Origin: a bacterium
GTDB lineage: Bacteria; Hinthialibacterota; Hinthialibacteria; Hinthialibacterales; Hinthialibacteraceae
Direction: 5' to 3'
Length of the DNA stretch: 64,000 nt
Assembly (NCBI GenBank): GCA_963662285.2
Contig: CAXXMV010000006.1
Coordinates: 1,280,001 to 1,344,000, forward strand
Shown here: one piece after another, positions 1 to 64,000 of the stretch
Position numbering within the stretch: the first letter of the stretch is position 1
How the letters are laid out: each line of letters starts with the position of its first letter
Notes under the pieces: generated by a model
The model's database searches: none
The model's input: only the letters and a program-made list of their open reading frames with translations
Told to the model about the DNA's origin: nothing
Program-made: the position numbers and the translations under genes

Positions 1-221
1 TACTCATCCATATTGAATGTTATTACATTCTTGAATGAAATTTTTCCGGCTTTATTAAGATTAATCAGTTCTTTATACGTCCCAAGCGGTGATGAACCTG
101 TGGGGAGACCGAGAATATAAGGTTTATCCGGGGTTGGCTGAAAATCGATGATTTTCTTGGCTATGTAATAGGCGTTCCATTTACTTAGTGATTCATATTC
201 TTCGTGGATAACGATTCTCAT
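1..221 (-). CDS. nagB: Glucosamine-6-phosphate deaminase, N-terminal part (runs off window start)
   Basis: Not in ORF track. Manual translation of the reverse strand from ATG at 221 (GGAGG RBS upstream) gives MRIVIHEEYESLSKWNAYYIAKKIIDFQPTPDKPYILGLPTGSSPLGTYKELINLNKAGKISFKNVITFNMDE, with the NagB motifs LGLPTGSSP and TFNMDE. Confidence 0.93.
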   Translation of the reverse strand, partial: MRIVIHEEYESLSKWNAYYIAKKIIDFQPTPDKPYILGLPTGSSPLGTYKELINLNKAGKISFKNVITFNMDE

Positions 222-508
222 TTTTAAATCCTCCGCTGAAATGATTGAAATTATTGTTATAAAGCTGCTTTTTTTGAGAAATAGCAATTAACTGAAAATA
301 TCACTGTATGCTCCTATGTCTAGAGAACTTGTACCTAAAAGTGTAATTTCTGTTCGCGATTACATTAAATAATAGCCGCATAGAATTATCCTATATTTCA
401 TTCAATATGATTATTTCACTCTTGTTCTCTATACAATGATAACGATAATAGACCAACTGGAGGATAGCCCTCTATATTTTTATACTGAACAGAAATGAAC
501 TGAGAAAA

Positions 509-1720
509 ATGAGTAACTCGATAAGATATTTAGCGGTTTTACTTTTGCTGAGTCTCAGTTGCTTTGCTGACCCGGTTACGGAGTTATTCGTAGAAAAAAT
601 CATTGATGATGACATCTCCGGCGCTTATCAGACCGCTATTGCCGATATCAATAACGATGGTTTGTTCGATATCGCTGTTCTGGGAGAAGGAGAATCGGGC
701 GTTTATTGGTATGAGAATCCCTCATGGCGCAAGCGGCCGATTTGTATAAACGGTCTGACCCGGCATATCGATTTCGACTTTTACGACCTGGATAATGATG
801 GAGAACTGGAACTGGCTCTGGCTTCTGATTTTAACCTTGGTAATACAAAAAGCGGGGGAACCATATCTTGGTTGGATCGAACCAATGATATAAATCAGCC
901 CTGGGAATCCCATCATATTCACTCTGAACCGACCATCCACCGTGTGCGCTGGGCTGATTTGGATGGCGATGGTCAACCAGAACTTATCGCCGCGCCCATT
1001 GCCGGGGTTGGATCTTCTGGCCCGTCATTTAATCAAACTCCGGTTCGACTATTATCTTTTAGTATTCCTCCTGATCCCAAGACCGATAAATGGAAATATG
1101 AGGTAATAGATGATTCGCTTCATCTATTGCATGGGTTATATATAGAAAAACAAACTTCAGCTGATATTGCTTATACCGCCAGCCTGGAAGGCGTAATGAG
1201 TTTTCAGCGAACTTATCCAAACAGGAAGCCTGTTTGGACAAAGATAAAACATTGCAACGGCGCAACAGAGCAGGGAACGCTTTCTGGCAGCAGTGAAGTT
1301 GTCCTTGGGAAAATGCGTAATGGAAATAAGTTTATGGCGACGATTGATCCCTGGCATGGCAATATGGTTGCAGTATATTCACCTATGATTACCAATGCGA
1401 CTGTTGCTGTTCAACGCCGGGTGATTGATGATTCGTTGGTGGTCGGTCATGCCTTGGCTTGCGCTGATTTCGATAAAGACGGCGATGATGAAATAATCGC
1501 CGGATACCGCGGCTCAGGGCATACTATATATTATTATGATTTTATTGCATCATCCAATGAATGGAAACGAATAGAAATAGATAAGGCGGTTGCGGCGCAG
1601 GGATTCGCGGTAGGGGATGTGAATCGCGATGGTTTTCTTGATTTTGTCGCTGCTGGCGGGCAGACGCATAACTTAAAATTGTTCTCTGGAACTGGCGCAA
1701 ACCGGGAATTTTTGAAATAA
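509..1720 (+). CDS. Secreted FG-GAP/VCBS-repeat beta-propeller protein, aldos-2-ulose dehydratase-like
   Basis: Signal peptide; repeated DxNxDG/DLDGDG Ca-binding blades; His-rich motifs HRVRWAD, PWHGN, GHALACADFD resembling the AUDH propeller family. Confidence 0.7.
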   Translation: MSNSIRYLAVLLLLSLSCFADPVTELFVEKIIDDDISGAYQTAIADINNDGLFDIAVLGEGESGVYWYENPSWRKRPICINGLTRHIDFDFYDLDNDGELELALASDFNLGNTKSGGTISWLDRTNDINQPWESHHIHSEPTIHRVRWADLDGDGQPELIAAPIAGVGSSGPSFNQTPVRLLSFSIPPDPKTDKWKYEVIDDSLHLLHGLYIEKQTSADIAYTASLEGVMSFQRTYPNRKPVWTKIKHCNGATEQGTLSGSSEVVLGKMRNGNKFMATIDPWHGNMVAVYSPMITNATVAVQRRVIDDSLVVGHALACADFDKDGDDEIIAGYRGSGHTIYYYDFIASSNEWKRIEIDKAVAAQGFAVGDVNRDGFLDFVAAGGQTHNLKLFSGTGANREFLK

Positions 1721-1796
1721 TCTCAATATACCATATCATCTATTGTATATGGTGGTCCACTTGGCTTAAACCTATTTACTGGAAGGATGAATTAAT

Positions 1797-4700
1797 ATGA
1801 AACGTTTTGCTTGTATTCTTGTATTATTTGCTTTACCTATCTTTGCTTTATCAACCTATTCTGAGACATGGGAAACTTTCCCTCTGCGCGACAATGGATC
1901 GATTCCGATATGGCAAGTCGCCGGGCCATTGCCATATACGCCGGTATATCATAATGATGAGAAGAGCATCGGTTTCTATGTCGATTTTCTTTATAAGCAG
2001 GGCGGCGAGACGGAATATGTTCCTTCTGAAGGCGATAAATTTGAATACGAGCCGGGTAAAACAGTCGCCTGGAAGACCGGAGTAAGCGACGAAGCCGGGC
2101 TGCTGGATTACCTTAATATTCTTGAATCAACCTGGTTGACCCAAGGCGTGGTTTACTCTTTTTGTGAACTGGTCGCCGATGAATCCAAAGAGGTTTTGCT
2201 CAAAGTGCGCAGCAATGACGGGGTGCGCGTGTGGGTTAACGATAAACTGGTTCATAGCAATCATGCTGGAAGAAAAATAGAACAGGAAGTCGATTTAGTT
2301 AAGGTTACGTTGAAAAAGGGACGTAACCGGCTGCTGGGTAAAGTTGACCAGATGGGCGGCGGCTGGGGATTGCTGATAACAGTATTCGAAGCCAATGGCG
2401 ATCCGGTTCAAGGCGTTGCATCCGGCGTTCATACCGACAACGCCTTCAAGAATAAGATTAAATCTGTTGATTTTACATCCTCGTCTTTGGTGTTGAAAAC
2501 TCCTGAGGGCGAGAGACAATTGATAACCGCCAGTCTTGAGTCAGGCGGGTTGCTCAATGCCACATGTCGGTTTACCTCAAAAAGTTGGGATAAAAGTTAT
2601 GAATTTCCTTTGGGTGATATTCCTCTGGGAACGCACCGTTTTGAGTTTAAGATTCCATCTACCTCTGAACCGGTTGATGTTTTGTTCACTACATCCACCG
2701 ATAGCAAAGAGCAAAAAGGTTTAATCATCCAATCTCCCAAAAAATGGATGATCTATCTTCTACAACATACTCATACAGATATCGGGTATACCCGCCCACA
2801 GACCGAAATTCTTCCGGCGCATCTTCAGTATATTGATTATGCGCTGGATTTTTGCGATTTAACTGATGATTATCCTGATGACGCCAAATTCCGTTGGACC
2901 TGTGAAATCAGTTGGGTGGTGCGGGAATATTTGAATCGACGTCCTCCTGAGCAGATCGCACGATTGAAAAAGCGCGTCGCCGAGGGTCGCATCGAAATCG
3001 CGGGCATGTTTCTTAATATGGCTGAAATCGCTGATGAGAGTTCATTGGCTTCTTCACTTCAGTCGCTACGTTCGATCAACCAGCAATTAGGTGTTCCGGT
3101 TCGAACCACGATGCAGAACGACGTCAATGGCGCCGGTTGGTGTCTGGTGGATTATTTTGAAGATATCGGAATTGAATATCTGACCATGGGAATCAATAAG
3201 ACGCGCTCGCTGCTGCCTTTTGACCGTCCGACCTGTTTCTGGTGGGAGTCTCCCTCCGGCAGCCGGGTGATGGTGCATCGCTCCGACCATTACCATACTG
3301 GAAACATGTGGAAAATCCACAGCGGCGAAATGGCGCCATTCAAAACAGGCTTGTTGGGTTATCTGAAATTCCTTGATGAACAAGAATATCCCTTTGACCG
3401 CATCGCCGTCAAATTTTCCGGTTACCATACTGATAACTCTCCGCCATCCACCATTGCATGTGATGTAGTAAAACAATGGAATGATACCTATGCCTGGCCT
3501 AAACTGCGCTTGTCTACGGCTCATGAATTTCTTGATTATGTTAAAGAGAATCATGGCGACGAACTGGCGGTTCATAAGCAATCCTGGCCGGATTGGTGGA
3601 CAGATGGATTCGGTTCTGCGGCGCGTGAAACGGGCGCTTCGCGCGATACGCATGTCGCCATGCAGGTCAATCAGACTCTGCTAGCTATGTCTGCTATGCT
3701 GGGCGCTGACATTAAGCCTGATGTAATGCAAAGAGTGGATAGCGTTCACGAACAACTCTTGTTTTATGATGAGCACACCTATGGCGCCGCCGAGAGCGTC
3801 AGCGATACTATGGCCGAAAATACTATGGTTCAGTGGGGTGAGAAAGCTTCTTATGTGTGGAATGGAGTGAAGCAGGCAGGCATGTTGCGCGAAGAAGCCC
3901 TTGGTCTGTTACAGGGTACTGTGCCGCGCGGCGACGATCCAACTATTGCAGTATTTAATACGCTTAATTGGAAGCGGTCGGGTGAGGTAAAAGTATTTAT
4001 TGATCATGAAATTCTGGCGACGGATGGCAAACGTTGCATTGTGAATCCCGTCACAGGTAAAGTAGTTCCGGCGCAGTTGCTCAGCAACAGGGCTGAAGGT
4101 TCTTATTGGGCGTTGTGGGCCGATGATGTGCCTGCATTGGGTTACAAAATCTTTAATATCGAACCCAGGAAAGAAGCCATTGAGCAAAAAGAGAATCCGA
4201 CGGATGTCACTATTCTGGAAAACGATTTTTACCGTATATTAATTGATAAGCAGACCGGCGCTATAACCAGTCTGGTTGATAAACAGAGCAAAACCGAATT
4301 GTGCGACGATAGTTGCCAGTGGGACCTGGGGCAGTTTATTTATGAAAAACTGATATCCTCCGCAACCGTACCCGGCAGCCGTGAATTACGTAAAGGCGCT
4401 TTTGAACGTTCATCATTACGAGATGTGAAGATCCAAAGCGGCAATAATGGACAGATCTGGCGAAGCGTCGTTATTTCCGGCGAAGCTGATGGTTGCGCCG
4501 TTCCTGGTGGAGTGCATTGTGAAATCCGCTTGTATGATACTGAAAAGCGCATCGAATTTCTTTACGCCATCCGCAAGAATCCTATTACAGACCCTGAAGC
4601 TGTCTATGTGGCGTTTCCGTTTAACCTGGAAGATGGAAAATTTACTTATGAAGGACAAGGCGGCGTTGTGCGTCCCGGTATAGATCAGATTCCACGTTCT

Positions 4701-5309
4701 TCTTCTGATTGGCAGACTGTGCAGAATTTCCTGACGCTTAAGAATGATAACCAACAGGTTATCCTGGTGTGCGATCAGGCGCCTCTGGTGCAGTTTGGCG
4801 ATATCAACCTGGGTAAGTGGCAGGAGACTCTTAAAGTTGATAATACTTATGTCTATTCTTGGGTAATGAATAATTATTGGTTCACCAATTTCCGCGCCAG
4901 CCAGGAGGGTGAATTCAAGTGGCGTTATTCGCTTACTTCCACCGAAGATAACCGCATGAAGACTGCGTCACGTTTTGGTTGGGGATCGCGCGTCCCGATG
5001 GTCGCCCGCCCATTACCGCCGGTTAAAGATGCGTCAAGCAAACAGCCAGCGGCATTATCGGCTTTGGATATTGATTCGGAAAACCTGCTGTTGGTTGAGG
5101 CTCACCCGTCGCGTTATGGTGATGGCGTTATTCTTCATTTACGCGAAGTAGAGGGCAAAGAACAGTCCATTCCTATCAATGATCTTTCTGAATTGCAAAA
5201 GATTCGCCGGGTGGACGAGGTCAACGTTATTGAAGAAGTAATTGAGAAAAGGTTAAAAAAACTTACATTCAAACCTTATGAAGCTAAGTTTGTGAAACTT
5301 ACTTTCTGA
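1797..5309 (+). CDS. Secreted glycoside hydrolase family 38-like (alpha-mannosidase-like) with N-terminal accessory domain
   Basis: Signal peptide; HTHTDIGY metal-binding motif, FRWTCE, QNDVNG nucleophile region, YDEHTYG; C-terminal GH38-type beta domains. Confidence 0.8.
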   Translation: MKRFACILVLFALPIFALSTYSETWETFPLRDNGSIPIWQVAGPLPYTPVYHNDEKSIGFYVDFLYKQGGETEYVPSEGDKFEYEPGKTVAWKTGVSDEAGLLDYLNILESTWLTQGVVYSFCELVADESKEVLLKVRSNDGVRVWVNDKLVHSNHAGRKIEQEVDLVKVTLKKGRNRLLGKVDQMGGGWGLLITVFEANGDPVQGVASGVHTDNAFKNKIKSVDFTSSSLVLKTPEGERQLITASLESGGLLNATCRFTSKSWDKSYEFPLGDIPLGTHRFEFKIPSTSEPVDVLFTTSTDSKEQKGLIIQSPKKWMIYLLQHTHTDIGYTRPQTEILPAHLQYIDYALDFCDLTDDYPDDAKFRWTCEISWVVREYLNRRPPEQIARLKKRVAEGRIEIAGMFLNMAEIADESSLASSLQSLRSINQQLGVPVRTTMQNDVNGAGWCLVDYFEDIGIEYLTMGINKTRSLLPFDRPTCFWWESPSGSRVMVHRSDHYHTGNMWKIHSGEMAPFKTGLLGYLKFLDEQEYPFDRIAVKFSGYHTDNSPPSTIACDVVKQWNDTYAWPKLRLSTAHEFLDYVKENHGDELAVHKQSWPDWWTDGFGSAARETGASRDTHVAMQVNQTLLAMSAMLGADIKPDVMQRVDSVHEQLLFYDEHTYGAAESVSDTMAENTMVQWGEKASYVWNGVKQAGMLREEALGLLQGTVPRGDDPTIAVFNTLNWKRSGEVKVFIDHEILATDGKRCIVNPVTGKVVPAQLLSNRAEGSYWALWADDVPALGYKIFNIEPRKEAIEQKENPTDVTILENDFYRILIDKQTGAITSLVDKQSKTELCDDSCQWDLGQFIYEKLISSATVPGSRELRKGAFERSSLRDVKIQSGNNGQIWRSVVISGEADGCAVPGGVHCEIRLYDTEKRIEFLYAIRKNPITDPEAVYVAFPFNLEDGKFTYEGQGGVVRPGIDQIPRSSSDWQTVQNFLTLKNDNQQVILVCDQAPLVQFGDINLGKWQETLKVDNTYVYSWVMNNYWFTNFRASQEGEFKWRYSLTSTEDNRMKTASRFGWGSRVPMVARPLPPVKDASSKQPAALSALDIDSENLLLVEAHPSRYGDGVILHLREVEGKEQSIPINDLSELQKIRRVDEVNVIEEVIEKRLKKLTFKPYEAKFVKLTF

Positions 5310-5392
5310 TAGGTTCTACATTGCATAAGTATGATTATGGATTAAGAATTATCCGGTTAAACGAATTTATCGTGTAAAGGGAGGATTCTGTC

Positions 5393-6817
5393 ATGGTCAA
5401 CGTCACGCCTGGAGCCAGTCACAGTATTACGATTCGTTTGGAACTTGAAAATGTTCCCGGTCAGTTTGCTAAAGTCGCCTCGGTGGTTGGCGACTTGGGC
5501 GGCAACATGGGAGCGGTTGATATTGTTGGGGTGATGAAGAATATCATTATTCGTGATTTAACAATAGATACGAGTAATGAAGATCATGCGGCGGAGATTG
5601 TAGAAGCGGTCAAGAAGATGAGCGGCATTACAGTGCGCAATGTATCTGACCGCGTATTTCTGCTTCATCTGGGCGGCAAGATCAGCGTGGAGAGTAAAAT
5701 GCCCTTAAACACGCGCGACGCCTTATCAATGGCATATACGCCGGGCGTGGCCCGCGTCTGTATGGCGATTGCGAAAGACCGCAATGCTGTTTATAACCTG
5801 ACCATAAAAAGCAATTCAGTGGCTATCGTCACTGATGGAACCGCTGTTTTGGGATTGGGTGATATCGGTCCCGAAGCGGCCATGCCGGTTATGGAAGGCA
5901 AAGCGATGTTGTTCAAGGAATTCGCCGGAGTGGATGCCTATCCCATCTGTCTTGATACCAAAGACCCCGATGAGATTGTCAGGGTAGTGCAATTAATATC
6001 GCCTGGTTTTGGCGGCATTAACCTTGAAGACATATCCGCTCCGCGCTGTTTTGAAATTGAAAACAGATTAAAAACCTTAGTCGATATACCTGTTTTTCAT
6101 GATGATCAACATGGCACCGCCGTTGTTGTGACTGCGGCTTTGATAAATTCCTTGAAAGTTGTGAACAAGAAGGTAGATGGAATCCGGGTGGTTATACTTG
6201 GCGTCGGAGCGGCTGGAGTCGCCTGCACCAGGATGATGATGAATTTAGGCGTCAAAGATATTGTTGGAATAGATAGTACGGGAATAATTTACTCTGGACG
6301 AACAAAAGGGATGAACCCTATAAAGGAATGGTTCGCGGAGAATACTAATCCTCAAAAAATACAAGGCGATATTTATGATGCTTCCAAAGGCGCCGATGTG
6401 TTTTTAGGATTATCCGGGCCGAACCTGTTTCCGCTGGATGCTTTGAAATCAATGAATATCGATCCCATCGTGTTTGCGTTGGCGAATCCTGATCCGGAAA
6501 TTACTCCTGAGGAAGCTCATGGATTTTGCCGCATCATGGCGACGGGACGGTCTGATTATCCAAATCAGATTAATAATGTTCTATGTTTTCCCGGCATGTT
6601 TCGCGGCGCGTTGAATGTCAGAGCCACTGATATCAATGAAGAAATGAAACTGGCCGCCGCTTATTCTATCGCCAATACAATACCGGATAATGAATTGTCG
6701 GAAGAATACGTTATCCCCAGCGTCTTTGATCGGCGCGTTTTTACCCAAGTCGCCGAATCAGTTTCAAAAGCCGCTATCGAATCCGGCGTCGCGCAGCGTA
6801 AAACGCATGAGAAATAA
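5393..6817 (+). CDS. Malic enzyme with N-terminal ACT domain
   Basis: [60 protein letters not shown]; ACT-like first ~85 aa; GGAGG RBS. Confidence 0.93.
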
Positions 6818-6819
6818 TT

Positions 6820-6914
6820 GTAATAGGTTAGCCAATTGAAGTGCGTATCACTCCCCCAGGCTTAGGGGAGGTTAGGTGGGGTTGATTTGTTGAAGCGCAA
6901 CCCCTCTCTAACTC
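6820..6914. repeat. Dispersed G/C-tract palindromic repeat (family A), copy 1
   Basis: agccaattgaagtgcg...ggggaggttaggtggggttgatttgttgaagcgcaacccctctctaactc closely matches the reverse complement of 18374-18470. Confidence 0.85.
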
Positions 6915-6960
6915 AAAGGTCAATAAGTTAAGCAATTTTTAGCCTACAATGGGTGGTTTA

Positions 6961-7000
6961 ATCAAGGGTTGACCGCAATGCGGTCTTGCCCTTGCCACCC
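6961..7000. repeat. Dispersed hairpin repeat (family B), copy 1
   Basis: atcaagggttgaccgcaatgcggtcttgcccttgccaccc; near-identical reverse complement at 14572-14611 and partial copy at 16251-16268. Confidence 0.85.
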
Positions 7001-7029
7001 ATTATGAATAATTATAAGGAGAATTTTGC

Positions 7030-7431
7030 ATGCCTGGTTTTACAGCTGATCATTTTGCTTTCGGCGTTTCTGACCTGGAAGCGTCTATAGAGTTCTACAC
7101 CGAAAAAATCGGACTCAAATTAATGTTCAAAGAAATTGATAAACAACACCATGAAGCGTTCGCTTTTCTGGAACTGAATGGCGGAAACCTGGAATTGTTG
7201 CAATTGTTGGATGATAACAATCAGCCTGTTCCACGAGTTAAACAAGATATTAAAGAGCCGTTTTGTCCTCATTTGGCGATTGGAACCGATGATATGGATG
7301 GGCTGTTATCCGGACTGCATGAGAAGCAAGTCCCGATAATCAAAGGTCCATTGGAAATCACCGGCAAAGTCCGGTGGGTTTACTTCGCTGATCCTGATAA
7401 TAACATACTTGAGTTCGTCGAGTGGCTTTAA
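7030..7431 (+). CDS. VOC/glyoxalase-bleomycin resistance family protein
   Basis: DHFAFGVSDLEASIEFY, LELL, HLAIGTDD, YFADPDNNILEFVE; GGAG RBS. Confidence 0.9.
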   Translation: MPGFTADHFAFGVSDLEASIEFYTEKIGLKLMFKEIDKQHHEAFAFLELNGGNLELLQLLDDNNQPVPRVKQDIKEPFCPHLAIGTDDMDGLLSGLHEKQVPIIKGPLEITGKVRWVYFADPDNNILEFVEWL

Positions 7432-7455
7432 GAATACAACTGAAGGAACTTTTTA

Positions 7456-9180
7456 ATGAATCTTCATCCAATTGATATTGCTATTCTCGTTGTATATTTA
7501 CTAGGTATAGTCTGCGCCGGTCTCTATTTAAGGCGCCGCGCCGCTGGCGGCGTGGAAGATTATTTCCTGGCGGGACGCAAGACGCATTGGCTTTTTCTGG
7601 CCATGTCGGGCAGCGTTACTACCTATGACATCACCGGAACCATGTGGATTGTGGCCATGTTCTATACTATGGGTCTCAAGGGAATGTGGATTCATTGGTC
7701 ATGGGGATTCATGATGCCCGCTTTCTTTATGACATTCGCGGGCAAGTGGGTGCGGCGCTCTAATGTGGTCACTGGCGCCGAATGGATTCGCACCCGTTTC
7801 GGTGAAGGGATTGACGGACGGATAGCGCGTCAGGCCTATGCGGTTATGGCTATAGTGTTCTGCGTCGGTTTGATCGGTTACGCCTTTCAGGGGATCGGCA
7901 AATTCAGTTCAGTTTACTTGCCTGTATCAGAAACCACCGGCGCCTTGTTTATCATCAGTATAATCTCAGTCTATGTAATTCTTGGAGGCATGTATAGCGT
8001 TATCTTTGCTGACGTAATACAGACTGTTATTCTGACTATCGCCGCCTTTATGGTGGCGGTCATCTGTTACAATAATATTTCCTATGAATCACTGGTGGCT
8101 TCAGTACCCGAAGGGTGGCTTGATATCATGCCCGGCTGGCAGCCGGAATATCTGGCCAATACCGACTATCAGTTTTTTGGATTAATGTGCATCGCCTGGA
8201 CGGTTAAAGGCATGATGTTGAACGCAGGCGGCCCGGGTCAACTGACAGATTTTCAGCGTTTCCTATCGGCGCGCAACGCCAGGGAAAGTTGTAAACTAGG
8301 CGCTGCATGGTCGTTCTTTCTGGTATCGCGCTGGGCTATGTGTATAGGCATCACTGCTCTGGCCATCACCGGGATCGCTGGAGTATCTGATACCGAAAAA
8401 GTTCTGCCATTTGTGTTGAATGAATATCTTCCCGTCGGTTTGAAAGGGATAATCCTGGCGGGATTTATCGCGGCCTTTATGTCAACCTTCGATTCAACCA
8501 TCAATGTAGGCGCATCCTATATTGTGGAAGATTTCTACCGCGCTTTATTCAATCCCGATGCTACCAGGAAACAATTGACCCGTGCGTCATACCTGGCATC
8601 CCTATCAATCATCATTGTCGGAGTATGCGTCGGATTTAACGCGACTTCAATTACATCAATATGGAATTGGCTGATTATGGTCTTCAGCGCCGGATTCCTG
8701 ATACCCAACCTGCTGCGCTGGTATTGGTGGAGATTCAATGGCTGGGGAGTGGTAGGATCAGTCGGCGCAGGAATGTTCTTATGTTTCTTTCTAACTATTG
8801 TTTATCCTGAGGCGCCGATTTACGTCAGTCTCTATATCATTATCGGAGGTTCGTTTATTGCCGCTATTATCGCTACCTTCGCGACTCCCGCTACTGATAG
8901 AAAAATCCTGCATGATTTTTACGCTTCAATCAGACCGGGTGGATGGTGGCGGCCCATTAAAAATGAGATTGGCGTTGAGAATATTCCACCTAATAATGAT
9001 AACTTCACCCGCGATGCGTTCAATACAGTGATAGCATTGGCTGTAGTTCTCAGTCTATATCTAATGCCGGTTTATGCCGTGATCCATCATTGGACGCATT
9101 TCGCAGTCCTGGCGGGAGCATTCGTCATCGGTTCATTGATATTAATGATGACTTGGTATCCATATCTTCCTGAAGATTAG
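7456..9180 (+). CDS. Sodium:solute symporter (SSS) family transporter
   Basis: Many TM segments; EDYFLAGR, GGMYSVIFADVIQ, AAFMSTFDSTIN, LRWYWWRFNGWG. Confidence 0.9.
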   Translation: MNLHPIDIAILVVYLLGIVCAGLYLRRRAAGGVEDYFLAGRKTHWLFLAMSGSVTTYDITGTMWIVAMFYTMGLKGMWIHWSWGFMMPAFFMTFAGKWVRRSNVVTGAEWIRTRFGEGIDGRIARQAYAVMAIVFCVGLIGYAFQGIGKFSSVYLPVSETTGALFIISIISVYVILGGMYSVIFADVIQTVILTIAAFMVAVICYNNISYESLVASVPEGWLDIMPGWQPEYLANTDYQFFGLMCIAWTVKGMMLNAGGPGQLTDFQRFLSARNARESCKLGAAWSFFLVSRWAMCIGITALAITGIAGVSDTEKVLPFVLNEYLPVGLKGIILAGFIAAFMSTFDSTINVGASYIVEDFYRALFNPDATRKQLTRASYLASLSIIIVGVCVGFNATSITSIWNWLIMVFSAGFLIPNLLRWYWWRFNGWGVVGSVGAGMFLCFFLTIVYPEAPIYVSLYIIIGGSFIAAIIATFATPATDRKILHDFYASIRPGGWWRPIKNEIGVENIPPNNDNFTRDAFNTVIALAVVLSLYLMPVYAVIHHWTHFAVLAGAFVIGSLILMMTWYPYLPED

Positions 9181-9220
9181 GGTGATAGACAACGCCATGT
9201 TTTATTTAGAACGATAATAT

Positions 9221-9257
9221 AAAAAGCCCCTTTTCGGTAATGAAGAGGGGCTTTTTT
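9221..9257. terminator. Bidirectional intrinsic terminator between convergent genes
   Basis: aaaaagccccttttc-ggtaat-gaagaggggctttttt: GC stem with A-tract before and T-tract after. Confidence 0.85.
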
Positions 9258-9279
9258 GAATTTAAAAATCTAATCCGTT

Positions 9280-10161
9280 CTAATACAGGTCTTTATAACT
9301 AACCAGTTTGATTCCTCTGCGTTTAATGACCTCTTTTACCTTATCGCTGGTGAAGGCCTTGGTGACTCCATCGCGGTCGGCGGCGACATTGCGGTATCCT
9401 TCGTGACCGATGGTCTCCATTTCCGGGGTATCAAAAGCTGGATGTTCGACGAATAGCCAGACGCCCGGTTTAAGGTTCTCCAGAATTTTCACCATAGCGT
9501 CGATCTTTTGATCCGGCGTGGTTTGGCCGCCGCCAAAGCCGCCTGCGGATTGCAGTCCAGGCGCCGAGAGGGGCAGTTGGTATTCTTTTGATAATCTGTT
9601 GACCAGCGCTTTCAGTTCCGGGGTGCAGGTCGCTGTGCCCATGTGGTTGGTTATATGGGAAACATGCGGGATTTTCTGTTTGGCCAATTCAATCTGCGCC
9701 CGTAGTTCCTGTTCGACTTCTTCGATCTTCCATTTGGATTGCAGGAAACCAGTATTAGGCGGGAAATCATTACGTTGAGAAGTCATAGGGAAAAAATGCC
9801 CCTGCTCATCAACCAGACTTGGCGCGTTAGATATCGGTCCCCATTTGTAATATTCCCATTCACTGGTCAGGTCGAGATGAACGCCGACATCATAACCGGG
9901 ATTCTCATTAAGCATCTTTACGGCTTCGTTGAACCAGGGAGCGGTTACCAATACTTCCACCGAGCGGGCGATGCCTTCTTTATAGCTTTTGATGCAGGCC
10001 AGATTTACTGAATGAGCGGCGCCAATATCATCGGCGCGGACAATCAGCTTTATGTCATCTTCAGCAATAGCTGGACTGTATGATATCACTACCATTCCCA
10101 TTCCCAGTAGCACTGCAAGCACGAAGAACTTGGTAAACTTTTTTAATAGTATATGTCTCAT
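9280..10161 (-). CDS. Secreted YdjC/ChbG-family carbohydrate deacetylase
   Basis: LIVRADDIG, GVHLDLTSEW, SHITNHMG, EHPA; signal peptide after probable start MRHILL (track start 10194 is an upstream alternative). Confidence 0.85.
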   Translation of the reverse strand: MRHILLKKFTKFFVLAVLLGMGMVVISYSPAIAEDDIKLIVRADDIGAAHSVNLACIKSYKEGIARSVEVLVTAPWFNEAVKMLNENPGYDVGVHLDLTSEWEYYKWGPISNAPSLVDEQGHFFPMTSQRNDFPPNTGFLQSKWKIEEVEQELRAQIELAKQKIPHVSHITNHMGTATCTPELKALVNRLSKEYQLPLSAPGLQSAGGFGGGQTTPDQKIDAMVKILENLKPGVWLFVEHPAFDTPEMETIGHEGYRNVAADRDGVTKAFTSDKVKEVIKRRGIKLVSYKDLY

Positions 10162-10342
10162 GATAATAATTCCTTTCAAATTAGGTACAATCATTATTGC
10201 ATTATAACAAAGCGTAGGAAATGGCTAATAGATTTGTTCAATTTGTTTTGCCAAGATGGCATGATATTTTGCGTGATGCAATTATTATGTTGCTATCACT
10301 AATACTTCCCTGTAGGATAATGTTTTCGGGGAGGAAGGGTAA

Positions 10343-13222
10343 ATGTTGATTAAGCGGACATTGGTTTATGCAATTGTATATGTATGTTTGATATGGCAGT
10401 CTGCGGTTTATGCAGATCAACGTCTCGAACTGGTTGATGCGTTGCGCGATGATAATGTCAAACTGGCCTCGGAACTGATCCAATCATCAACCGGAAACAT
10501 TTCTTCAGAACAGTTGCAGAAGATTGATGAGGTTCTGCAAGAGAAATCTTTTCAGCAGGAATGGATTCCAGTTTTTGAAGCGCTGATCGAACACTATCCC
10601 AAGCGAAGTCAGTTACGTTTATCTTTAGCTGACTCATATCTGAATGCCAAAGATATCAATACATCCATGAGCATCCTTGGTCAGGCAGTTGATGATGATC
10701 CCGGAAACCAGCATCTCCTGCAAAGCGCATCCGTCATGGCATATACCAAGCATCAATACCCTGAAGCCCGTGAATGGGTGGATAAACTGCTTAAGATCAA
10801 TCCCAGGAATGTAGAGGGACTCTTCTTAAAAGGCTGCATTCTCTCCCGCATGGGCAATAGCGATGATTCCCGTAAATTGTTTAATAGAGTAATGGAACTC
10901 GACGCCTATCATCGATTGGTGCATTATGAACTTGGATTGTTGGAAAATCGTTTGGGTAATAGTGACGCGGCTGAACTGCATCTCCGAACTGTTATCAATC
11001 AGCAGCCCTTTTTTCTTGAAGCCTACAATGCTTTATCAGTGGCGCTGGCTCGACGGAATAAGCAAGCGGAAGTCGAAAAAGTCCGCCGTATAGCAACCTA
11101 TCTCAAATCATGGGATCGCCCCAAACTACGCCGCGTCTGGCATTCATTTAATAATCCCCGCGCTATTCCACTCCAGGGCATGTATGAATTATCCCTTGAG
11201 TTTATCCAGGTCGGGCGTGATGATTTGGCTCAGCAACTCCTGTTCAGTCAATTCGAGAAAATAAAATCCAACCAGACCCTGGTTATGCTGTTGGCGCAGA
11301 TTTATCAGAACAGAAAGAAATATCAGGAATGTCTTGATATCCTGGATCAGATAGAAAACCAGGATCAGCGCGACTCTGAAATGTTCGCCGTCTTAAAAGC
11401 ATGGTCGCTCTTTCAATTAGACCGTATTGATGAATGCCGCAATTACTATGATAAAATGTCGTTGATGCATGGTGAATCAAAACATTTACAAAATCTTAAA
11501 AAAGCGCTTTATAATTACTCTGGAGCAAAGGATGCGCCGTTGGTTTCATCTGTTCCAAAGGAAGCGCAAGCCGTACAATCGCGACCGGAAGTTAAAAACA
11601 CTGAATCAGATTCACCCGCAGTTTTGCCTGATGCAACCCGTCATGCTAATGACGATGTTATATCCAGTATTTTCAAATTCGAAGATGTTACCCGAAAAGT
11701 CGGTCTGGATAGTTTCAAGCATACCCTGGGCAATGCCGACAAGCGTTGGATTTTGGACGCTATGGGGTCAGGCGTGGCAGTGGGAGATTATGATAATGAT
11801 GGAGATGACGATATATACTTCGTCAATGGACGACCTGATGCCAAGCAGGCGGATCCCCGTTATCGCAATGCGCTGTATCGAAACGATAAGGGGCGTTTCA
11901 TTGACGTAACCGATCAGGCTGGAGTTGGCGACACGGGGTATGGCATGTGCGCTATCTTCGGTGATGTGGATAATGATGGTTATGTCGATCTATTCGTGGG
12001 CAACTATGGCGCTAACACTCTATACCACAACAATGGCGATGGAACTTTTCGTGATATCACAGATCATTCAAATACTGCTGATGATGGATACGCCGCAGCC
12101 GCCGCATTCGCCGACGTAGACCGTGATGGCGACCTTGATCTGTTCGTAGGCAACTATGTTGCATTTGATCCCGATAAGCATTCAGATGTTCGAGGTTCAT
12201 ATCTTGGCATGGCGGTTTTCGCTGGACCCCTGGCTTTTCCCCCTCAACCAGACCGCTTGTATCTTAACGATGGCAATGCGGTCTTCACCGATGTCTCAGA
12301 TAATGCAGGCATGAATCCTACAGTGGGTCGAGCCATGGGCGCCGTCTTCTTTGATCTGGAAAACGACGGCGACCTTGATCTGTATATCACCAACGATTCC
12401 ACCTATAACTTCGTCTTACAGAACCGGGGCGATGGAACATTTGAAGATGTAAGTTACCTGTCAGGCGGCGCCTTCACCGAAACCGGCGTTGAAGGCGCCA
12501 GCATGGGAGTCATAGCGGGCGACTATAACAATGATAGCTTCTTTGATTTATATGTGACCTCTTATGAACGGCAGACTGATCGTCTCTTTATCAACGATGG
12601 GCAAGGGCATCTAACCGACAACACCGGACCGGTGGGGCTTTTAGGAACCAGTTACAATCTGGTAACCTGGGGCGCCTTATGGTGCGACTTTGACGCCGAT
12701 GGCTGGCTGGATATCTTCACCTCCAATGGTCATATCTATCCGCAAGTGCGCCAACTGAGCCAGGGTCAGGCGTATGAACAGGGCGTGACTTTTTATCAAA
12801 ACCAAGAAGGTAATTATAAAGATATAACCAGCGTGATGAAATTTGAGACCTACAAGCCGAAGCCGGGCAGGGGAGCGGCGCTGCTTGATTACGACCTGGA
12901 TGGCGACATGGATATCATCATAAACTGCATCGATGATTCTCCACAATTGTTAGAGAATAAAACCAAAACCGGCAATTGGTTGACCGTATCGTTGCAGGGA
13001 ACTTCAGCGGATTTATATGGGGTGCGCGTAGTCGCCCGAAAGGGAGAGCGAACCTGGAGCAGAATGATTGATGGCGGCTCCAGTTATCTCTCTAAATCAA
13101 CATCGTCAGTACATTTTGGATTCGGCGAAATTACCGAAATCGATTCATTGACAATATATTGGCATCACCGTGATCAGCAAATTATCAAATCGCCTAAACT
13201 AAATCAAATATTATCTAAATAG
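10343..13222 (+). CDS. TPR-repeat plus FG-GAP (CRTAC1/ASPIC-UnbV family) secreted protein
   Basis: Signal peptide, N-terminal TPR helices, MGSGVAVGDYDNDGDDDIYFVNG, multiple DxDxDG blades, C-terminal GGSSYLS...VHFGFG ASPIC/UnbV motif. Confidence 0.88.
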   Translation: MLIKRTLVYAIVYVCLIWQSAVYADQRLELVDALRDDNVKLASELIQSSTGNISSEQLQKIDEVLQEKSFQQEWIPVFEALIEHYPKRSQLRLSLADSYLNAKDINTSMSILGQAVDDDPGNQHLLQSASVMAYTKHQYPEAREWVDKLLKINPRNVEGLFLKGCILSRMGNSDDSRKLFNRVMELDAYHRLVHYELGLLENRLGNSDAAELHLRTVINQQPFFLEAYNALSVALARRNKQAEVEKVRRIATYLKSWDRPKLRRVWHSFNNPRAIPLQGMYELSLEFIQVGRDDLAQQLLFSQFEKIKSNQTLVMLLAQIYQNRKKYQECLDILDQIENQDQRDSEMFAVLKAWSLFQLDRIDECRNYYDKMSLMHGESKHLQNLKKALYNYSGAKDAPLVSSVPKEAQAVQSRPEVKNTESDSPAVLPDATRHANDDVISSIFKFEDVTRKVGLDSFKHTLGNADKRWILDAMGSGVAVGDYDNDGDDDIYFVNGRPDAKQADPRYRNALYRNDKGRFIDVTDQAGVGDTGYGMCAIFGDVDNDGYVDLFVGNYGANTLYHNNGDGTFRDITDHSNTADDGYAAAAAFADVDRDGDLDLFVGNYVAFDPDKHSDVRGSYLGMAVFAGPLAFPPQPDRLYLNDGNAVFTDVSDNAGMNPTVGRAMGAVFFDLENDGDLDLYITNDSTYNFVLQNRGDGTFEDVSYLSGGAFTETGVEGASMGVIAGDYNNDSFFDLYVTSYERQTDRLFINDGQGHLTDNTGPVGLLGTSYNLVTWGALWCDFDADGWLDIFTSNGHIYPQVRQLSQGQAYEQGVTFYQNQEGNYKDITSVMKFETYKPKPGRGAALLDYDLDGDMDIIINCIDDSPQLLENKTKTGNWLTVSLQGTSADLYGVRVVARKGERTWSRMIDGGSSYLSKSTSSVHFGFGEITEIDSLTIYWHHRDQQIIKSPKLNQILSK

Positions 13223-13343
13223 GATGCGCCGGGTGATGGCTTGTTAAATTGGATATGATATATATTATCAAGAATTTCTTAAATTCATTAGAAATCAGGA
13301 TATCATAAACTCAGACTGTATTAAAAAAGGGAGAGTATAATCG

Positions 13344-14493
13344 ATGAAAAAGATTGTAGTACTACCTGTGTTATTGGTTGGATTGGTGTTATCGAGTATT
13401 GTTTTTGCTGAGACGCCTTCTTCTATCACTGAACTGCTTCAGCCATATATCGAAAAACATGAACTGGCTGGCGCTGTCGCGCTCGTGGCTGACAAAGACA
13501 AAGTGTTGTCCGTGGAAACTGTTGGATTTTCCGATATCGCCGGAAAGAAGGATATGGAATCCGACGCCATATTCTGGATCGCCTCGCAATCAAAGGCCAT
13601 GACAGCTGTCGCGGTGATGATGCTGGTGGACGAGGGGAAAATCGGACTCGATGATCCCGTAGAGAAATACTTGCCGGAGTTCCGTGGGCAGATGGTCGTG
13701 GTGGAGAAAGATGCCGACCACGCTCTACTGCGCAAGCCATACCCACCCCATCACGGTCCGTGAAGTCCTCAGTCACATGAGCGGACTGCCGTTTAAATCT
13801 GCCATTGAGACGCCGACTCTTGATGGCTTGCCGCTCGCCGCCGCCGTGCGCAGTTATGCAATGACGCCGCTGCAGACAGAGCCGGGCGTAAACTATGCCT
13901 ATTCCAATGCGGGCATCAATACGGCGGCGCGCATCCTCGAAGTCGTGAGTGGAATGAAATACGAAGATTTCATGCAGCAGCGGCTGTTTACGCCGCTTGG
14001 GATGAAAGATACTACTTTTTGGCCAACCCAAGAGCAGACGCAGAGGATCGCCAAATCGTATAGTCCAGGCGCTGGAAAAAAGAATCTGGTAGAGATTCCC
14101 ATTGGCCAGCTTACCTATCCACTTACAAATAGAACCAACAGGTTCCCAATGCCTGCGGGCGGGCTATTTTCCACGGCGCAAGACACAGCGCGTTTCTGCC
14201 AGATGCTGCTCAATGGCGGCGAACTGAATGGTAAACGTTTCCTCAGTGACGCGGCATTCAAAGAACTGACCGGGCGGCAGACGCCGGAATCGGTGAAAGA
14301 AAGTTACGGCTTTGGATTGTCCGTAGGCGATGATTGGTTCGGGCACGGCGGCGCTTTTGCCACGAATATGCAAATCAGCACTGCCAAGGGTCTTGTGATG
14401 ATCTGGATGGTGCAGCATGACGGCTTCCCAGGCGAAGGCGGGAAAGCGCAAAATGTTTTCAAACAATGGGCGCTTGAACAATTTGGAAAATGA
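13344..14493 (+). pseudogene. Serine hydrolase (beta-lactamase class C-like) split by a +1 frameshift near 13740
   Basis: ORF 13344-13763 has signal peptide and SxxK (ASQSK). ORF to 14493 continues HPITVREVLSHMSGL, YAYSN, AGGLFSTAQD, FGHGGA. Removing one base at ctgcgcaagcca-t-acccac restores LRKPTHPITV. Could be a sequencing error. Confidence 0.8.
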
Positions 14494-14570
14494 GACATCT
14501 TGATCATTGAGGTGAAGTTAGTTTGGTCGGATGGGACAAAGCGAAAGCGCGTCACATCTTTTTTAAACGC

Positions 14571-14611
14571 CGGGCGCCAAGGGCAAGACCGCAATGCGGT
14601 CAGCCCTTGAT
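14571..14611. repeat. Dispersed hairpin repeat (family B), copy 2
   Basis: cgggcgccaagggcaagaccgcaatgcggtcagcccttgat; reverse complement of the copy at 6961-7000. Confidence 0.85.
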
Positions 14612-14666
14612 GAGATCACTTGCGCAAACTCAAAATTCCAAATCCTTAAAACTACCCAAGAGTATA

Positions 14667-14712
14667 AAATCCTGAATATCCTTCTATCCTGGTTATCCAG
14701 ATTCAGATAAAA
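14667..14712. repeat. ATCC-periodic repeat (family C) ending GATTCAGA
   Basis: aaatcctgaatatccttctatcctggttatccagattcagataaaa resembles 16472-16517. Confidence 0.6.
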
Positions 14713-14736
14713 ATATGATCCTCCTGATCAGGTTTC

Positions 14737-16149
14737 CTATTGAGATTTTCGAATGAGCAGCACAGCGTCTGCTTCTCCGAAAGGGGATGTCAGGGTTTGT
14801 TTGGCGCCGCCGTTGATTTCATTACCGCGTTGACGTTCGCGGTTGTTTGGGTTGAACCAGAATGAAGTGAAACTTCCGTTGGCGTTTGAGAGATCGACTT
14901 CGACTTGTTTACCTTCGGGGAGATAGATTAGATACTTTTCTCCCTGTTCGGCCAGGCAGTATTTTGTGGAAACTAAATCGCTGTGTGGGATCATAGTGGT
15001 GAAATTCATCCGCTTAGACATGCGGCGCGCGTATCCCATGCTTTTTCGGATGGGTTCCCACTTGGGATCAAATTTCTTGCCCAGTACGACGCCGTCGTAC
15101 GGATCCATGAAGATGGGATTTAATCCACGGCATACGCTTTTCCATAGCCATGCCTGATTGCCGCCGATTCCCCAGAGGTGGTCGGTGTCGGTCAGGATGA
15201 CTTTGCCGCCTTTGTTGGCGGGCGGATTGTCGCGATAGCCGCCGTCGGGGTTTGGGGAAATCCAATCGGCGGGACTGTCGTACAAGTCTTGATTGCTGCC
15301 GCCCTTGAATTGGAAGGTCATTCCAACGGGGTGCTGTTTGGGTTTTGATTTTTCGTAGTCGTGGATGAAATAGATCATGGCGTATTGAAAGGGCGTGGAT
15401 GCAGGGTGATTTTCGTTGGAAATTTCATATAAAACATTGTCGAGATCGTTGACGGTATCTATGACTTTTTTGATGTATGTTTTTTGGATGGCGAGGATAT
15501 CAGGATTTACTAATTCATGGATTTCAACGCCGAGGCCGTCGCCGTTTTTGTCGCCATTGATTCCATTGACATTGTTGTCTTTATGGAACGGGTGGCTTAT
15601 GAGGCTGTCTTTCATGCGTTGCAATCCCCAGCCTTCGAACAACATGACCGAGACGTAAATGCCCTGGTCGCGCGCTTCAATGACGCGGGAACGCAGGCGC
15701 TCGAAATAGGCGGGATTAAATTTATCGAGATTGAATTTGGGTTTTTCGTCCAGCGCATTTCCCGGTCCGGTGCGCTGCCAGGGGAAAGGCGCGACGTGGT
15801 GTAGGGTGTTTTCATTGCGATGATCGGAGCCTGAAGTGTTCCATGATACCAGTTCCCACGCCCACATGCGCATGAAATTGTGGTTGAGTCCGCTCATCCA
15901 ATCGAGATAGGCGGTGTAATCGTGTTTGGGCGGAGGATCGGTAGGCCCCATATCGACGAGGTTGTACCAATGATGGGAACCGGTTAAAAAGATCGCTTGG
16001 CCGCTGTCATCGGTGAAATAACGCGGATTCTCTTTGCAGAGCCTCAATGGTCCGGTCGCGGGTCCGTCCGTGGGTTGAGATCTACTTTCCAGGTTAAAAG
16101 CGAACGCAATGATCAAAGCGAGGAGAATTGCTGAATATCGACTGTTCAT
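14737..16149 (-). CDS. Secreted glycoside hydrolase-like TIM-barrel protein (DUF4038/GH5-like) with C-terminal putative collagen-binding-type domain
   Basis: Signal peptide; ENPRYFTD, FNPAYFERLRSRV, LYEISNE acid/base-like motif; C-terminal YLIYLPEG...WFNP...DAVLLI; GAGG RBS. Confidence 0.65.
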   Translation of the reverse strand: MNSRYSAILLALIIAFAFNLESRSQPTDGPATGPLRLCKENPRYFTDDSGQAIFLTGSHHWYNLVDMGPTDPPPKHDYTAYLDWMSGLNHNFMRMWAWELVSWNTSGSDHRNENTLHHVAPFPWQRTGPGNALDEKPKFNLDKFNPAYFERLRSRVIEARDQGIYVSVMLFEGWGLQRMKDSLISHPFHKDNNVNGINGDKNGDGLGVEIHELVNPDILAIQKTYIKKVIDTVNDLDNVLYEISNENHPASTPFQYAMIYFIHDYEKSKPKQHPVGMTFQFKGGSNQDLYDSPADWISPNPDGGYRDNPPANKGGKVILTDTDHLWGIGGNQAWLWKSVCRGLNPIFMDPYDGVVLGKKFDPKWEPIRKSMGYARRMSKRMNFTTMIPHSDLVSTKYCLAEQGEKYLIYLPEGKQVEVDLSNANGSFTSFWFNPNNRERQRGNEINGGAKQTLTSPFGEADAVLLIRKSQ

Positions 16150-16250
16150 AATAAAACCTCTTCTTCTATGATGGTTACTATTGTTAACCGGGATTACCTA
16201 ATCCAATAGGGTAGGTCGCGCTTTTTGACTCACCGAATAGACTGACTTCT

Positions 16251-16268
16251 TCTTGCCCTTGGCGCCCG
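16251..16268. repeat. Family B partial copy, a perfect 18-bp inverted repeat of 14571-14588
   Basis: tcttgcccttggcgcccg is the exact reverse complement of cgggcgccaagggcaaga. Confidence 0.85.
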
Positions 16269-16356
16269 TCATCAGTTTTTGAATGGTCTACGCATTCATC
16301 AATAATTTCATGTATTAAGGTGTACCACATTGTCAAGACGGATTTGAGAATTTTTT

Positions 16357-16517
16357 GTCTGAAACATGATGCTCAGGATGACAGGATTCTCATGATGGGC
16401 GAAGTTATATTCTTATGATATCCAAATTCAGGGAATCCAAATATCCTGAAATAGGAAGAATACCCATGATGAAAAATCCTGAGTATCATGCTAATCCGGG
16501 GTATCAGGATTCAGACA
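16357..16517. repeat. Family C element with imperfect terminal inverted repeats (MITE-like)
   Basis: Starts tgtctgaaacatgatgctcaggatgacaggat and ends atcctgagtatcatgctaatccggggtatcaggattcagaca; roughly 9-nt periodic ATCCTG/CAGGAT units. Confidence 0.6.
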
Positions 16518-16979
16518 TTTTTTAATCAGCGCCCCATTCTTATCAGAATCGCTCCATCGAATCGTAGGTGTAATTGAAAAAGCAGGCGCCATCTTAGCAA
16601 TTTTTTATACTATCTTTTTCATTTATTTATGTATGAATAAGTAGTAGTATCATGTATTCTATTTACAATTATATCAATAATTTATATCAAATATCGCATG
16701 AAATTTCCATTTCAATTCAAGAAAAGTTTGTTTTTTCTTATGTCATCAATGGTTTGGTTGAATAGACATTCATTTTAAGATGATCTAGAATCGCTTTCCA
16801 ATAGTGTTATTATCTGGATTTCGTTTATGAATTTATTTTATATTTATTTCAAAATAACGGATTATAAGGATTTTTTTTAATCGATGATTATCAGGAATCT
16901 TGATAATTTCTCTGAATGATAACCGAAAACGCATTCAAAACATTATTATCACAATAAATTTATTGAGGAGAAAAGAATA

Positions 16980-18164
16980 ATGATTAAACCCCATGGTTCG
17001 AGTACGCTTAATCCACTGTATGTGCAAGATGATGTAAAAAGAAACGCGCTTATTCAGGAAGCAGAAGGACTGCCCTCGATTTTGATTAGTTCTGCTGCTG
17101 CGGGCAATGCCGTCATGATGGGAAGCGGCTATTTTAATCCACTAACCGGATTCATGAACAAAGCGGATTCCATTAGCGTTGCGGAAAAAATGACTACTTC
17201 CAGCGGTCTGTTTTTCCCAGTGCCAATCATCAATGTAGTAGAAGATGCTTCTTCTATTAAAGGCATCAGCCGCATTGCTTTACGCGATCCCAATGTTGAT
17301 GGAAACCCGATAATTGCTATACAGGATGTGGAAGCAATTGAAGAGTTTTCTGATGATGAAATGAAAATGATGACGGATAAGATTTTCTGCACGGATGATC
17401 CTAAACATCCAGGCGTTGCAGCCTTTACTTCTGTTGGAAAAACATGCATCTCCGGTCCTATCCAAGTATTGAACTTCTCGTATTTTGATAAAGAGTTTCC
17501 AGATACATTCAGAACCGCCTATCAGATAAGAGAAGAGATGGAAAAACTGGGATGGGAAAAAGTTGTTGCGTTCCAAACCCGTAATCCCATGCATCGCGCT
17601 CATGAAGAACTATGCCGTATGGCGTATGAGGCTGTTAAGGCGGATGGCATCCTTATTCACATGTTGCTGGGTAAATTGAAACCAGGCGATATCCCTGCTG
17701 ATGTCAGAGACGCCAGCATTCGTAAAATGGTTGAATTATACTTCCCCGCGAATACAGTTTTAGTCACAGGTTACGGATTTGATATGCTTTACGCCGGCCC
17801 GAGAGAAGCTGTACTGCATGCCGTTTTCCGCCAGAACACAGGATGCACTCATTTAATCGTAGGAAGAGATCATGCTGGAGTCGGCGACTATTACGGTCCC
17901 TTTGATGCTCAGACCATATTCCACGAGCAAGTTCCTGAAGGCGCTTTGGAGATCGAAATTTTTGAAGCGGATCATACTGCCTGGTCGAAGAAATTAAACG
18001 AAGTAGTTATGATGCGTGATCATCCAGATCATACAAAAGATGATTATGTCTTCTTATCCGGCACAAAAGTGCGGGAGATGCTGTCAAAAGGCGAAGCCTT
18101 ACCAGTAGAATTTTCGCGACCGGAAGTGGCGGAAATCCTGATGAAATATTATCAGTCCTTATAA
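16980..18164 (+). CDS. sat: Sulfate adenylyltransferase (ATP sulfurylase)
   Basis: VVAFQTRNPMHRAHEEL, MLYAGPREAVLHAVFRQN, GRDHAGVGDYY, LSGTKVREML; GAGGAG RBS. Confidence 0.98.
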   Translation: MIKPHGSSTLNPLYVQDDVKRNALIQEAEGLPSILISSAAAGNAVMMGSGYFNPLTGFMNKADSISVAEKMTTSSGLFFPVPIINVVEDASSIKGISRIALRDPNVDGNPIIAIQDVEAIEEFSDDEMKMMTDKIFCTDDPKHPGVAAFTSVGKTCISGPIQVLNFSYFDKEFPDTFRTAYQIREEMEKLGWEKVVAFQTRNPMHRAHEELCRMAYEAVKADGILIHMLLGKLKPGDIPADVRDASIRKMVELYFPANTVLVTGYGFDMLYAGPREAVLHAVFRQNTGCTHLIVGRDHAGVGDYYGPFDAQTIFHEQVPEGALEIEIFEADHTAWSKKLNEVVMMRDHPDHTKDDYVFLSGTKVREMLSKGEALPVEFSRPEVAEILMKYYQSL

Positions 18165-18174
18165 TTAGGAAGAT

Positions 18175-18210
18175 CAATAAAAAGGGAGCCATTGGCTCCC
18201 TTTTTTATTG
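18175..18210 (+). terminator. Intrinsic terminator after sat
   Basis: caataaaaagggagcc-att-ggctcccttttttattg. Confidence 0.9.
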
Positions 18211-18353
18211 TTCAGACATGTTAAGTTGAAAATGTAGAGCAGAAGTTCACGATTTCATGAAAGGGATTTTTTTTATACTACTTTTGTAACAGGTCAGCCA
18301 TATGAAGTAGTGACACTATAGATATGTTTTATACAAGGCTTTTTTATTAAAAT

Positions 18354-18470
18354 TCTCCCCACAAGTTTGGGGGGAGTTAGAGGGGGTTGCGTTTCAACGA
18401 ATCAACCCCCACCTAACCTCCCCAAGGCTTGGGGTAGGGATAACGCACTTCAATTGGCTGACCAGTTACC
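18354..18470. repeat. Dispersed G/C-tract palindromic repeat (family A), copy 2, an inverted doublet
   Basis: ctccccacaagtttggggggagttagagggggttg...caacccccacctaacctccccaaggcttggggtaggga...gcacttcaattggct; homologous to 6820-6914 in the opposite orientation. Confidence 0.85.
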
Positions 18471-18723
18471 TACTTTTTAAGTGAGTTGTATATATTTATA
18501 TATATTCATAAATACTTATAAATATATACAAGTAATATAGAAATTTACGATTAACGGAAAAGTAATTAATAAATCAAAACTTATTGATATGTAAATGAAT
18601 GAAAAATATTATATAAGTAACAAAATATTTGCATGTAATAGTTTTAGTTTAGTATGCAAATAATATGTATTGTATAGCCATAAATAAAGTAAATTATTTG
18701 ATTCAAAAAAGCTCAAAGTTGTC

Positions 18724-18834
18724 TTGACTTAGAGAATTATTTATATTAGTGTAAATAATCCAAAATGTGAAATTCTATTATTCTTTAATGTTGGATTATT
18801 AAATTTGACATTATTGGGTGTTAAATTTAATAAT
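18724..18834 (+). promoter_or_regulatory. Candidate sigma70 promoters upstream of aprB
   Basis: TTGACT-N17-TAGTGT (18724-18752) and TTGACA-N18-AATAAT (18805-18834). AT-rich context lowers specificity. Confidence 0.4.
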
Positions 18835-19247
18835 TGTTTTTTCTATTATTATATTATTGTATGTATTAGAAATACAATGATTTATGTTGATTATTCCCGA
18901 ACCTCAACAGGGACATTTCATAAGTTGTTTTTCGATTTGAAGCGAAGGAATAGGAGGGGAAATGCCATCAAAAAATGGTTTTGATCCTTCACGTGATAAA
19001 ATAATATAAAAATTAATTTGCTTTCCCTACAATAATTGATTGAGGGAAGTGATAAATATTAATATAAATATTTATAGCAGCATTACATAGTAGAAATGTA
19101 ATGCGTAAATATATTTATTTATTAGTACTGGCTAATTGCGAAAGGAGGTGGGGCGTTTTTTTGTTAATCTGTTCGCAAGATGGGTGAATCCACTGCGGAT
19201 TGGAAAATATTCTAGATAATAACACAAGATTCTGAGGAGGAATTTCG

Positions 19248-19685
19248 ATGCCAAGTTATGTAATTCCTGATAAATGTGATGGATGTAAGGCATTAGATAA
19301 AACCGCATGCCAATACATCTGTCCAAACGATCTCATGGTGCTGAATAAAGACATCATGAAGGCTTATAATTGTGAGCCTGAAATGTGTTGGGAGTGTTAC
19401 AACTGCGTAAAAATATGCCCCACGCAAGCTGTGGAAGTACGAGGTTACGCAGATTTCGTTCCCTTGGGCGCAAGTGTGACGCCTTTGAGAAGCACCGATT
19501 CAATAATGTGGACGGTGAAGTTCCGAAATGGGATGTTGAAACGTTTTAAGTTCCCCATTAGGACTACTCCTGAAGGATCGGCAGTACCAGACGGCGGATG
19601 GAGCACAGGATCAGATGATCTCGCAAGCCCGTGCCTCTTTACCGAACCAGATTCCTCGGGGCTCCCTGCAGTCCCGGGACTATAG
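19248..19685 (+). CDS. aprB: Adenylylsulfate reductase beta subunit
   Basis: CDGC...CQYICPND, CWECYNCVKICP, RGYADFVP, IMWTVKFRNG..KRFKFPIRTT; GAGGAGG RBS. Confidence 0.98.
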   Translation: MPSYVIPDKCDGCKALDKTACQYICPNDLMVLNKDIMKAYNCEPEMCWECYNCVKICPTQAVEVRGYADFVPLGASVTPLRSTDSIMWTVKFRNGMLKRFKFPIRTTPEGSAVPDGGWSTGSDDLASPCLFTEPDSSGLPAVPGL

Positions 19686-19703
19686 AGTTTAGGAGGTGAT
19701 ACT

Positions 19704-21608
19704 GTGGCAAACTTTGAAACAATAGAGGTTACAACTGATCTCCTGATACTCGGTGGAGGTATGGCTTCATGTGGAGCAGCAGTTGAAGCTGCTTACTGGG
19801 CGAAAAAGAACAACGTTAAAGTTACGTTGGTTGATAAAGCATCGATGGATCGAAGCGGCGCTGTCGCGATGGGTCTTTCAGCCATTAACCAATATGTTGG
19901 CTTAAAAGACGGACAAAATACTCTTAAGGATTATGTGGATTATGTCCGCAATGACCTTATGGGAATCACCCGTGAAGACCTTGTTGCTAATATCGCTCGT
20001 CATGTTGACTCCAGCGTGCATCTATTTGAAAAATGGGGACTTCCCATTTGGACTGATGCTGAAGGAAAATACGTCCATGAGGGACGTTGGCAGTTGATGA
20101 TCAATGGTGAGTCTTATAAAGTTATCGTTGCTGAAGCAGCTAAGAATGCTTTAGGGATGGAAAACATTTATGAGCGCGTCTTTATAGTTGGACCAATAAT
20201 GGACGGCGAAAAAATCGCTGGCGCAGTTGGTTTCAGCGTTAGAGAGAATAAATTTTACGTATTCAAAGCCAAAGCCGTTATGGCGGCTATGGGCGGCGCG
20301 GTACACGTCTTCAAACCGAGATCATCGGGCGAAGGCCTGGGTCGCGCGTGGTATCCACCCTGGAACTCAGGTTCAAGCGCATACTTCACATTGAAAGCCG
20401 GAGCGGAAATGACCTGTCAGGAAGTACGTTTCATTCCGGTTCGTTTCAAGGACGCTTATGGTCCTGTCGGCGCTTGGTTCCTTCTATTCAAATCCAGAGC
20501 AACCAATGCATTAGGCGAAGAGTATATGATCACTCGACGCCCGGAACTGCAAAATTGGGTGCCCTATGGCAATGTTAAACCTGTTCCGGCTAACTTACGC
20601 AACTGGCTCGGTATGCTAGATATAATGGAAGGCAAAGGCCCCATTTATATGAGAACCGAGGAAGCTATTCAGAAACTTTCTGAACAAGAGCCGGATGAAA
20701 AGTTACGCAAGAAAAAACTGAAAGAACTCGAATCAGAAGCATGGGAAGATTTCCTTGACATGACAATTTCCCAGGCGATTATGTGGGCTGGAACCAACGT
20801 TGCTCCAGAAGAGAAACCTTCTGAAATCGCAGCGGCTGAACCTTACTTCATTGGTTCTCACTCCGGCGCATCCGGCGCTTGGGTTAGTGGTCCTGAAGAT
20901 TTAGCTCCAGATGAATATAACTGGGGTTACGCCAATATGACGACTGTACCGGGTCTCTTCTGCGCAGGCGACGCTTCTGGCGCATCAAGTCATAAATTCT
21001 CTTCTGGTTCACATGCAGAAGGACGCATTGCTGGTAAAGCTGCGGTAAAATTCTGCGTCGATAATCCTGATCAACCTAATGTTGATGCAGCAACTATCGA
21101 AAAACTAAAAGCAGAGATACTCAAACCATTGGATATATTTGAACAGCATAAAAATGCTTCAAGTGATCCAGAAATTAACCCCAACTATATTAAACCTAAA
21201 GCCTTCATGTTCCGTCTGCAGAAGATCATGGACGAATATGCCGGTGGTGTTTCGGCTCAATTTAAGACCAGCCAAGCTTTATTGGATAAAGGTCTTGAAT
21301 TATTGGATTTCCTCAGAGAAGATGCTGAACTATTGGCAGCTGAGGATCTGCATGAGTTGATGCGTTGTTGGGAAAATGTTCATCGCATGTGGCAGGCTGA
21401 AGCGCATGTTAGAACGGTTATGTTCCGTGAAGAAACACGGTGGCCGGGATACTATTTCCGATCTGATACTCCAACAATGGATGAAGAAAATTGGAAATGT
21501 TTCGCTAACTGCGTACGCAATCCTAATACTGGCGAATGGACTATGTTGAAGAGAAATATCATACCTATTTTTGGTGAAGCAAGCGATCACGAAACAATTG
21601 GTGGATAA
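19704..21608 (+). CDS. aprA: Adenylylsulfate reductase alpha subunit
   Basis: DLLILGGG, DRSGAVAMGLSAIN, WQLMINGESYK, GRAWYPPWN, RFKDAYGPVGAWFL, HKFSSGSHAEGR, REETRWPGYY; GTG start with AGGAGG RBS. Confidence 0.98.
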   Translation: MANFETIEVTTDLLILGGGMASCGAAVEAAYWAKKNNVKVTLVDKASMDRSGAVAMGLSAINQYVGLKDGQNTLKDYVDYVRNDLMGITREDLVANIARHVDSSVHLFEKWGLPIWTDAEGKYVHEGRWQLMINGESYKVIVAEAAKNALGMENIYERVFIVGPIMDGEKIAGAVGFSVRENKFYVFKAKAVMAAMGGAVHVFKPRSSGEGLGRAWYPPWNSGSSAYFTLKAGAEMTCQEVRFIPVRFKDAYGPVGAWFLLFKSRATNALGEEYMITRRPELQNWVPYGNVKPVPANLRNWLGMLDIMEGKGPIYMRTEEAIQKLSEQEPDEKLRKKKLKELESEAWEDFLDMTISQAIMWAGTNVAPEEKPSEIAAAEPYFIGSHSGASGAWVSGPEDLAPDEYNWGYANMTTVPGLFCAGDASGASSHKFSSGSHAEGRIAGKAAVKFCVDNPDQPNVDAATIEKLKAEILKPLDIFEQHKNASSDPEINPNYIKPKAFMFRLQKIMDEYAGGVSAQFKTSQALLDKGLELLDFLREDAELLAAEDLHELMRCWENVHRMWQAEAHVRTVMFREETRWPGYYFRSDTPTMDEENWKCFANCVRNPNTGEWTMLKRNIIPIFGEASDHETIGG

Positions 21609-21647
21609 TTCCCTTATTCCGTAGATATTAAGTTGATTCGTTATATA

Positions 21648-21682
21648 CCCCTCCAGATATTTGTTATGAATGTCTGGAGGGG
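21648..21682 (+). terminator. Hairpin after aprA (weak terminator or mRNA-stabilizing stem)
   Basis: cccctccagatatt-tgttatg-aatgtctggagggg, followed only by aacttt. Confidence 0.55.
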
Positions 21683-21714
21683 AACTTTAGCGTATTAAGG
21701 TTTTGTGGAGACTA

Positions 21715-21972
21715 ATGGAATCATATACCTGTCCGCATTGCGGCGAAACTTTGAAGCAATGGAAAACACCCGCTGATTCGAGTTGGGGAGAAGGTTTTCA
21801 GTATGTTTGTTTTAATGATGAATGTTCCTATTTCTTGAAGGGATGGGAGCACATGAAAAGTAATTACAATGCTAACAGTTCTTACCGGCATAGATTCGAT
21901 CCGGTTAGTGGAGAAACAGGTCCTCTGCCGGTGTGGTCTAAAGATGCCTTGAAAGACAATGTTTGCGAATAA
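21715..21972 (+). CDS. Small zinc-ribbon protein of a type associated with sulfate-reducer gene clusters
   Basis: CPHC...W...YVCFNDECSYF..GW...YRHRFDP..G...PLPVWS; GGAG RBS before ATG 21715 (track start 21703). Confidence 0.7.
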   Translation: MESYTCPHCGETLKQWKTPADSSWGEGFQYVCFNDECSYFLKGWEHMKSNYNANSSYRHRFDPVSGETGPLPVWSKDALKDNVCE

Positions 21973-22134
21973 TTTTTGTGTGATTAGATAAGATTAAAGG
22001 AGGATTTGAATAGCAACTTTTTTATTCATTCAGATTTTTCAACGATGATTTGAGCGGTTTGCGTAATATGGTTCTTTATTCTAAACAAACATGTATTTGA
22101 GGACCGCTTAGAAAGAAAGATAAGACCGATTACT

Positions 22135-22956
22135 ATGAAAGAAATTAATAAACTGAGAGAAGCGATCCTCAAGGATTTCAAACGTTTTTCAAAAAGTGAT
22201 GAATTCAAATTCAGTTGTCATTGTGACTTGAAATGCTTTAACAAATGTTGTTCTGATGTGAATATATTCCTTACGCCTTATGATATTCTCCGTATGAAGA
22301 ATGAATTAGGAATATCCTCCCAAGAGTTTCTTGATAAATATACTATAATCCCTATTGACCGAAACCAGAAATATCCTGTTGTGCTTCTTCAGATGATGGA
22401 CACCGATGCTAAACAGTGTCCTTTTGTCGATGCTGAAAAGGGGTGCACCATTTATAATAACCGTCCCTGGGCCTGCCGTATGTATCCTGTGGGATTGGCT
22501 TCACCAGATGATAAAGAGACGGCTCTTGATGAAGAGTTTTATTTTCTGCTCGAAGATCCCATTTGCGAAGGATTGAAAGAGAGCAAGGCTTGGACTTTTC
22601 AGAGTTGGATGGAAAATCAAGGCGTAGAAGAATACAGCGAGTTGGGTGAAGCGTTTAAGGAAGTCGTTCTACATCCGATGATGCTGGATGACAAACCGAT
22701 GGATCCTAAAAAATTGGATATGTTCTTCATGGTTTGCTATAACCTTGATTCGTTTAAACGCTTTGTTTTTGAAAGCCGCTTTTTACAGATGTTTGATGTT
22801 GAACCGGATGTATTGGATAAAATTAGAGATAGTGATATTGAATTAATGAAGTTCGGCTTCAAATGGTTGAAATTCAGCTTGTTTGGCGAAAAAACCATGG
22901 TTATCAAAGCTGAGGTTCTTGAAGAGAAGAAGAAAATGATGGAGAAGAATGATTAA
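22135..22956 (+). CDS. YkgJ-family (CxxxCC) cysteine-cluster protein
   Basis: FKFSC...CFNKCC...LTPYDILR...CPFV...GCTIYNNRPWACRMYP...CEG. Confidence 0.85.
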   Translation: MKEINKLREAILKDFKRFSKSDEFKFSCHCDLKCFNKCCSDVNIFLTPYDILRMKNELGISSQEFLDKYTIIPIDRNQKYPVVLLQMMDTDAKQCPFVDAEKGCTIYNNRPWACRMYPVGLASPDDKETALDEEFYFLLEDPICEGLKESKAWTFQSWMENQGVEEYSELGEAFKEVVLHPMMLDDKPMDPKKLDMFFMVCYNLDSFKRFVFESRFLQMFDVEPDVLDKIRDSDIELMKFGFKWLKFSLFGEKTMVIKAEVLEEKKKMMEKND

Positions 22957-22988
22957 AGAAAACTATTCTGCATGGATGGGGTAGCAAC

Positions 22989-24248
22989 ATGACATCAAAA
23001 AATAAGAAAGTACTCGTGATCGGAGGCGGGATTAGCGGAATAACCGCAGCCCTGGAAATAGCCGAAGTGGGGTATGAAGTTGCGCTGGTTGAAAAAGCGG
23101 CTTACCTCGGCGGACGTGTAGTGCAGATGAACAAATATTTTCCTAAAATGTGTCCTCCGACATGCGGCATGGAAATCAACAATAAGCGTATTCGCAATAA
23201 TCCCCGGATTACGGTTTATACCTTGTCGGAAGTAACTGGCATATCGGGCGCCGAGGGAGATTTTAATGTAAGCATTAAAAAGAATCCCCGGTATGTCAAA
23301 GAGAACGCATATATTTCTGATGAGACGATCGGAAAATTATCATGTGAATGCGACAACAATTTCAACCTGGGTATGAATAAATCCGCGGCGCTCTATTACC
23401 CGCACCCGATGGCTTATCCACCGCAATATGTAATAAACAAAGATGGATTGACGGCTGCGGATCAGGAAATTTTAAGCAGTGAATGCCCTGAAGGCGCCAT
23501 AGATTTGAATGAAGCGCCTGAGGAGATATCGCTTAAAGTCGGGGCTATTGTTGTGGCTACGGGGTGGACGCCTTATGACGCCGCCAAGATTGAGAATCTT
23601 GGTTTCGGGAAATGCCGTAACGTAATTACCAATGTAATGATGGAACGGCTGGCGTCTAAAACCGGACCGACCGAAGGTCAGTTGTTAAGACCTTCTGATG
23701 GGGTTCAGGCCAAACGATTCGCCTTCGCCCAATGCGCCGGTTCAAGAGATGAAAATCATCTGCCTTATTGTTCAGCAGTTTGCTGCATGGGTTCTTTGAA
23801 GCAGATTCGTTATGTGCTTGATAGCGACCCTGAAGCTACGGCGACCATTTTCTATATTGATATAAGAACCATCAGCCGTTGCGAGAAATTCTACTATGAC
23901 CTTTTAGATAACGAACGTGTAACGTTTATCAAAGGCAAGGCGGCTTTGATCACGGAAGACGCGGAATCCATGAATCCTGTTCTTGAAGTGGAAGATTCGG
24001 TCAGCGGCCAGAAGATGAAAGAGTCGTTTGATATGGTAGTTCTCGCTACCGGGATGGTTCCCAATACGTCAGCGGAAAAAATTCCCTTAGCTGGGATCAG
24101 TTATGACGATTATGGTTTTATCAAATCGGATAATGGCGTTAAGGGTATATATTCTGCGGGATGCGTTGAGCGTCCCATTGATGTGGCAATGTCGGTAAGA
24201 AAAGCGACCGGCGCAGCGCTAAAGGCTATTCAGAGTCTACAGGTCTAA
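22989..24248 (+). CDS. qmoA: Quinone-interacting membrane-bound oxidoreductase subunit A (HdrA-like)
   Basis: VLVIGGGISG, KYFPKMCPPTCG, QCAGSRDENHLPYCSAVCC, ATGAALKAIQ; lies downstream of aprBA. Confidence 0.95.
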   Translation: MTSKNKKVLVIGGGISGITAALEIAEVGYEVALVEKAAYLGGRVVQMNKYFPKMCPPTCGMEINNKRIRNNPRITVYTLSEVTGISGAEGDFNVSIKKNPRYVKENAYISDETIGKLSCECDNNFNLGMNKSAALYYPHPMAYPPQYVINKDGLTAADQEILSSECPEGAIDLNEAPEEISLKVGAIVVATGWTPYDAAKIENLGFGKCRNVITNVMMERLASKTGPTEGQLLRPSDGVQAKRFAFAQCAGSRDENHLPYCSAVCCMGSLKQIRYVLDSDPEATATIFYIDIRTISRCEKFYYDLLDNERVTFIKGKAALITEDAESMNPVLEVEDSVSGQKMKESFDMVVLATGMVPNTSAEKIPLAGISYDDYGFIKSDNGVKGIYSAGCVERPIDVAMSVRKATGAALKAIQSLQV

Positions 24249-24261
24249 CAAGGAGGCTGGC

Positions 24262-26517
24262 ATGGATGACAAGGTCGGGGTCTATATCTGCACTAGTTGG
24301 GGCATCAAAGAAGCCCTTGATATTGATGCCTTGTCCAAGGTTGCTGACGAATACAAGGTTGCAACCTGCAAAACCATTAATGGTTTTGGTGAGGAAGATT
24401 TTGATATCATACGCAATGACGTGCAATCTGAAGGAATAAACAAAGTCGTGCTGGCTGGACCTTCCCCTCGATTGGATATTGACATTGATGTTTTCGGCAA
24501 AGACGTGATAGTCGAACGGGTTAATATTCGTGAAGGCGTTGTGATGTGTCAACCTCCCAACGATGAAGATACCCAGATGATGGCCGAAGATTATCTTCGC
24601 ATGGGGATCGTTAAATCGCAAAAGACGAAGCCGCTCGATTTGTTTGAAGAACATACCCGGATCGATAAGACGGTTATGATTGTCGGTGGAGGAATCACCG
24701 GACTGACAGCAGCTATTGAATCCGCTAAAACCGGCTATGCAACCATACTGGTGGAGAAAGAAGCGGAACTGGGCGGATGGATGAAGAAATGGTATAAATC
24801 CTATCCCTCACAAGCTCCTTTCAGCAATCTGGAATCAAACGGGATCGCTGAACTGGTCGAGCAAGTAGAGAAAAACGAAAAAATAACGGTTTATACTGCA
24901 ACCGAGATTGATAGCATCTCCGGCGCTCCCGGTATGTTTGATGTGAAATTTAAATCCAGCAATGGCAGTGAGCCGAAGCGGGTTGGTTCAATCATACAAG
25001 CGACCGGATGGACGCCATTCGAGCCGGATGGACTCGATCATTTAGGTTATAAAAAAATAACCAACGTCATTACAAACGTCCAGATGGAAGAACTGGCATG
25101 TAAGGGCGGCATTGTTCGTCCTTCAGATGGTAAGCCGGTAGAAAACGTTGTATTCATACAATGCGAAGGATCGAAGGATAAAGAATATTTCTCATATAGT
25201 TCTTCAGTTAACAGTCTGGTTTCTTTGAAGCAGGCGCTATATGTCCGTGAGCAATCAGCTGACGCCAAGGCTTATATTTTTTATGATCACCTATTAACGC
25301 CGGGACACTATGAAGATTTTTATAAACGAGTGCAGGAAGATAGAGGCGTTTTTCTTACTAAAGGTAATGTTAAATCGGTTAGTGAAGAAGCCAATGGCGC
25401 GTTGTCGGTTATTGTAGAAGATACCATGTTAGGGGATTGCATCTCCATCGAAGCCGATCTGGTGGTGTTGGGCTTGGGAATGAAGCCGGTTTCCGCTGAT
25501 GGTGAAGCGATTCGCGCATGGGTGGATGCCAAGGCAGCCGTCAAGAAAGCTGAAGCGGAAGGCAATAAACCGCAGGAAGCTCAGGTGGCTCTGGCTGAGT
25601 CGCCTGCACCGGATTCGCCGATCTTAAATCTGGACTACAGACAGGGTCCCGATCTTCCCGTATTAGAAAATGGATACCCTGATTCGCATTTTATCTGCTT
25701 CCCCTATGAGACTCGCCGTACTGGTATCTATACGGCGGGATGCGTGCGCAGTCCAATGGATTCCAGTTCATGCGTAGTTGATGCGACTGGCGCAGCGTTG
25801 AAAGCGATTCAATGCGTTGAGATGACTTCGCGCGGCGAGGCGGTTCACCCACGGTCGGGAGATATCTCTTATCCGGAATTCTTCTTGCAGCGATGCACCC
25901 AATGCAAGCGGTGCACCGAAGAATGTCCCTTCGGCGTTTTGAATGAAGACGTTAAAGGAACTCCTCAACCAAATCCAACCCGGTGCCGCCGGTGTGGAGT
26001 ATGTATGGGAGCCTGCCCGGAGCGAATAATCAGTTTCAAAGATTATTCGGTTGATATGATTGCAACCATGATCAAGGCGGTCGAGATACCCGATGAGTTT
26101 GATGAAAAACCAAGGGTTCTGGTATTGGCTTGTGAGAATGATGCTTATCCGGCCATAGATTTAGCTGCGAAAAAGGGATTGAAATATAGTCCATTCGTTA
26201 GAGTGATTCCTCTGAGATGCCTGGGATCAACCAATATCGTATGGGTGGCGGATGCATTATCCTGTGGTTATGACGGAATCATTCTGATGGGTTGCAAGTA
26301 TGGCGAAGATTATCAATGCCATTATATCCGGGGCAGTGAACTGGCGGAGAAACGAGGCGATAATGTTCGGGAGAAACTAACCCAACTCGCTTTGGAAAAT
26401 GAACGCGTCGAACTGCATCAGGTGGAAATATCTGATTACGAAAAAATCCCGGAAATTATTAATAACTTTATGGAAGTAATTGAAGAAGTCGGATACAACC
26501 CGTTTAAGGGAATGTAG
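24262..26517 (+). CDS. qmoB: QmoB (HdrA-like FAD domain, ferredoxin domain and MvhD-like domain)
   Basis: RVNIREGV, DSHFICFPYETRRTGIY, CTQCKRCTEECPFG, CRRCGVCMGACPER, CENDAYPA, RCLGS, GCKYGEDYQCH, NPFKGM. Confidence 0.97.
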   Translation: MDDKVGVYICTSWGIKEALDIDALSKVADEYKVATCKTINGFGEEDFDIIRNDVQSEGINKVVLAGPSPRLDIDIDVFGKDVIVERVNIREGVVMCQPPNDEDTQMMAEDYLRMGIVKSQKTKPLDLFEEHTRIDKTVMIVGGGITGLTAAIESAKTGYATILVEKEAELGGWMKKWYKSYPSQAPFSNLESNGIAELVEQVEKNEKITVYTATEIDSISGAPGMFDVKFKSSNGSEPKRVGSIIQATGWTPFEPDGLDHLGYKKITNVITNVQMEELACKGGIVRPSDGKPVENVVFIQCEGSKDKEYFSYSSSVNSLVSLKQALYVREQSADAKAYIFYDHLLTPGHYEDFYKRVQEDRGVFLTKGNVKSVSEEANGALSVIVEDTMLGDCISIEADLVVLGLGMKPVSADGEAIRAWVDAKAAVKKAEAEGNKPQEAQVALAESPAPDSPILNLDYRQGPDLPVLENGYPDSHFICFPYETRRTGIYTAGCVRSPMDSSSCVVDATGAALKAIQCVEMTSRGEAVHPRSGDISYPEFFLQRCTQCKRCTEECPFGVLNEDVKGTPQPNPTRCRRCGVCMGACPERIISFKDYSVDMIATMIKAVEIPDEFDEKPRVLVLACENDAYPAIDLAAKKGLKYSPFVRVIPLRCLGSTNIVWVADALSCGYDGIILMGCKYGEDYQCHYIRGSELAEKRGDNVREKLTQLALENERVELHQVEISDYEKIPEIINNFMEVIEEVGYNPFKGM

Positions 26518-26599
26518 TGCAGTATTCATAGATTCGGTAAGTTTGTATATTCCAGGATCAGCTTGAGCTCTAAAGCATCAAGATGTGGGAGATAGCAGG

Positions 26600-27799
26600 A
26601 TGACGACAGAAGTAGAGGGTCAAGTTCAAGAAACTCAGGAAATCTCATCGCAGGGAAACGGAGAACAAAAAAATCCGGTTCGGATGTCGCCCGATTTGAC
26701 TTTCATCAATGAGGTTGCTTCTCTGGGCGGTGAAGATTATAAAAAATGTTACCAATGCGCCACATGTTCAGCCACATGTCCGATATCGCCGGATGATAAA
26801 CCTTTTCCTCGTAAGGAGATGATACTGGCTGGTTGGGGCGCCAGGGATCAATTGGTGAATGATCCGGATATCTGGCTGTGTCATCAGTGCAACGATTGCT
26901 CAGCTATCTGTCCGCGTGATGTGAATCCAGGCGATGTACTGGCTGCATTACGGAAATACAGTTACCAACATAACGCTGTACCCGGATTTATGGGGAAACT
27001 GGTTAATAAGCCATTGTTTCTTCCGGTGATTATTGGATTGCCGGTTTTGATAATGGCTGTAGTGGTTGGCGCTTTTGGTAATTTCCAACCGGAAGGGGAG
27101 ATTATATTTAGAAACTTTCTCCCTCATCCTTTCCCACTGGATTTTCTATTCAGTTTCTTTGCCATATTCGCAATGGTCATATCAGCCATAAGCGGATTGA
27201 AATTCTGGAACGGGCTGAAGACTGGCCCCCGGCCTCCGGTTGCTGGCGCTAAAGGTTTTGTGTTCGGGATTATTGAGGCGGTAAAAGAGATTATTTCTCA
27301 TAAACAATTCAATGAATGCGACAAAGCCAATCCCCGTTATTATTCACATTTACTAACGTTTTATGGTTTTATTGCACTGTATATTACGACCTCGCTGGTG
27401 TTTTTCGGATTATATATTCTTCATATTGAAACGCCGCTGGCATTGACTAATCCAGTTAAAATTCTGGGCAACCTGGGCGCTTTGGCCTTTCTGGTCGGTA
27501 CCGGTTTGATGTTGCTGGATCGGCTTACCAGTAGAGAAAAAGCGGGTAAAAGCACCTATAACGATTGGTTGTTCATTGGTTTGATGTTCGGATTGGCGCT
27601 GAGCGGAATTTTGACCGAAATATTCCGTTTATTGAATATACCGGTATTGGCATATTCTGTTTATTTCATCCATCTGGTATTGATCCTTTCGATGATGGGA
27701 TATTTCCCTTATTCGAAGTTTGCTCATTTACTTTACCGGACGCTAGCGATTGCTTATTATTATGGGTACGCAGTTGCGGAAGAAAGAATAGAAAATTAA
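26600..27799 (+). CDS. qmoC: QmoC (2x[4Fe-4S] domain plus heme b membrane domain)
   Basis: CYQCATCSATCP, PFPRKEM, WLCHQCNDCSAICPR, TM helices, HLLTFYGF, YFIHLV, PYSKFAHLLYRT; probable ATG 26600 (track GTG 26585). Confidence 0.96.
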   Translation: MTTEVEGQVQETQEISSQGNGEQKNPVRMSPDLTFINEVASLGGEDYKKCYQCATCSATCPISPDDKPFPRKEMILAGWGARDQLVNDPDIWLCHQCNDCSAICPRDVNPGDVLAALRKYSYQHNAVPGFMGKLVNKPLFLPVIIGLPVLIMAVVVGAFGNFQPEGEIIFRNFLPHPFPLDFLFSFFAIFAMVISAISGLKFWNGLKTGPRPPVAGAKGFVFGIIEAVKEIISHKQFNECDKANPRYYSHLLTFYGFIALYITTSLVFFGLYILHIETPLALTNPVKILGNLGALAFLVGTGLMLLDRLTSREKAGKSTYNDWLFIGLMFGLALSGILTEIFRLLNIPVLAYSVYFIHLVLILSMMGYFPYSKFAHLLYRTLAIAYYYGYAVAEERIEN

Positions 27800-27869
27800 G
27801 GACTGGATGATTTTAGTAGATTGTTGATTAATAATTACTCCCTGAATAAGGTAGATCTTGGAGAATTCA

Positions 27870-29576
27870 ATGAGTGACATTAATGGAATTAGATCGCTTT
27901 GGAAATTAGAAGATTACTGGGCAATATGGCTGGGATTTGCTTTACTGATTTTTGGTTTGGCTACTTTTCTGCTTAATCCTCCAGAAGGAATGAGTGAAAA
28001 ACTTGAAGCCGCCAATGCCATTATGGAGAAGGAAAGCGCAGCGCCCTTCAAAACAATAGCCTGGAATAATGCTAATGATTCCAAAAAGAAGATAAAAGCT
28101 ACCGATGAGGGCTATGCGAAGAAGATGCAGAAATGGTTGAGCATGCCTCATAGTTGGAAAACCAATCCGGTCGATGCGTTCATTTTCAGCGAGGAACAAG
28201 CGGCGGCCAAGAAAGTCCCTGCGGTTAAGAAATATGAAGCAGCCCAAGTAAAAACCAAAGAAATGCTGACTTTAGCGCAGAGTAGTGAAACCGCAGCCAG
28301 AGAAGCGCAATTCAAAGATGAGGCTTTGAATGAAAAAGCCAATACCGACATCCTGGCCTGGCGTCAAGCCAAAAATATAGAATCAGCTGCCAAAAAGAAA
28401 ACCTCAGTATCATCATATAACCAAATTATCTACCTGGTCGGTCTATGCATTGGGATGGCGATATTCTTCAGTATCGGCATTGCATTCATGGGCGACTCTC
28501 CATCAAAATTTATAGCGGCTTTTCCCGTTGTTTTTATCCTTGCGGTTGCGGCTTATATGTTGGCGTCGCAAGTCACCATGAAGGAATACGGCATCGGATA
28601 CGCTGCGTGGGCTATTATATTCGGTTTGATTATCAGCAATACCATAGGAACGCCCAAGTGGATCATGCACGCCGTTCAGACCGAATATTTTATTAAAACC
28701 GGATTGGTTATGTTGGGCGCCGAGATATTATTCGGCAAGATTCTGGCTATTGGTTTACCGGGGATTTTCGTAGCCTGGGTGGTTACTCCTATAGTGTTAG
28801 TCTTAACATATTTATTCGGTCAAAAAGTGCTGAAGATTGAATCTAAAACTTTGAATATCACAATTTCAGCGGATATGTCCGTCTGTGGAGTTTCCGCCGC
28901 CATAGCAACAGCCGCCGCTTGTAAAGCAAAGAAGGAAGAACTTACTTTAGCGGTTGGCATGTCATTGGTATTTACATCAATCATGATGATTCTTATGCCT
29001 AATTTTATTAAATTTGTGAACATGGATCATGTTCTGGGCGGGGCCTGGATGGGCGGCACAATTGATGCAACCGGCGCGGTTGCGGCGGCGGGAGCGTTTC
29101 TAAGCGACCGGGCGTTATATGTTGCGGCAACCATTAAGATGATCCAGAATGTATTGATTGGCGTGATTGCTTTCTGCGTTGCGGTATATTGGTGCGCCAA
29201 GGTTGATAAAGTGGAAGGCGAAAGAGTTAGTATTATGGAAATCTGGTACCGCTTTCCAAAATTCGTCATCGGCTTCATCGGAGCATCAATCATTTTCTCT
29301 TTAATCTACCAGTCTTTAGGTTCAGACGCCGGTTATGCATTGATCGATAATGGCGTGTTAAGAGGATTTACCAAGATATTCCGAGGTTGGTTCTTCTGTT
29401 TTGCATTTGTAAGTATTGGTTTGGCGACAAATTTCAAGGAACTGAAAAAATATTTTGTTGGCGGGAAACCTTTGATTCTCTATATTTGCGGTCAAACGCT
29501 TAATTTGATACTTACTTTAGTCATGGCTTACATTATGTTCTATCTGGTATTTCCAGAGATTACGGCGAAAATTTAA
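27870..29576 (+). CDS. YeiH/UPF0324 putative sulfate exporter (PSE) family protein with long extracytoplasmic loop
   Basis: EDYWAIWLG, TEYFIKTGLVMLGAE, SVCGVSAAIA, GAWMGGTIDATGAV, KMIQNVLIG, RFPKFVIGF, AFVSIGL; GGAG RBS before ATG 27870. Confidence 0.88.
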   Translation: MSDINGIRSLWKLEDYWAIWLGFALLIFGLATFLLNPPEGMSEKLEAANAIMEKESAAPFKTIAWNNANDSKKKIKATDEGYAKKMQKWLSMPHSWKTNPVDAFIFSEEQAAAKKVPAVKKYEAAQVKTKEMLTLAQSSETAAREAQFKDEALNEKANTDILAWRQAKNIESAAKKKTSVSSYNQIIYLVGLCIGMAIFFSIGIAFMGDSPSKFIAAFPVVFILAVAAYMLASQVTMKEYGIGYAAWAIIFGLIISNTIGTPKWIMHAVQTEYFIKTGLVMLGAEILFGKILAIGLPGIFVAWVVTPIVLVLTYLFGQKVLKIESKTLNITISADMSVCGVSAAIATAAACKAKKEELTLAVGMSLVFTSIMMILMPNFIKFVNMDHVLGGAWMGGTIDATGAVAAAGAFLSDRALYVAATIKMIQNVLIGVIAFCVAVYWCAKVDKVEGERVSIMEIWYRFPKFVIGFIGASIIFSLIYQSLGSDAGYALIDNGVLRGFTKIFRGWFFCFAFVSIGLATNFKELKKYFVGGKPLILYICGQTLNLILTLVMAYIMFYLVFPEITAKI

Positions 29577-29872
29577 TGGAACATACTAATACTGATACGG
29601 ATATTAATCAGTCGATTATACGCCTCCCCATCGAGCAAGAAAATCCCGTAAAAAGAGATTTTTTATGGCGATGGGGAGCGTTAATATTTTCACTACTAAT
29701 TATATGGCTGTTTGTATTTCAAATTGCGCCTGCAATGCAAGAAATAGAATGTATTGCGGATGTACATGAAGCAATAAGGGATTATGACATTGAAGCAACT
29801 GGATTGATTTACACCGAAGTGGAATTATTCGGTGAAGCGGATGTACATATCCGTGATGCCATGAAATACTAA
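29576..29872 (+). CDS. Small single-TM hypothetical protein translationally coupled to the YeiH-type gene
   Basis: TAATG stop/start overlap; one hydrophobic helix followed by IEATGLIYTEVE. Confidence 0.65.
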   Translation: MEHTNTDTDINQSIIRLPIEQENPVKRDFLWRWGALIFSLLIIWLFVFQIAPAMQEIECIADVHEAIRDYDIEATGLIYTEVELFGEADVHIRDAMKY

Positions 29873-29880
29873 ACATCAAT

Positions 29881-30642
29881 TCAAAGATGAGATTTAACTA
29901 GTCCAACAATTATGTTGGCGGCCGCAATTAGTATGATTACGGCGAATACTTTGCGCAGCAGGGCGGGGGATGCTTTGGAGGAACCGAATTTTGAGCCCAG
30001 GAATCCTCCTATCAAAACAGCTGCTCCAAGAGCGAAAGAAGCGTTTATATTGATTGCGCCCTGGGTTAAACTATGAGTAATCAGGGCTGCAATTGAACAT
30101 AATAAAATATAACAACTTGTTAGTGCGGCGCAATTTTTTATACTGATCCATCCAAAACTAATTAAAATTGGCCCTAATATGATTCCTCCTCCGATGCCGA
30201 CCAAACCAGATAATATTCCTATCAATAGTGATACGCCAAATGAAACTATAAAAGAAGGAGTTTTTTGAACTGCTATATTTTCATGGGTGGATTTATCCGT
30301 TTGGGTAATCATACGAATACTGGCGGCGAGAAGAGTTATTGCCAGAAGAATTTTGAAGATTGGAGTGGATATCATAATTGCTGCGCCAATGATGGCGCCG
30401 GTAATTCCTCCTGATAAATAGGGCAGGGATGTTTTGAAAGCAAAATGACCTTTGGAATAATAGTTCCAGAATGTGATGATGCTGCAAATTATATTCAGTT
30501 CCCAGGCTATAGGACGTAAAACAAGAGGATCAATTTGCCAAAACGAAAGAATAGCAAGATAGGCGGTTCCTCCCCCAAGCCCGACAGAAGAGTAAGCCAT
30601 GGCGGTTAATAAGAGAATTATAAAGATGAATGTATTTTCCAT
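29881..30642 (-). CDS. Sulfite exporter TauE/SafE family protein
   Basis: AYSSVGLGGGTAY and LSGLVGIGGGIILGP internal repeats, ~8 TM, GGFLGSKFG; probable start MENTF at 30642 (track 30708 would overlap the next gene). Confidence 0.88.
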   Translation of the reverse strand: MENTFIFIILLLTAMAYSSVGLGGGTAYLAILSFWQIDPLVLRPIAWELNIICSIITFWNYYSKGHFAFKTSLPYLSGGITGAIIGAAIMISTPIFKILLAITLLAASIRMITQTDKSTHENIAVQKTPSFIVSFGVSLLIGILSGLVGIGGGIILGPILISFGWISIKNCAALTSCYILLCSIAALITHSLTQGAININASFALGAAVLIGGFLGSKFGSSKASPALLRKVFAVIILIAAANIIVGLVKSHL

Positions 30643-30679
30643 AGATAAATAATCTACAACATATTTTAGAGATAAGCAA

Positions 30680-32359
30680 ATGGATAAACCAAACAGAATC
30701 ATAATCATCGGAGGAGTAGCTTGCGGTCCGAAAGCGGCGGCAAGAGCGCGTCGGCGTGATCCAAATGCAGAAATAATACTGGTAGATCGAGGAGAATATC
30801 TATCATACGCTGGCTGCGGATTGCCATACTATGTTGGCGGCTCAGTTGCAGAGATAGAGAACCTGCAAAAAACCTCTTTCAATCTGATTCGTGACGCCGA
30901 TTATTTCAAGAATGTTAAAAATATTGATGCAAGAATACGTACAAATGCAGAGCAGCTGGATCGCGAAGCTAAAAGTATTGTATTGAGAAATCTGGATACA
31001 GGTGAGACGGAACAAGTGCAATATGACAAACTTGTTTTGGCGACCGGTTCGTCTTCAGTTGTTCCTCCCATATCTGGAATTGATAAAAATGGCGTTTTTG
31101 TTTTACAGAATATGCACGATGCGCTTGAGATAAGAAAACGCATCGATGCAGGAGAAGTCGATCATGTAGTCGTGATTGGCGCGGGACTTATTGGTATTGA
31201 GATAGTGGAATCATTCTTCAACCACGCAGTTGATGTTGTTGTGGTGGAGAAGGAGAAGCAAATCCTGCCATCCATTCTTGATGCTGAAATAGCGCAATAC
31301 GTTCAGAAAGAACTTTCACGCGATGGCGTGGAGTTTGTAACGGATCAAACAGTTCTCGCCATTGAAGGAAAAGGAAAAGTCGAAAAGGTTATTGTAAAAG
31401 GCCGGGAAATTGCTACTGATATGGTAATTGTTTCTGCGGGAGTGCGCCCCAATACCAAATTAGCCCGCCAAGCCGGATTGGATATTGGTAAAACCGGCGC
31501 GATATGGGTAAACGAATACTTACAAACCAGTGATCCAGATATATACGCCGGCGGCGATTGCGTTGAATGCCAGGATTTAGTAAGCGGCGATAAGATATTT
31601 ACTCCTATGGGGACAATTGCAAACCGTCATGGAAGAATCATCGGTAATAATGTAACTGGAGATAATGAGGCTTTTCCAGGAATTGTGGGTACCGTAATCG
31701 TAAAAGCGCTCAATGTAAATATTGCGAAAACAGGACTTACGGAAGATTCTGCCAGGAAAAAAGGCATGGATGTGGAAACATCAATAACTCCATGTCAGAA
31801 TCATGTTCATTTTTATCCGGGGAATAAATTTTTCCTGATAAAAATGACGGCGGATCGTGAAAGCGGACGTTTTTTAGGTGCGCAATTGGTAGGACCGGGC
31901 GATATTGATAAACGGGTAGACGTGTTGGCGACGGCAATCCAGTTTGGAGCAACATTGCAACAAACGGCAAACCTGGATTTGTGCTATTCACCTCCATTTT
32001 CTCATGCTTTAGACGGATTGGCGCATGCCGCCAATAATACCAGAAACCGCATTGATAAAAGCGCCGCAGCAATAAGCGCTCAACAAATCCTTGAATGTAT
32101 AGAGAAATCTGAAAATCCACCGATTTTGCTTGATTTAAGAGAAGAGAAAGAAGCAGAAAATAATCCAATTACTATAGGCAATGTTATCAATATTCCCCTT
32201 AGTGAATTAAGAAAGAGAATAAATGAACTGCCCAGGGATATAGATATAGTATGTTGTTGTACTCAAGGAGTCAGATCATATGAAGCAATGTTGCTCTTAA
32301 AAGGAGAGGGATTAGATAACATATCCTTTATTGACGGAGGTTTGAAAATGTTGTATTGA
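30680..32359 (+). CDS. FAD-dependent NAD(P)H:CoA-disulfide/persulfide reductase with C-terminal rhodanese domain (Npsr/CoADR-RHD)
   Basis: IIGGVACGPKAAARARR, SYAGCGLPYY redox Cys, GAGLIGIE, DIYAGGDC, LDLCYSPPFS, rhodanese LLDLRE...CCCTQGVRS...IDGG. Confidence 0.9.
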   Translation: MDKPNRIIIIGGVACGPKAAARARRRDPNAEIILVDRGEYLSYAGCGLPYYVGGSVAEIENLQKTSFNLIRDADYFKNVKNIDARIRTNAEQLDREAKSIVLRNLDTGETEQVQYDKLVLATGSSSVVPPISGIDKNGVFVLQNMHDALEIRKRIDAGEVDHVVVIGAGLIGIEIVESFFNHAVDVVVVEKEKQILPSILDAEIAQYVQKELSRDGVEFVTDQTVLAIEGKGKVEKVIVKGREIATDMVIVSAGVRPNTKLARQAGLDIGKTGAIWVNEYLQTSDPDIYAGGDCVECQDLVSGDKIFTPMGTIANRHGRIIGNNVTGDNEAFPGIVGTVIVKALNVNIAKTGLTEDSARKKGMDVETSITPCQNHVHFYPGNKFFLIKMTADRESGRFLGAQLVGPGDIDKRVDVLATAIQFGATLQQTANLDLCYSPPFSHALDGLAHAANNTRNRIDKSAAAISAQQILECIEKSENPPILLDLREEKEAENNPITIGNVINIPLSELRKRINELPRDIDIVCCCTQGVRSYEAMLLLKGEGLDNISFIDGGLKMLY

Positions 32360-32652
32360 TGCGATAAGATGGTTTGTTTTATATAGATATCTTATATACC
32401 ATAAATAATAACTTATTAATAAATATTGACTTGGATATTTGTTGTTATTTATATAGATTCCTTATTATATTTAACATTTAAAAATCGAAAAGATATCTAT
32501 AATCAACCTATTATATCTTATTTGATTTATCATTAATCTATCTGATAAGTAGAGCAAACAAAAGGTATATAAATATAAAAATGATGGCGGGAAAAGTAAT
32601 AAGATATTGTTAAAATAAAAGTTGAAATTAATAAAAAATCTTGACCGTTGTG

Positions 32653-32682
32653 TTGACATAATATGAAACCACATGGTATAGT
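32653..32682 (+). promoter_or_regulatory. Strong sigma70-type promoter of the dsr operon
   Basis: TTGACA-N18-TATAGT with extended -10 TG (TGgTATAGT), ~410 nt upstream of dsrL. Confidence 0.6.
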
Positions 32683-33093
32683 AAATATCTAATATGTGGA
32701 AAAGAGAATAATCCAATATCTGTTACAGATTCCATTTCATTGTTATTTCTAAATGAAATAGGCGGACAGCTTCTCAGTTTATTATTTATTTTGTATTTTA
32801 CTGTATACCTGAAACAGGTTTTTTATTAAACAAAGATATTAGTTCTACAACTTAGCCGAATAAGTATAAATACATAGTAAGAAAAAATATCTGTATAATA
32901 TGTAATTATTTATTAATACGTATATATGTCTTGGTGAAATATCTCCATTCATAAATACTTAATGATTTTTGATAGATTCACCTAAGCGGAATTATTATAT
33001 TCAATTATAATGATTAGTTTTGTGTGATGCTTATAAACATAATTTTGTTTTCATGTATCGTTCAATATTTTTAGTTTCAGTAAGGCAGATAAT

Positions 33094-34788
33094 ATGGCGA
33101 ATATTGTAAAAAAGAAAAAGAGAAAACTTGGATCAGGCGGTTTTTCAGGTCAATCTTCCGGCGGCACTGGCAAGGTAGTAACAGCCCTACGACCAAAATA
33201 TGTCACCAAATTACCTCCATGCGCAGATAATTGTCCCAGTGGAAACGATATAAGAGGCGTTTTGACCACGATGGCTCAGGCCGAAAAGAGGGGCAAAAGT
33301 ACAGAACAATCTTTTCGTGAAGCATGGGATATTTTCTTAAAGACTAATCCTTTTCCAGCAGTTTGCGGCAGAGTTTGTCCTCATCCCTGTGAAACCGAAT
33401 GTAATAGAAAAGAGAAAGAAGGCTCGCTCGCGATCAATAATATCGAAAGGTTTATTGGTGATTTCGGCATCGAGCATAAACTTACTCCCGCCAAAATTTC
33501 TGAAGAACAATATGCTGAAAAAATTGCAATTGTCGGCGCTGGCCCCGCTGGTTTATCATGCGCATACCAACTGGCGCGTAGAGGTTACCCGGTAACTGTT
33601 TTTGAATCGTTCGCTAAACCGGGCGGCATGTTGCGCTATGGCATCCCTGAATACCGGTTGCCGCGTGAGGTATTGGATGCCGAGATTAACCGTATTCTTG
33701 ATATGGGCGTAGAATTAAAATGCGATACATCTATCGGAACTGATATACCTTATGAGGATCTGAAAAAGGAATATAAAGTCATATTTGTAGGGATTGGCGC
33801 CCACAAAGGCCTGCCCCTTCGCGTTGATGGAGAAGAAGCCGACAACGTATATTCCGGCGCTGATTTCCTGCATAAAGTAAACTCTGGCGAGAAACTGGAT
33901 ATTGGCAAAAAAGTGATAATCATCGGTGGAGGAGATAGCGCCATTGATGCGGCTCGCGTATCGCTTCGTTTGGGCGCCGAACCGATAATCCTATACCGCC
34001 GAACTATAAAAGAAATGCCCGCCATAGAACATGAAGTTACAGAAGCGGAAAGAGAAGGAATTAAAATGGAATTCCTGGCCGCTCCTTTAGAGATGTTGCC
34101 TGGTGATAATGGACGTGCGCGAGGAATGAAATGCATCCGAATGGAACTTGGAGAGCCGGATGATTCCGGAAGGCGCCGCCCGGTCCCGATTGAAGGAAGC
34201 GAGTTTGACGTAGAAGCAGACACCATTATCGCAGCAATTAGTCAAGAACCAGATTTCACAGGATTCGAGCATCTACGGGAAGGACGCGATTGGCTGAAAG
34301 TCGATGAAAATGGTTTAACTATGGACTCAGACGCCTTTGCCGGGGGAGATGCGGTTTCTCTTGGTTTGGTGACTATAGCCATATTCCATGGCAGACGGGC
34401 TGCTGAATTGATTCATTGCAACCTGCGCGGCATCACCCCTGAACCAAAACCTGATATGCCCAAGATTACAGCTGACAAGATGAAACTTGATTTTTATGAA
34501 ACAGCTGAACGACATGAACGAACTTCTGTTGATCCAGAAAATCGTTTAAAAGACCCATGGGCCGAAGTTGAGAATGGACTTTCTCCAGAAGATGCCGTTG
34601 CGGAAGCCATGCGTTGCATGAGCTGTGGAACATGTTTTGATTGTGGAACCTGTTGGAAATTCTGTCAGGATAATGCAATCGTTAAGTCCCCGGTTCCTTT
34701 TGAACCATATAAATTCAAGATGGACTTTTGCCAGGGATGTAAAAAGTGCGCGGAGGAGTGTCCGTGCGGTTATATTGAAATGGAATAA
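33094..34788 (+). CDS. dsrL: DsrL NAD(P)H:acceptor oxidoreductase, DsrL-2 type
   Basis: LRPKYVTKLPPC...CPSGNDIRG, NPFPAVCGRVCPHPCE..CNR, GAGPAG, GGGDSAID, YRR motif, C-terminal RCMSCG.CFDC..CW.FC and CQGCKKCAEECPCGYIEM; directly upstream of dsrA. Confidence 0.93.
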   Translation: MANIVKKKKRKLGSGGFSGQSSGGTGKVVTALRPKYVTKLPPCADNCPSGNDIRGVLTTMAQAEKRGKSTEQSFREAWDIFLKTNPFPAVCGRVCPHPCETECNRKEKEGSLAINNIERFIGDFGIEHKLTPAKISEEQYAEKIAIVGAGPAGLSCAYQLARRGYPVTVFESFAKPGGMLRYGIPEYRLPREVLDAEINRILDMGVELKCDTSIGTDIPYEDLKKEYKVIFVGIGAHKGLPLRVDGEEADNVYSGADFLHKVNSGEKLDIGKKVIIIGGGDSAIDAARVSLRLGAEPIILYRRTIKEMPAIEHEVTEAEREGIKMEFLAAPLEMLPGDNGRARGMKCIRMELGEPDDSGRRRPVPIEGSEFDVEADTIIAAISQEPDFTGFEHLREGRDWLKVDENGLTMDSDAFAGGDAVSLGLVTIAIFHGRRAAELIHCNLRGITPEPKPDMPKITADKMKLDFYETAERHERTSVDPENRLKDPWAEVENGLSPEDAVAEAMRCMSCGTCFDCGTCWKFCQDNAIVKSPVPFEPYKFKMDFCQGCKKCAEECPCGYIEME

Positions 34789-34882
34789 ATGTTATCTTGT
34801 ATAATAAATTCTAAAGATTTAAAGTATCAGTAATAAGGTATAAATTCTTACGCTTATTCTCAGCAAGGAGGATCTAACCGAC

Positions 34883-36103
34883 ATGGCGGATGGACAAACG
34901 AACGGCAAGACCCCAAATCTGGATAAACTAGATAAGGGACCGTGGCCCAGTTTTGTGAAGGAGATCAAACGAGCTGCCGAAAGCAGTGATATGAGTAAAG
35001 ATCTCCTGGGACAGTTGGAATTGTCCTATGAAGAAAAAATTGGGCATTGGAAACATGGTGGAATCGTAGGCGTTTTGGGGTATGGAGGAGGCGTCATTGG
35101 GCGTTATTCTGATGTACCGGAGAAATTTCCCAATGTGCAACATTTTCATACTATCCGGGTGAACCAGCCAGCTGGTTGGTTTTATTCCTCTGATGCTCTG
35201 AGAACGTTATGCGATATTTGGGAGAGACATGGCTCTGGTTTGACCAATATGCATGGTTCAACTGGTGATATTGTTTTTCTTGGCACCAGAACAGAGGAAT
35301 TAGAACCAATTTTTGCAGAGTTGACCAAAGAAGGCTTCGACTTGGGTGGTTCAGGTTCAGATGTGCGTACTCCCAGCGCTTGCGTTGGACCAGCGCGTTG
35401 TGAGTGGGCTTGTTATGACACCCTGAACTTATGTTATGACTTAACCATGGAATATCAGGATGAACTACACCGTCCCGCATTCCCCTATAAGTTTAAGTTC
35501 AAATGCTCTGGATGTCCTAATGATTGCGTAGCAGCACAAGCGCGTTCGGATATGTCTATAATCGGAACCTGGAAAGATGATATTCAGGTTGATCAAGCTG
35601 CTGTTAAAGAATACGCCGATCAAGGGCTTAATATTGAAAAGGATGTTTGCGGCAACTGCCCAACCAAATGCATGGATTGGGATGGTTCCACTTTGAAGAT
35701 AGATAATCGTGTATGCGTTAAGTGTATGCATTGCATAAATGCTATGCCAAAAGCATTGCGTCCTGGCAAAGAACGCGGCGCCTGCATTATGATCGGAGCG
35801 AAAGCGCCTATTGTTGACGGCGCCCAAATATCTTCAGTTTTGATTCCTTTCCTGAAAATGGAACCACCTTATCAGGAAATCAAAGATCTCTGCGAGAAAA
35901 TGTGGGATCTATGGTGCGATGAAGGTAAAGCAAGAGAACGCATCGGTGAGTTTATTCTTAGAGTTGGTATGGCTAATTTCTTGGAAGCTATAGAGATGGA
36001 ACCTAGTCCATACATGGTGGCTCATCCAAGAGATAATCCATATATCTTCTATGATGAATATATTGAAGAAGGCGACGACGAAGAAGAAGGCGACGAAGAA
36101 TAA
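34883..36103 (+). CDS. dsrA: Dissimilatory sulfite reductase alpha subunit, reductive bacterial type
   Basis: [37 protein letters not shown], siroheme ligands CVGPARC and [25 protein letters not shown]. Confidence 0.99.
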
Positions 36104-36178
36104 TCCATAACCCTAAAGACTTGGTAGCACTGGTAATTTAAGGATAATTCAAAGCTAATAAAAACAGGAGGTTTACTG

Positions 36179-37255
36179 ATGTCTCAAACTCAACGAATAA
36201 CCGACATCGGCCCACCCAGATACGATAAATGGTTTCCTGAAGTTATTAAAAAGAACTATGGGAAATGGAAATATCATGAAATATTAAAGCCTGGAGTACT
36301 AATGCATGTTGCAGAATCCGGCGATAAGTTGTTTAGCGTCCGCATTGCTTCTCCACGCTTATTGAGCATCCATACTATTCGTGATTTCTGTGATGTCGCC
36401 GATAAATATTGCGAAGGTCATCTGCGTTTTACCAGCCGTAACAACGTTGAATTCCTGCTTACCGATGAATCGAAAATCGATCCGATAATAGCGGAATTGA
36501 GAGCGCTTGGTTTTCCGGTTGGTGGTGTTGGAAACACTATATCCAATATCGTCCATACCCAAGGTTGGGTGCATTGCCATTCAGCGGCGACTGATGCCTC
36601 TGGCATTGTCAAGAACGTCATGGATGCACTGTGCGATAAATTTGAATCCAGGGATATGCCTGGCAAACTACGTATCGCCCTGGCTTGCTGCTTAAACATG
36701 TGCGGCGCGGTGCATTGTTCAGATATCGCGATTCTAGGTTTGCATAAAAGCCCGCCAAAAGTTAATCACGATTTGCTCAATAATATTTGTGAAATACCTA
36801 CAGTTGTCTCAGCTTGCCCAACCGCCGCAATTAGACCTGCCAAGGTTAATGGTAAAGACTCTGTGGAAATTGATGAGGATCGATGCATGTTCTGCGCAAA
36901 CTGCTTCACTGTTTGCCCTTCAATAACATTGAACGATCCACTAAATGATGGCGTTTCGATCTGGGTCGGTGGTAAAGTTTCTAACGCCCGTCACGTACCT
37001 ATGTTCTCGAAACTGGCTATTCCATATATTCCCAATAATCCACCTTACTGGCCTGAAGTGGTTGATGCTATTACAAATATAGTTAACGTATGGTCGGCGA
37101 ATGCAAATAAATACGAACGAATGGGCGAATGGATCGAACGAATCGGTTGGCCGCGTTTCTTTGAATTGACTGGTATTAAATTTGAAAGTTATCACATTGA
37201 TGATTTCAAATACGCTGGTCTATCATTCAACCGATCTGCTCATATTCGTTTCTAA
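36179..37255 (+). CDS. dsrB: Dissimilatory sulfite reductase beta subunit
   Basis: [88 protein letters not shown]. Confidence 0.99.
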
Positions 37256-37270
37256 GAAGGAAAAAAGATA

Positions 37271-37525
37271 ATGTCTGACGAACTAACAGTCGAACAGGTT
37301 GCTGATGCAATGTTTAACATGGTTAAAGATGCGATGGGTCAAAAAAAATTGAAACCCATGGATCTGCAAAAATCCATGATTGAATATTTCGGCGCTGATA
37401 AATGCGATAAGAAAAAATGTAAAGAGGCGATCAAAATACTGATCAATTCCGAGCGTTGCGTCTATACCTATTTTGGAGGTTCTTTCATTGAGATACCTCA
37501 TGAAGAAGGCGCTGCAAAAGGGTAA
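37271..37525 (+). CDS. dsrD: Small winged-helix-like protein at the dsrD position (divergent DsrD-like)
   Basis: 84 aa directly after dsrB; helical Lys-rich core then LINSERCVYTYFGGSFIE where canonical DsrD has LV..E.LEYWSSGST. Assignment rests on size, position and predicted fold. Confidence 0.6.
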   Translation: MSDELTVEQVADAMFNMVKDAMGQKKLKPMDLQKSMIEYFGADKCDKKKCKEAIKILINSERCVYTYFGGSFIEIPHEEGAAKG

Positions 37526-37574
37526 TGTAAAGGATTAATGTTCGACTAAATTGACATAATGCAGGCATGTTAAA

Positions 37575-38990
37575 TTGTATGAAGAGGCGCCAAAAAAAGC
37601 ATGCCCCCGGGTAGTTATCTGTGGGCTTCGAGGAGGCTCCGGTAAAACTATAGCGACGCTTGGTTTAATCGGCGCCTTGAGAAAACGCGGTTTGTCTGTA
37701 GCTCCATTTAAGAAAGGACCTGATTATATTGATCCTCAGTGGATCTCGTTGGCTGCGAATTCATCTTGCCGTAATTTGGATTCGTTTTTAATGAGTCGGG
37801 ACCAGATCCAACATTCTGTTTTGCAATATGGCTCTCATGCGGATATTGCAGTAATAGAAGGAAACCGGGGATTATATGATGGTATGGACGAGGAGGGAAC
37901 CTACAGTACTGCTGAGTTAGCTATACAACTTGAATCGCCTGTAATATTGGTGGTGGATTGTACAAAAGCTACCCGGACAATTGCTGCATTGGTTCTGGGA
38001 TGCAAACACCTGAATCCAAAAACTCCGCTTCGTGGAGTGATTTTGAATCAGGTTTCCAGGGAAAGACAGGAATCTGTTATTCGTAGGGCAGTTGAGCACG
38101 ATACCGGAATTCCCGTTCTTGGGTCTATCAAGAAGAGGCATGATTTTTCTTTTCCGGAAAGGCATCTGGGTTTGCATCCACCAACAGAGCAGGATTCACC
38201 GCAATGCACTTTACGACAGATTACTGATTGGTTTGAAGAGTCTGTTGATGTAGAGCAAATTATCAATATTGCGCGGTCAGCGCCTATGATTGAATTTGAA
38301 GAGCGCAATATTGAGGTCGAGAAGAAGAGTAATAGACATAAAAAAGTAAGAATTGGCATCATTCGAGATGAAGCGTTTCATTTTTACTATCCAGAGAATA
38401 TTGAAATTCTGGAAAGAGGAGATGCTCAAATCGTTGAGATAAACTCTCTGAAAGATAACTGCCTCCCTGATATAGATGGTTTATATATTGGTGGAGGATT
38501 TCCTGAGATTTATGGGAAACAACTTTCAGAGAACCACGAGTTTCGTCAAAATCTTTGTGATGAGATTAATAAAGGTTTGCCGGTTCTCGCTGAATGTGGA
38601 GGATTGATCTATTTGAGCAAGGCCATTGTTTATCAGTCATGCGCCTATGAGATGGCCGGGGTTTTTCCAGTAACTTATAATATTTCTAATAAACCCCAGG
38701 GGCATGGATATACCATTGTTCGAGTTGATCAGCAAAATCCATTTTATTCAGTAGGAACTTTGATGCGTGGTCATGAATTTCGCTATTCCCAGGTTATGGA
38801 AAACGATTATGATATGACCAATAGCGTGTTTGCCATGGAACGTGGATACGGTTTTGATGGAACGAGAGATGGTTTGAGTTATAAGAATTGCGTGGCTTCG
38901 TTTTGTCACCATCATGCCGCTGGCAGTCCTGAATCAATGATGGGCTTATTGCAGTTGGCCAGAGAATATCCCTCTCTTATTGAGGGTTGA
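37575..38990 (+). CDS. dsrN: Siroheme amidase (cobyrinate a,c-diamide synthase homolog)
   Basis: GLRGGSGKT, FKKGPDYID, IEGNRGLYDG, FPERHLGL, AFHFYYPEN, GGGFPE, AECGGLIYL, GHEFRYS; dsr context. Confidence 0.92.
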   Translation: MYEEAPKKACPRVVICGLRGGSGKTIATLGLIGALRKRGLSVAPFKKGPDYIDPQWISLAANSSCRNLDSFLMSRDQIQHSVLQYGSHADIAVIEGNRGLYDGMDEEGTYSTAELAIQLESPVILVVDCTKATRTIAALVLGCKHLNPKTPLRGVILNQVSRERQESVIRRAVEHDTGIPVLGSIKKRHDFSFPERHLGLHPPTEQDSPQCTLRQITDWFEESVDVEQIINIARSAPMIEFEERNIEVEKKSNRHKKVRIGIIRDEAFHFYYPENIEILERGDAQIVEINSLKDNCLPDIDGLYIGGGFPEIYGKQLSENHEFRQNLCDEINKGLPVLAECGGLIYLSKAIVYQSCAYEMAGVFPVTYNISNKPQGHGYTIVRVDQQNPFYSVGTLMRGHEFRYSQVMENDYDMTNSVFAMERGYGFDGTRDGLSYKNCVASFCHHHAAGSPESMMGLLQLAREYPSLIEG

Positions 38991-39055
38991 TGTAAAAAAT
39001 ACTCATTAAGTCAACAAAATTAGTTTGGCTGATGAATGATTGGGATGGATAAAAA

Positions 39056-39373
39056 ATGGCACAGGTTGAATTAGCTGGAAAAATGTTTGATCTTGATGAA
39101 GATGGTTTCATCCAGGACGCAACCGATTGGGATGAAGAAGTTGCTAAAGCGATTGCTCCTACTGAAGGTGTGGAGGATATGTCGGAAGAACATTGGAAAG
39201 TAGTTAATTTTATCCGGGATTACTACAAGGAATTCGGCGTGGCTCCTATGGTTCGCAAACTTTGTAAATCAACTGATTGTGATATGAAGAAAATATATGA
39301 ACTATTTCCTTCTGGTCCGGCCAAAGGCGCTTGTAAAATTGCGGGTTTGCCCAAACCGACTGGTTGCGTATAA
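39056..39373 (+). CDS. dsrC: Sulfur carrier DsrC with both C-terminal cysteines
   Basis: DEDGF...W....A, HWKVVNFIR.YY, APMVRKL, LFPSGPAKGACKIAGLPKPTGCV (Cx10C). Confidence 0.98.
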   Translation: MAQVELAGKMFDLDEDGFIQDATDWDEEVAKAIAPTEGVEDMSEEHWKVVNFIRDYYKEFGVAPMVRKLCKSTDCDMKKIYELFPSGPAKGACKIAGLPKPTGCV

Positions 39374-39596
39374 CGTATCTGCTCGTATGACATGCACTGA
39401 ATAGTGGGGCGGCGGTCGCTTGATATAAGTTCCTCTGATCGCCGTCTATAAGGCTATTCTGTTGAGAGAATTATTCTTTCTGATTTTGCAGGAAGAGAAT
39501 GTCTCCTTGCGTCTTTGCTTATTAATATTTTGCTTTTTTCATTAGCTACTTACAGGGATTCAACTATAGATAAATTCGCAAGATAAATTTTGTTAT

Positions 39597-39633
39597 TTCT
39601 TCTCCAAAGTCTGAATTAGACTTTGGAGAAGAA
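39597..39633. other. Perfect 16-bp inverted repeat between dsrC and dsrT
   Basis: ttcttctccaaagtct-gaatt-agactttggagaagaa; no U-tract follows. Confidence 0.7.
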
Positions 39634-39729
39634 GATAATCCATTTAATGCGAACGATTACCCGTATTTATTTTGTTTTGTAATATTATGTTTTTATCTAA
39701 AATATTATCGCTAATAGAGTATTCAACTA

Positions 39730-40302
39730 ATGAACCTGTTCGATCTACTTTCAGAAAATAAATCCAAGATTTTTGATGAATGGCTAAACATCATTCTGGG
39801 TAGTTATTCAGATGATGCATCAAACTTTTTTAAAAAAGAAAAAGATCCTTTCGCTAATCCGGTTGGAAATATATTTCGGGAAGCAAGCCATAAACTTTTT
39901 GAAATATTGATATTGGACGAGTCGCTCCAAGGGATCGAAGAACCGCTGGATAAAATAGTCCGGATTAAAGCCGTACAGGATTTTAGTCCATCCCAAGCTA
40001 TCCAGTTTATTTTCCACCTTAAACCAATTATTCGTGATGTATATAATAAAAATAAAGATAACGGCGTATCCATAGATTCTCTTTTGGCTATCGAATCCAG
40101 AATTGATCAATTGGCTTTGATGGCATTTGATAACTATATGGATTGCCGGGAAAAAATATACGAGATCAAGGCTAATCAGGTGAAGAATATGTCGTACAAG
40201 CTTTTAGAACGATCTAATATGTTATCAGTGACTGAAACTGGTGAGACTTGCGTCAAGCAGGGAGAAGATTCATGCAGCAAAAATGGAGGGTGTGAAAAAT
40301 GA
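39730..40302 (+). CDS. dsrT: DsrT (RsbRD N-terminal domain protein)
   Basis: KDPFANPVG, IVRIKAVQDFSPSQAIQFIFHLK, IDQLALMAFDNYMDCREKIYEIK; ATGA overlap with dsrM. Confidence 0.95.
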   Translation: MNLFDLLSENKSKIFDEWLNIILGSYSDDASNFFKKEKDPFANPVGNIFREASHKLFEILILDESLQGIEEPLDKIVRIKAVQDFSPSQAIQFIFHLKPIIRDVYNKNKDNGVSIDSLLAIESRIDQLALMAFDNYMDCREKIYEIKANQVKNMSYKLLERSNMLSVTETGETCVKQGEDSCSKNGGCEK

Positions 40303-41318
40303 GCGCCTCTACTTCATGGTTAGGCTCTGCCAGAAACAAAATAATACTTGCTGTATGCATTATTGCGATTATTTTATTGGGTATATTCACGCCTTTGTTA
40401 AGGTTCTTTTTCGGCGCCATTCTCCCCTACATCGCGATATTCACATTTGTGATTGGAGTAGTATACCGTATTGTGCTATGGGCCAAATCTCCGGTTCCAT
40501 TTCACATACCTACTTCTTGTGGTCAGCAAAAATCTCTGCCCTGGATTTCATCCAGTTATCTGGATAATCCGCATAATACTCTCGGCGTCGTATGCCGTAT
40601 GGCGCTGGAGGTTTTATGCTTTCGTTCGCTATTTAAGAATACCAGTACAAAATTGATTGAAGGACCACGGATTGTATATTGCACCAATATATTGTTATGG
40701 TTAGCCGGTCTGGCGTTTCATTGGTGCTTCTTGATAATAGTAATCAGGCACATCCGCTTTTTTACCGATCCGATTCCATCTTTCGTTTTATTGCTTGAAT
40801 ACCTGGATGGTTTTTTACAGATAGGCGTTCCGGCCTTGTATATTTCAAATATTTTATTAATCGGCGCCTTAATATTTCTGTTTATGCGGAGAGTTATTCA
40901 TCCCAAATTAAGATATATATCATTGCTGGCCGATTATTTCCCATTATTGTTAATTTTACTAATCGCGCTTACCGGCGTCTTGATGCGCTATACGGTATTG
41001 AAACCGGATATCGTTGGCGTGAAAGAACTGTCAATGGGTTTAGCCACTTTCCATCCGTCGGTTCCAGCCGGAATTGGTTACGTGTTTTACATACATTTAT
41101 TCCTGGTATGCGTTCTAATCAGTTATTTCCCTTTCAGCAAACTCATGCACATGGCAGGAGTGTTTCTGAGTCCAACCAGAAATCAACCGAATAACAGCAG
41201 GATGGTTCGCCATGTCAATCCGTGGAATTATCCGGTTAAAGTACACACCTATGAAGAGTGGGAAGATGATTTCAGGGATAAGATGAAAGCAGCAGGTTAT
41301 CCATTAGAGAAGGAATAA
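40299..41318 (+). CDS. dsrM: DsrM membrane cytochrome b
   Basis: WAKSPVPFHIPTSCGQQKSLPWI, RMALEVLCFRSLF, FHW, RHIRFF, FYIHLFLV, YFPFSKLMH. Confidence 0.97.
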   Translation: MSASTSWLGSARNKIILAVCIIAIILLGIFTPLLRFFFGAILPYIAIFTFVIGVVYRIVLWAKSPVPFHIPTSCGQQKSLPWISSSYLDNPHNTLGVVCRMALEVLCFRSLFKNTSTKLIEGPRIVYCTNILLWLAGLAFHWCFLIIVIRHIRFFTDPIPSFVLLLEYLDGFLQIGVPALYISNILLIGALIFLFMRRVIHPKLRYISLLADYFPLLLILLIALTGVLMRYTVLKPDIVGVKELSMGLATFHPSVPAGIGYVFYIHLFLVCVLISYFPFSKLMHMAGVFLSPTRNQPNNSRMVRHVNPWNYPVKVHTYEEWEDDFRDKMKAAGYPLEKE

Positions 41319-41402
41319 CTAAATCTTGCTAGTTTGAGATAATGATGTGATACAGTTTTATGGTTGTGCGCTTACTCAATTTTAATGTGAGATGGTGTAA
41401 AA

Positions 41403-43031
41403 ATGTCGGATAACGTATCTAAAAAACCAGAAGAACTCGCGCGAATCGATTATAACCTTCCAAAAAAGAATTGGATGGATCCCCATATCGATTTTGAAAA
41501 GAAGAAGGGCAACTGGTGCTATACCGCCGCTCCCAAGAACATTGAATATGTGGGATTGCCTAATCCACGGGAATGGTCTCCAACCGATGAGGATTGGCAG
41601 TTGCAAGACAATTGGAAAGAGATAATTTTCGAAGGCATCCGGGAAAGATTAGATAAGTACCGTTCATTAAGGCTATTCATGGATATCTGCGTAAGGTGCG
41701 GAGCCTGCGCTGATAAGTGCCATTTTTTTATCGGGTCTGGCGATCCCAAAAACATGCCGGTGCTGCGCGCCGAATTGTTCCGTTCCATTTACCGTAATGA
41801 TTTTACCCTGGCCGGAAAAATATTGGGCAGTTTAGCCGGAGGTAGAGAATTAACAGTCGATATAGTCAAAGAATGGTTTTACTATTTCTTCCAGTGTACT
41901 GAGTGTCGACGATGCTCGGTTTTTTGTCCTTACGGCATAGATACCGCAGAAATAACCATGCAGGTCAGGGAATTGCTCAGTCTGGTCGGCGTGGGCATCA
42001 ACTGGGTGATGGAGCCGGTGGCCAATTGTTATCGAACCGGCAATCATCTGGGAATACCTCCTCATGCGTTCAAAGATAATGTGGAATTCGCGGCAGACGA
42101 TTTGCATGATATAACGGGCGTAAAGGTCGATGCTCCAGTCGGCAAGAAAGGCGCTGAAATTTTGGTAATCGTGCCTTCAGCCGATTATTTCGGCAATCCC
42201 CATTATTTCACCTTCCTGGGTTATATGGCTTTATTCCACGAAATTGGTCTGGATTATACCTTCAGTGGATATTCATCCGATGGCGGCAATTTCGGTTTGT
42301 TCCATTCTAGAGAGATGCTCAAACGGCTTAACGCCAAAATATACGCAGAAGCGAAACGCCTGGGCGTTAAATGGATACTGGGTTGCGAGTGCGGACACAT
42401 GTGGCGCGTGATGCATCAGTATATGGATACCATGAATGGTCCAGCTGATTTTCTGGAAGAACCGGTTTCACCAATGACCGGAACCAGATTTGATAATGCC
42501 AAAACCACCAAGATGGTTCATATCTGCGAGTTCACTTCTGATCTGATCAAAAATAATAAAATAAAATTAGATCCCAGCCGAAACGATAAATGGAAGGTGA
42601 CCTTCCATGATTCATGCAACCCGGCGCGGGCTATGGGTTTAATAGAAGAGCCGCGTTATGTTTTGAATAATGTAGTTAATAATTTCCATGAAATGCCGGA
42701 CAATACTATCAAAGAGCAGACCTTCTGTTGCGGAGGCGGTTCAGGATTGGGCGCTGATGAGAATATGGAAATGCGCCTGCGGGGCGGCTTCCCCAGAGCC
42801 AATGCGGTGCAGTATGTAAAAGATAAGCACAAAGTAAATTTCCTCTCGTGCATCTGTGCAATTGATAAGGCTGTTCTACCGCCTCTTATGGATTATTGGG
42901 TTCCAGATATTACGGTCGGCGGCATTCATGAATTAGTGGGTAATGCCCTTATTATGGAGGGTGAGAATGAACGTACTATGGATTTACGGGGCGAACCATT
43001 CAAAACCGATGATGACCAAGGAGAAGCGTGA
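41403..43031 (+). CDS. dsrK: DsrK Fe-S protein (HdrD-like)
   Basis: CVRCGACADKCHFF, NMPVLRAEL, CTECRRCSVFCPYGID, ECGHMWR, HDSCNPAR, CCGGGSG, CAID. Confidence 0.98.
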   Translation: MSDNVSKKPEELARIDYNLPKKNWMDPHIDFEKKKGNWCYTAAPKNIEYVGLPNPREWSPTDEDWQLQDNWKEIIFEGIRERLDKYRSLRLFMDICVRCGACADKCHFFIGSGDPKNMPVLRAELFRSIYRNDFTLAGKILGSLAGGRELTVDIVKEWFYYFFQCTECRRCSVFCPYGIDTAEITMQVRELLSLVGVGINWVMEPVANCYRTGNHLGIPPHAFKDNVEFAADDLHDITGVKVDAPVGKKGAEILVIVPSADYFGNPHYFTFLGYMALFHEIGLDYTFSGYSSDGGNFGLFHSREMLKRLNAKIYAEAKRLGVKWILGCECGHMWRVMHQYMDTMNGPADFLEEPVSPMTGTRFDNAKTTKMVHICEFTSDLIKNNKIKLDPSRNDKWKVTFHDSCNPARAMGLIEEPRYVLNNVVNNFHEMPDNTIKEQTFCCGGGSGLGADENMEMRLRGGFPRANAVQYVKDKHKVNFLSCICAIDKAVLPPLMDYWVPDITVGGIHELVGNALIMEGENERTMDLRGEPFKTDDDQGEA

Positions 43032-43033
43032 TC

Positions 43034-43411
43034 ATGTATGATAAGAACAAAATCATCCCTGGCATCATTGTATTTTTATTATTATTTACGTTTCCCGTCT
43101 GGTATAACGCGGCTTTCGGAAGCGATAGCAAGGTTCCTGATCCTCAGATTGTTACTAAAGAAAAAAACTGCGTTGAATCCAGGGAATATATGCGGACCCA
43201 ACATATGGATTTATTGAACCAATGGAGAGACGCTGTCGTGCGCTACGATATGCGGATGTATAAAACCGCTGATGGTAAAAAAGTTGAAATAAGCCTGACA
43301 AATACGTGTCTCAAATGTCATTCCAATAAAACTCAGTTTTGTGATTCATGTCATGATTATTTGGCGGTAAAACCATATTGTTGGGATTGTCATATTGCGC
43401 CCATGGAGTAA
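43034..43411 (+). CDS. dsrJ: DsrJ triheme periplasmic cytochrome c
   Basis: MYD..KII.G, CVES..YMR..HM.LL..WRD.VVR, three CxxCH (CLKCH, CDSCH, CWDCH); alternative GTG start at 43028. Confidence 0.96.
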   Translation: MYDKNKIIPGIIVFLLLFTFPVWYNAAFGSDSKVPDPQIVTKEKNCVESREYMRTQHMDLLNQWRDAVVRYDMRMYKTADGKKVEISLTNTCLKCHSNKTQFCDSCHDYLAVKPYCWDCHIAPME

Positions 43412-43416
43412 AAGAG

Positions 43417-44229
43417 ATGGCTTTGGATAGAAGAAAATTTTTTAAAATCGCCGGATTATCCAGTTTAGTGGGTTTGATGGGTAAGCAGTCATTTCCTGTG
43501 GGAGGGGAATCGGAATCCAAATATTCCCATGGAGATGAACAGTTGCATGGTGAACGATGGGCCATGGTGATAGATTTAAAGAAATGTAAAAATGGTAAAG
43601 GCTGTGATCAGGATTGCAAAAAAGCCTGCCATGTATCACATAATGTCCCCAGTATTGATGAACCCAAACATGAAATCAAATGGATTTGGTTGGAAGAATA
43701 TGATAAAGCTTTTCCAACTCAAGAAAATGAATTCATCAACCAGGAATTATTGCATTCGAGAACCCCAGTATTATGCAATCATTGCGCTAATCCGCCTTGC
43801 GTCAAAGTGTGCCCGACGCAGGCAACCTGGAAGCGTGAAGATGGAATTGTCATGATGGATTGGCATCGGTGCATTGGATGCCGCTATTGCGTCGCCGCAT
43901 GTCCGTATGGATCAAGAAGTTTCAATTGGTTTGATCCGGTCGAGCGAAATGAAAATGGTAATATTGAAAAAGAGCAGAAGTATTTGAAGACCGTAAATCC
44001 AGTTTTCCCGACGCGCTCCAAAGGCGTGGTGGAGAAATGTACTTTCTGTGATGAGAGATTAGCTAGAGGTCAACAACCTGCCTGTGTGGAAGCCTGCAAG
44101 GAAGGCGCGATGATTTTTGGCGATTTAGAAGAACCAGAGTCGGAAATCAGAAAGATTCTGAATAATCGATTCAGCATTAGAAGAAAACCCGGTTTGGGAA
44201 CGCAACCACAAATCTATTATCTAATATAA
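43417..44229 (+). CDS. dsrO: DsrO periplasmic ferredoxin-like protein
   Basis: Tat signal MALDRRKFFK; RWAMVID, CNHCANPPCVKVCP, CIGCRYCVAACPYGSRSFNW, EKCTFC..R, PACVEAC. Confidence 0.96.
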   Translation: MALDRRKFFKIAGLSSLVGLMGKQSFPVGGESESKYSHGDEQLHGERWAMVIDLKKCKNGKGCDQDCKKACHVSHNVPSIDEPKHEIKWIWLEEYDKAFPTQENEFINQELLHSRTPVLCNHCANPPCVKVCPTQATWKREDGIVMMDWHRCIGCRYCVAACPYGSRSFNWFDPVERNENGNIEKEQKYLKTVNPVFPTRSKGVVEKCTFCDERLARGQQPACVEACKEGAMIFGDLEEPESEIRKILNNRFSIRRKPGLGTQPQIYYLI

Positions 44230-44232
44230 GGT

Positions 44233-45390
44233 GTGAAGATGTTTGAATACGCTTTGAGAGGCAACCGGCAGTATTGGGTATGGCTGGCTATTTTGGGCGG
44301 CATTATCGGGGTTGGCGTTGTGTGCTATCTCATCCAGTTCACCCAGGGTTTGGGAATTACTGGGATGAGCCGTGATGTAACCTGGGGTTTTTATATCGCT
44401 CAGTTTACATTTCTGGTCGGCGTCGCGGCATCAGCGGTGATGGTGGTATTGCCCTGTTATCTGCATAATTACAAAGCGTTTGGCAAGATCGCCATACTGG
44501 GCGAGTTCATCGCTATTGCTTCAGTAACCATGTGCATCCTGTTTATAATGGTCGATCTGGGGCAGCCCATGCGCGGCGTGAATATCATATTGCATCCTTC
44601 ACCCCGATCATTGATGTTCTGGGATATGATTATTTTGAATGGTTATCTATTTATTAATCTTATCATATCCTGGTTTACGCTGGAATCAGAAAGACGGTCC
44701 GTCGCTCCGCCTAAATGGATCAAACCGGTGATATATCTTTCAATACCCTGGGCGGTCAGCATCCATACGGTTACAGCGTTTCTTTATAGTGGACTCACAG
44801 CCCGGCCCTTCTGGATGACAGCTGTTCTGGCGCCAAGATTTCTTGCTTCGGCATTCGCAGCCGGCCCGGCTTTATTGATAATCCTATGTCTCATTCTTCG
44901 GAAATTGACAAAATTTGATCCGGGAAAAGAACCGATTCAAACTCTGGCCAAAATCGTGGCCTATGCCATGGCTGTAAACCTTTTCCTGGTATTGATGGAA
45001 GTCTTTACCGCTTTTTATAGCGCCATGCCGGAACATACAGTGCACTTCAAATATTTATTCGGTGGTATTGCAGGCGCCAGCGCTTTAACCTTATGGATGT
45101 GGTTCTCCGTAATGATAGGATCGATTTCCCTGGTATTATTGATCTATCCCAAGACGCGCATTGATGAGACCGTTCTCAGCATAGCATGCGTGGGAGTTTT
45201 TATTTCCTTGTGGATCGATAAAGGTTTAGCGATGGTGGTTGCCGGATTCATTCCTTCGCCTACCGGAGTATTTACCGAATATGCTCCAACTTTACCGGAA
45301 TTATTAATTTCTTTAGGGATTTATGCCATAGGAATGAGTATAATAACTGTATTATATAAAATCGCGCTTACGGTTAGGAAAGAGATATAA
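44233..45390 (+). CDS. dsrP: DsrP NrfD/PsrC-family membrane protein
   Basis: GLGITGMSRDVTWGFYIAQFTFLVGVAASAVM, VDLGQP.R, SIPWAVSIHTVTAFLY, APRFLASAFAAGPA, WIDKG. Confidence 0.96.
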   Translation: MKMFEYALRGNRQYWVWLAILGGIIGVGVVCYLIQFTQGLGITGMSRDVTWGFYIAQFTFLVGVAASAVMVVLPCYLHNYKAFGKIAILGEFIAIASVTMCILFIMVDLGQPMRGVNIILHPSPRSLMFWDMIILNGYLFINLIISWFTLESERRSVAPPKWIKPVIYLSIPWAVSIHTVTAFLYSGLTARPFWMTAVLAPRFLASAFAAGPALLIILCLILRKLTKFDPGKEPIQTLAKIVAYAMAVNLFLVLMEVFTAFYSAMPEHTVHFKYLFGGIAGASALTLWMWFSVMIGSISLVLLIYPKTRIDETVLSIACVGVFISLWIDKGLAMVVAGFIPSPTGVFTEYAPTLPELLISLGIYAIGMSIITVLYKIALTVRKEI

Positions 45391-45453
45391 AACGGTTTTC
45401 GGAGTAGAGTTTTTTTTTGAGTAAAAACTTTTGAAAGGAAAAGGTATTGACCT

Positions 45454-46278
45454 ATGTCCGTCGTTACCATTTCCTATGGTTCGAGTGATATAAGAGGACA
45501 CATCGCTGATGGCGTGGCCCAGTTATTAGGCTACAAATTAGTCGGTCGTGAAGTATTAAAAGAAGCCTCCAATCGTTTTAATGTGATGGAGTCAAAGTTA
45601 TCTCACGCAATTCATCATGGTCCCACTTTTTTCGGCATGTCCGATACTACCAGAAAAAAATATATTTCCTACATATTGGCAATCGCATCAGAATCATTAT
45701 TACAAAATGAAATTGTCTATCATGGGCCAGCGGGGCATATCATAGCGCAAGGGATTCCTCATATCTTAAAAGTACGCCTTGTTTCATCACCGGAATCAAG
45801 AATCGCCTATACCATGGATCACAATAACCTTTCCCGTGAACGTGCGGAGCAGGTTGTTGAAAAAGAGAATATCGACAGAAAAAAATGGGCGAGCATCGCT
45901 TTTGGTATTAATGATGACGATAAAGATATCTACGATCTATTAATCTGTGAATGTCAGATTGGAATGAAAAGAACTATTGAAACAATCGTCAATGCAGCAC
46001 GGGAAAAAAAATATAAACCGATGACGTACTCTATGCAATGCATCCGTAATAAGGAATTATCCTGCCGTATACAAGCATTGCTTATTGATATTAATCAAGA
46101 TATTAAAGTGCAATGTGAAAATGGTAGAGTAACACTTTCGGTCTGTCTTCGGGAGAGCGAAAAAAACAAAAAACAAAAAATCATACAAAAACGCCTGGAA
46201 ACGATTGATGATGTTGAGCATATCGAAATCAATATAATTGATGATATGTTTGATCGTGATGTTGGAATTATGAGATAA
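45454..46278 (+). CDS. Cytidylate kinase-like family protein with degenerate P-loop and C-terminal BON-like domain
   Basis: MSVVTIS..., A..LGYKLVGREVL, IVYHGPAGH, HILKVRL, YDLLI; C-terminal IKVQCENGRVTL. Confidence 0.75.
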   Translation: MSVVTISYGSSDIRGHIADGVAQLLGYKLVGREVLKEASNRFNVMESKLSHAIHHGPTFFGMSDTTRKKYISYILAIASESLLQNEIVYHGPAGHIIAQGIPHILKVRLVSSPESRIAYTMDHNNLSRERAEQVVEKENIDRKKWASIAFGINDDDKDIYDLLICECQIGMKRTIETIVNAAREKKYKPMTYSMQCIRNKELSCRIQALLIDINQDIKVQCENGRVTLSVCLRESEKNKKQKIIQKRLETIDDVEHIEINIIDDMFDRDVGIMR

Positions 46279-46350
46279 CACAAATCTGTATTATTTACCT
46301 CTTGCGTTTTTTCCAACCTGAATTTATCAAGAACGGAGAGGATATGAAAA

Positions 46351-46749
46351 ATGGACGGTCCATTAAAGATACTACTGCTGGATGATGAAATGATCGTTGG
46401 GAAACGGCTTGAACCAGCGCTTGCCAAGTGTGGCTATGATGTTGAGTTTTTCAGTAATCCCCTGATGGCGCTCGAACGGATTGAGCAAAAAGAATTCGAT
46501 ATTTTGGTAGCTGATATCTATATGGATGAAATGGATGGATTTCAGGTTATTGAAAAAGTACTGGGTAAATACCCCAATATCAAAATAATTGTTATAACTG
46601 GTTACGCCATGATGGAGATAGCGCGTGAAGCTATGGATAAGGGAGCATTTGATTTCATAGCCAAGCCATTTAAGCCGGATGATCTTAGAAAAATTATTGT
46701 AAAAGCAGCATGTGCTCTGGGATATAAAGCCGATGACGGGCAATCGTAA
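46351..46749 (+). CDS. Stand-alone response regulator receiver protein
   Basis: ILLLDDE, DILVADIYMDEMDG, IVITGYA, GAFDFIAKPF; no output domain. Confidence 0.92.
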   Translation: MDGPLKILLLDDEMIVGKRLEPALAKCGYDVEFFSNPLMALERIEQKEFDILVADIYMDEMDGFQVIEKVLGKYPNIKIIVITGYAMMEIAREAMDKGAFDFIAKPFKPDDLRKIIVKAACALGYKADDGQS

Positions 46750-46820
46750 AGATATTATTGACGTATGAAATTAGTTAATAAAAAATATGGTTTATTTATT
46801 TCCTTGAGTATGGCAAGTCA

Positions 46821-47942
46821 ATGATAGAAGAAGAATCCACTAGTAAGGCGCTAAGTGAAAGACCACAATTCAGTATTCGAATGCAAATATATATCAGTAT
46901 GGCGCTATCAATTATTGTCATACTGAGTATTGCAATTATCCATTTTTTGATAATGCAAACTTTGGATACTTCTCATATAGATGGATGGGTTAAACTTTTG
47001 TGGCGCGTTCATTCGATTTTACTGATTATGCTTTTTATTGTAATACTATTTAATACTTATTTATTAAATAGAAGAATACTGGCGCCGATCAATCGCTTCG
47101 TCCATTACACTCATAGAATAGCGACTGGCGATTATTCTATGATTGTGCCGGCGCGGCCTTACCGTGATGAGTTTTCCGAATTAGCTATGGCCATCAATAT
47201 GATGATAAAAGAATTGGAATTTCGTCAGAAAATTCTGATTCAATCGCACAAACTACAAGCGATGGGTTCTCTGATTGCTGGAGTCGCGCACGAACTCAAT
47301 AATCCAATCAATAATATAATGTTAACTTCGAGTATGCTGAAAGAAGATTTCGGAACATTGTCTGATGCAGAACATCTGGAAATGATCGAAGATATTATCA
47401 ATGAAACTGATCGATCCAAAAGAATTATTTTTAATCTTTTGGATTTTGCCCGTGATAGAGAAAAGAAGGTTGAACCTCTTGATATGGGCAATATTGTTAA
47501 GGAAACATTAAAACTAGCCGCCAATCAAATATCATTAAAAGGCTTAAACATCGATCTATCGGTGATACCCGATCTTCCCACCGTGTTATGCGACCGGCAT
47601 CAAATGATACAAGTTTTTCTAAATGTGTTGATTAACGCGCTTGATGCAACTCCAAAAGGCGGTGGAATAAAAATTGATGTGGGAACTTCCAATACGGCAA
47701 AGTTTCTTACTGTTAAAATTACTGATTCCGGTCCAGGAATTCCTGAACATGTTATTCCTTCGATATTTGATCCATTTTTTACAACTAAATCAAAACAAGG
47801 CGGAACAGGATTGGGATTATCCGTCTGTCAGGGCATTTTATCTAAACTCAATGGTGATATCAGCGCTTACAGTGACCAGGATATCGGAACGACTTTTACT
47901 GTTGCATTGCCGCTAACCAAGAATGATTCAGTGGAAACTTAA
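46821..47942 (+). CDS. Sensor histidine kinase (2 TM, HAMP, HisKA, HATPase)
   Basis: AGVAHELNNPINNI, QVFLNVLINALDA, DSGPGIP, IFDPFFTTK, GTGLGLS. Confidence 0.95.
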   Translation: MIEEESTSKALSERPQFSIRMQIYISMALSIIVILSIAIIHFLIMQTLDTSHIDGWVKLLWRVHSILLIMLFIVILFNTYLLNRRILAPINRFVHYTHRIATGDYSMIVPARPYRDEFSELAMAINMMIKELEFRQKILIQSHKLQAMGSLIAGVAHELNNPINNIMLTSSMLKEDFGTLSDAEHLEMIEDIINETDRSKRIIFNLLDFARDREKKVEPLDMGNIVKETLKLAANQISLKGLNIDLSVIPDLPTVLCDRHQMIQVFLNVLINALDATPKGGGIKIDVGTSNTAKFLTVKITDSGPGIPEHVIPSIFDPFFTTKSKQGGTGLGLSVCQGILSKLNGDISAYSDQDIGTTFTVALPLTKNDSVET

Positions 47943-48015
47943 TCAGTAGAAAAAAGGAATATTGTCCTGATATTTTATGATGAATTGATAATAAGAGGTC
48001 AATGAGGATTTTAAT

Positions 48016-50229
48016 ATGCTAAATAGAATTTTTCCCTTTCTGATATGGTTTAATAATTATAATGGAGCTAAATTATGGAATGATTTTATCGCCGGGTTGA
48101 ATGTCGCGTTAGTGCTGGTTCCCCAGTCGATGGCCTATGCTCAGCTGGCTGGTTTGCCGGTCTATTATGGATTGTACGCCGCGTTTTTACCTCCTATGGT
48201 CGCCGCCCTGTTTGGCTCCAGCAACCAACTGGCGACCGGACCAGTCGCCATAGTATCATTGATGACGGCCACTGCTCTTGAACCATTGGCGGTGCAGGGC
48301 AGCGATGGATATGTGGCCTATGCGATATTGCTGGCTTTACTAGTGGGATTATTTCAGTTTACTCTGGGACTATTGCGGTTGGGGATTCTGGTTAACTTTT
48401 TATCTCATCCAGTTGTGATCGGATTTACAAATGCAGCGGCGATTATCATCGCAACTTCTCAACTATCCAAACTGTTCGGGGTGGACGTCGACAAAGGTCA
48501 TTATCATTACGAAACCGTAATTAGAATAATAAAAGCGGCTATTAATTATACTCATTGGCCGACTTTTTTTATGGCTGTTCTGGCCATCTCGATGATGGTG
48601 TTTCTTAGAAAATTATTACCTAAGATACCCAATGTATTGGCGGCGGTGGCGTTTACCACCTTTCTTTCCTGGTCGATGGGTTTCGAGAAATATGAAAGTG
48701 TCAATATAAATCAAATATCATCACCGGAAATAATTAATGCAATATCTAATTTTAATGAATCCATTGAAAAAGTTGATTTTTTTTCAAAACAAAGAGCGGA
48801 ATTATCACCAGTGATTCGAAAGGCTGAGAAAGAAAATGGCATCCATTCAACGGAAGTGATTAAACTACACCATGATGCATCATTGATAAACCTGAATATA
48901 TCCGAGTGGGGAGAGAAAGTTGAGTATTACCGTTTTGTTTTGAGGCATTATAATTTCGAATCTGGCATTGATAACAACGATAAAATAACTTTTTATATAT
49001 TAAATACCTTACCGGATAACTTGAAAAATGAAGGCAAACTATGGCGATTGAAGGTAAATAATCGTAAATTAGATGAGTCCGCACTGAAATTTATTTGCGG
49101 TGGAGCAGTAGTCGGCGTTATTCCTGAAGGGTTGCCTCAATTTAAAATCCCGAAAGTGGATTTTTCCATTTTTTTCCAATTGTTTCCCGTCGCCGTTATC
49201 ATATCACTTTTGGGTTTTATGGAAGCCATTTCCATAGCTAAAGCTATGGCGGCCAAAACCGGTCAAAGACTTGATCCTAATCAGGAATTAATTGGACAGG
49301 GATTGTCGAATATGATTGGATCGTTCGGCCAAAGTTATCCTGTTTCAGGATCGTTTTCCCGATCTGCGGTTAATATCCAATCTGGCGCAAAAACAGGATT
49401 ATCGAGCGTGTTTACCAGTTTTTTTGTTTTTATAGTTTTATTATTCTTTACGCCTTTTCTTTATCATCTTCCGCAGTCGGTGCTTGCATCAATCATCATA
49501 ATGGCAGTGATCAGGCTGATTGATATTCCCGGAATGGCGCGCGCCTGGCGCACCCAGAGATACGATGGAGCTATAGCAGGAATCAGTTTCGCCTGTACTC
49601 TTGGATTTGCGCCTCATCTGGGGAAGGGCATTATAATCGGCGTATTTCTTTCTCTGGCTGTCTTTTTCTACCGGCATATGCGCCCCAGCGTGGGTTTCCT
49701 CTCAAAACATCCTGATGGCAGTTTCAGGGATGTAAATCGATGGGGGCTTAATCAATGCCGCTATATTGCCGTAATTCGATTTAATGGATCGCTGTTTTTT
49801 GCAGACGCCAGTTATCTGGAAAATCGCGTGCTGGAAAAAATATCTTATATGCAAGACCTACGTCATGTTTTATTTGTGGGCAACGCCATAAATGAGATGG
49901 ATGCTTCCGGCGAAGATATGATTTCATCATTGTTTGATAAATTAAAAGTTGCCGGTTATGAAGTTTCTTTCAGTGGATTGAACGATGATATAATCGACAT
50001 CATGAGACGCACTCATTTATTAGATAAAATCGGTGATGATCATATGTTTCGCAACGTGAGAGATGCGTTGAAAGCAATCCATGCTAAAGCGCATTACGAA
50101 TCAATCGAAAAAGAGTGTCCATTACTAATAACCTGTTCAAACTATACAGTTGCCAGCACCGCAAACGGCAAAAGCACCTTTTTAGCCCGATTAATGCCTT
50201 CGATATCTCATGGTTCCAAGCAGAAATAA
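48016..50229 (+). CDS. SulP/SLC26 sulfate permease with STAS domain and large extracytoplasmic insertion
   Basis: LVLVPQSMAYAQLAGLP..YGLYA, GSSNQLATGPVA, GFTNAAA, NQELIGQG, SGSFSRSAVN, STAS RFNGSLFFA...INEMDASG. Confidence 0.95.
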   Translation: MLNRIFPFLIWFNNYNGAKLWNDFIAGLNVALVLVPQSMAYAQLAGLPVYYGLYAAFLPPMVAALFGSSNQLATGPVAIVSLMTATALEPLAVQGSDGYVAYAILLALLVGLFQFTLGLLRLGILVNFLSHPVVIGFTNAAAIIIATSQLSKLFGVDVDKGHYHYETVIRIIKAAINYTHWPTFFMAVLAISMMVFLRKLLPKIPNVLAAVAFTTFLSWSMGFEKYESVNINQISSPEIINAISNFNESIEKVDFFSKQRAELSPVIRKAEKENGIHSTEVIKLHHDASLINLNISEWGEKVEYYRFVLRHYNFESGIDNNDKITFYILNTLPDNLKNEGKLWRLKVNNRKLDESALKFICGGAVVGVIPEGLPQFKIPKVDFSIFFQLFPVAVIISLLGFMEAISIAKAMAAKTGQRLDPNQELIGQGLSNMIGSFGQSYPVSGSFSRSAVNIQSGAKTGLSSVFTSFFVFIVLLFFTPFLYHLPQSVLASIIIMAVIRLIDIPGMARAWRTQRYDGAIAGISFACTLGFAPHLGKGIIIGVFLSLAVFFYRHMRPSVGFLSKHPDGSFRDVNRWGLNQCRYIAVIRFNGSLFFADASYLENRVLEKISYMQDLRHVLFVGNAINEMDASGEDMISSLFDKLKVAGYEVSFSGLNDDIIDIMRRTHLLDKIGDDHMFRNVRDALKAIHAKAHYESIEKECPLLITCSNYTVASTANGKSTFLARLMPSISHGSKQK

Positions 50230-50243
50230 TATTGAGAACCACT

Positions 50244-51449
50244 TTAATCTTTAATCTTATTTCTTCGCCATTTATTCCGGGGTATGAGATAATACAACAG
50301 CGTCGCTCCGATTATCAATGTAATCATTGAAATAAAGATGCGATGCATCCAGCTGGTCGATGTATATGATGAGTTAGAAAGACCAGTATGTACGGGCGCG
50401 GCCAGGATGCCGTCTGCTAACTCAGCATGGCATTGAGCGCAGGTTGCCGCTAGATTATCTGGATGAACCGATGAGTTCGGATCAGCGCTTGGGAGGATAA
50501 AATGAGCGCCATGACAACTACTGCAATTGGCAACTTCCTTGGAACCATTCTGCAAAGCTAAACCATGATAACTATCAAAAAAAGTTTCAACTTTATAGTT
50601 GGATTTATTATGCTCGTTGGTCATTAATAGAGAACCATGGCAACGTCCACAGGAGTTTTCGGATACCTTAAAGAATGAGGCTGGAGATCTTTCATCTTCT
50701 ACTTTATATATTGCATGCTCCCCATGGCAGTCGGTGCAGACGGGAGCATTCTTATGTCCGGTCAGAGCCGATTTACCATGAATGCTCATCTTATATTGCT
50801 GCATCTCAGCAGGATGGCATTCGCCACAGGTATCAGCGATATTAAAAAAATTGGTCTTTGATTGTGGATTACGCAATGGCATGATTGAGTGATAATCATG
50901 ACAGTGGACGCATGATGGCGCTTGAGAGTTGCCACTGGCCAGGGCAATAGCATGGATGTTATCATTTTTTATGAGAGAGGTGGATTTATGACATTGAGCG
51001 CATTGCATACCGATTTTGAATTGATTGGTGAATGAGTTTTGATCTTTGGCAGAGAGTAATTGATGAGCATCGCCATGGCAGGCAATACAACTTGGACCTT
51101 TTTCAGTCGCATGAACAGTATTGGCAATCTCATTATATGTATTGTGACAATGATTGCATTCGACTTTTTCCAATTCAATTGGATGGGGTGATGTTACAAT
51201 ATCTGTATGACAAGCTATGCAATCGAATCCCTTGTGGGCTGAAGTCTTGAAGGAATGGTAGTCGATAAACATAGAAACCGATTGGCCGTTTACCTCACCC
51301 ATCAATTGTTTATCTGCATGGCACTCCATACAGGTTTCATTTTTAAAGGCGCCTGTATGCCCATTTTGGGGATACTGAGCAATGCAAAAGATGAATAACA
51401 GGCCGATTGTGAAAGAGGTTATCCTTCTAAAACGTATCATTCTTATCAT
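50244..51449 (-). CDS. Multiheme cytochrome c (11 CxxCH) with C-terminal membrane anchor
   Basis: CMECH, CIACH, CNHCH, CIACH, CAQCH, CVHCH, CGECH, CTDCH, CGRCH, CSSCH, CAQCH; signal peptide after MIRMIRF; hydrophobic C-terminus. Start uncertain (51464, 51449 or 51440; track 51557). Confidence 0.9.
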   Translation of the reverse strand: MIRMIRFRRITSFTIGLLFIFCIAQYPQNGHTGAFKNETCMECHADKQLMGEVNGQSVSMFIDYHSFKTSAHKGFDCIACHTDIVTSPHPIELEKVECNHCHNTYNEIANTVHATEKGPSCIACHGDAHQLLSAKDQNSFTNQFKIGMQCAQCHKSTSLIKNDNIHAIALASGNSQAPSCVHCHDYHSIMPLRNPQSKTNFFNIADTCGECHPAEMQQYKMSIHGKSALTGHKNAPVCTDCHGEHAIYKVEDERSPASFFKVSENSCGRCHGSLLMTNEHNKSNYKVETFFDSYHGLALQNGSKEVANCSSCHGAHFILPSADPNSSVHPDNLAATCAQCHAELADGILAAPVHTGLSNSSYTSTSWMHRIFISMITLIIGATLLYYLIPRNKWRRNKIKD

Positions 51450-51525
51450 GGGATATTGGGGCATTTCACAAAAAACATTATGAAGGAGAAAAAACTTGAT
51501 TGTTAAATCATCAAGTTTTTCTTGC

Positions 51526-51732
51526 CTATTGGCTTCCTTTTTTAGAAGGCGTTCCATCTTTAGATTTGGTCTTTGTTTTAACTTTAGGTTTTGTCTTTAA
51601 AATAACGCTATTGGTATTATTAATAGCGAAGCGACCGCGCAGGATGCATCCCCTCATTCCTGGTTCGCAGGGACTCGATTTTACTCTCATGCACTTGCCG
51701 TTTAATTCATTCGGGCAATCCCATCCACCCAT
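51526..51732 (-). CDS. Small 4-Cys hypothetical protein with basic tail
   Basis: GGAG RBS before ATG; MGGWDCPNELNGKC...CEPGMRGCILRGRF; co-directional between thrB and the cytochrome gene. Confidence 0.7.
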   Translation of the reverse strand: MGGWDCPNELNGKCMRVKSSPCEPGMRGCILRGRFAINNTNSVILKTKPKVKTKTKSKDGTPSKKGSQ

Positions 51733-51779
51733 AATTCAACTCCATATCTATCTTGGAAACATGATATTTTTAATAATAA

Positions 51780-52700
51780 CTATTCATCAAAAACGTATTG
51801 CAATCCCCGGTTATCGGCTTTGAGGAAACGGATATCCGCTTGCATGTTGTATTTGGCTATGGCCTGTTTCATGGCTATAGCGACGTCTTCTTTGTTTTTA
51901 ATCGTCATAGCCATCATGGTAGAACCGGAGCCGCTCAAGTACGCTCCAATAGCGCCAGCTTTTCGGGCGGCTTTTATTACATCGAACAGAGGTTTCAGCG
52001 CCGGGATGTTGGCTTGCCTTTGAGGCTGATGGATGCGGTCGTCAAACAGATCGCCCATTGATTCATAGTCGCCAATGGCGAAAGCTGAAGCGAGCAGGAT
52101 GCCACGGTTAAGCGTGTAAATGGCATCCTCTCTAGGTATGTTATGTGAGAAGATATCCCGCGCTTTATCGGTTTCAACTTCGTTGCTTGGAGAAATTGCC
52201 ACAAAATCGATCCTATCGGGAACATCGAATCGGTAGACAAGCAGTTTATCTTTAATGATTCCGGAAGCTGCCATTCCACCGTAGTAGCAAGCGGCGACAT
52301 TATCAGTGCAGCCCTCCAACTCAGCCGCCCATTTAACGATATCTTTTTCTGTAATCTCTAAATCCAATAACTGGTTTAATCCAACTAATACAGCAAGTCT
52401 TATAGTTGCGCTGCTGGCAAGACCTCTTGCAATTGGAGTTTTATTATCAATGCGCAAAGTGAAATCTTTGGCCGCCGCGCCGCTGCGTTTGAAAAAATAG
52501 TTAGCCGCCGCTTTAACCATCTCTTGGCATGGAGGCTGAAGTTTATTATCTAAGCCTTCGATTACCTCTAATGTTGTTTTTGAATCTGATATCTCTATCT
52601 CAAAATAATTCAATAGATTAACGGCGACGCATAATGTATCGAACCCTGAACCGAGATTGGCGGATGAAGCGGGGATTTTGAATTTAATAGTATCTTTCAT
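51780..52700 (-). CDS. thrB: Homoserine kinase
   Basis: PASSANLGSGFD, PIARGLASSA, EG..DNVAAC..GG, DRIHQPQR, LSGSGST. Confidence 0.92.
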   Translation of the reverse strand: MKDTIKFKIPASSANLGSGFDTLCVAVNLLNYFEIEISDSKTTLEVIEGLDNKLQPPCQEMVKAAANYFFKRSGAAAKDFTLRIDNKTPIARGLASSATIRLAVLVGLNQLLDLEITEKDIVKWAAELEGCTDNVAACYYGGMAASGIIKDKLLVYRFDVPDRIDFVAISPSNEVETDKARDIFSHNIPREDAIYTLNRGILLASAFAIGDYESMGDLFDDRIHQPQRQANIPALKPLFDVIKAARKAGAIGAYLSGSGSTMMAMTIKNKEDVAIAMKQAIAKYNMQADIRFLKADNRGLQYVFDE

Positions 52701-52725
52701 TGAATAACAATCTAGTTGAATATTA

Positions 52726-53892
52726 TTATTGAGACGCCTTTGTCAAAGAAAGATATTGTTTCCATTCATCGTAGGCAGGACGCTTAACACCTTTTTCGTC
52801 GTACATGCCGCAATCTTTCCATACTACAAAAGCCTCCGGGCAACTATCTTTTATTTTAGCCCATAAGGCGTCATAGTCGCGGTATAGGAACGAAATTACG
52901 AAAAGATATTTATCCTGATTGGCTCTATCCAGCAGAGTTCGGATGAAAGTACTTTGCATGTTGGGGCTGCCCTTGATAGTAAGGTTATATCTTTTTAGCC
53001 GGATGGTTTCCGCTGGAAAAGTTGTTTCGGTGATGGCTATAGGCTTATCGGTGAAATTTTTGAGCCATTCGAAAATCTCAATGGGTCTATGCGATTGTCC
53101 CGCCATGAAGGGGTGATAACTGATGCCGACGATATCGTTGTACTTTAGGAATTCTTTGATTTCAGCCTGTTGTTTGGGCGGATCCCATTCTTTGTTGGTT
53201 AGGTTATGTAATGAGATAGTAGCGAAAACGGGCAAGTCCGGATGTTGTTCCTTCAACTTGGAATAGGTCTCTTTATAGAGTTCAAGGTAATTGGGCCATT
53301 TTTCAGGTGAATGATGGAATAGTTCATTGGCTTCTATGCTGATGGCCAGGTAATCAGGCTCAAAATAATCTATGGCGCGTTGGCAGTAATTCAGATAGGC
53401 TTTTTTGATGATGGGGTCGTTGAAGGCTTTGTTTTGAAATGCTTCCGGCAACGGCATATCATCGCTTTCTCCACGGTACAATTCCATACCGTTCCGTCCT
53501 TCGTTCAATACGTTGAGCGACAGGAAAATTTTCTTGTTGCGGCACGTTTTCTTGCGGCTATCCCAGTCTTTCAACATATTGGGATGAAAAGGCTTGCCTT
53601 CCAATGCTTCAGTCCAGGGTACGCCTTGCTCGAGGTGTTGAGAGATGATGTCGCCGTTCTGGGCGATCCATTGGTTGGTTTCAGTTACAGCCGGGATGCT
53701 GAAATCATAGGGGAAGGGGGTGAATCCCATGTAGAAGCAACGGTTTTGGCTGGTGATAGGTTTTAATTCGTACGTTATATCAGAAGATTTATCCGAGCAT
53801 CCGACAGAGAAGAGAATGCTGAATAATGATATGAAAACGATGATTGATGATAAAGCGCGAAAACTTAATGAATGCAGTATTTTAGAATACAT
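52726..53892 (-). CDS. Putative lipoprotein glycoside hydrolase (clan GH-A-like, GH53-related)
   Basis: Lipobox-like SVGC; MGFTPFPYD, GVPW.EAL, YLAISIEANEL, ISYHP, KPIAITET.F, W.D.GMYDEKG..RPA. Confidence 0.65.
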   Translation of the reverse strand: MYSKILHSLSFRALSSIIVFISLFSILFSVGCSDKSSDITYELKPITSQNRCFYMGFTPFPYDFSIPAVTETNQWIAQNGDIISQHLEQGVPWTEALEGKPFHPNMLKDWDSRKKTCRNKKIFLSLNVLNEGRNGMELYRGESDDMPLPEAFQNKAFNDPIIKKAYLNYCQRAIDYFEPDYLAISIEANELFHHSPEKWPNYLELYKETYSKLKEQHPDLPVFATISLHNLTNKEWDPPKQQAEIKEFLKYNDIVGISYHPFMAGQSHRPIEIFEWLKNFTDKPIAITETTFPAETIRLKRYNLTIKGSPNMQSTFIRTLLDRANQDKYLFVISFLYRDYDALWAKIKDSCPEAFVVWKDCGMYDEKGVKRPAYDEWKQYLSLTKASQ

Positions 53893-53949
53893 ATAAATAA
53901 CTCCGCTTTAAGTGTATATATAATAGTACGAGGAAACCGGAGAAAAATT

Positions 53950-55659
53950 TTAACGTTCGATGAATTCTTTCATCCGGCGCAGGCCTTCACGGATGTTTTC
54001 CATAGATGTGGCGAATGATAAGCGGATATATTCCTGATCTTCGCCCTGATTCTTTCGTCCGAAGCAGGTGCGGGGCAATACCGCGACGCCAGCTTGTTCA
54101 AGCAGGGCTTTTTGTAGTTCGTTGGCTGTGCTCATGCCCAGGCGGCGGCAGGCGTCGGTAACGTTGGGGAAAGCATAAAATGCGCCCTGCGCCTTAAGAC
54201 AGCGGATTCCTTCGATAGCATTGAGGCCTTCTACGATAACTTTACTGCGCTCTTTGAATTGCTCGATCATATAGAGCGATTCGTCTTGCGGGCCTTGCAG
54301 AGCCTGGACGGCTGCCAGCTGGGAGAAAGAGCAGGTGCAGCTGTCGATGTTGGTTTCGATCTTGGCCAACTGTTCGGCCAGCGAGCGGTTCATGACGCCG
54401 TAACCCAGACGCCATCCGGTCATGGCGTAGGTTTTGGAGAAACCGTCGACCAGAATGGTTCTTTCTTTCATGCCCGGATTGCTGATGATGGAGTGAAATT
54501 CGCCTTCAAATATTATCTGGGAATAGACTTCATCGGCGATTACCCAAAGATTATGATCTATAGCTAATCTGGCGATCTCGCGCAGTTCGCTTTCGCCCAG
54601 CATGGTTCCGGTAGGGTTGCCGGGCGTATTGATGACGATCATGCGGGTTTTGGGAGTAATGCGGTGTACCAGATCGTCTACCGAGAAATTCCAATTGTTG
54701 GATTCCAGCAAGGGCAGGGGAACAGCTTTAGCGCCGATCCACTCAGCCACTGATTCATAAATGGGATATCCCGGACTGGGGTAAAGCACTTCATCGCCGG
54801 GATTAAGCAGAGCCATCATGGCGTCGAAAATAATGGGTTTGGCGCCGGGAGTTACCACGACTTCTTCGGGATCAACCGGAATGCGTCGGGTGCGTTGAAT
54901 GTACTGCGCGATGCATTGGCGTAGTTCAACAATTCCGGCGCTGGCCACGTAATGAGTTTGTCCCTGGTCTATGGCTTTCTTGGCTGTTTCACGGATGGGC
55001 GTAGGAGTATCGAAATCTGGTTCTCCTAATCCGAAGGAGACGATGTCGCGCCCTTGATCTTTCAGTTTGTTAACTTCAGCCAGGACGGAGAAGGCTGTTT
55101 CGGTACCCAGGCGTTTCATACGGTCAGACAAAGGCCGTAGATCAGAAGCCGTATTGGTAGAGAAGAGAATAGTCCCAGTGATGGGCGCTACAATCCATAA
55201 AGGTTTGCCTGAATGGTTATTGTTTAAGAAATTATTAAAAGATTCCGCTGTCAGCTCGTCAGTGTTTTGAATATTCCATTGCGGCGCGTCAACCGGAGGT
55301 TCCGGACATATTGCCGTGACGCAGGGATTAGGGTATTTGTTGACGCAACCTGCGTCTGAAGAATCAACCAGACAAAACACGCGGCGTGATGCTGCGCCAT
55401 TGTTTAAGCAATCATCTAACTTCGCCAAACCGGATTTGGGGATGCAGGTCGGCGGCGTTCCAATCTCTTGATACGCGTCTTTAACTACTTCGCTGAATTG
55501 CTCTGAGTAGAGCAGGATATCGCCGCCCGGCCAGTTGGGATTGGTCGGATCGACGCGCATCTGGTGGAACAATAGGCAGCCGACAGCGTTTATCAATGAT
55601 GATGAACGGTTCGACGCCTGAAGGCGATTGATTCTATGGGAAAGCGCAGCTTGGTTCAT
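53950..55659 (-). CDS. PLP-dependent class I/II aminotransferase with ~170-aa N-terminal degenerate transketolase-like domain
   Basis: LGTETAF, GEPDFDTP, TPGAKPII, NTPGNPTG, DEVY, DGFSKTYAMTGWRLGY, GAFYAFP, IRLSFA; N-terminus FHQMRVDPTNPNWPGGDILLYS. Confidence 0.85.
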   Translation of the reverse strand: MNQAALSHRINRLQASNRSSSLINAVGCLLFHQMRVDPTNPNWPGGDILLYSEQFSEVVKDAYQEIGTPPTCIPKSGLAKLDDCLNNGAASRRVFCLVDSSDAGCVNKYPNPCVTAICPEPPVDAPQWNIQNTDELTAESFNNFLNNNHSGKPLWIVAPITGTILFSTNTASDLRPLSDRMKRLGTETAFSVLAEVNKLKDQGRDIVSFGLGEPDFDTPTPIRETAKKAIDQGQTHYVASAGIVELRQCIAQYIQRTRRIPVDPEEVVVTPGAKPIIFDAMMALLNPGDEVLYPSPGYPIYESVAEWIGAKAVPLPLLESNNWNFSVDDLVHRITPKTRMIVINTPGNPTGTMLGESELREIARLAIDHNLWVIADEVYSQIIFEGEFHSIISNPGMKERTILVDGFSKTYAMTGWRLGYGVMNRSLAEQLAKIETNIDSCTCSFSQLAAVQALQGPQDESLYMIEQFKERSKVIVEGLNAIEGIRCLKAQGAFYAFPNVTDACRRLGMSTANELQKALLEQAGVAVLPRTCFGRKNQGEDQEYIRLSFATSMENIREGLRRMKEFIER

Positions 55660-55726
55660 TCTTTAATTAGTCCAGTTAAAGTATCACTCGTTGTTCAATT
55701 TGGTTAATAGATAATGAATATATGGA

Positions 55727-57838
55727 TTATTCTTTGGGCAGCAGATCCATATTACTGCCGCGAATGGCGCCCATAGTTTTAACGGCCTGGTTGGCGGTCA
55801 TGCCGTCATAGACTACAGCGCATACTGCCGCAGCAGTGGCAGCCGGATCATCGGCGCCGGGATACAACACGTTTCGGCCTACCAAGGCGCCGCGTACGTT
55901 TTCTCCCTCGCCCATGCCGCATTCAAATTGTTCGATAACGCCTACCGGGTTGCCGGTTGATTCGCCTCCCAGCATCAGGATAGGACCGGAGAATGCATGC
56001 GCGACGCGGTGATAATCTTTGACATAGGGTATCTTGAGCCATAAGTTGGCGGATGAATGAGAAAGGCCGGTGGCCACGCCCATTACTTTGATTAAGGCGT
56101 CAGCCTCAAAAACAAGTTTGTAATTCCCGTCAATCTGTTGAACGGGCAGCGGTTCGAGGAATACAGGCATATTTTCTTCGTTGCAGGCTTCAATGCTGCG
56201 GGCGCATTCTTCCATGGTCTGAATGGCGTAGCGGTCGTAGGGATCGGGAATGGCCAGACGCATCAATAGTTTGGCGCCGTCCAGTTTAAGGCTTTTAATC
56301 TTTTTAACGTCGCGGTAGGCGGTCATGCGGTCGAGTAGTTCATATTTGGCGCCAGCCAGACCGCTGCGGTTCATGCAGGCGATCAAGACGCGGTGGTCGA
56401 GAAAACTCTTGCCGTTTTTCTCTTCATAGAGCGAATCGAGCAGAAACAGGTCTTCAATCACGTCAGCTGTCGCCATGATGCCATCGACGGCTGAAGCCAT
56501 CAGCACCCGTGCGCAACGCCCCAGGTAATCAAAGCGGTTGCCCATAGCGGTTGGTTCCTGTCCAACATTAGTAACCATACGCGCTGGATGGTCGGCGGCC
56601 AGAATAACCAGTTTGCCGTTGGGAGCAATGGTTTTACGCTGTTTGCGTTTTTCCATACGCTCTTGTATCAGGGTTGGATGCTTGACGCGAAGGTCGGCTA
56701 ATTTATCCCACAGGTCATCTGTGAGGAAACGGCGGGTTTGGAATATATAGTTGCGCGGCAAGGCGTAGTTAACGTCAATCCGGTTGCGGCATGAGAAGAA
56801 GAAGGCTTTGGCCGAAGCGATAATGTCTTCGGGTATTTCGCTGCCAATTGGTTTAATCTCGAAAGAGAGCGTCCCAGCGTATTCCGTCTCAACCAGGGCG
56901 TGGAGATATCCGGCGAGTACTGTTGGATTTAATTCACCTTCAGCGGCGCTTAAGGCCGGGTGGACGTCGCCGTAACGCTGGTCGCCGTCAGGGGCGTTGC
57001 GGTTGAGAACTACGTTTGCGATATGAATATGCCCGATGTAGGGGATTAATTTCTTTAATACTCCGGGGCTTTCGCCGGATATCAGCATGTGGCTGGTATC
57101 GATCATCAGACCGAATTCATCGTGACCGTAATAATGCCGCACTGATTCGACCAGGCGCTCCGCCCGGTCTGCTGAGCCGACCAGGGATTCCTTGAAGAAA
57201 CTGGTTCCGGGGATATTGGTGCGACCGTCAAAGACTTCCATCAAAGGCCGCATGGGGGGCTGCTTGCCTGCTTGTTCGAATATATATTGGCAGATTTCAT
57301 GCACCGATCGGCGTAGTTGAGCCAGAGCCTCTTCGCTGACGCGGTCGGCTTCGGCGCCGGATAATCCCTGCATGATGGCGGGATTCTTGCCGCTGTAGAA
57401 GGCGAATTTCTCACATCCGAAACCATAGGCTTCATCGATGCATTCTTTTAAGCGTTCGATAGCCTTGCAGCGTTCGTTTTCATCTAACGAACAGATGTCG
57501 GATGGTTCAACGATTTTGTCTTCGTTGATCAACTGCACCAGTTGGGCGGAATATACAACTTCCTCAATTTGCTTGCCCTGTCTGGCTTTTTTAAGAATTT
57601 GTTTAACTTCTTTGCGAATCGATGAAGATTTGATGCGGGTAATCTCTACTGATCCAAAATCAGGGTCGTCAATGATATATTGAAGACTTTTCAGTACATA
57701 CTCTTTACGACCCTCCCCGCGCATCACTGATCCGGTGTTGCCTGGACCGGGGAAAAGCACGGGATGTACTACGCCCAGAAGGTTAGTTTCCAAAGCCACG
57801 GTTAATACTCCCAATATATTCGGTTTAAATTTCCACAA
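55727..57838 (-). CDS. Fusion of a xylose-isomerase-like TIM barrel and a class I aldolase (Cgl0159-like)
   Basis: N-half: LMEVFD, GLMIDTSH, HIHIAN, GDVHP, SFEIKP metal ligands. C-half: AADHPAR, MNRSGLAG, GAKLLMR, FLEP, LWLKIP, LMLGG, LVGRNVLYP. Confidence 0.8.
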   Translation of the reverse strand: MWKFKPNILGVLTVALETNLLGVVHPVLFPGPGNTGSVMRGEGRKEYVLKSLQYIIDDPDFGSVEITRIKSSSIRKEVKQILKKARQGKQIEEVVYSAQLVQLINEDKIVEPSDICSLDENERCKAIERLKECIDEAYGFGCEKFAFYSGKNPAIMQGLSGAEADRVSEEALAQLRRSVHEICQYIFEQAGKQPPMRPLMEVFDGRTNIPGTSFFKESLVGSADRAERLVESVRHYYGHDEFGLMIDTSHMLISGESPGVLKKLIPYIGHIHIANVVLNRNAPDGDQRYGDVHPALSAAEGELNPTVLAGYLHALVETEYAGTLSFEIKPIGSEIPEDIIASAKAFFFSCRNRIDVNYALPRNYIFQTRRFLTDDLWDKLADLRVKHPTLIQERMEKRKQRKTIAPNGKLVILAADHPARMVTNVGQEPTAMGNRFDYLGRCARVLMASAVDGIMATADVIEDLFLLDSLYEEKNGKSFLDHRVLIACMNRSGLAGAKYELLDRMTAYRDVKKIKSLKLDGAKLLMRLAIPDPYDRYAIQTMEECARSIEACNEENMPVFLEPLPVQQIDGNYKLVFEADALIKVMGVATGLSHSSANLWLKIPYVKDYHRVAHAFSGPILMLGGESTGNPVGVIEQFECGMGEGENVRGALVGRNVLYPGADDPAATAAAVCAVVYDGMTANQAVKTMGAIRGSNMDLLPKE

Positions 57839-57939
57839 TTATTATAGGAGTTTAACGATTTAAAATGAAACCCTATCAAATGTTTATGTCATGTACTTAT
57901 TTCAAAACAATAGTTTAAAAGGAACATTTTCTTATCTGA

Positions 57940-58611
57940 TCAAGGAAATGAGAGTCCTCCTGGAAAGCGGACGATGTTGCCCTGGCTATACAAACCGTTG
58001 CTGGGATCGTAACGGTTAAGTTTACTGAATCTAGAGCGCACCAGGATGGTTCCGTCGGCATTTAGGACGCGATGGTTTTTATCGGGTCCAACGCTGTAGA
58101 CCACATAGTCCTTGGGGATTTTTTTACTATCCGCTTCATTGTAGTCTGGCGCTGTGCCCTCTAGGGTTCCATTGGCGTCAACCGGAACACGGACCGCTTT
58201 GACGGGGGAGAAATTGCCCAATGCGTCGAAACCGAATCCGCAGCGCTCGTAATATAGTAATGGATTGCCATCGTTGCCCCATTGACCCATTTCCAATAGG
58301 AACGGATCGGGTAAAGCGTTATTGAGGTAAGGGATAGGCGTAGTCAAACCTGCCGGGCCATCGGGGTGATTGGGAGGGAAGCCAGCGGGCATTTGCCACT
58401 CAACGCCGCCATGATCCATAACATAGGGATAACTTCCTCGTTCAATACAATACATTTCAAGAGCTGAGGAGAGCGTTCTTAAATCGCTTTGCGCTCTTGC
58501 TACTTTGGTTCTATTCCAGGCATTAACGAAATTGGGAACGGCTATTGATGCCAGAATTGAAATAATCGCTACAACAATTAATAACTCGATTAGAGTGAAT
58601 CCACGTTTCAT
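57940..58611 (-). CDS. Type II secretion/type IV pilin-like protein (GspG-like pseudopilin)
   Basis: MKRGFTLIELLIVVAIISILASIAVPNF prepilin motif; LTTPIPYL, YSVGPD, YDPSNG. Confidence 0.9.
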   Translation of the reverse strand: MKRGFTLIELLIVVAIISILASIAVPNFVNAWNRTKVARAQSDLRTLSSALEMYCIERGSYPYVMDHGGVEWQMPAGFPPNHPDGPAGLTTPIPYLNNALPDPFLLEMGQWGNDGNPLLYYERCGFGFDALGNFSPVKAVRVPVDANGTLEGTAPDYNEADSKKIPKDYVVYSVGPDKNHRVLNADGTILVRSRFSKLNRYDPSNGLYSQGNIVRFPGGLSFP

Positions 58612-58729
58612 GCTATGCCCCCGGTCTGTACAATTAATAAAAAACTATTTATATCAATAACGTATATACGGTATTAATGTGACAAATTTCATGAAATACT
58701 TATGAATATCTTGAAAAGATGGATATGAA

Positions 58730-60436
58730 ATGAAAAAATTTTATCGGTCTTATATAAAAAATAGCCTGTATCTTATTTTAGTGATTGCTTTGCTTCTTAT
58801 GTCGGCGGTTGATAGTACATATTGCAGTACTCCGGTTTACGCCAGACATGGCATGGCCGCCGGGCCGGAAGAGAATGCGGTGCGAGCGGGTGTTGAGATA
58901 TTAAAGAGCGGCGGCAATGCCTTTGATGCGGCGGCGGCTATCGGTTTCGCTTTGGCGGTAACATATCCTGCTGCGGGCAACCTGGGCGGCGGCGGTTTTA
59001 TGGTTGCTCAGACTAATGATGGTCGGCGGATTTTTCTGGATTTCAGGGAAACCGCCCCGGCTGCGGCCTCGCGTGATATGTATGTAGATAGTAATGGCGA
59101 TGTCATAAAAGGATTAAGTACGAAGACTGCTCTCGCAGTCGGCGTGCCGGGTACGGTTCATGGGTTATTTCAGATTATAGATAAATTTGGAAGCAGGAAA
59201 CGGCAGGAGATTCTTGCCCCTGCGATTCGATTGGCTGAGGAAGGATTTCCGGTTTCGTATTCACTGCATGGTTCTTTAGCATATCACCAGAAATATCTCT
59301 CCCGTTTTTCATCGTCAGCTGAGCAATTTTATGCGGAGGGAAAAGCGCCTGAGTTTGGATCGATATTTAAGCAGCCTAATCTGGCCTGGAGCCTGCGGCA
59401 AATCAGCGAGCAGGGGGCATCCGCTTTTTACCAGGGCGCCATCGCTGATCGGATTGTTCAATTTATGTCGGACAACGGCGGCATCATCACTAAAGATGAC
59501 CTTAAATCTTATGCATCAAAATTCAGGAAACCAGTGCAATTTGATTATAAAAATTATTCCATAATCGCTCCTGGTTTACCAAGTTCAGGTGGCATTGCAT
59601 TAGCTCAAATAATAAAACTGGTTGAACCGGTATCCCTGCGGGTAATGGGGCGGCATTCAGCGGAATACGTCAAAACCATTGTCGAAGCGGAGCGGTTGGC
59701 TTTCGCTGACCGCAATTATTTCCTGGGTGATTCGGATTTCGTCAAGTCGCCTGTTGAGCAATTGATCTCTGATGAATATCTTGATAACCGGCGTTCTCAA
59801 ATGAAGGGCTATTATGCGAAGAGCAGCGCAGGCGTTGCCCATGGCAAGGTAGAATCTAATGATACCACGCATTACTGCGTGGTTGATAATGAAGGTAATG
59901 TTGCGGCTATCACATATACATTAAACTCTTCTTATGGTATGGGCGGAGTTGTGGATGGCGCCGGATTTATTCTCAATAATGAAATGGATGATTTCAGCGC
60001 CCGACCGGGTAAAGCTAATATGTTCGGTCTGGTTCAGGGTGAAGCCAATGCGATTGAACCGGGGAAACGTATGCTCTCCAGCATATCTCCGACTATAGTC
60101 TTGAAAGACGGGAAATTCGCGTTTACGGTTGGCTCACCGGGCGGCCCGACCATTATTACCACCAATCTCCAGGTCATGTTGAATATGTTTGAATCGAATA
60201 TGAATATCCGGGAGGCCATTGATGCGCGGAGGTTTCATCATCAATGGATGCCTGATGTGATTGATTATGAGCGTTTCGCTTTCAGCCCTGATACGTTGCT
60301 GCACCTGGTTGGTCGAGGCTATACCCTGCATGAAAAGCGCCAGATTGGATTTGCTGTGGGAATCCAGAGAATGAGTAATGGCATCCTGGCGGGTTATGCA
60401 GATCGCAGGGGTGATGGCGCCGCTATTGGGTATTGA
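58730..60436 (+). CDS. ggt: Gamma-glutamyltransferase
   Basis: GGNAFDAAAA, GNLGGGGFM, LDFRETAP, DTTHYCVVD nucleophile Thr, LNNEMDDF, PGKRMLSSISPT, GSPGG; signal peptide. Confidence 0.96.
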   Translation: MKKFYRSYIKNSLYLILVIALLLMSAVDSTYCSTPVYARHGMAAGPEENAVRAGVEILKSGGNAFDAAAAIGFALAVTYPAAGNLGGGGFMVAQTNDGRRIFLDFRETAPAAASRDMYVDSNGDVIKGLSTKTALAVGVPGTVHGLFQIIDKFGSRKRQEILAPAIRLAEEGFPVSYSLHGSLAYHQKYLSRFSSSAEQFYAEGKAPEFGSIFKQPNLAWSLRQISEQGASAFYQGAIADRIVQFMSDNGGIITKDDLKSYASKFRKPVQFDYKNYSIIAPGLPSSGGIALAQIIKLVEPVSLRVMGRHSAEYVKTIVEAERLAFADRNYFLGDSDFVKSPVEQLISDEYLDNRRSQMKGYYAKSSAGVAHGKVESNDTTHYCVVDNEGNVAAITYTLNSSYGMGGVVDGAGFILNNEMDDFSARPGKANMFGLVQGEANAIEPGKRMLSSISPTIVLKDGKFAFTVGSPGGPTIITTNLQVMLNMFESNMNIREAIDARRFHHQWMPDVIDYERFAFSPDTLLHLVGRGYTLHEKRQIGFAVGIQRMSNGILAGYADRRGDGAAIGY

Positions 60437-60867
60437 TTGGTGAGATGATCGACGGGTATGATTCCTCCATCAAGCCTGGGATGACAACTATAGAGTAACG
60501 TAATTAAGCATATTATCTCTGCAAATGATAATCGGCGAAATTCAGGAATTGATCCCAGTCGTATTGGTTGATGGAGTGCCCGCCTTCACGGACGTGATAA
60601 CCTACGTCGCTCTTGATAATGGCCTGATTGAGGGGAGGCGACTCGATTGAGTCCAGACCTTTTTTATATGAAGAATTTATAACTGACAATCTATCATAAT
60701 TAAAATATACTTACAGAAATAGCATTGTTCTACCTTTGGAATACTCTTCATCCTGAGAATTGCGGCATCATCTCTATTCCTCTTCCCGCTATCCTTTGGT
60801 GAGTTGCATGTGTATTATTTACTTAAGTTTATCTTTATATTAATGTTATCATATCACTAGCCTACGC

Positions 60868-60901
60868 GTAGGGTGGGCTAAAAGCGAAAGCGTAGCCCAC
60901 C
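60868..60901. repeat. GTAG-type REP-like palindrome (family D)
   Basis: GTAG-GGTGGGCTA-aaagcgaaagcg-TAGCCCACC; degenerate relatives near 14527-14558 and 16206-16234. Confidence 0.65.
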
Positions 60902-60939
60902 AAGAATAACTCTTATATCGAAAGCATGGAGACAGCGAA

Positions 60940-63900
60940 TTGAGAATCCATCGGTTGTATATATTTGCGTTTTTTATTGTTATGTGTCATGCAGCAATGG
61001 GGCAGGTTGTTATCAACGAGATCATGTATAACGCTCCTGATAGTGGTTTGGAATATATTGAACTTTATAACTCAGGCGACGCGACGGTTGATCTATCCGG
61101 ATGGATGCTGAAAGATAATCGCGATTCCCATGTATTTACTCTACCGGATAACACTAAATTATCCGGCAACAGATATATTGTCATTGCCGATGATGGCGAG
61201 TTGTTTAGAACCACCTATGGAGTTAAACCTGCCGCCAGCGGTTTCACCTTCAATCTATCCAATGATGGCGACGCAGTCCGGCTGTTTGACGCCAATGGAT
61301 CAGCGATCGAATCAGTCGTGTATGACGACCGACACCCCTGGCCGGAAGAGGCGGATGGCAATGGCTCGTCGCTCGAACGCAAAAACTCACGCTTGCCGTC
61401 AGACCTGGCTTTCACCTGGGATTATTCCAATCCAAAAGAGACGCCGGGTGCAAAGAACTCAACCCATATCGACCGGATCCCTCCTCTAATACTGGATGCA
61501 GACCACTCGCCGCATATCCCGCAGCCCAACCAATCCATTACTGTTACCGCCAGAATTCTTGATGTCGATGGTGAGGTGGATTCCGTCAAGTTGTTTTACG
61601 GATGGAACAGCGGAACAAGTTATCAATCAACTAATATGACTGATGATGGTCAACATGGAGATGGTCAGGCCGGTGATGGCGTCTATGGCGCTGAAGTGGA
61701 TGGCGCTGGAACTGGCAGCATCTTCCGCTTTTATATCGAAGCGAAAGACAATCAAAACTTGGCTTCCCTTATGCCTACTGAAGGAAAAGAACAACCATAT
61801 ATGACCGCAGTGGAGAGAGCGCTTGAAGGTGAAAAAGTTCCCATACTACGGATTGTGATGCGCCCGGAAATCAACCAGCAATTTCTTAATCAATACCGAA
61901 CCGATGAATATTTTCCCGCGACGTTTTACGATGGCGACCAGGTTTATTATCAGGTGCATATCCGACATCGCGGGCGTTCCCGCATTCAAAATGGACGCTT
62001 CAAAATCCGTTTTCCCCAAAGCCAATTGTATCGCGGCAAAATCCGCCGTCTCAATTTCAATGGAACCGATACCAGTACTATATTGCGCGAATATCTAAGC
62101 TTCCAACTATATCAGGATGCCGGGTTGCCTAACCTGGAAAGCGAGCTGGTTCGTTTCCATATCAATGGTAAAACTACCCAGGGAACGCCGTACCGTGTGG
62201 CTATCGAAAATCCCGGTTCGCAATTCATCCACCGGCGCCATTACTTTGATAATGATGACGGCAACCTATATAAAATCACATTAGATGGCACGCCGGATAA
62301 CAAGGCCACATGGCGTTACGTCGGCGACGACCCCGATCTCTACCGAACTTGCTACATCAAACAGACCAACGAGGAAGAAGACGACTATAGCGATATCATA
62401 GAATTCTGCCGAGTGCTTTCTCAATCAAATCCCTGGGAACCGGAGTATCTGGATAAGGTAAATTCCGTCTTGCAATATGATAGTTTCCTGCTTTGGATGG
62501 CCGTATCAGCCTGCGTGGCGCATTGGGATTCTCCATTTACGGATCATGCCCATAACTATGTTTTGTATAACAACCCCGGAACCGGGCAATTCAATATCAT
62601 TGCCTGGGATTTAAATGGAACGTTTAGCTATACGTCAAACCAGAACGACTTGAATTACCGCAAACTGTACACTCATATTCGGTCAACCAAATTTCCAGCC
62701 ATAAATAAAATCCTGAATCACCCTGTCATGGGCGCAGAGTATTATCAAAAAATCGATGGCTTGTTGAATACGCTTTTCACCCAACAAGCCATGGATCAGA
62801 GGATAGATGCAGCAGCCAACGCTCTGAAACTGAATGCCAATTCTGTAAGATTTCTAAAAACCTACGTCACCCAACGAATCAAAGATTTATCTGAGTGGAT
62901 CAATCGTGAAAAAGGTATGGCCTTTATTACCAAGCCGGTCTATCAGGGCAGCGCCGGGCAAACCTATCTCTATCGGGCGGTTGCTAAAGACTATCGCAGC
63001 AACCAGTCCGTCACCAATACATTAAAGAAGAAGCCAAGTTGGTTAAGCGTGGATCCAAAAACCGGAGAACTGGTTGGCGTTCCTACTGAACAAGGCGATT
63101 TTGACGTCGTCCTCGAAGCAAAGAGTAAAAAGAATGTTCTGGTTGAGCAGGCATTTACCATACAAGTGGTAGACGTCCGGCCCAGGTTGATAATGACATT
63201 CAACCAGGACGGCAGTACGATAAACGACTTGAGTCCATTCGCCCATCAAGGCTCATTTCGGGGCAGCGCACGGAGAACCGAAGGCCGCTTGGGTCAGGGA
63301 CTATCTCTCAGTTCTAATTCTTATGTAACCATTCCTCATGATGAATCATTAAACCTTACTGGCTCCATCACCATTGAAGCTTGGATCAAACCAAACTCCA
63401 TCTCCACTGGAAATCCGGTAATTATGACCAAAGGAGATGAAGACGTTTTTAATTATACCCTGATGCTTGGCTATGGACCGTTTAGTTGGGATCAAATGGA
63501 GCCTTGCTTCATGCCGCATCGTTTTGATATTGAAAACCGAGTCTACTATGGGCGCAAGGAAATCGAAGCCCGGTTAAGAAATAGACAATGGGTGCATATC
63601 GCTGGAACCTATGATTCCAATGATGAACTGGTTTGCGTTTACGCCAATAACCGGCGTATCGTGGAAAGTAGTTCAAGACCGCGTATGATTGACAATACCC
63701 GCGCTCTATTAATCGGTCTGGATAACAGCCGCAGTTTCCAGGGCGTGATTGATGACGTTAAAATCCTGCCCTACGCCAAACAGGATTTCGCAGCTGGTTT
63801 ATGTATTTCACAAGTTGATATTTCAGGATTATCAGCCGCGCAGGATCGCATCGCCTTGTCTCTATCCGCATATCGCACTGATTCTATTGATACCGGGAAA

Positions 63901-64000
63901 TACTGTCTGTATCTAGCGCAATCTGACCAATGGATTGCGTTACCCTCTCAGAAGCTTGCACCAGGCAAGACGGTTTCATGGTGGCTGGATGATCTGGGTA
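60940..64000 (+). CDS. Large secreted protein: lamin-tail domain, CotH kinase, putative Ig domain, LamG (runs off window end)
   Basis: Not in ORF track. TTG start with GGAG RBS; manual in-frame translation gives VVINEIMYNAP..LEYIELYN..VDLSGW (LTD), DDGQHGDGQAGDGVYGA, HNYVLY...IIAWDLNGTF (CotH), PSWLSVDPKTGELVGVP (Ig-like), SITIEAWIKP (LamG). Confidence 0.88.
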   Translation, partial: MRIHRLYIFAFFIVMCHAAMGQVVINEIMYNAPDSGLEYIELYNSGDATVDLSGWMLKDNRDSHVFTLPDNTKLSGNRYIVIADDGELFRTTYGVKPAASGFTFNLSNDGDAVRLFDANGSAIESVVYDDRHPWPEEADGNGSSLERKNSRLPSDLAFTWDYSNPKETPGAKNSTHIDRIPPLILDADHSPHIPQPNQSITVTARILDVDGEVDSVKLFYGWNSGTSYQSTNMTDDGQHGDGQAGDGVYGAEVDGAGTGSIFRFYIEAKDNQNLASLMPTEGKEQPYMTAVERALEGEKVPILRIVMRPEINQQFLNQYRTDEYFPATFYDGDQVYYQVHIRHRGRSRIQNGRFKIRFPQSQLYRGKIRRLNFNGTDTSTILREYLSFQLYQDAGLPNLESELVRFHINGKTTQGTPYRVAIENPGSQFIHRRHYFDNDDGNLYKITLDGTPDNKATWRYVGDDPDLYRTCYIKQTNEEEDDYSDIIEFCRVLSQSNPWEPEYLDKVNSVLQYDSFLLWMAVSACVAHWDSPFTDHAHNYVLYNNPGTGQFNIIAWDLNGTFSYTSNQNDLNYRKLYTHIRSTKFPAINKILNHPVMGAEYYQKIDGLLNTLFTQQAMDQRIDAAANALKLNANSVRFLKTYVTQRIKDLSEWINREKGMAFITKPVYQGSAGQTYLYRAVAKDYRSNQSVTNTLKKKPSWLSVDPKTGELVGVPTEQGDFDVVLEAKSKKNVLVEQAFTIQVVDVRPRLIMTFNQDGSTINDLSPFAHQGSFRGSARRTEGRLGQGLSLSSNSYVTIPHDESLNLTGSITIEAWIKPNSISTGNPVIMTKGDEDVFNYTLMLGYGPFSWDQMEPCFMPHRFDIENRVYYGRKEIEARLRNRQWVHIAGTYDSNDELVCVYANNRRIVESSSRPRMIDNTRALLIGLDNSRSFQGVIDDVKILPYAKQDFAAGLCISQVDISGLSAAQDRIALSLSAYRTDSIDTGKYCLYLAQSDQWIALPSQKLAPGKTVSWWLDDLG

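Follow-up and report, generated by a model that had tools for sequence, protein, structure and literature searches.

Clustered sulfate-respiration genes are reportedly the subject of Mussmann et al. 2005.

In OLB16, previously classed within Omnitrophota (PMC9324843), the MAG SURF-12 was described together with putative sulfate reducers of the DsrD + DsrL-2C type (Diao et al. 2023, PMC10591310). Like the locus described here it comes from Hinthialibacterota and has sat, aprAB, qmoABC, dsrABCD, dsrJKLMOP and dsrT, with no dsrEFH. Hahn et al. 2022 (PMC9040765) also reported a capacity for sulfate reduction in one OLB16 genome, obtained from a sulfidic spring. Gene order, trees and loss scars are given here; none were found for OLB16 in the accessible text of PMC10591310, nor were cluster anatomy and evolutionary analysis in that of PMC9040765. 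Ca. Hinthialibacter antarcticus, a close relative, is likewise rich in glycoside hydrolases and sulfatases, but Williams et al. 2022 (PMC9324843) describe it as facultatively aerobic and nitrate-reducing, with no sulfate reduction other than assimilatory.

Outside the phylum, polysaccharide degraders with dsrL, dsrD and a full pathway were described in Acidobacteriota: the peatland genomes SbA1-7, of which SbA2 has all pathway genes on one scaffold (PMC6018796), and MAG CO124, which co-expresses pectin enzymes and the Dsr pathway (PMC10564751). The coupling was seen there by transcriptomics, whereas here it is a prediction. CO124 is a facultative aerobe (PMC10564751), whereas the present host is sulfatase-rich and gave no heme-copper oxidase match. 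Ca. Thermonerobacter thiotrophicus has the cluster sat-aprBA-hyp-hyp-qmoC-dsrAB-dsrD-dsrN-hyp-dsrL-dsrC (PMC6338057), with sat, apr and dsr in a single block, two conserved hypotheticals after aprA and dsrD together with dsrL, as here. In contrast to our locus, its qmoAB and dsrMKJOP lie elsewhere and dsrL follows dsrN; mention of Npsr was not found in the accessible text. The order dsrABDNCTMKJOP of bacterial reductive lineages, for which mainly vertical evolution in Bacteria was concluded, as here (Neukirchen et al. 2023, PMC10504309), is exactly that of our dsr genes, which differ in that sat-apr-qmo, Npsr and transporters belong to the same block.

Earlier papers thus cover a complete Dsr pathway in OLB16, clusters in a single block, and sulfate reduction fuelled by glycans. 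New are the breadth of the pathway in Hinthialibacterota, its loss pattern and a co-inherited Npsr; the system itself is not of a new kind. We read the locus as a standard bacterial reductive sulfate-respiration pathway of the DsrD/DsrL-2 type, which has stayed in one block since the order's ancestor and was lost piecemeal in many descendants (probability roughly 0.78).

Gene content of the block

The window, i.e. the whole stretch of DNA analysed (64,000 nucleotides), contains the following features.

16600..16979, + strand: AT-rich spacer, probable sat promoter region (23% GC; 10/12 promoter-like match at 16763)
16980..18164, + strand: sat, ATP sulfurylase (TIGR00339, 395 bits vs cut-off 323)
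18165..19247, + strand: AT-rich spacer, probable apr-qmo promoter region (29% GC; 11/12 match at 18805)
19248..19685, + strand: aprB (TIGR02060, above cut-off)
19704..21608, + strand: aprA (TIGR02061, 936 bits vs cut-off 642; best PDB match 1JNR)
21703..21972, + strand: small Ogr/Delta-like zinc-finger protein after aprA (PF04606)
22135..22956, + strand: CxxCxxCC-family protein between aprA and qmoA (PF03692)
22989-24248, + strand: qmoA (HdrA-like)
24262-26517, + strand: qmoB (HdrA-like; MvhD/FlpD domain)
26585-27799, + strand: qmoC (NF038018, 451 bits vs cut-off 300)
27858..29872, + strand: YeiH-family putative sulfur-oxyanion exporter and 98-aa no-family protein (PF03601; below TIGR00698 cut-off)
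29881..30708, - strand: TauE/SafE-family exporter (PF01925)
30680..32359, + strand: Npsr-type CoA-dependent persulfide reductase (CoA-disulfide-reductase (PNDOR)/rhodanese fusion; best PDB match 6PFZ, 491 bits)
32360..33093, + strand: AT-rich spacer, probable dsr promoter region (23% GC; 11/12 match at 32653)
33094..34788, + strand: dsrL type 2, predicted NADPH:DsrAB oxidoreductase (PRK12771, 610 bits vs 516; YRR at residue 301)
34883-36103, + strand: dsrA (TIGR02064, 609 bits vs cut-off 393)
36179-37255, + strand: dsrB (TIGR02066, 516 bits vs cut-off 342)
37271..37525, + strand: dsrD-like winged-helix protein, 84 aa (position directly after dsrB, predicted fold)
37575-38990, + strand: dsrN (CobB/CbiA-family)
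39056-39373, + strand: dsrC (above NCBIfam cut-off; both C-terminal cysteines, Cx10C)
39730..45390, + strand: dsrT, dsrM, dsrK, dsrJ, dsrO, dsrP (NF038037, NF045796, NF038038, NF045797, NF045798 above cut-off)
45454..50229, + strand: cytidylate-kinase-like protein, response regulator, HAMP histidine kinase, SulP sulfate permease (SulP 431 bits vs cut-off 380)
50244..51557, - strand: 11-heme (11 CxxCH) cytochrome c, bystander (437 aa)
51526..51732, - strand: 68-aa cysteine-rich ORF, right end of the block as originally predicted (no family)

The inventory given in the original prediction (sat, aprBA, qmoABC, dsrL, dsrAB, dsrD-like, dsrNCT and dsrMKJOP) was confirmed, for most genes above curated NCBIfam cut-offs, and all frames are open. 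The core dissimilatory sulfate-reduction genes (Sat-AprBA-QmoABC-DsrABC-DsrMKJOP) are all present and intact. dsrT was identified by RsbRD_N and position, and DsrJ is a triheme protein (3 CxxCH). The three predicted transporter families (SulP, YeiH and TauE), the persulfide reductase, the response regulator and the histidine kinase were likewise recovered. The true start of the TauE/SafE gene is probably ~22 codons later, and its G010 orthologue aligns from residue 23. G010 and G017 have orthologues (75-77%) of the YeiH and 98-aa region in the corresponding position.

Very AT-rich spacers, predicted for the block in general, were found at three places (before sat, aprB and dsrL), and the other scored spacers are ordinary. 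With 23-29% GC, the three rank among the lowest 1-5% of spacers of similar length; that before dsrL is the 4th lowest among 424 spacers of at least 500 nt. The promoter-like scan gave 44 sites vs 49 in shuffles, so that only the positions of the best sites are notable. A short repeat near 18350-18460, in the spacer before aprB, recurs elsewhere in the genome. Downstream of sat lies a terminator-like hairpin (18179-18205), and sat is therefore probably its own transcript.

Sat was 82% identical to that of Ca. Hinthialibacter antarcticus and may have an origin separate from the rest of the block. Few named organisms were returned by the homologue search, from which no donor could be named, and the Sat tree gave no resolution within the Sat clade.

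The gene upstream of dsrL encodes a PNDOR with active-site cysteine and a C-terminal rhodanese domain with cysteine, as expected of Npsr. Orthologues (at least 50%) occurred in 9/10 dsrA carriers vs 1/25 other phylum genomes. As judged from this distribution, the Npsr-like gene, a predicted persulfide reductase, is co-inherited with the sulfate pathway. Its best solved relative, PDB 6PFZ, is the Npsr of Archaeoglobus fulgidus, also a PNDOR-rhodanese protein of a sulfate reducer, the role of which was given as unknown in the accessible text of PMC7969121. What differs here is the physical linkage of the Npsr gene to the junction between qmo and dsr.

At the right end, the four genes behind dsrP recurred, after one extra gene, only in G019 among the relatives' loci compared. 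The multiheme cytochrome assigned to the block in the original prediction is present, but lies outside the conserved module. It was ruled out as a module part: it had no counterpart in the relatives' clusters compared, and matches occurred in 21/35 phylum genomes, dsrA carriers and non-carriers alike. Homologues elsewhere in the phylum are mostly 580-850 aa long (open frames), vs 437 aa here. Family and homologue searches with the 68-aa cysteine-rich ORF were empty.

Distribution and probable loss in the phylum

The sister-genome comparison proposed with the original prediction was carried out on 35 phylum genomes; L002, L003 and L011 were taken to duplicate assemblies already in this set, and each was counted once. 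dsrA was found in 10 genomes, aprA in 12 and qmoC above cut-off in 10, all within families f1-f3 of one order, compared with the one OLB16 row in Table S1 of Diao et al. (PMC10591310). The block was absent from 13 of the 19 genomes of the host's own family. Orthologous blocks with the same gene order occur across the three families (DsrA 73-90% identity), and apr-qmo and dsr lie together as a single block in 8 of the 10 genomes that carry dsrA. The zinc-finger and CxxCxxCC-family genes take the same place in 10/10 of these carriers and in 5 loci of other phyla. sat adjoins the block in G000, G017 and G003, the last from another family.

Deletion scars were seen at two loci. G026 is collinear with its congener G025, a carrier, on either side of two gaps, one of ~15 kb (yeiH, dsrL-P) and one of ~6 kb (zinc finger to qmoC); aprBA survives in G026, as do 140 nt from the end of qmoC. 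The second scar is seen in G024 (zinc finger to qmoC gap). An orphan Sat of the same clade (74-82%) was found in 8 f1 non-carriers. Together, scars and orphan Sat point to loss as the cause of absence.

A further sat, in G009, lies next to a multiheme cytochrome, a weak, after-the-fact hint of an old neighbourhood. This junction was rejected as a deletion scar between sat and the 11-heme cytochrome gene, since the adjoining cytochrome best matches another one, ~20 kb beyond the block (64%).

That the block moves as a unit within the order, and that patchiness reflects repeated within-order transfer plus loss, is unlikely. Carriers are scattered on the species tree (6 changes, counts that alone cannot separate gain from loss), and the one-block layout favours co-transfer. 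The flanks differ in every carrier, with no flanking gene common to the block and any relative, which speaks against inheritance; genome-wide synteny between these genera is poor, however, so differing flanks are expected. Small tree conflicts for G003 and G010 would fit transfer, but vanish or stay unrejected in AU tests. The G024/G026 scars and the 8 orphan Sats indicate loss, and no mobility genes were found.

Phylogeny and composition

Most trees were 'quick' trees (LG+G4), with the best 80 DsrA matches as outgroups; G010 was without DsrB in the DsrAB tree. In the nine-protein Dsr tree, all 9/9 phylum rows formed one clade (SH-aLRT 99), with f3 (100), f1 (97) and G004+G021 (100) matching clades of the RpoB+RpoC tree. 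In the gene-tree vs species-tree check, the Dsr clade was largely congruent, and the nearest homologues were not outside the lineage. G003 was placed with f1 in the Dsr tree and with f3 in the species tree, a difference in rooting. Against inheritance, the free DsrAB tree set f3 apart from the rest and placed G003 inside f1; in the AU test with DsrAB alone, neither clade was rejected (p-AU 0.51 each). The AprAB-based tree supported phylum monophyly weakly (78/83) and paired G000 with G010 (96/96), whereas the species tree pairs G000 with G017.

The block had been predicted to be a self-contained respiratory island, probably of lateral assembly. A recent assembly of this kind, restricted to this genome, is very improbable, and orthologous blocks, Dsr tree and deletion scars already largely refute it. 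GC is slightly low (41.5% vs 44.0%, lowest 4% of 35-kb windows), and the three AT-rich spacers and the absence from same-family relatives could suggest a newcomer. However, the spacers are placed where promoters are expected, codon use is ordinary (90th percentile of the genome; tetranucleotide distance 84th), the same order recurs in three families at the DsrA identities given above, clade structure tracks the species tree, and absence looks like loss. No tRNA, integrase or border/terminal direct repeat was found at the block. Inheritance from the ancestor of the order is preferred; the block may have been acquired anciently, at the order's root.

Host genome and assembly

With RpoB 1-500, the nearest species-level label was Ca. 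Hinthialibacter sp. (83%), followed by Ca. Omnitrophota labels at 60-80%; other phyla were mostly at 47-54%. By marker-gene placement, the host is an uncultured member of Ca. Hinthialibacterota (OLB16), and the expectation of a non-classical host was borne out. So was that of a glycan degrader: the genome gave 50 sulfatase matches (~47 genes) and matches to GH29 (x9), GH2 (x6) and GH78-type (x4). Sulfatase load was dropped as a correlate of the pathway, because sulfatases occurred in 35/35 phylum genomes (counts listed per genome up to at least 48) and no link can be drawn. CAZyme or surface genes, predicted on both sides, were found on the left (GH38, ~12 kb from the block), but the genes directly to the right of the block encode homoserine kinase and an aminotransferase. 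Nor is the block self-contained as proposed, since Hmc/Tmc-like and ACIII/Qrc-like complexes lie elsewhere in the genome.

The genome is a MAG (92.5% complete, 3.5% contamination), with the block intact on a 1.9-Mb contig. The contamination would fit an assembly or binning artefact with a chimeric contig, but the probability of this is negligible. The read-based check covered 13001-33000 and with it the left border. A 3,769-nt contig from public runs spans 14584-18352 with zero differences and neighbour-level depth (probably from the source sample and not independent), so the left border is without sign of chimerism, and the block proteins have their closest counterparts in same-family genomes.

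Direction and proposed mechanism

Direction was judged from DsrL, DsrD and DsrAB. DsrL has the YRR motif, the criterion for DsrL-2 (PMC7596348), and the pathway is therefore most likely reductive and NADPH-fed; DsrL-2 with reductive DsrAB is not proof of direction (PMC7596348). dsrD is taken as a marker of the reductive direction (PMC8794893). The 84-aa DsrD-like protein is a predicted winged helix (pLDDT 89), with homologues at 69/78 dsrA loci from other records; the DsrD alignment was built with 38 sequences out of those available. Searches against solved or characterised DsrD (Pfam, NCBIfam, PDB sequence, Foldseek, VIA-align) gave no match, which is uninformative either way, as the Foldseek and VIA-align fold lists were filled by other winged helices. 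In the DsrAB tree (best 80 matches, no typed references), the window DsrAB fell in a clade with DsrL-2/DsrD-type lineages.

Use of the pathway mainly for sulfur disproportionation, in reverse (sulfide oxidation) or as a sulfite/polysulfide sink, and not for growth by sulfate respiration, is improbable. DsrL-2 also occurs in oxidisers and switchers (PMC7596348), Npsr is tightly linked to the pathway, and cytochrome bd and an octaheme OTR fusion were found in the genome. Sat was far nearer to PDB 1JHD/4DNX (632/628 bits), which we take to be from sulfur oxidisers, than to other solved Sats (at most 216 bits). Against such use, the DsrD-like gene directly follows dsrB, and DsrAB groups with DsrD-carrying lineages. 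In the host genome (92.5% complete), the search for dsrEFH, made with dsrE (TIGR03012), gave no match, and no heme-copper oxidase match was obtained.

Genes, motifs, synteny, trees and deletion scars were observed, whereas direction, electron donors, accessory roles and expression are inferred; the steps below follow the established biochemistry of these protein families. SulP would bring in sulfate, and Sat would form APS. AprBA would reduce APS to sulfite, with QmoABC supplying electrons drawn from the quinone pool. DsrAB, activated by DsrD and carrying DsrN-made siroamide, would convert sulfite to the DsrC trisulfide, with DsrL-2 relaying electrons from NADPH; DsrMKJOP would then reduce the trisulfide, free sulfide and couple this step to the membrane. 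Sugars freed by the glycosidases and sulfatases encoded in this genome, which also has zwf, would be the most likely source of NADPH and quinol. Persulfide/polysulfide by-products are probably removed by Npsr, and YeiH and TauE probably export surplus sulfur oxyanions. The host may plausibly couple its glycan use to sulfate respiration.

Significance

Reports of dsr in this obscure phylum had been limited to one or two genomes. With these data, sulfate respiration would be ancestral in one of its orders, with the genes in about a third of species and a clear case of decay with visible scars. Alongside Acidobacteriota, Hinthialibacterota would be a second polymer-degrading group in which glycan breakdown and sulfate reduction may be coupled within a single cell, in this case perhaps with sulfated glycans. 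The constant position of Npsr between qmo and dsrL is a genetic clue to its role in sulfate reducers. A wider reading is put forward tentatively and with considerable doubt: the order would be ancestrally composed of sulfate-respiring primary degraders of sulfated glycans, in which sulfatase-freed sulfate is respired by the same cell, the sulfate route would be the main respiration in this genome, and the DsrL-2 pathway would have Npsr as a working component that has so far gone unrecognised. If true, one organism would link polymer breakdown to sulfide even where dissolved sulfate is scarce.

Gene content and proposed function

The gene list of the original prediction (16980-51732) was borne out when ORFs were called and 46 window proteins were scanned against profiles, and the sulfate-respiration block is real and complete. 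Curated cut-offs were passed by sat, aprB, aprA, qmoC, dsrA, dsrB, dsrC, dsrM, dsrK, dsrJ, dsrO, dsrP and sulP. In the same scans QmoA and QmoB were HdrA-like, DsrN was CobB-like and DsrT contained an RsbRD_N domain. DsrL carries a YRR motif (residue 301), both terminal cysteines are present in DsrC, and three heme motifs were found in DsrJ. Two small conserved genes (X, Y) separate aprA from qmoA. An 84-aa gene 3' of dsrB matched no family in family profile and PDB sequence searches; homologues were present in 69/78 dsrA loci. Its predicted structure is a winged helix (pLDDT 89), the fold given for DsrD in PMC8794893.

By analogy with the established biochemistry of these families, SulP would import sulfate, which Sat would activate and AprBA-QmoABC reduce. 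DsrC trisulfide would then be formed by DsrAB with DsrD, using NADPH via type 2 DsrL (DsrL-2; PMC7596348), and DsrMKJOP would release sulfide. The electrons probably come from sugars. Based on DsrD, DsrL-2 and the absence of a DsrE match in the host genome, we infer a reductive direction, which according to PMC7596348 is not decidable from sequence alone.

An orthologue of the CoA-dependent persulfide reductase type (Npsr; at least 50% identity) was found in 9/10 dsrA carriers vs 1/25 other genomes. In that one non-carrier (G002, 77% complete) npsr adjoins qmoC, and in 8/8 carriers of families f1 and f2 it lies immediately 5' of dsrL. Among solved structures the best match is A. fulgidus Npsr; PMC7969121 states that the role of this protein in a sulfate reducer is not known. 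Several carriers have a YeiH gene within or adjoining the cluster; one has TauE there, and one a regulator-SulP tail.

The 11-heme cytochrome was rejected as a module member and regarded as a bystander. Two large related multiheme cytochromes (15 and 19 CxxCH) are encoded ~7-12 kb past the right window end (L184:7172-12397). On host contig C8, an NrfD/HybB membrane protein is fused to an octaheme tetrathionate-reductase-type cytochrome (L183:5993-9226), followed by a weak SQR-like gene. Further window genes were:
13344-14493, beta-lactamase-fold serine hydrolase (PF00144) in two frames (13344-13763 and 13684-14493), a frameshift or sequencing error
51526-51732, cysteine-rich ORF of 68 aa located 5' of the multiheme cytochrome gene, without a family match
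53950-55659, aminotransferase (class I/II) whose ~175 extra N-terminal aa matched no family
55727-57838, xylose-isomerase-like TIM barrel fused with a Cgl0159-like aldolase domain
60940-64000, large surface protein that continues beyond the window end and combines LTD, CotH kinase, Ig and LamG domains

Host and genomic surroundings

The window sits in a 1.9-Mb contig of a 7.29-Mb genome (8 contigs, 92.5% complete). For RpoB residues 1-500 the nearest protein bears the label Ca. Hinthialibacter sp. (83%; other phyla mostly 47-54%), and Sat shares 82% identity with its Ca. H. antarcticus counterpart. Among named DsrA loci, the top one (90%) carries the label Ca. Omnitrophota, a group within which the phylum (OLB16) was once classed (PMC9324843). 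The host thus appears to belong to Ca. Hinthialibacterota, probably to the family of Ca. Hinthialibacter. Its genome contains 50 sulfatase matches (~47 genes), glycosidases (GH29, 9; GH2, 6; rhamnosidase-domain, 4), zwf, cytochrome bd and one partial NiFe-hydrogenase match. Heme-copper oxidase had no match in the 92.5% complete genome; 18/19 same-family genomes have some member of this superfamily.

Block GC was 41.5% vs 44.0% (lowest 4% of windows), owing largely to three spacers of 23-29% GC 5' of sat, aprB and dsrL, with which the top promoter-like sites coincide. The block ranked at the 90th percentile for codon usage and the 84th for tetranucleotide distance. Searches for tRNA, integrase profiles and border repeats at the block found none. 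The border continuity check found the left border intact: contigs from two public runs, probably of the source sample, span it with zero differences. Short repeats at ~14571-14621, 16489-16559 and 18350-18460 matched many other same-run contigs with depth spikes, which suggests REP-like elements spread genome-wide. The most AT-rich 35-kb host windows (35-40% GC; C2 ~705-800 kb, C1 ~195-290 kb) are stronger island candidates than the block.

The block had also been called self-contained, which does not hold, as related loci sit elsewhere in the genome:
C8, 1.461-1.466 Mb, Hmc/Tmc-like complex
C8, 0.84 Mb, second DsrK-like locus
C6, 1.76 Mb, ACIII/Qrc-like complex

Modules of these kinds lie inside or beside the cluster in the relatives G003, G017 and G019. 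A module comprising a DsrK/TmcB-like protein, a membrane protein resembling DsrM, a histidine kinase with three PAS domains and DVU0259-like response regulators is located between qmoC and npsr in G017 (L116:13462-18520) and G019 (L107:19233 to L108:6029). A similar module follows an Rrf2 regulator in the host (C8, L181:6507-14179).

Distribution and phylogeny

dsrA matched in 10/35 phylum genomes (nine over cut-off, one split), aprA in 12/35 and qmoC over cut-off in 10/35. All carriers were confined to families f1-f3 of one order, with none among the nine phylum genomes from other orders. The full order sat-aprBA-X-Y-qmoABC-(variable)-npsr-dsrLABDNCTMKJOP was found in the host, G017 and G003, the last from a different family and with the complete block in just 25 kb. 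In G019, G010 and G011 the block is the same but without sat (two end at a contig edge), and G023 and G025 have dsrL-P first, then aprBA-qmoABC. A single block is therefore kept by 8/10 carriers; G004 and G021 each have two separate loci. In other phyla, aprA, qmoB or qmoC lay within the 10 kb inspected around dsrA in 15/77 loci, so such linkage is common among these lineages.

A quick RpoB+RpoC species tree (LG+G4) scattered the carriers (6 changes). In a nine-protein Dsr tree (9 phylum rows, 24 outgroup loci), all phylum rows formed one clade (SH-aLRT 99), inside which three groups of the species tree recurred: f3 (100), f1 (97) and G004+G021 (100); within this limited outgroup, the sister comprised Zixibacteria, Elusimicrobiota and Ignavibacteria-type loci. 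DsrAB alone separated f3 and nested G003 within f1, and AU tests on DsrAB rejected neither clade (p 0.51). The AprAB-based tree recovered f3 and f1+G003 with weak phylum support (78/83); the single supported conflict grouped the host with G010.

Earlier publications record OLB16 as having dsrD, dsrL-2 and a complete pathway (PMC10591310, including one Table S1 row), one OLB16 spring genome with a sulfate-reduction pathway (PMC9040765), a consecutive dsr cluster (PMC10504309), single-scaffold and sat-apr-dsr clusters (PMC6018796, PMC6338057) and polysaccharide-fuelled sulfate reduction (PMC10564751); PMC12343361 and PMC5573963 added nothing on these points. A partial literature search, with most subscription journals outside its scope, returned no paper on Npsr linkage, on the respiration of sulfate freed by sulfatases, or on the pathway's breadth, gene order or loss in the phylum.

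Loss and ancestry

Pathway loss is directly visible as scars in G024 and G026. G026 is collinear with its congener G025 (81-85% DNA identity) and lacks ~15 kb (yeiH, dsrL-P) and ~6 kb (zinc finger to qmoC) relative to it, retaining aprBA and a 140-nt fragment of the qmoC end. The second scar is common to G024. Orphan aprBA frames remain open in G026 (L158:12560-16077) and G024 (L157:1-2316), with qmoABC and dsr gone. With Sat elsewhere in both genomes, AprBA may be used in assimilation or sulfite oxidation. Sat of cluster type (74-82%) persists alone in 8 f1 genomes w/o dsr or apr. PDB 1JHD and 4DNX, both enzymes from sulfur oxidisers, are far nearer to Sat than other solved Sats, and this likeness is a hint that sat may have had its own ancient source.

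The lateral assembly of an island put forward in the original prediction was not borne out for this genome, given the lack of tRNA, integrase and border repeats, the broad agreement of Dsr clades with the species tree, and the loss scars. From the trees, the scars and the orphan Sat, we conclude that the pathway was present in the order's ancestor and was repeatedly lost afterwards. The block is old, vertically inherited and often lost, and belongs to a known kind of system.
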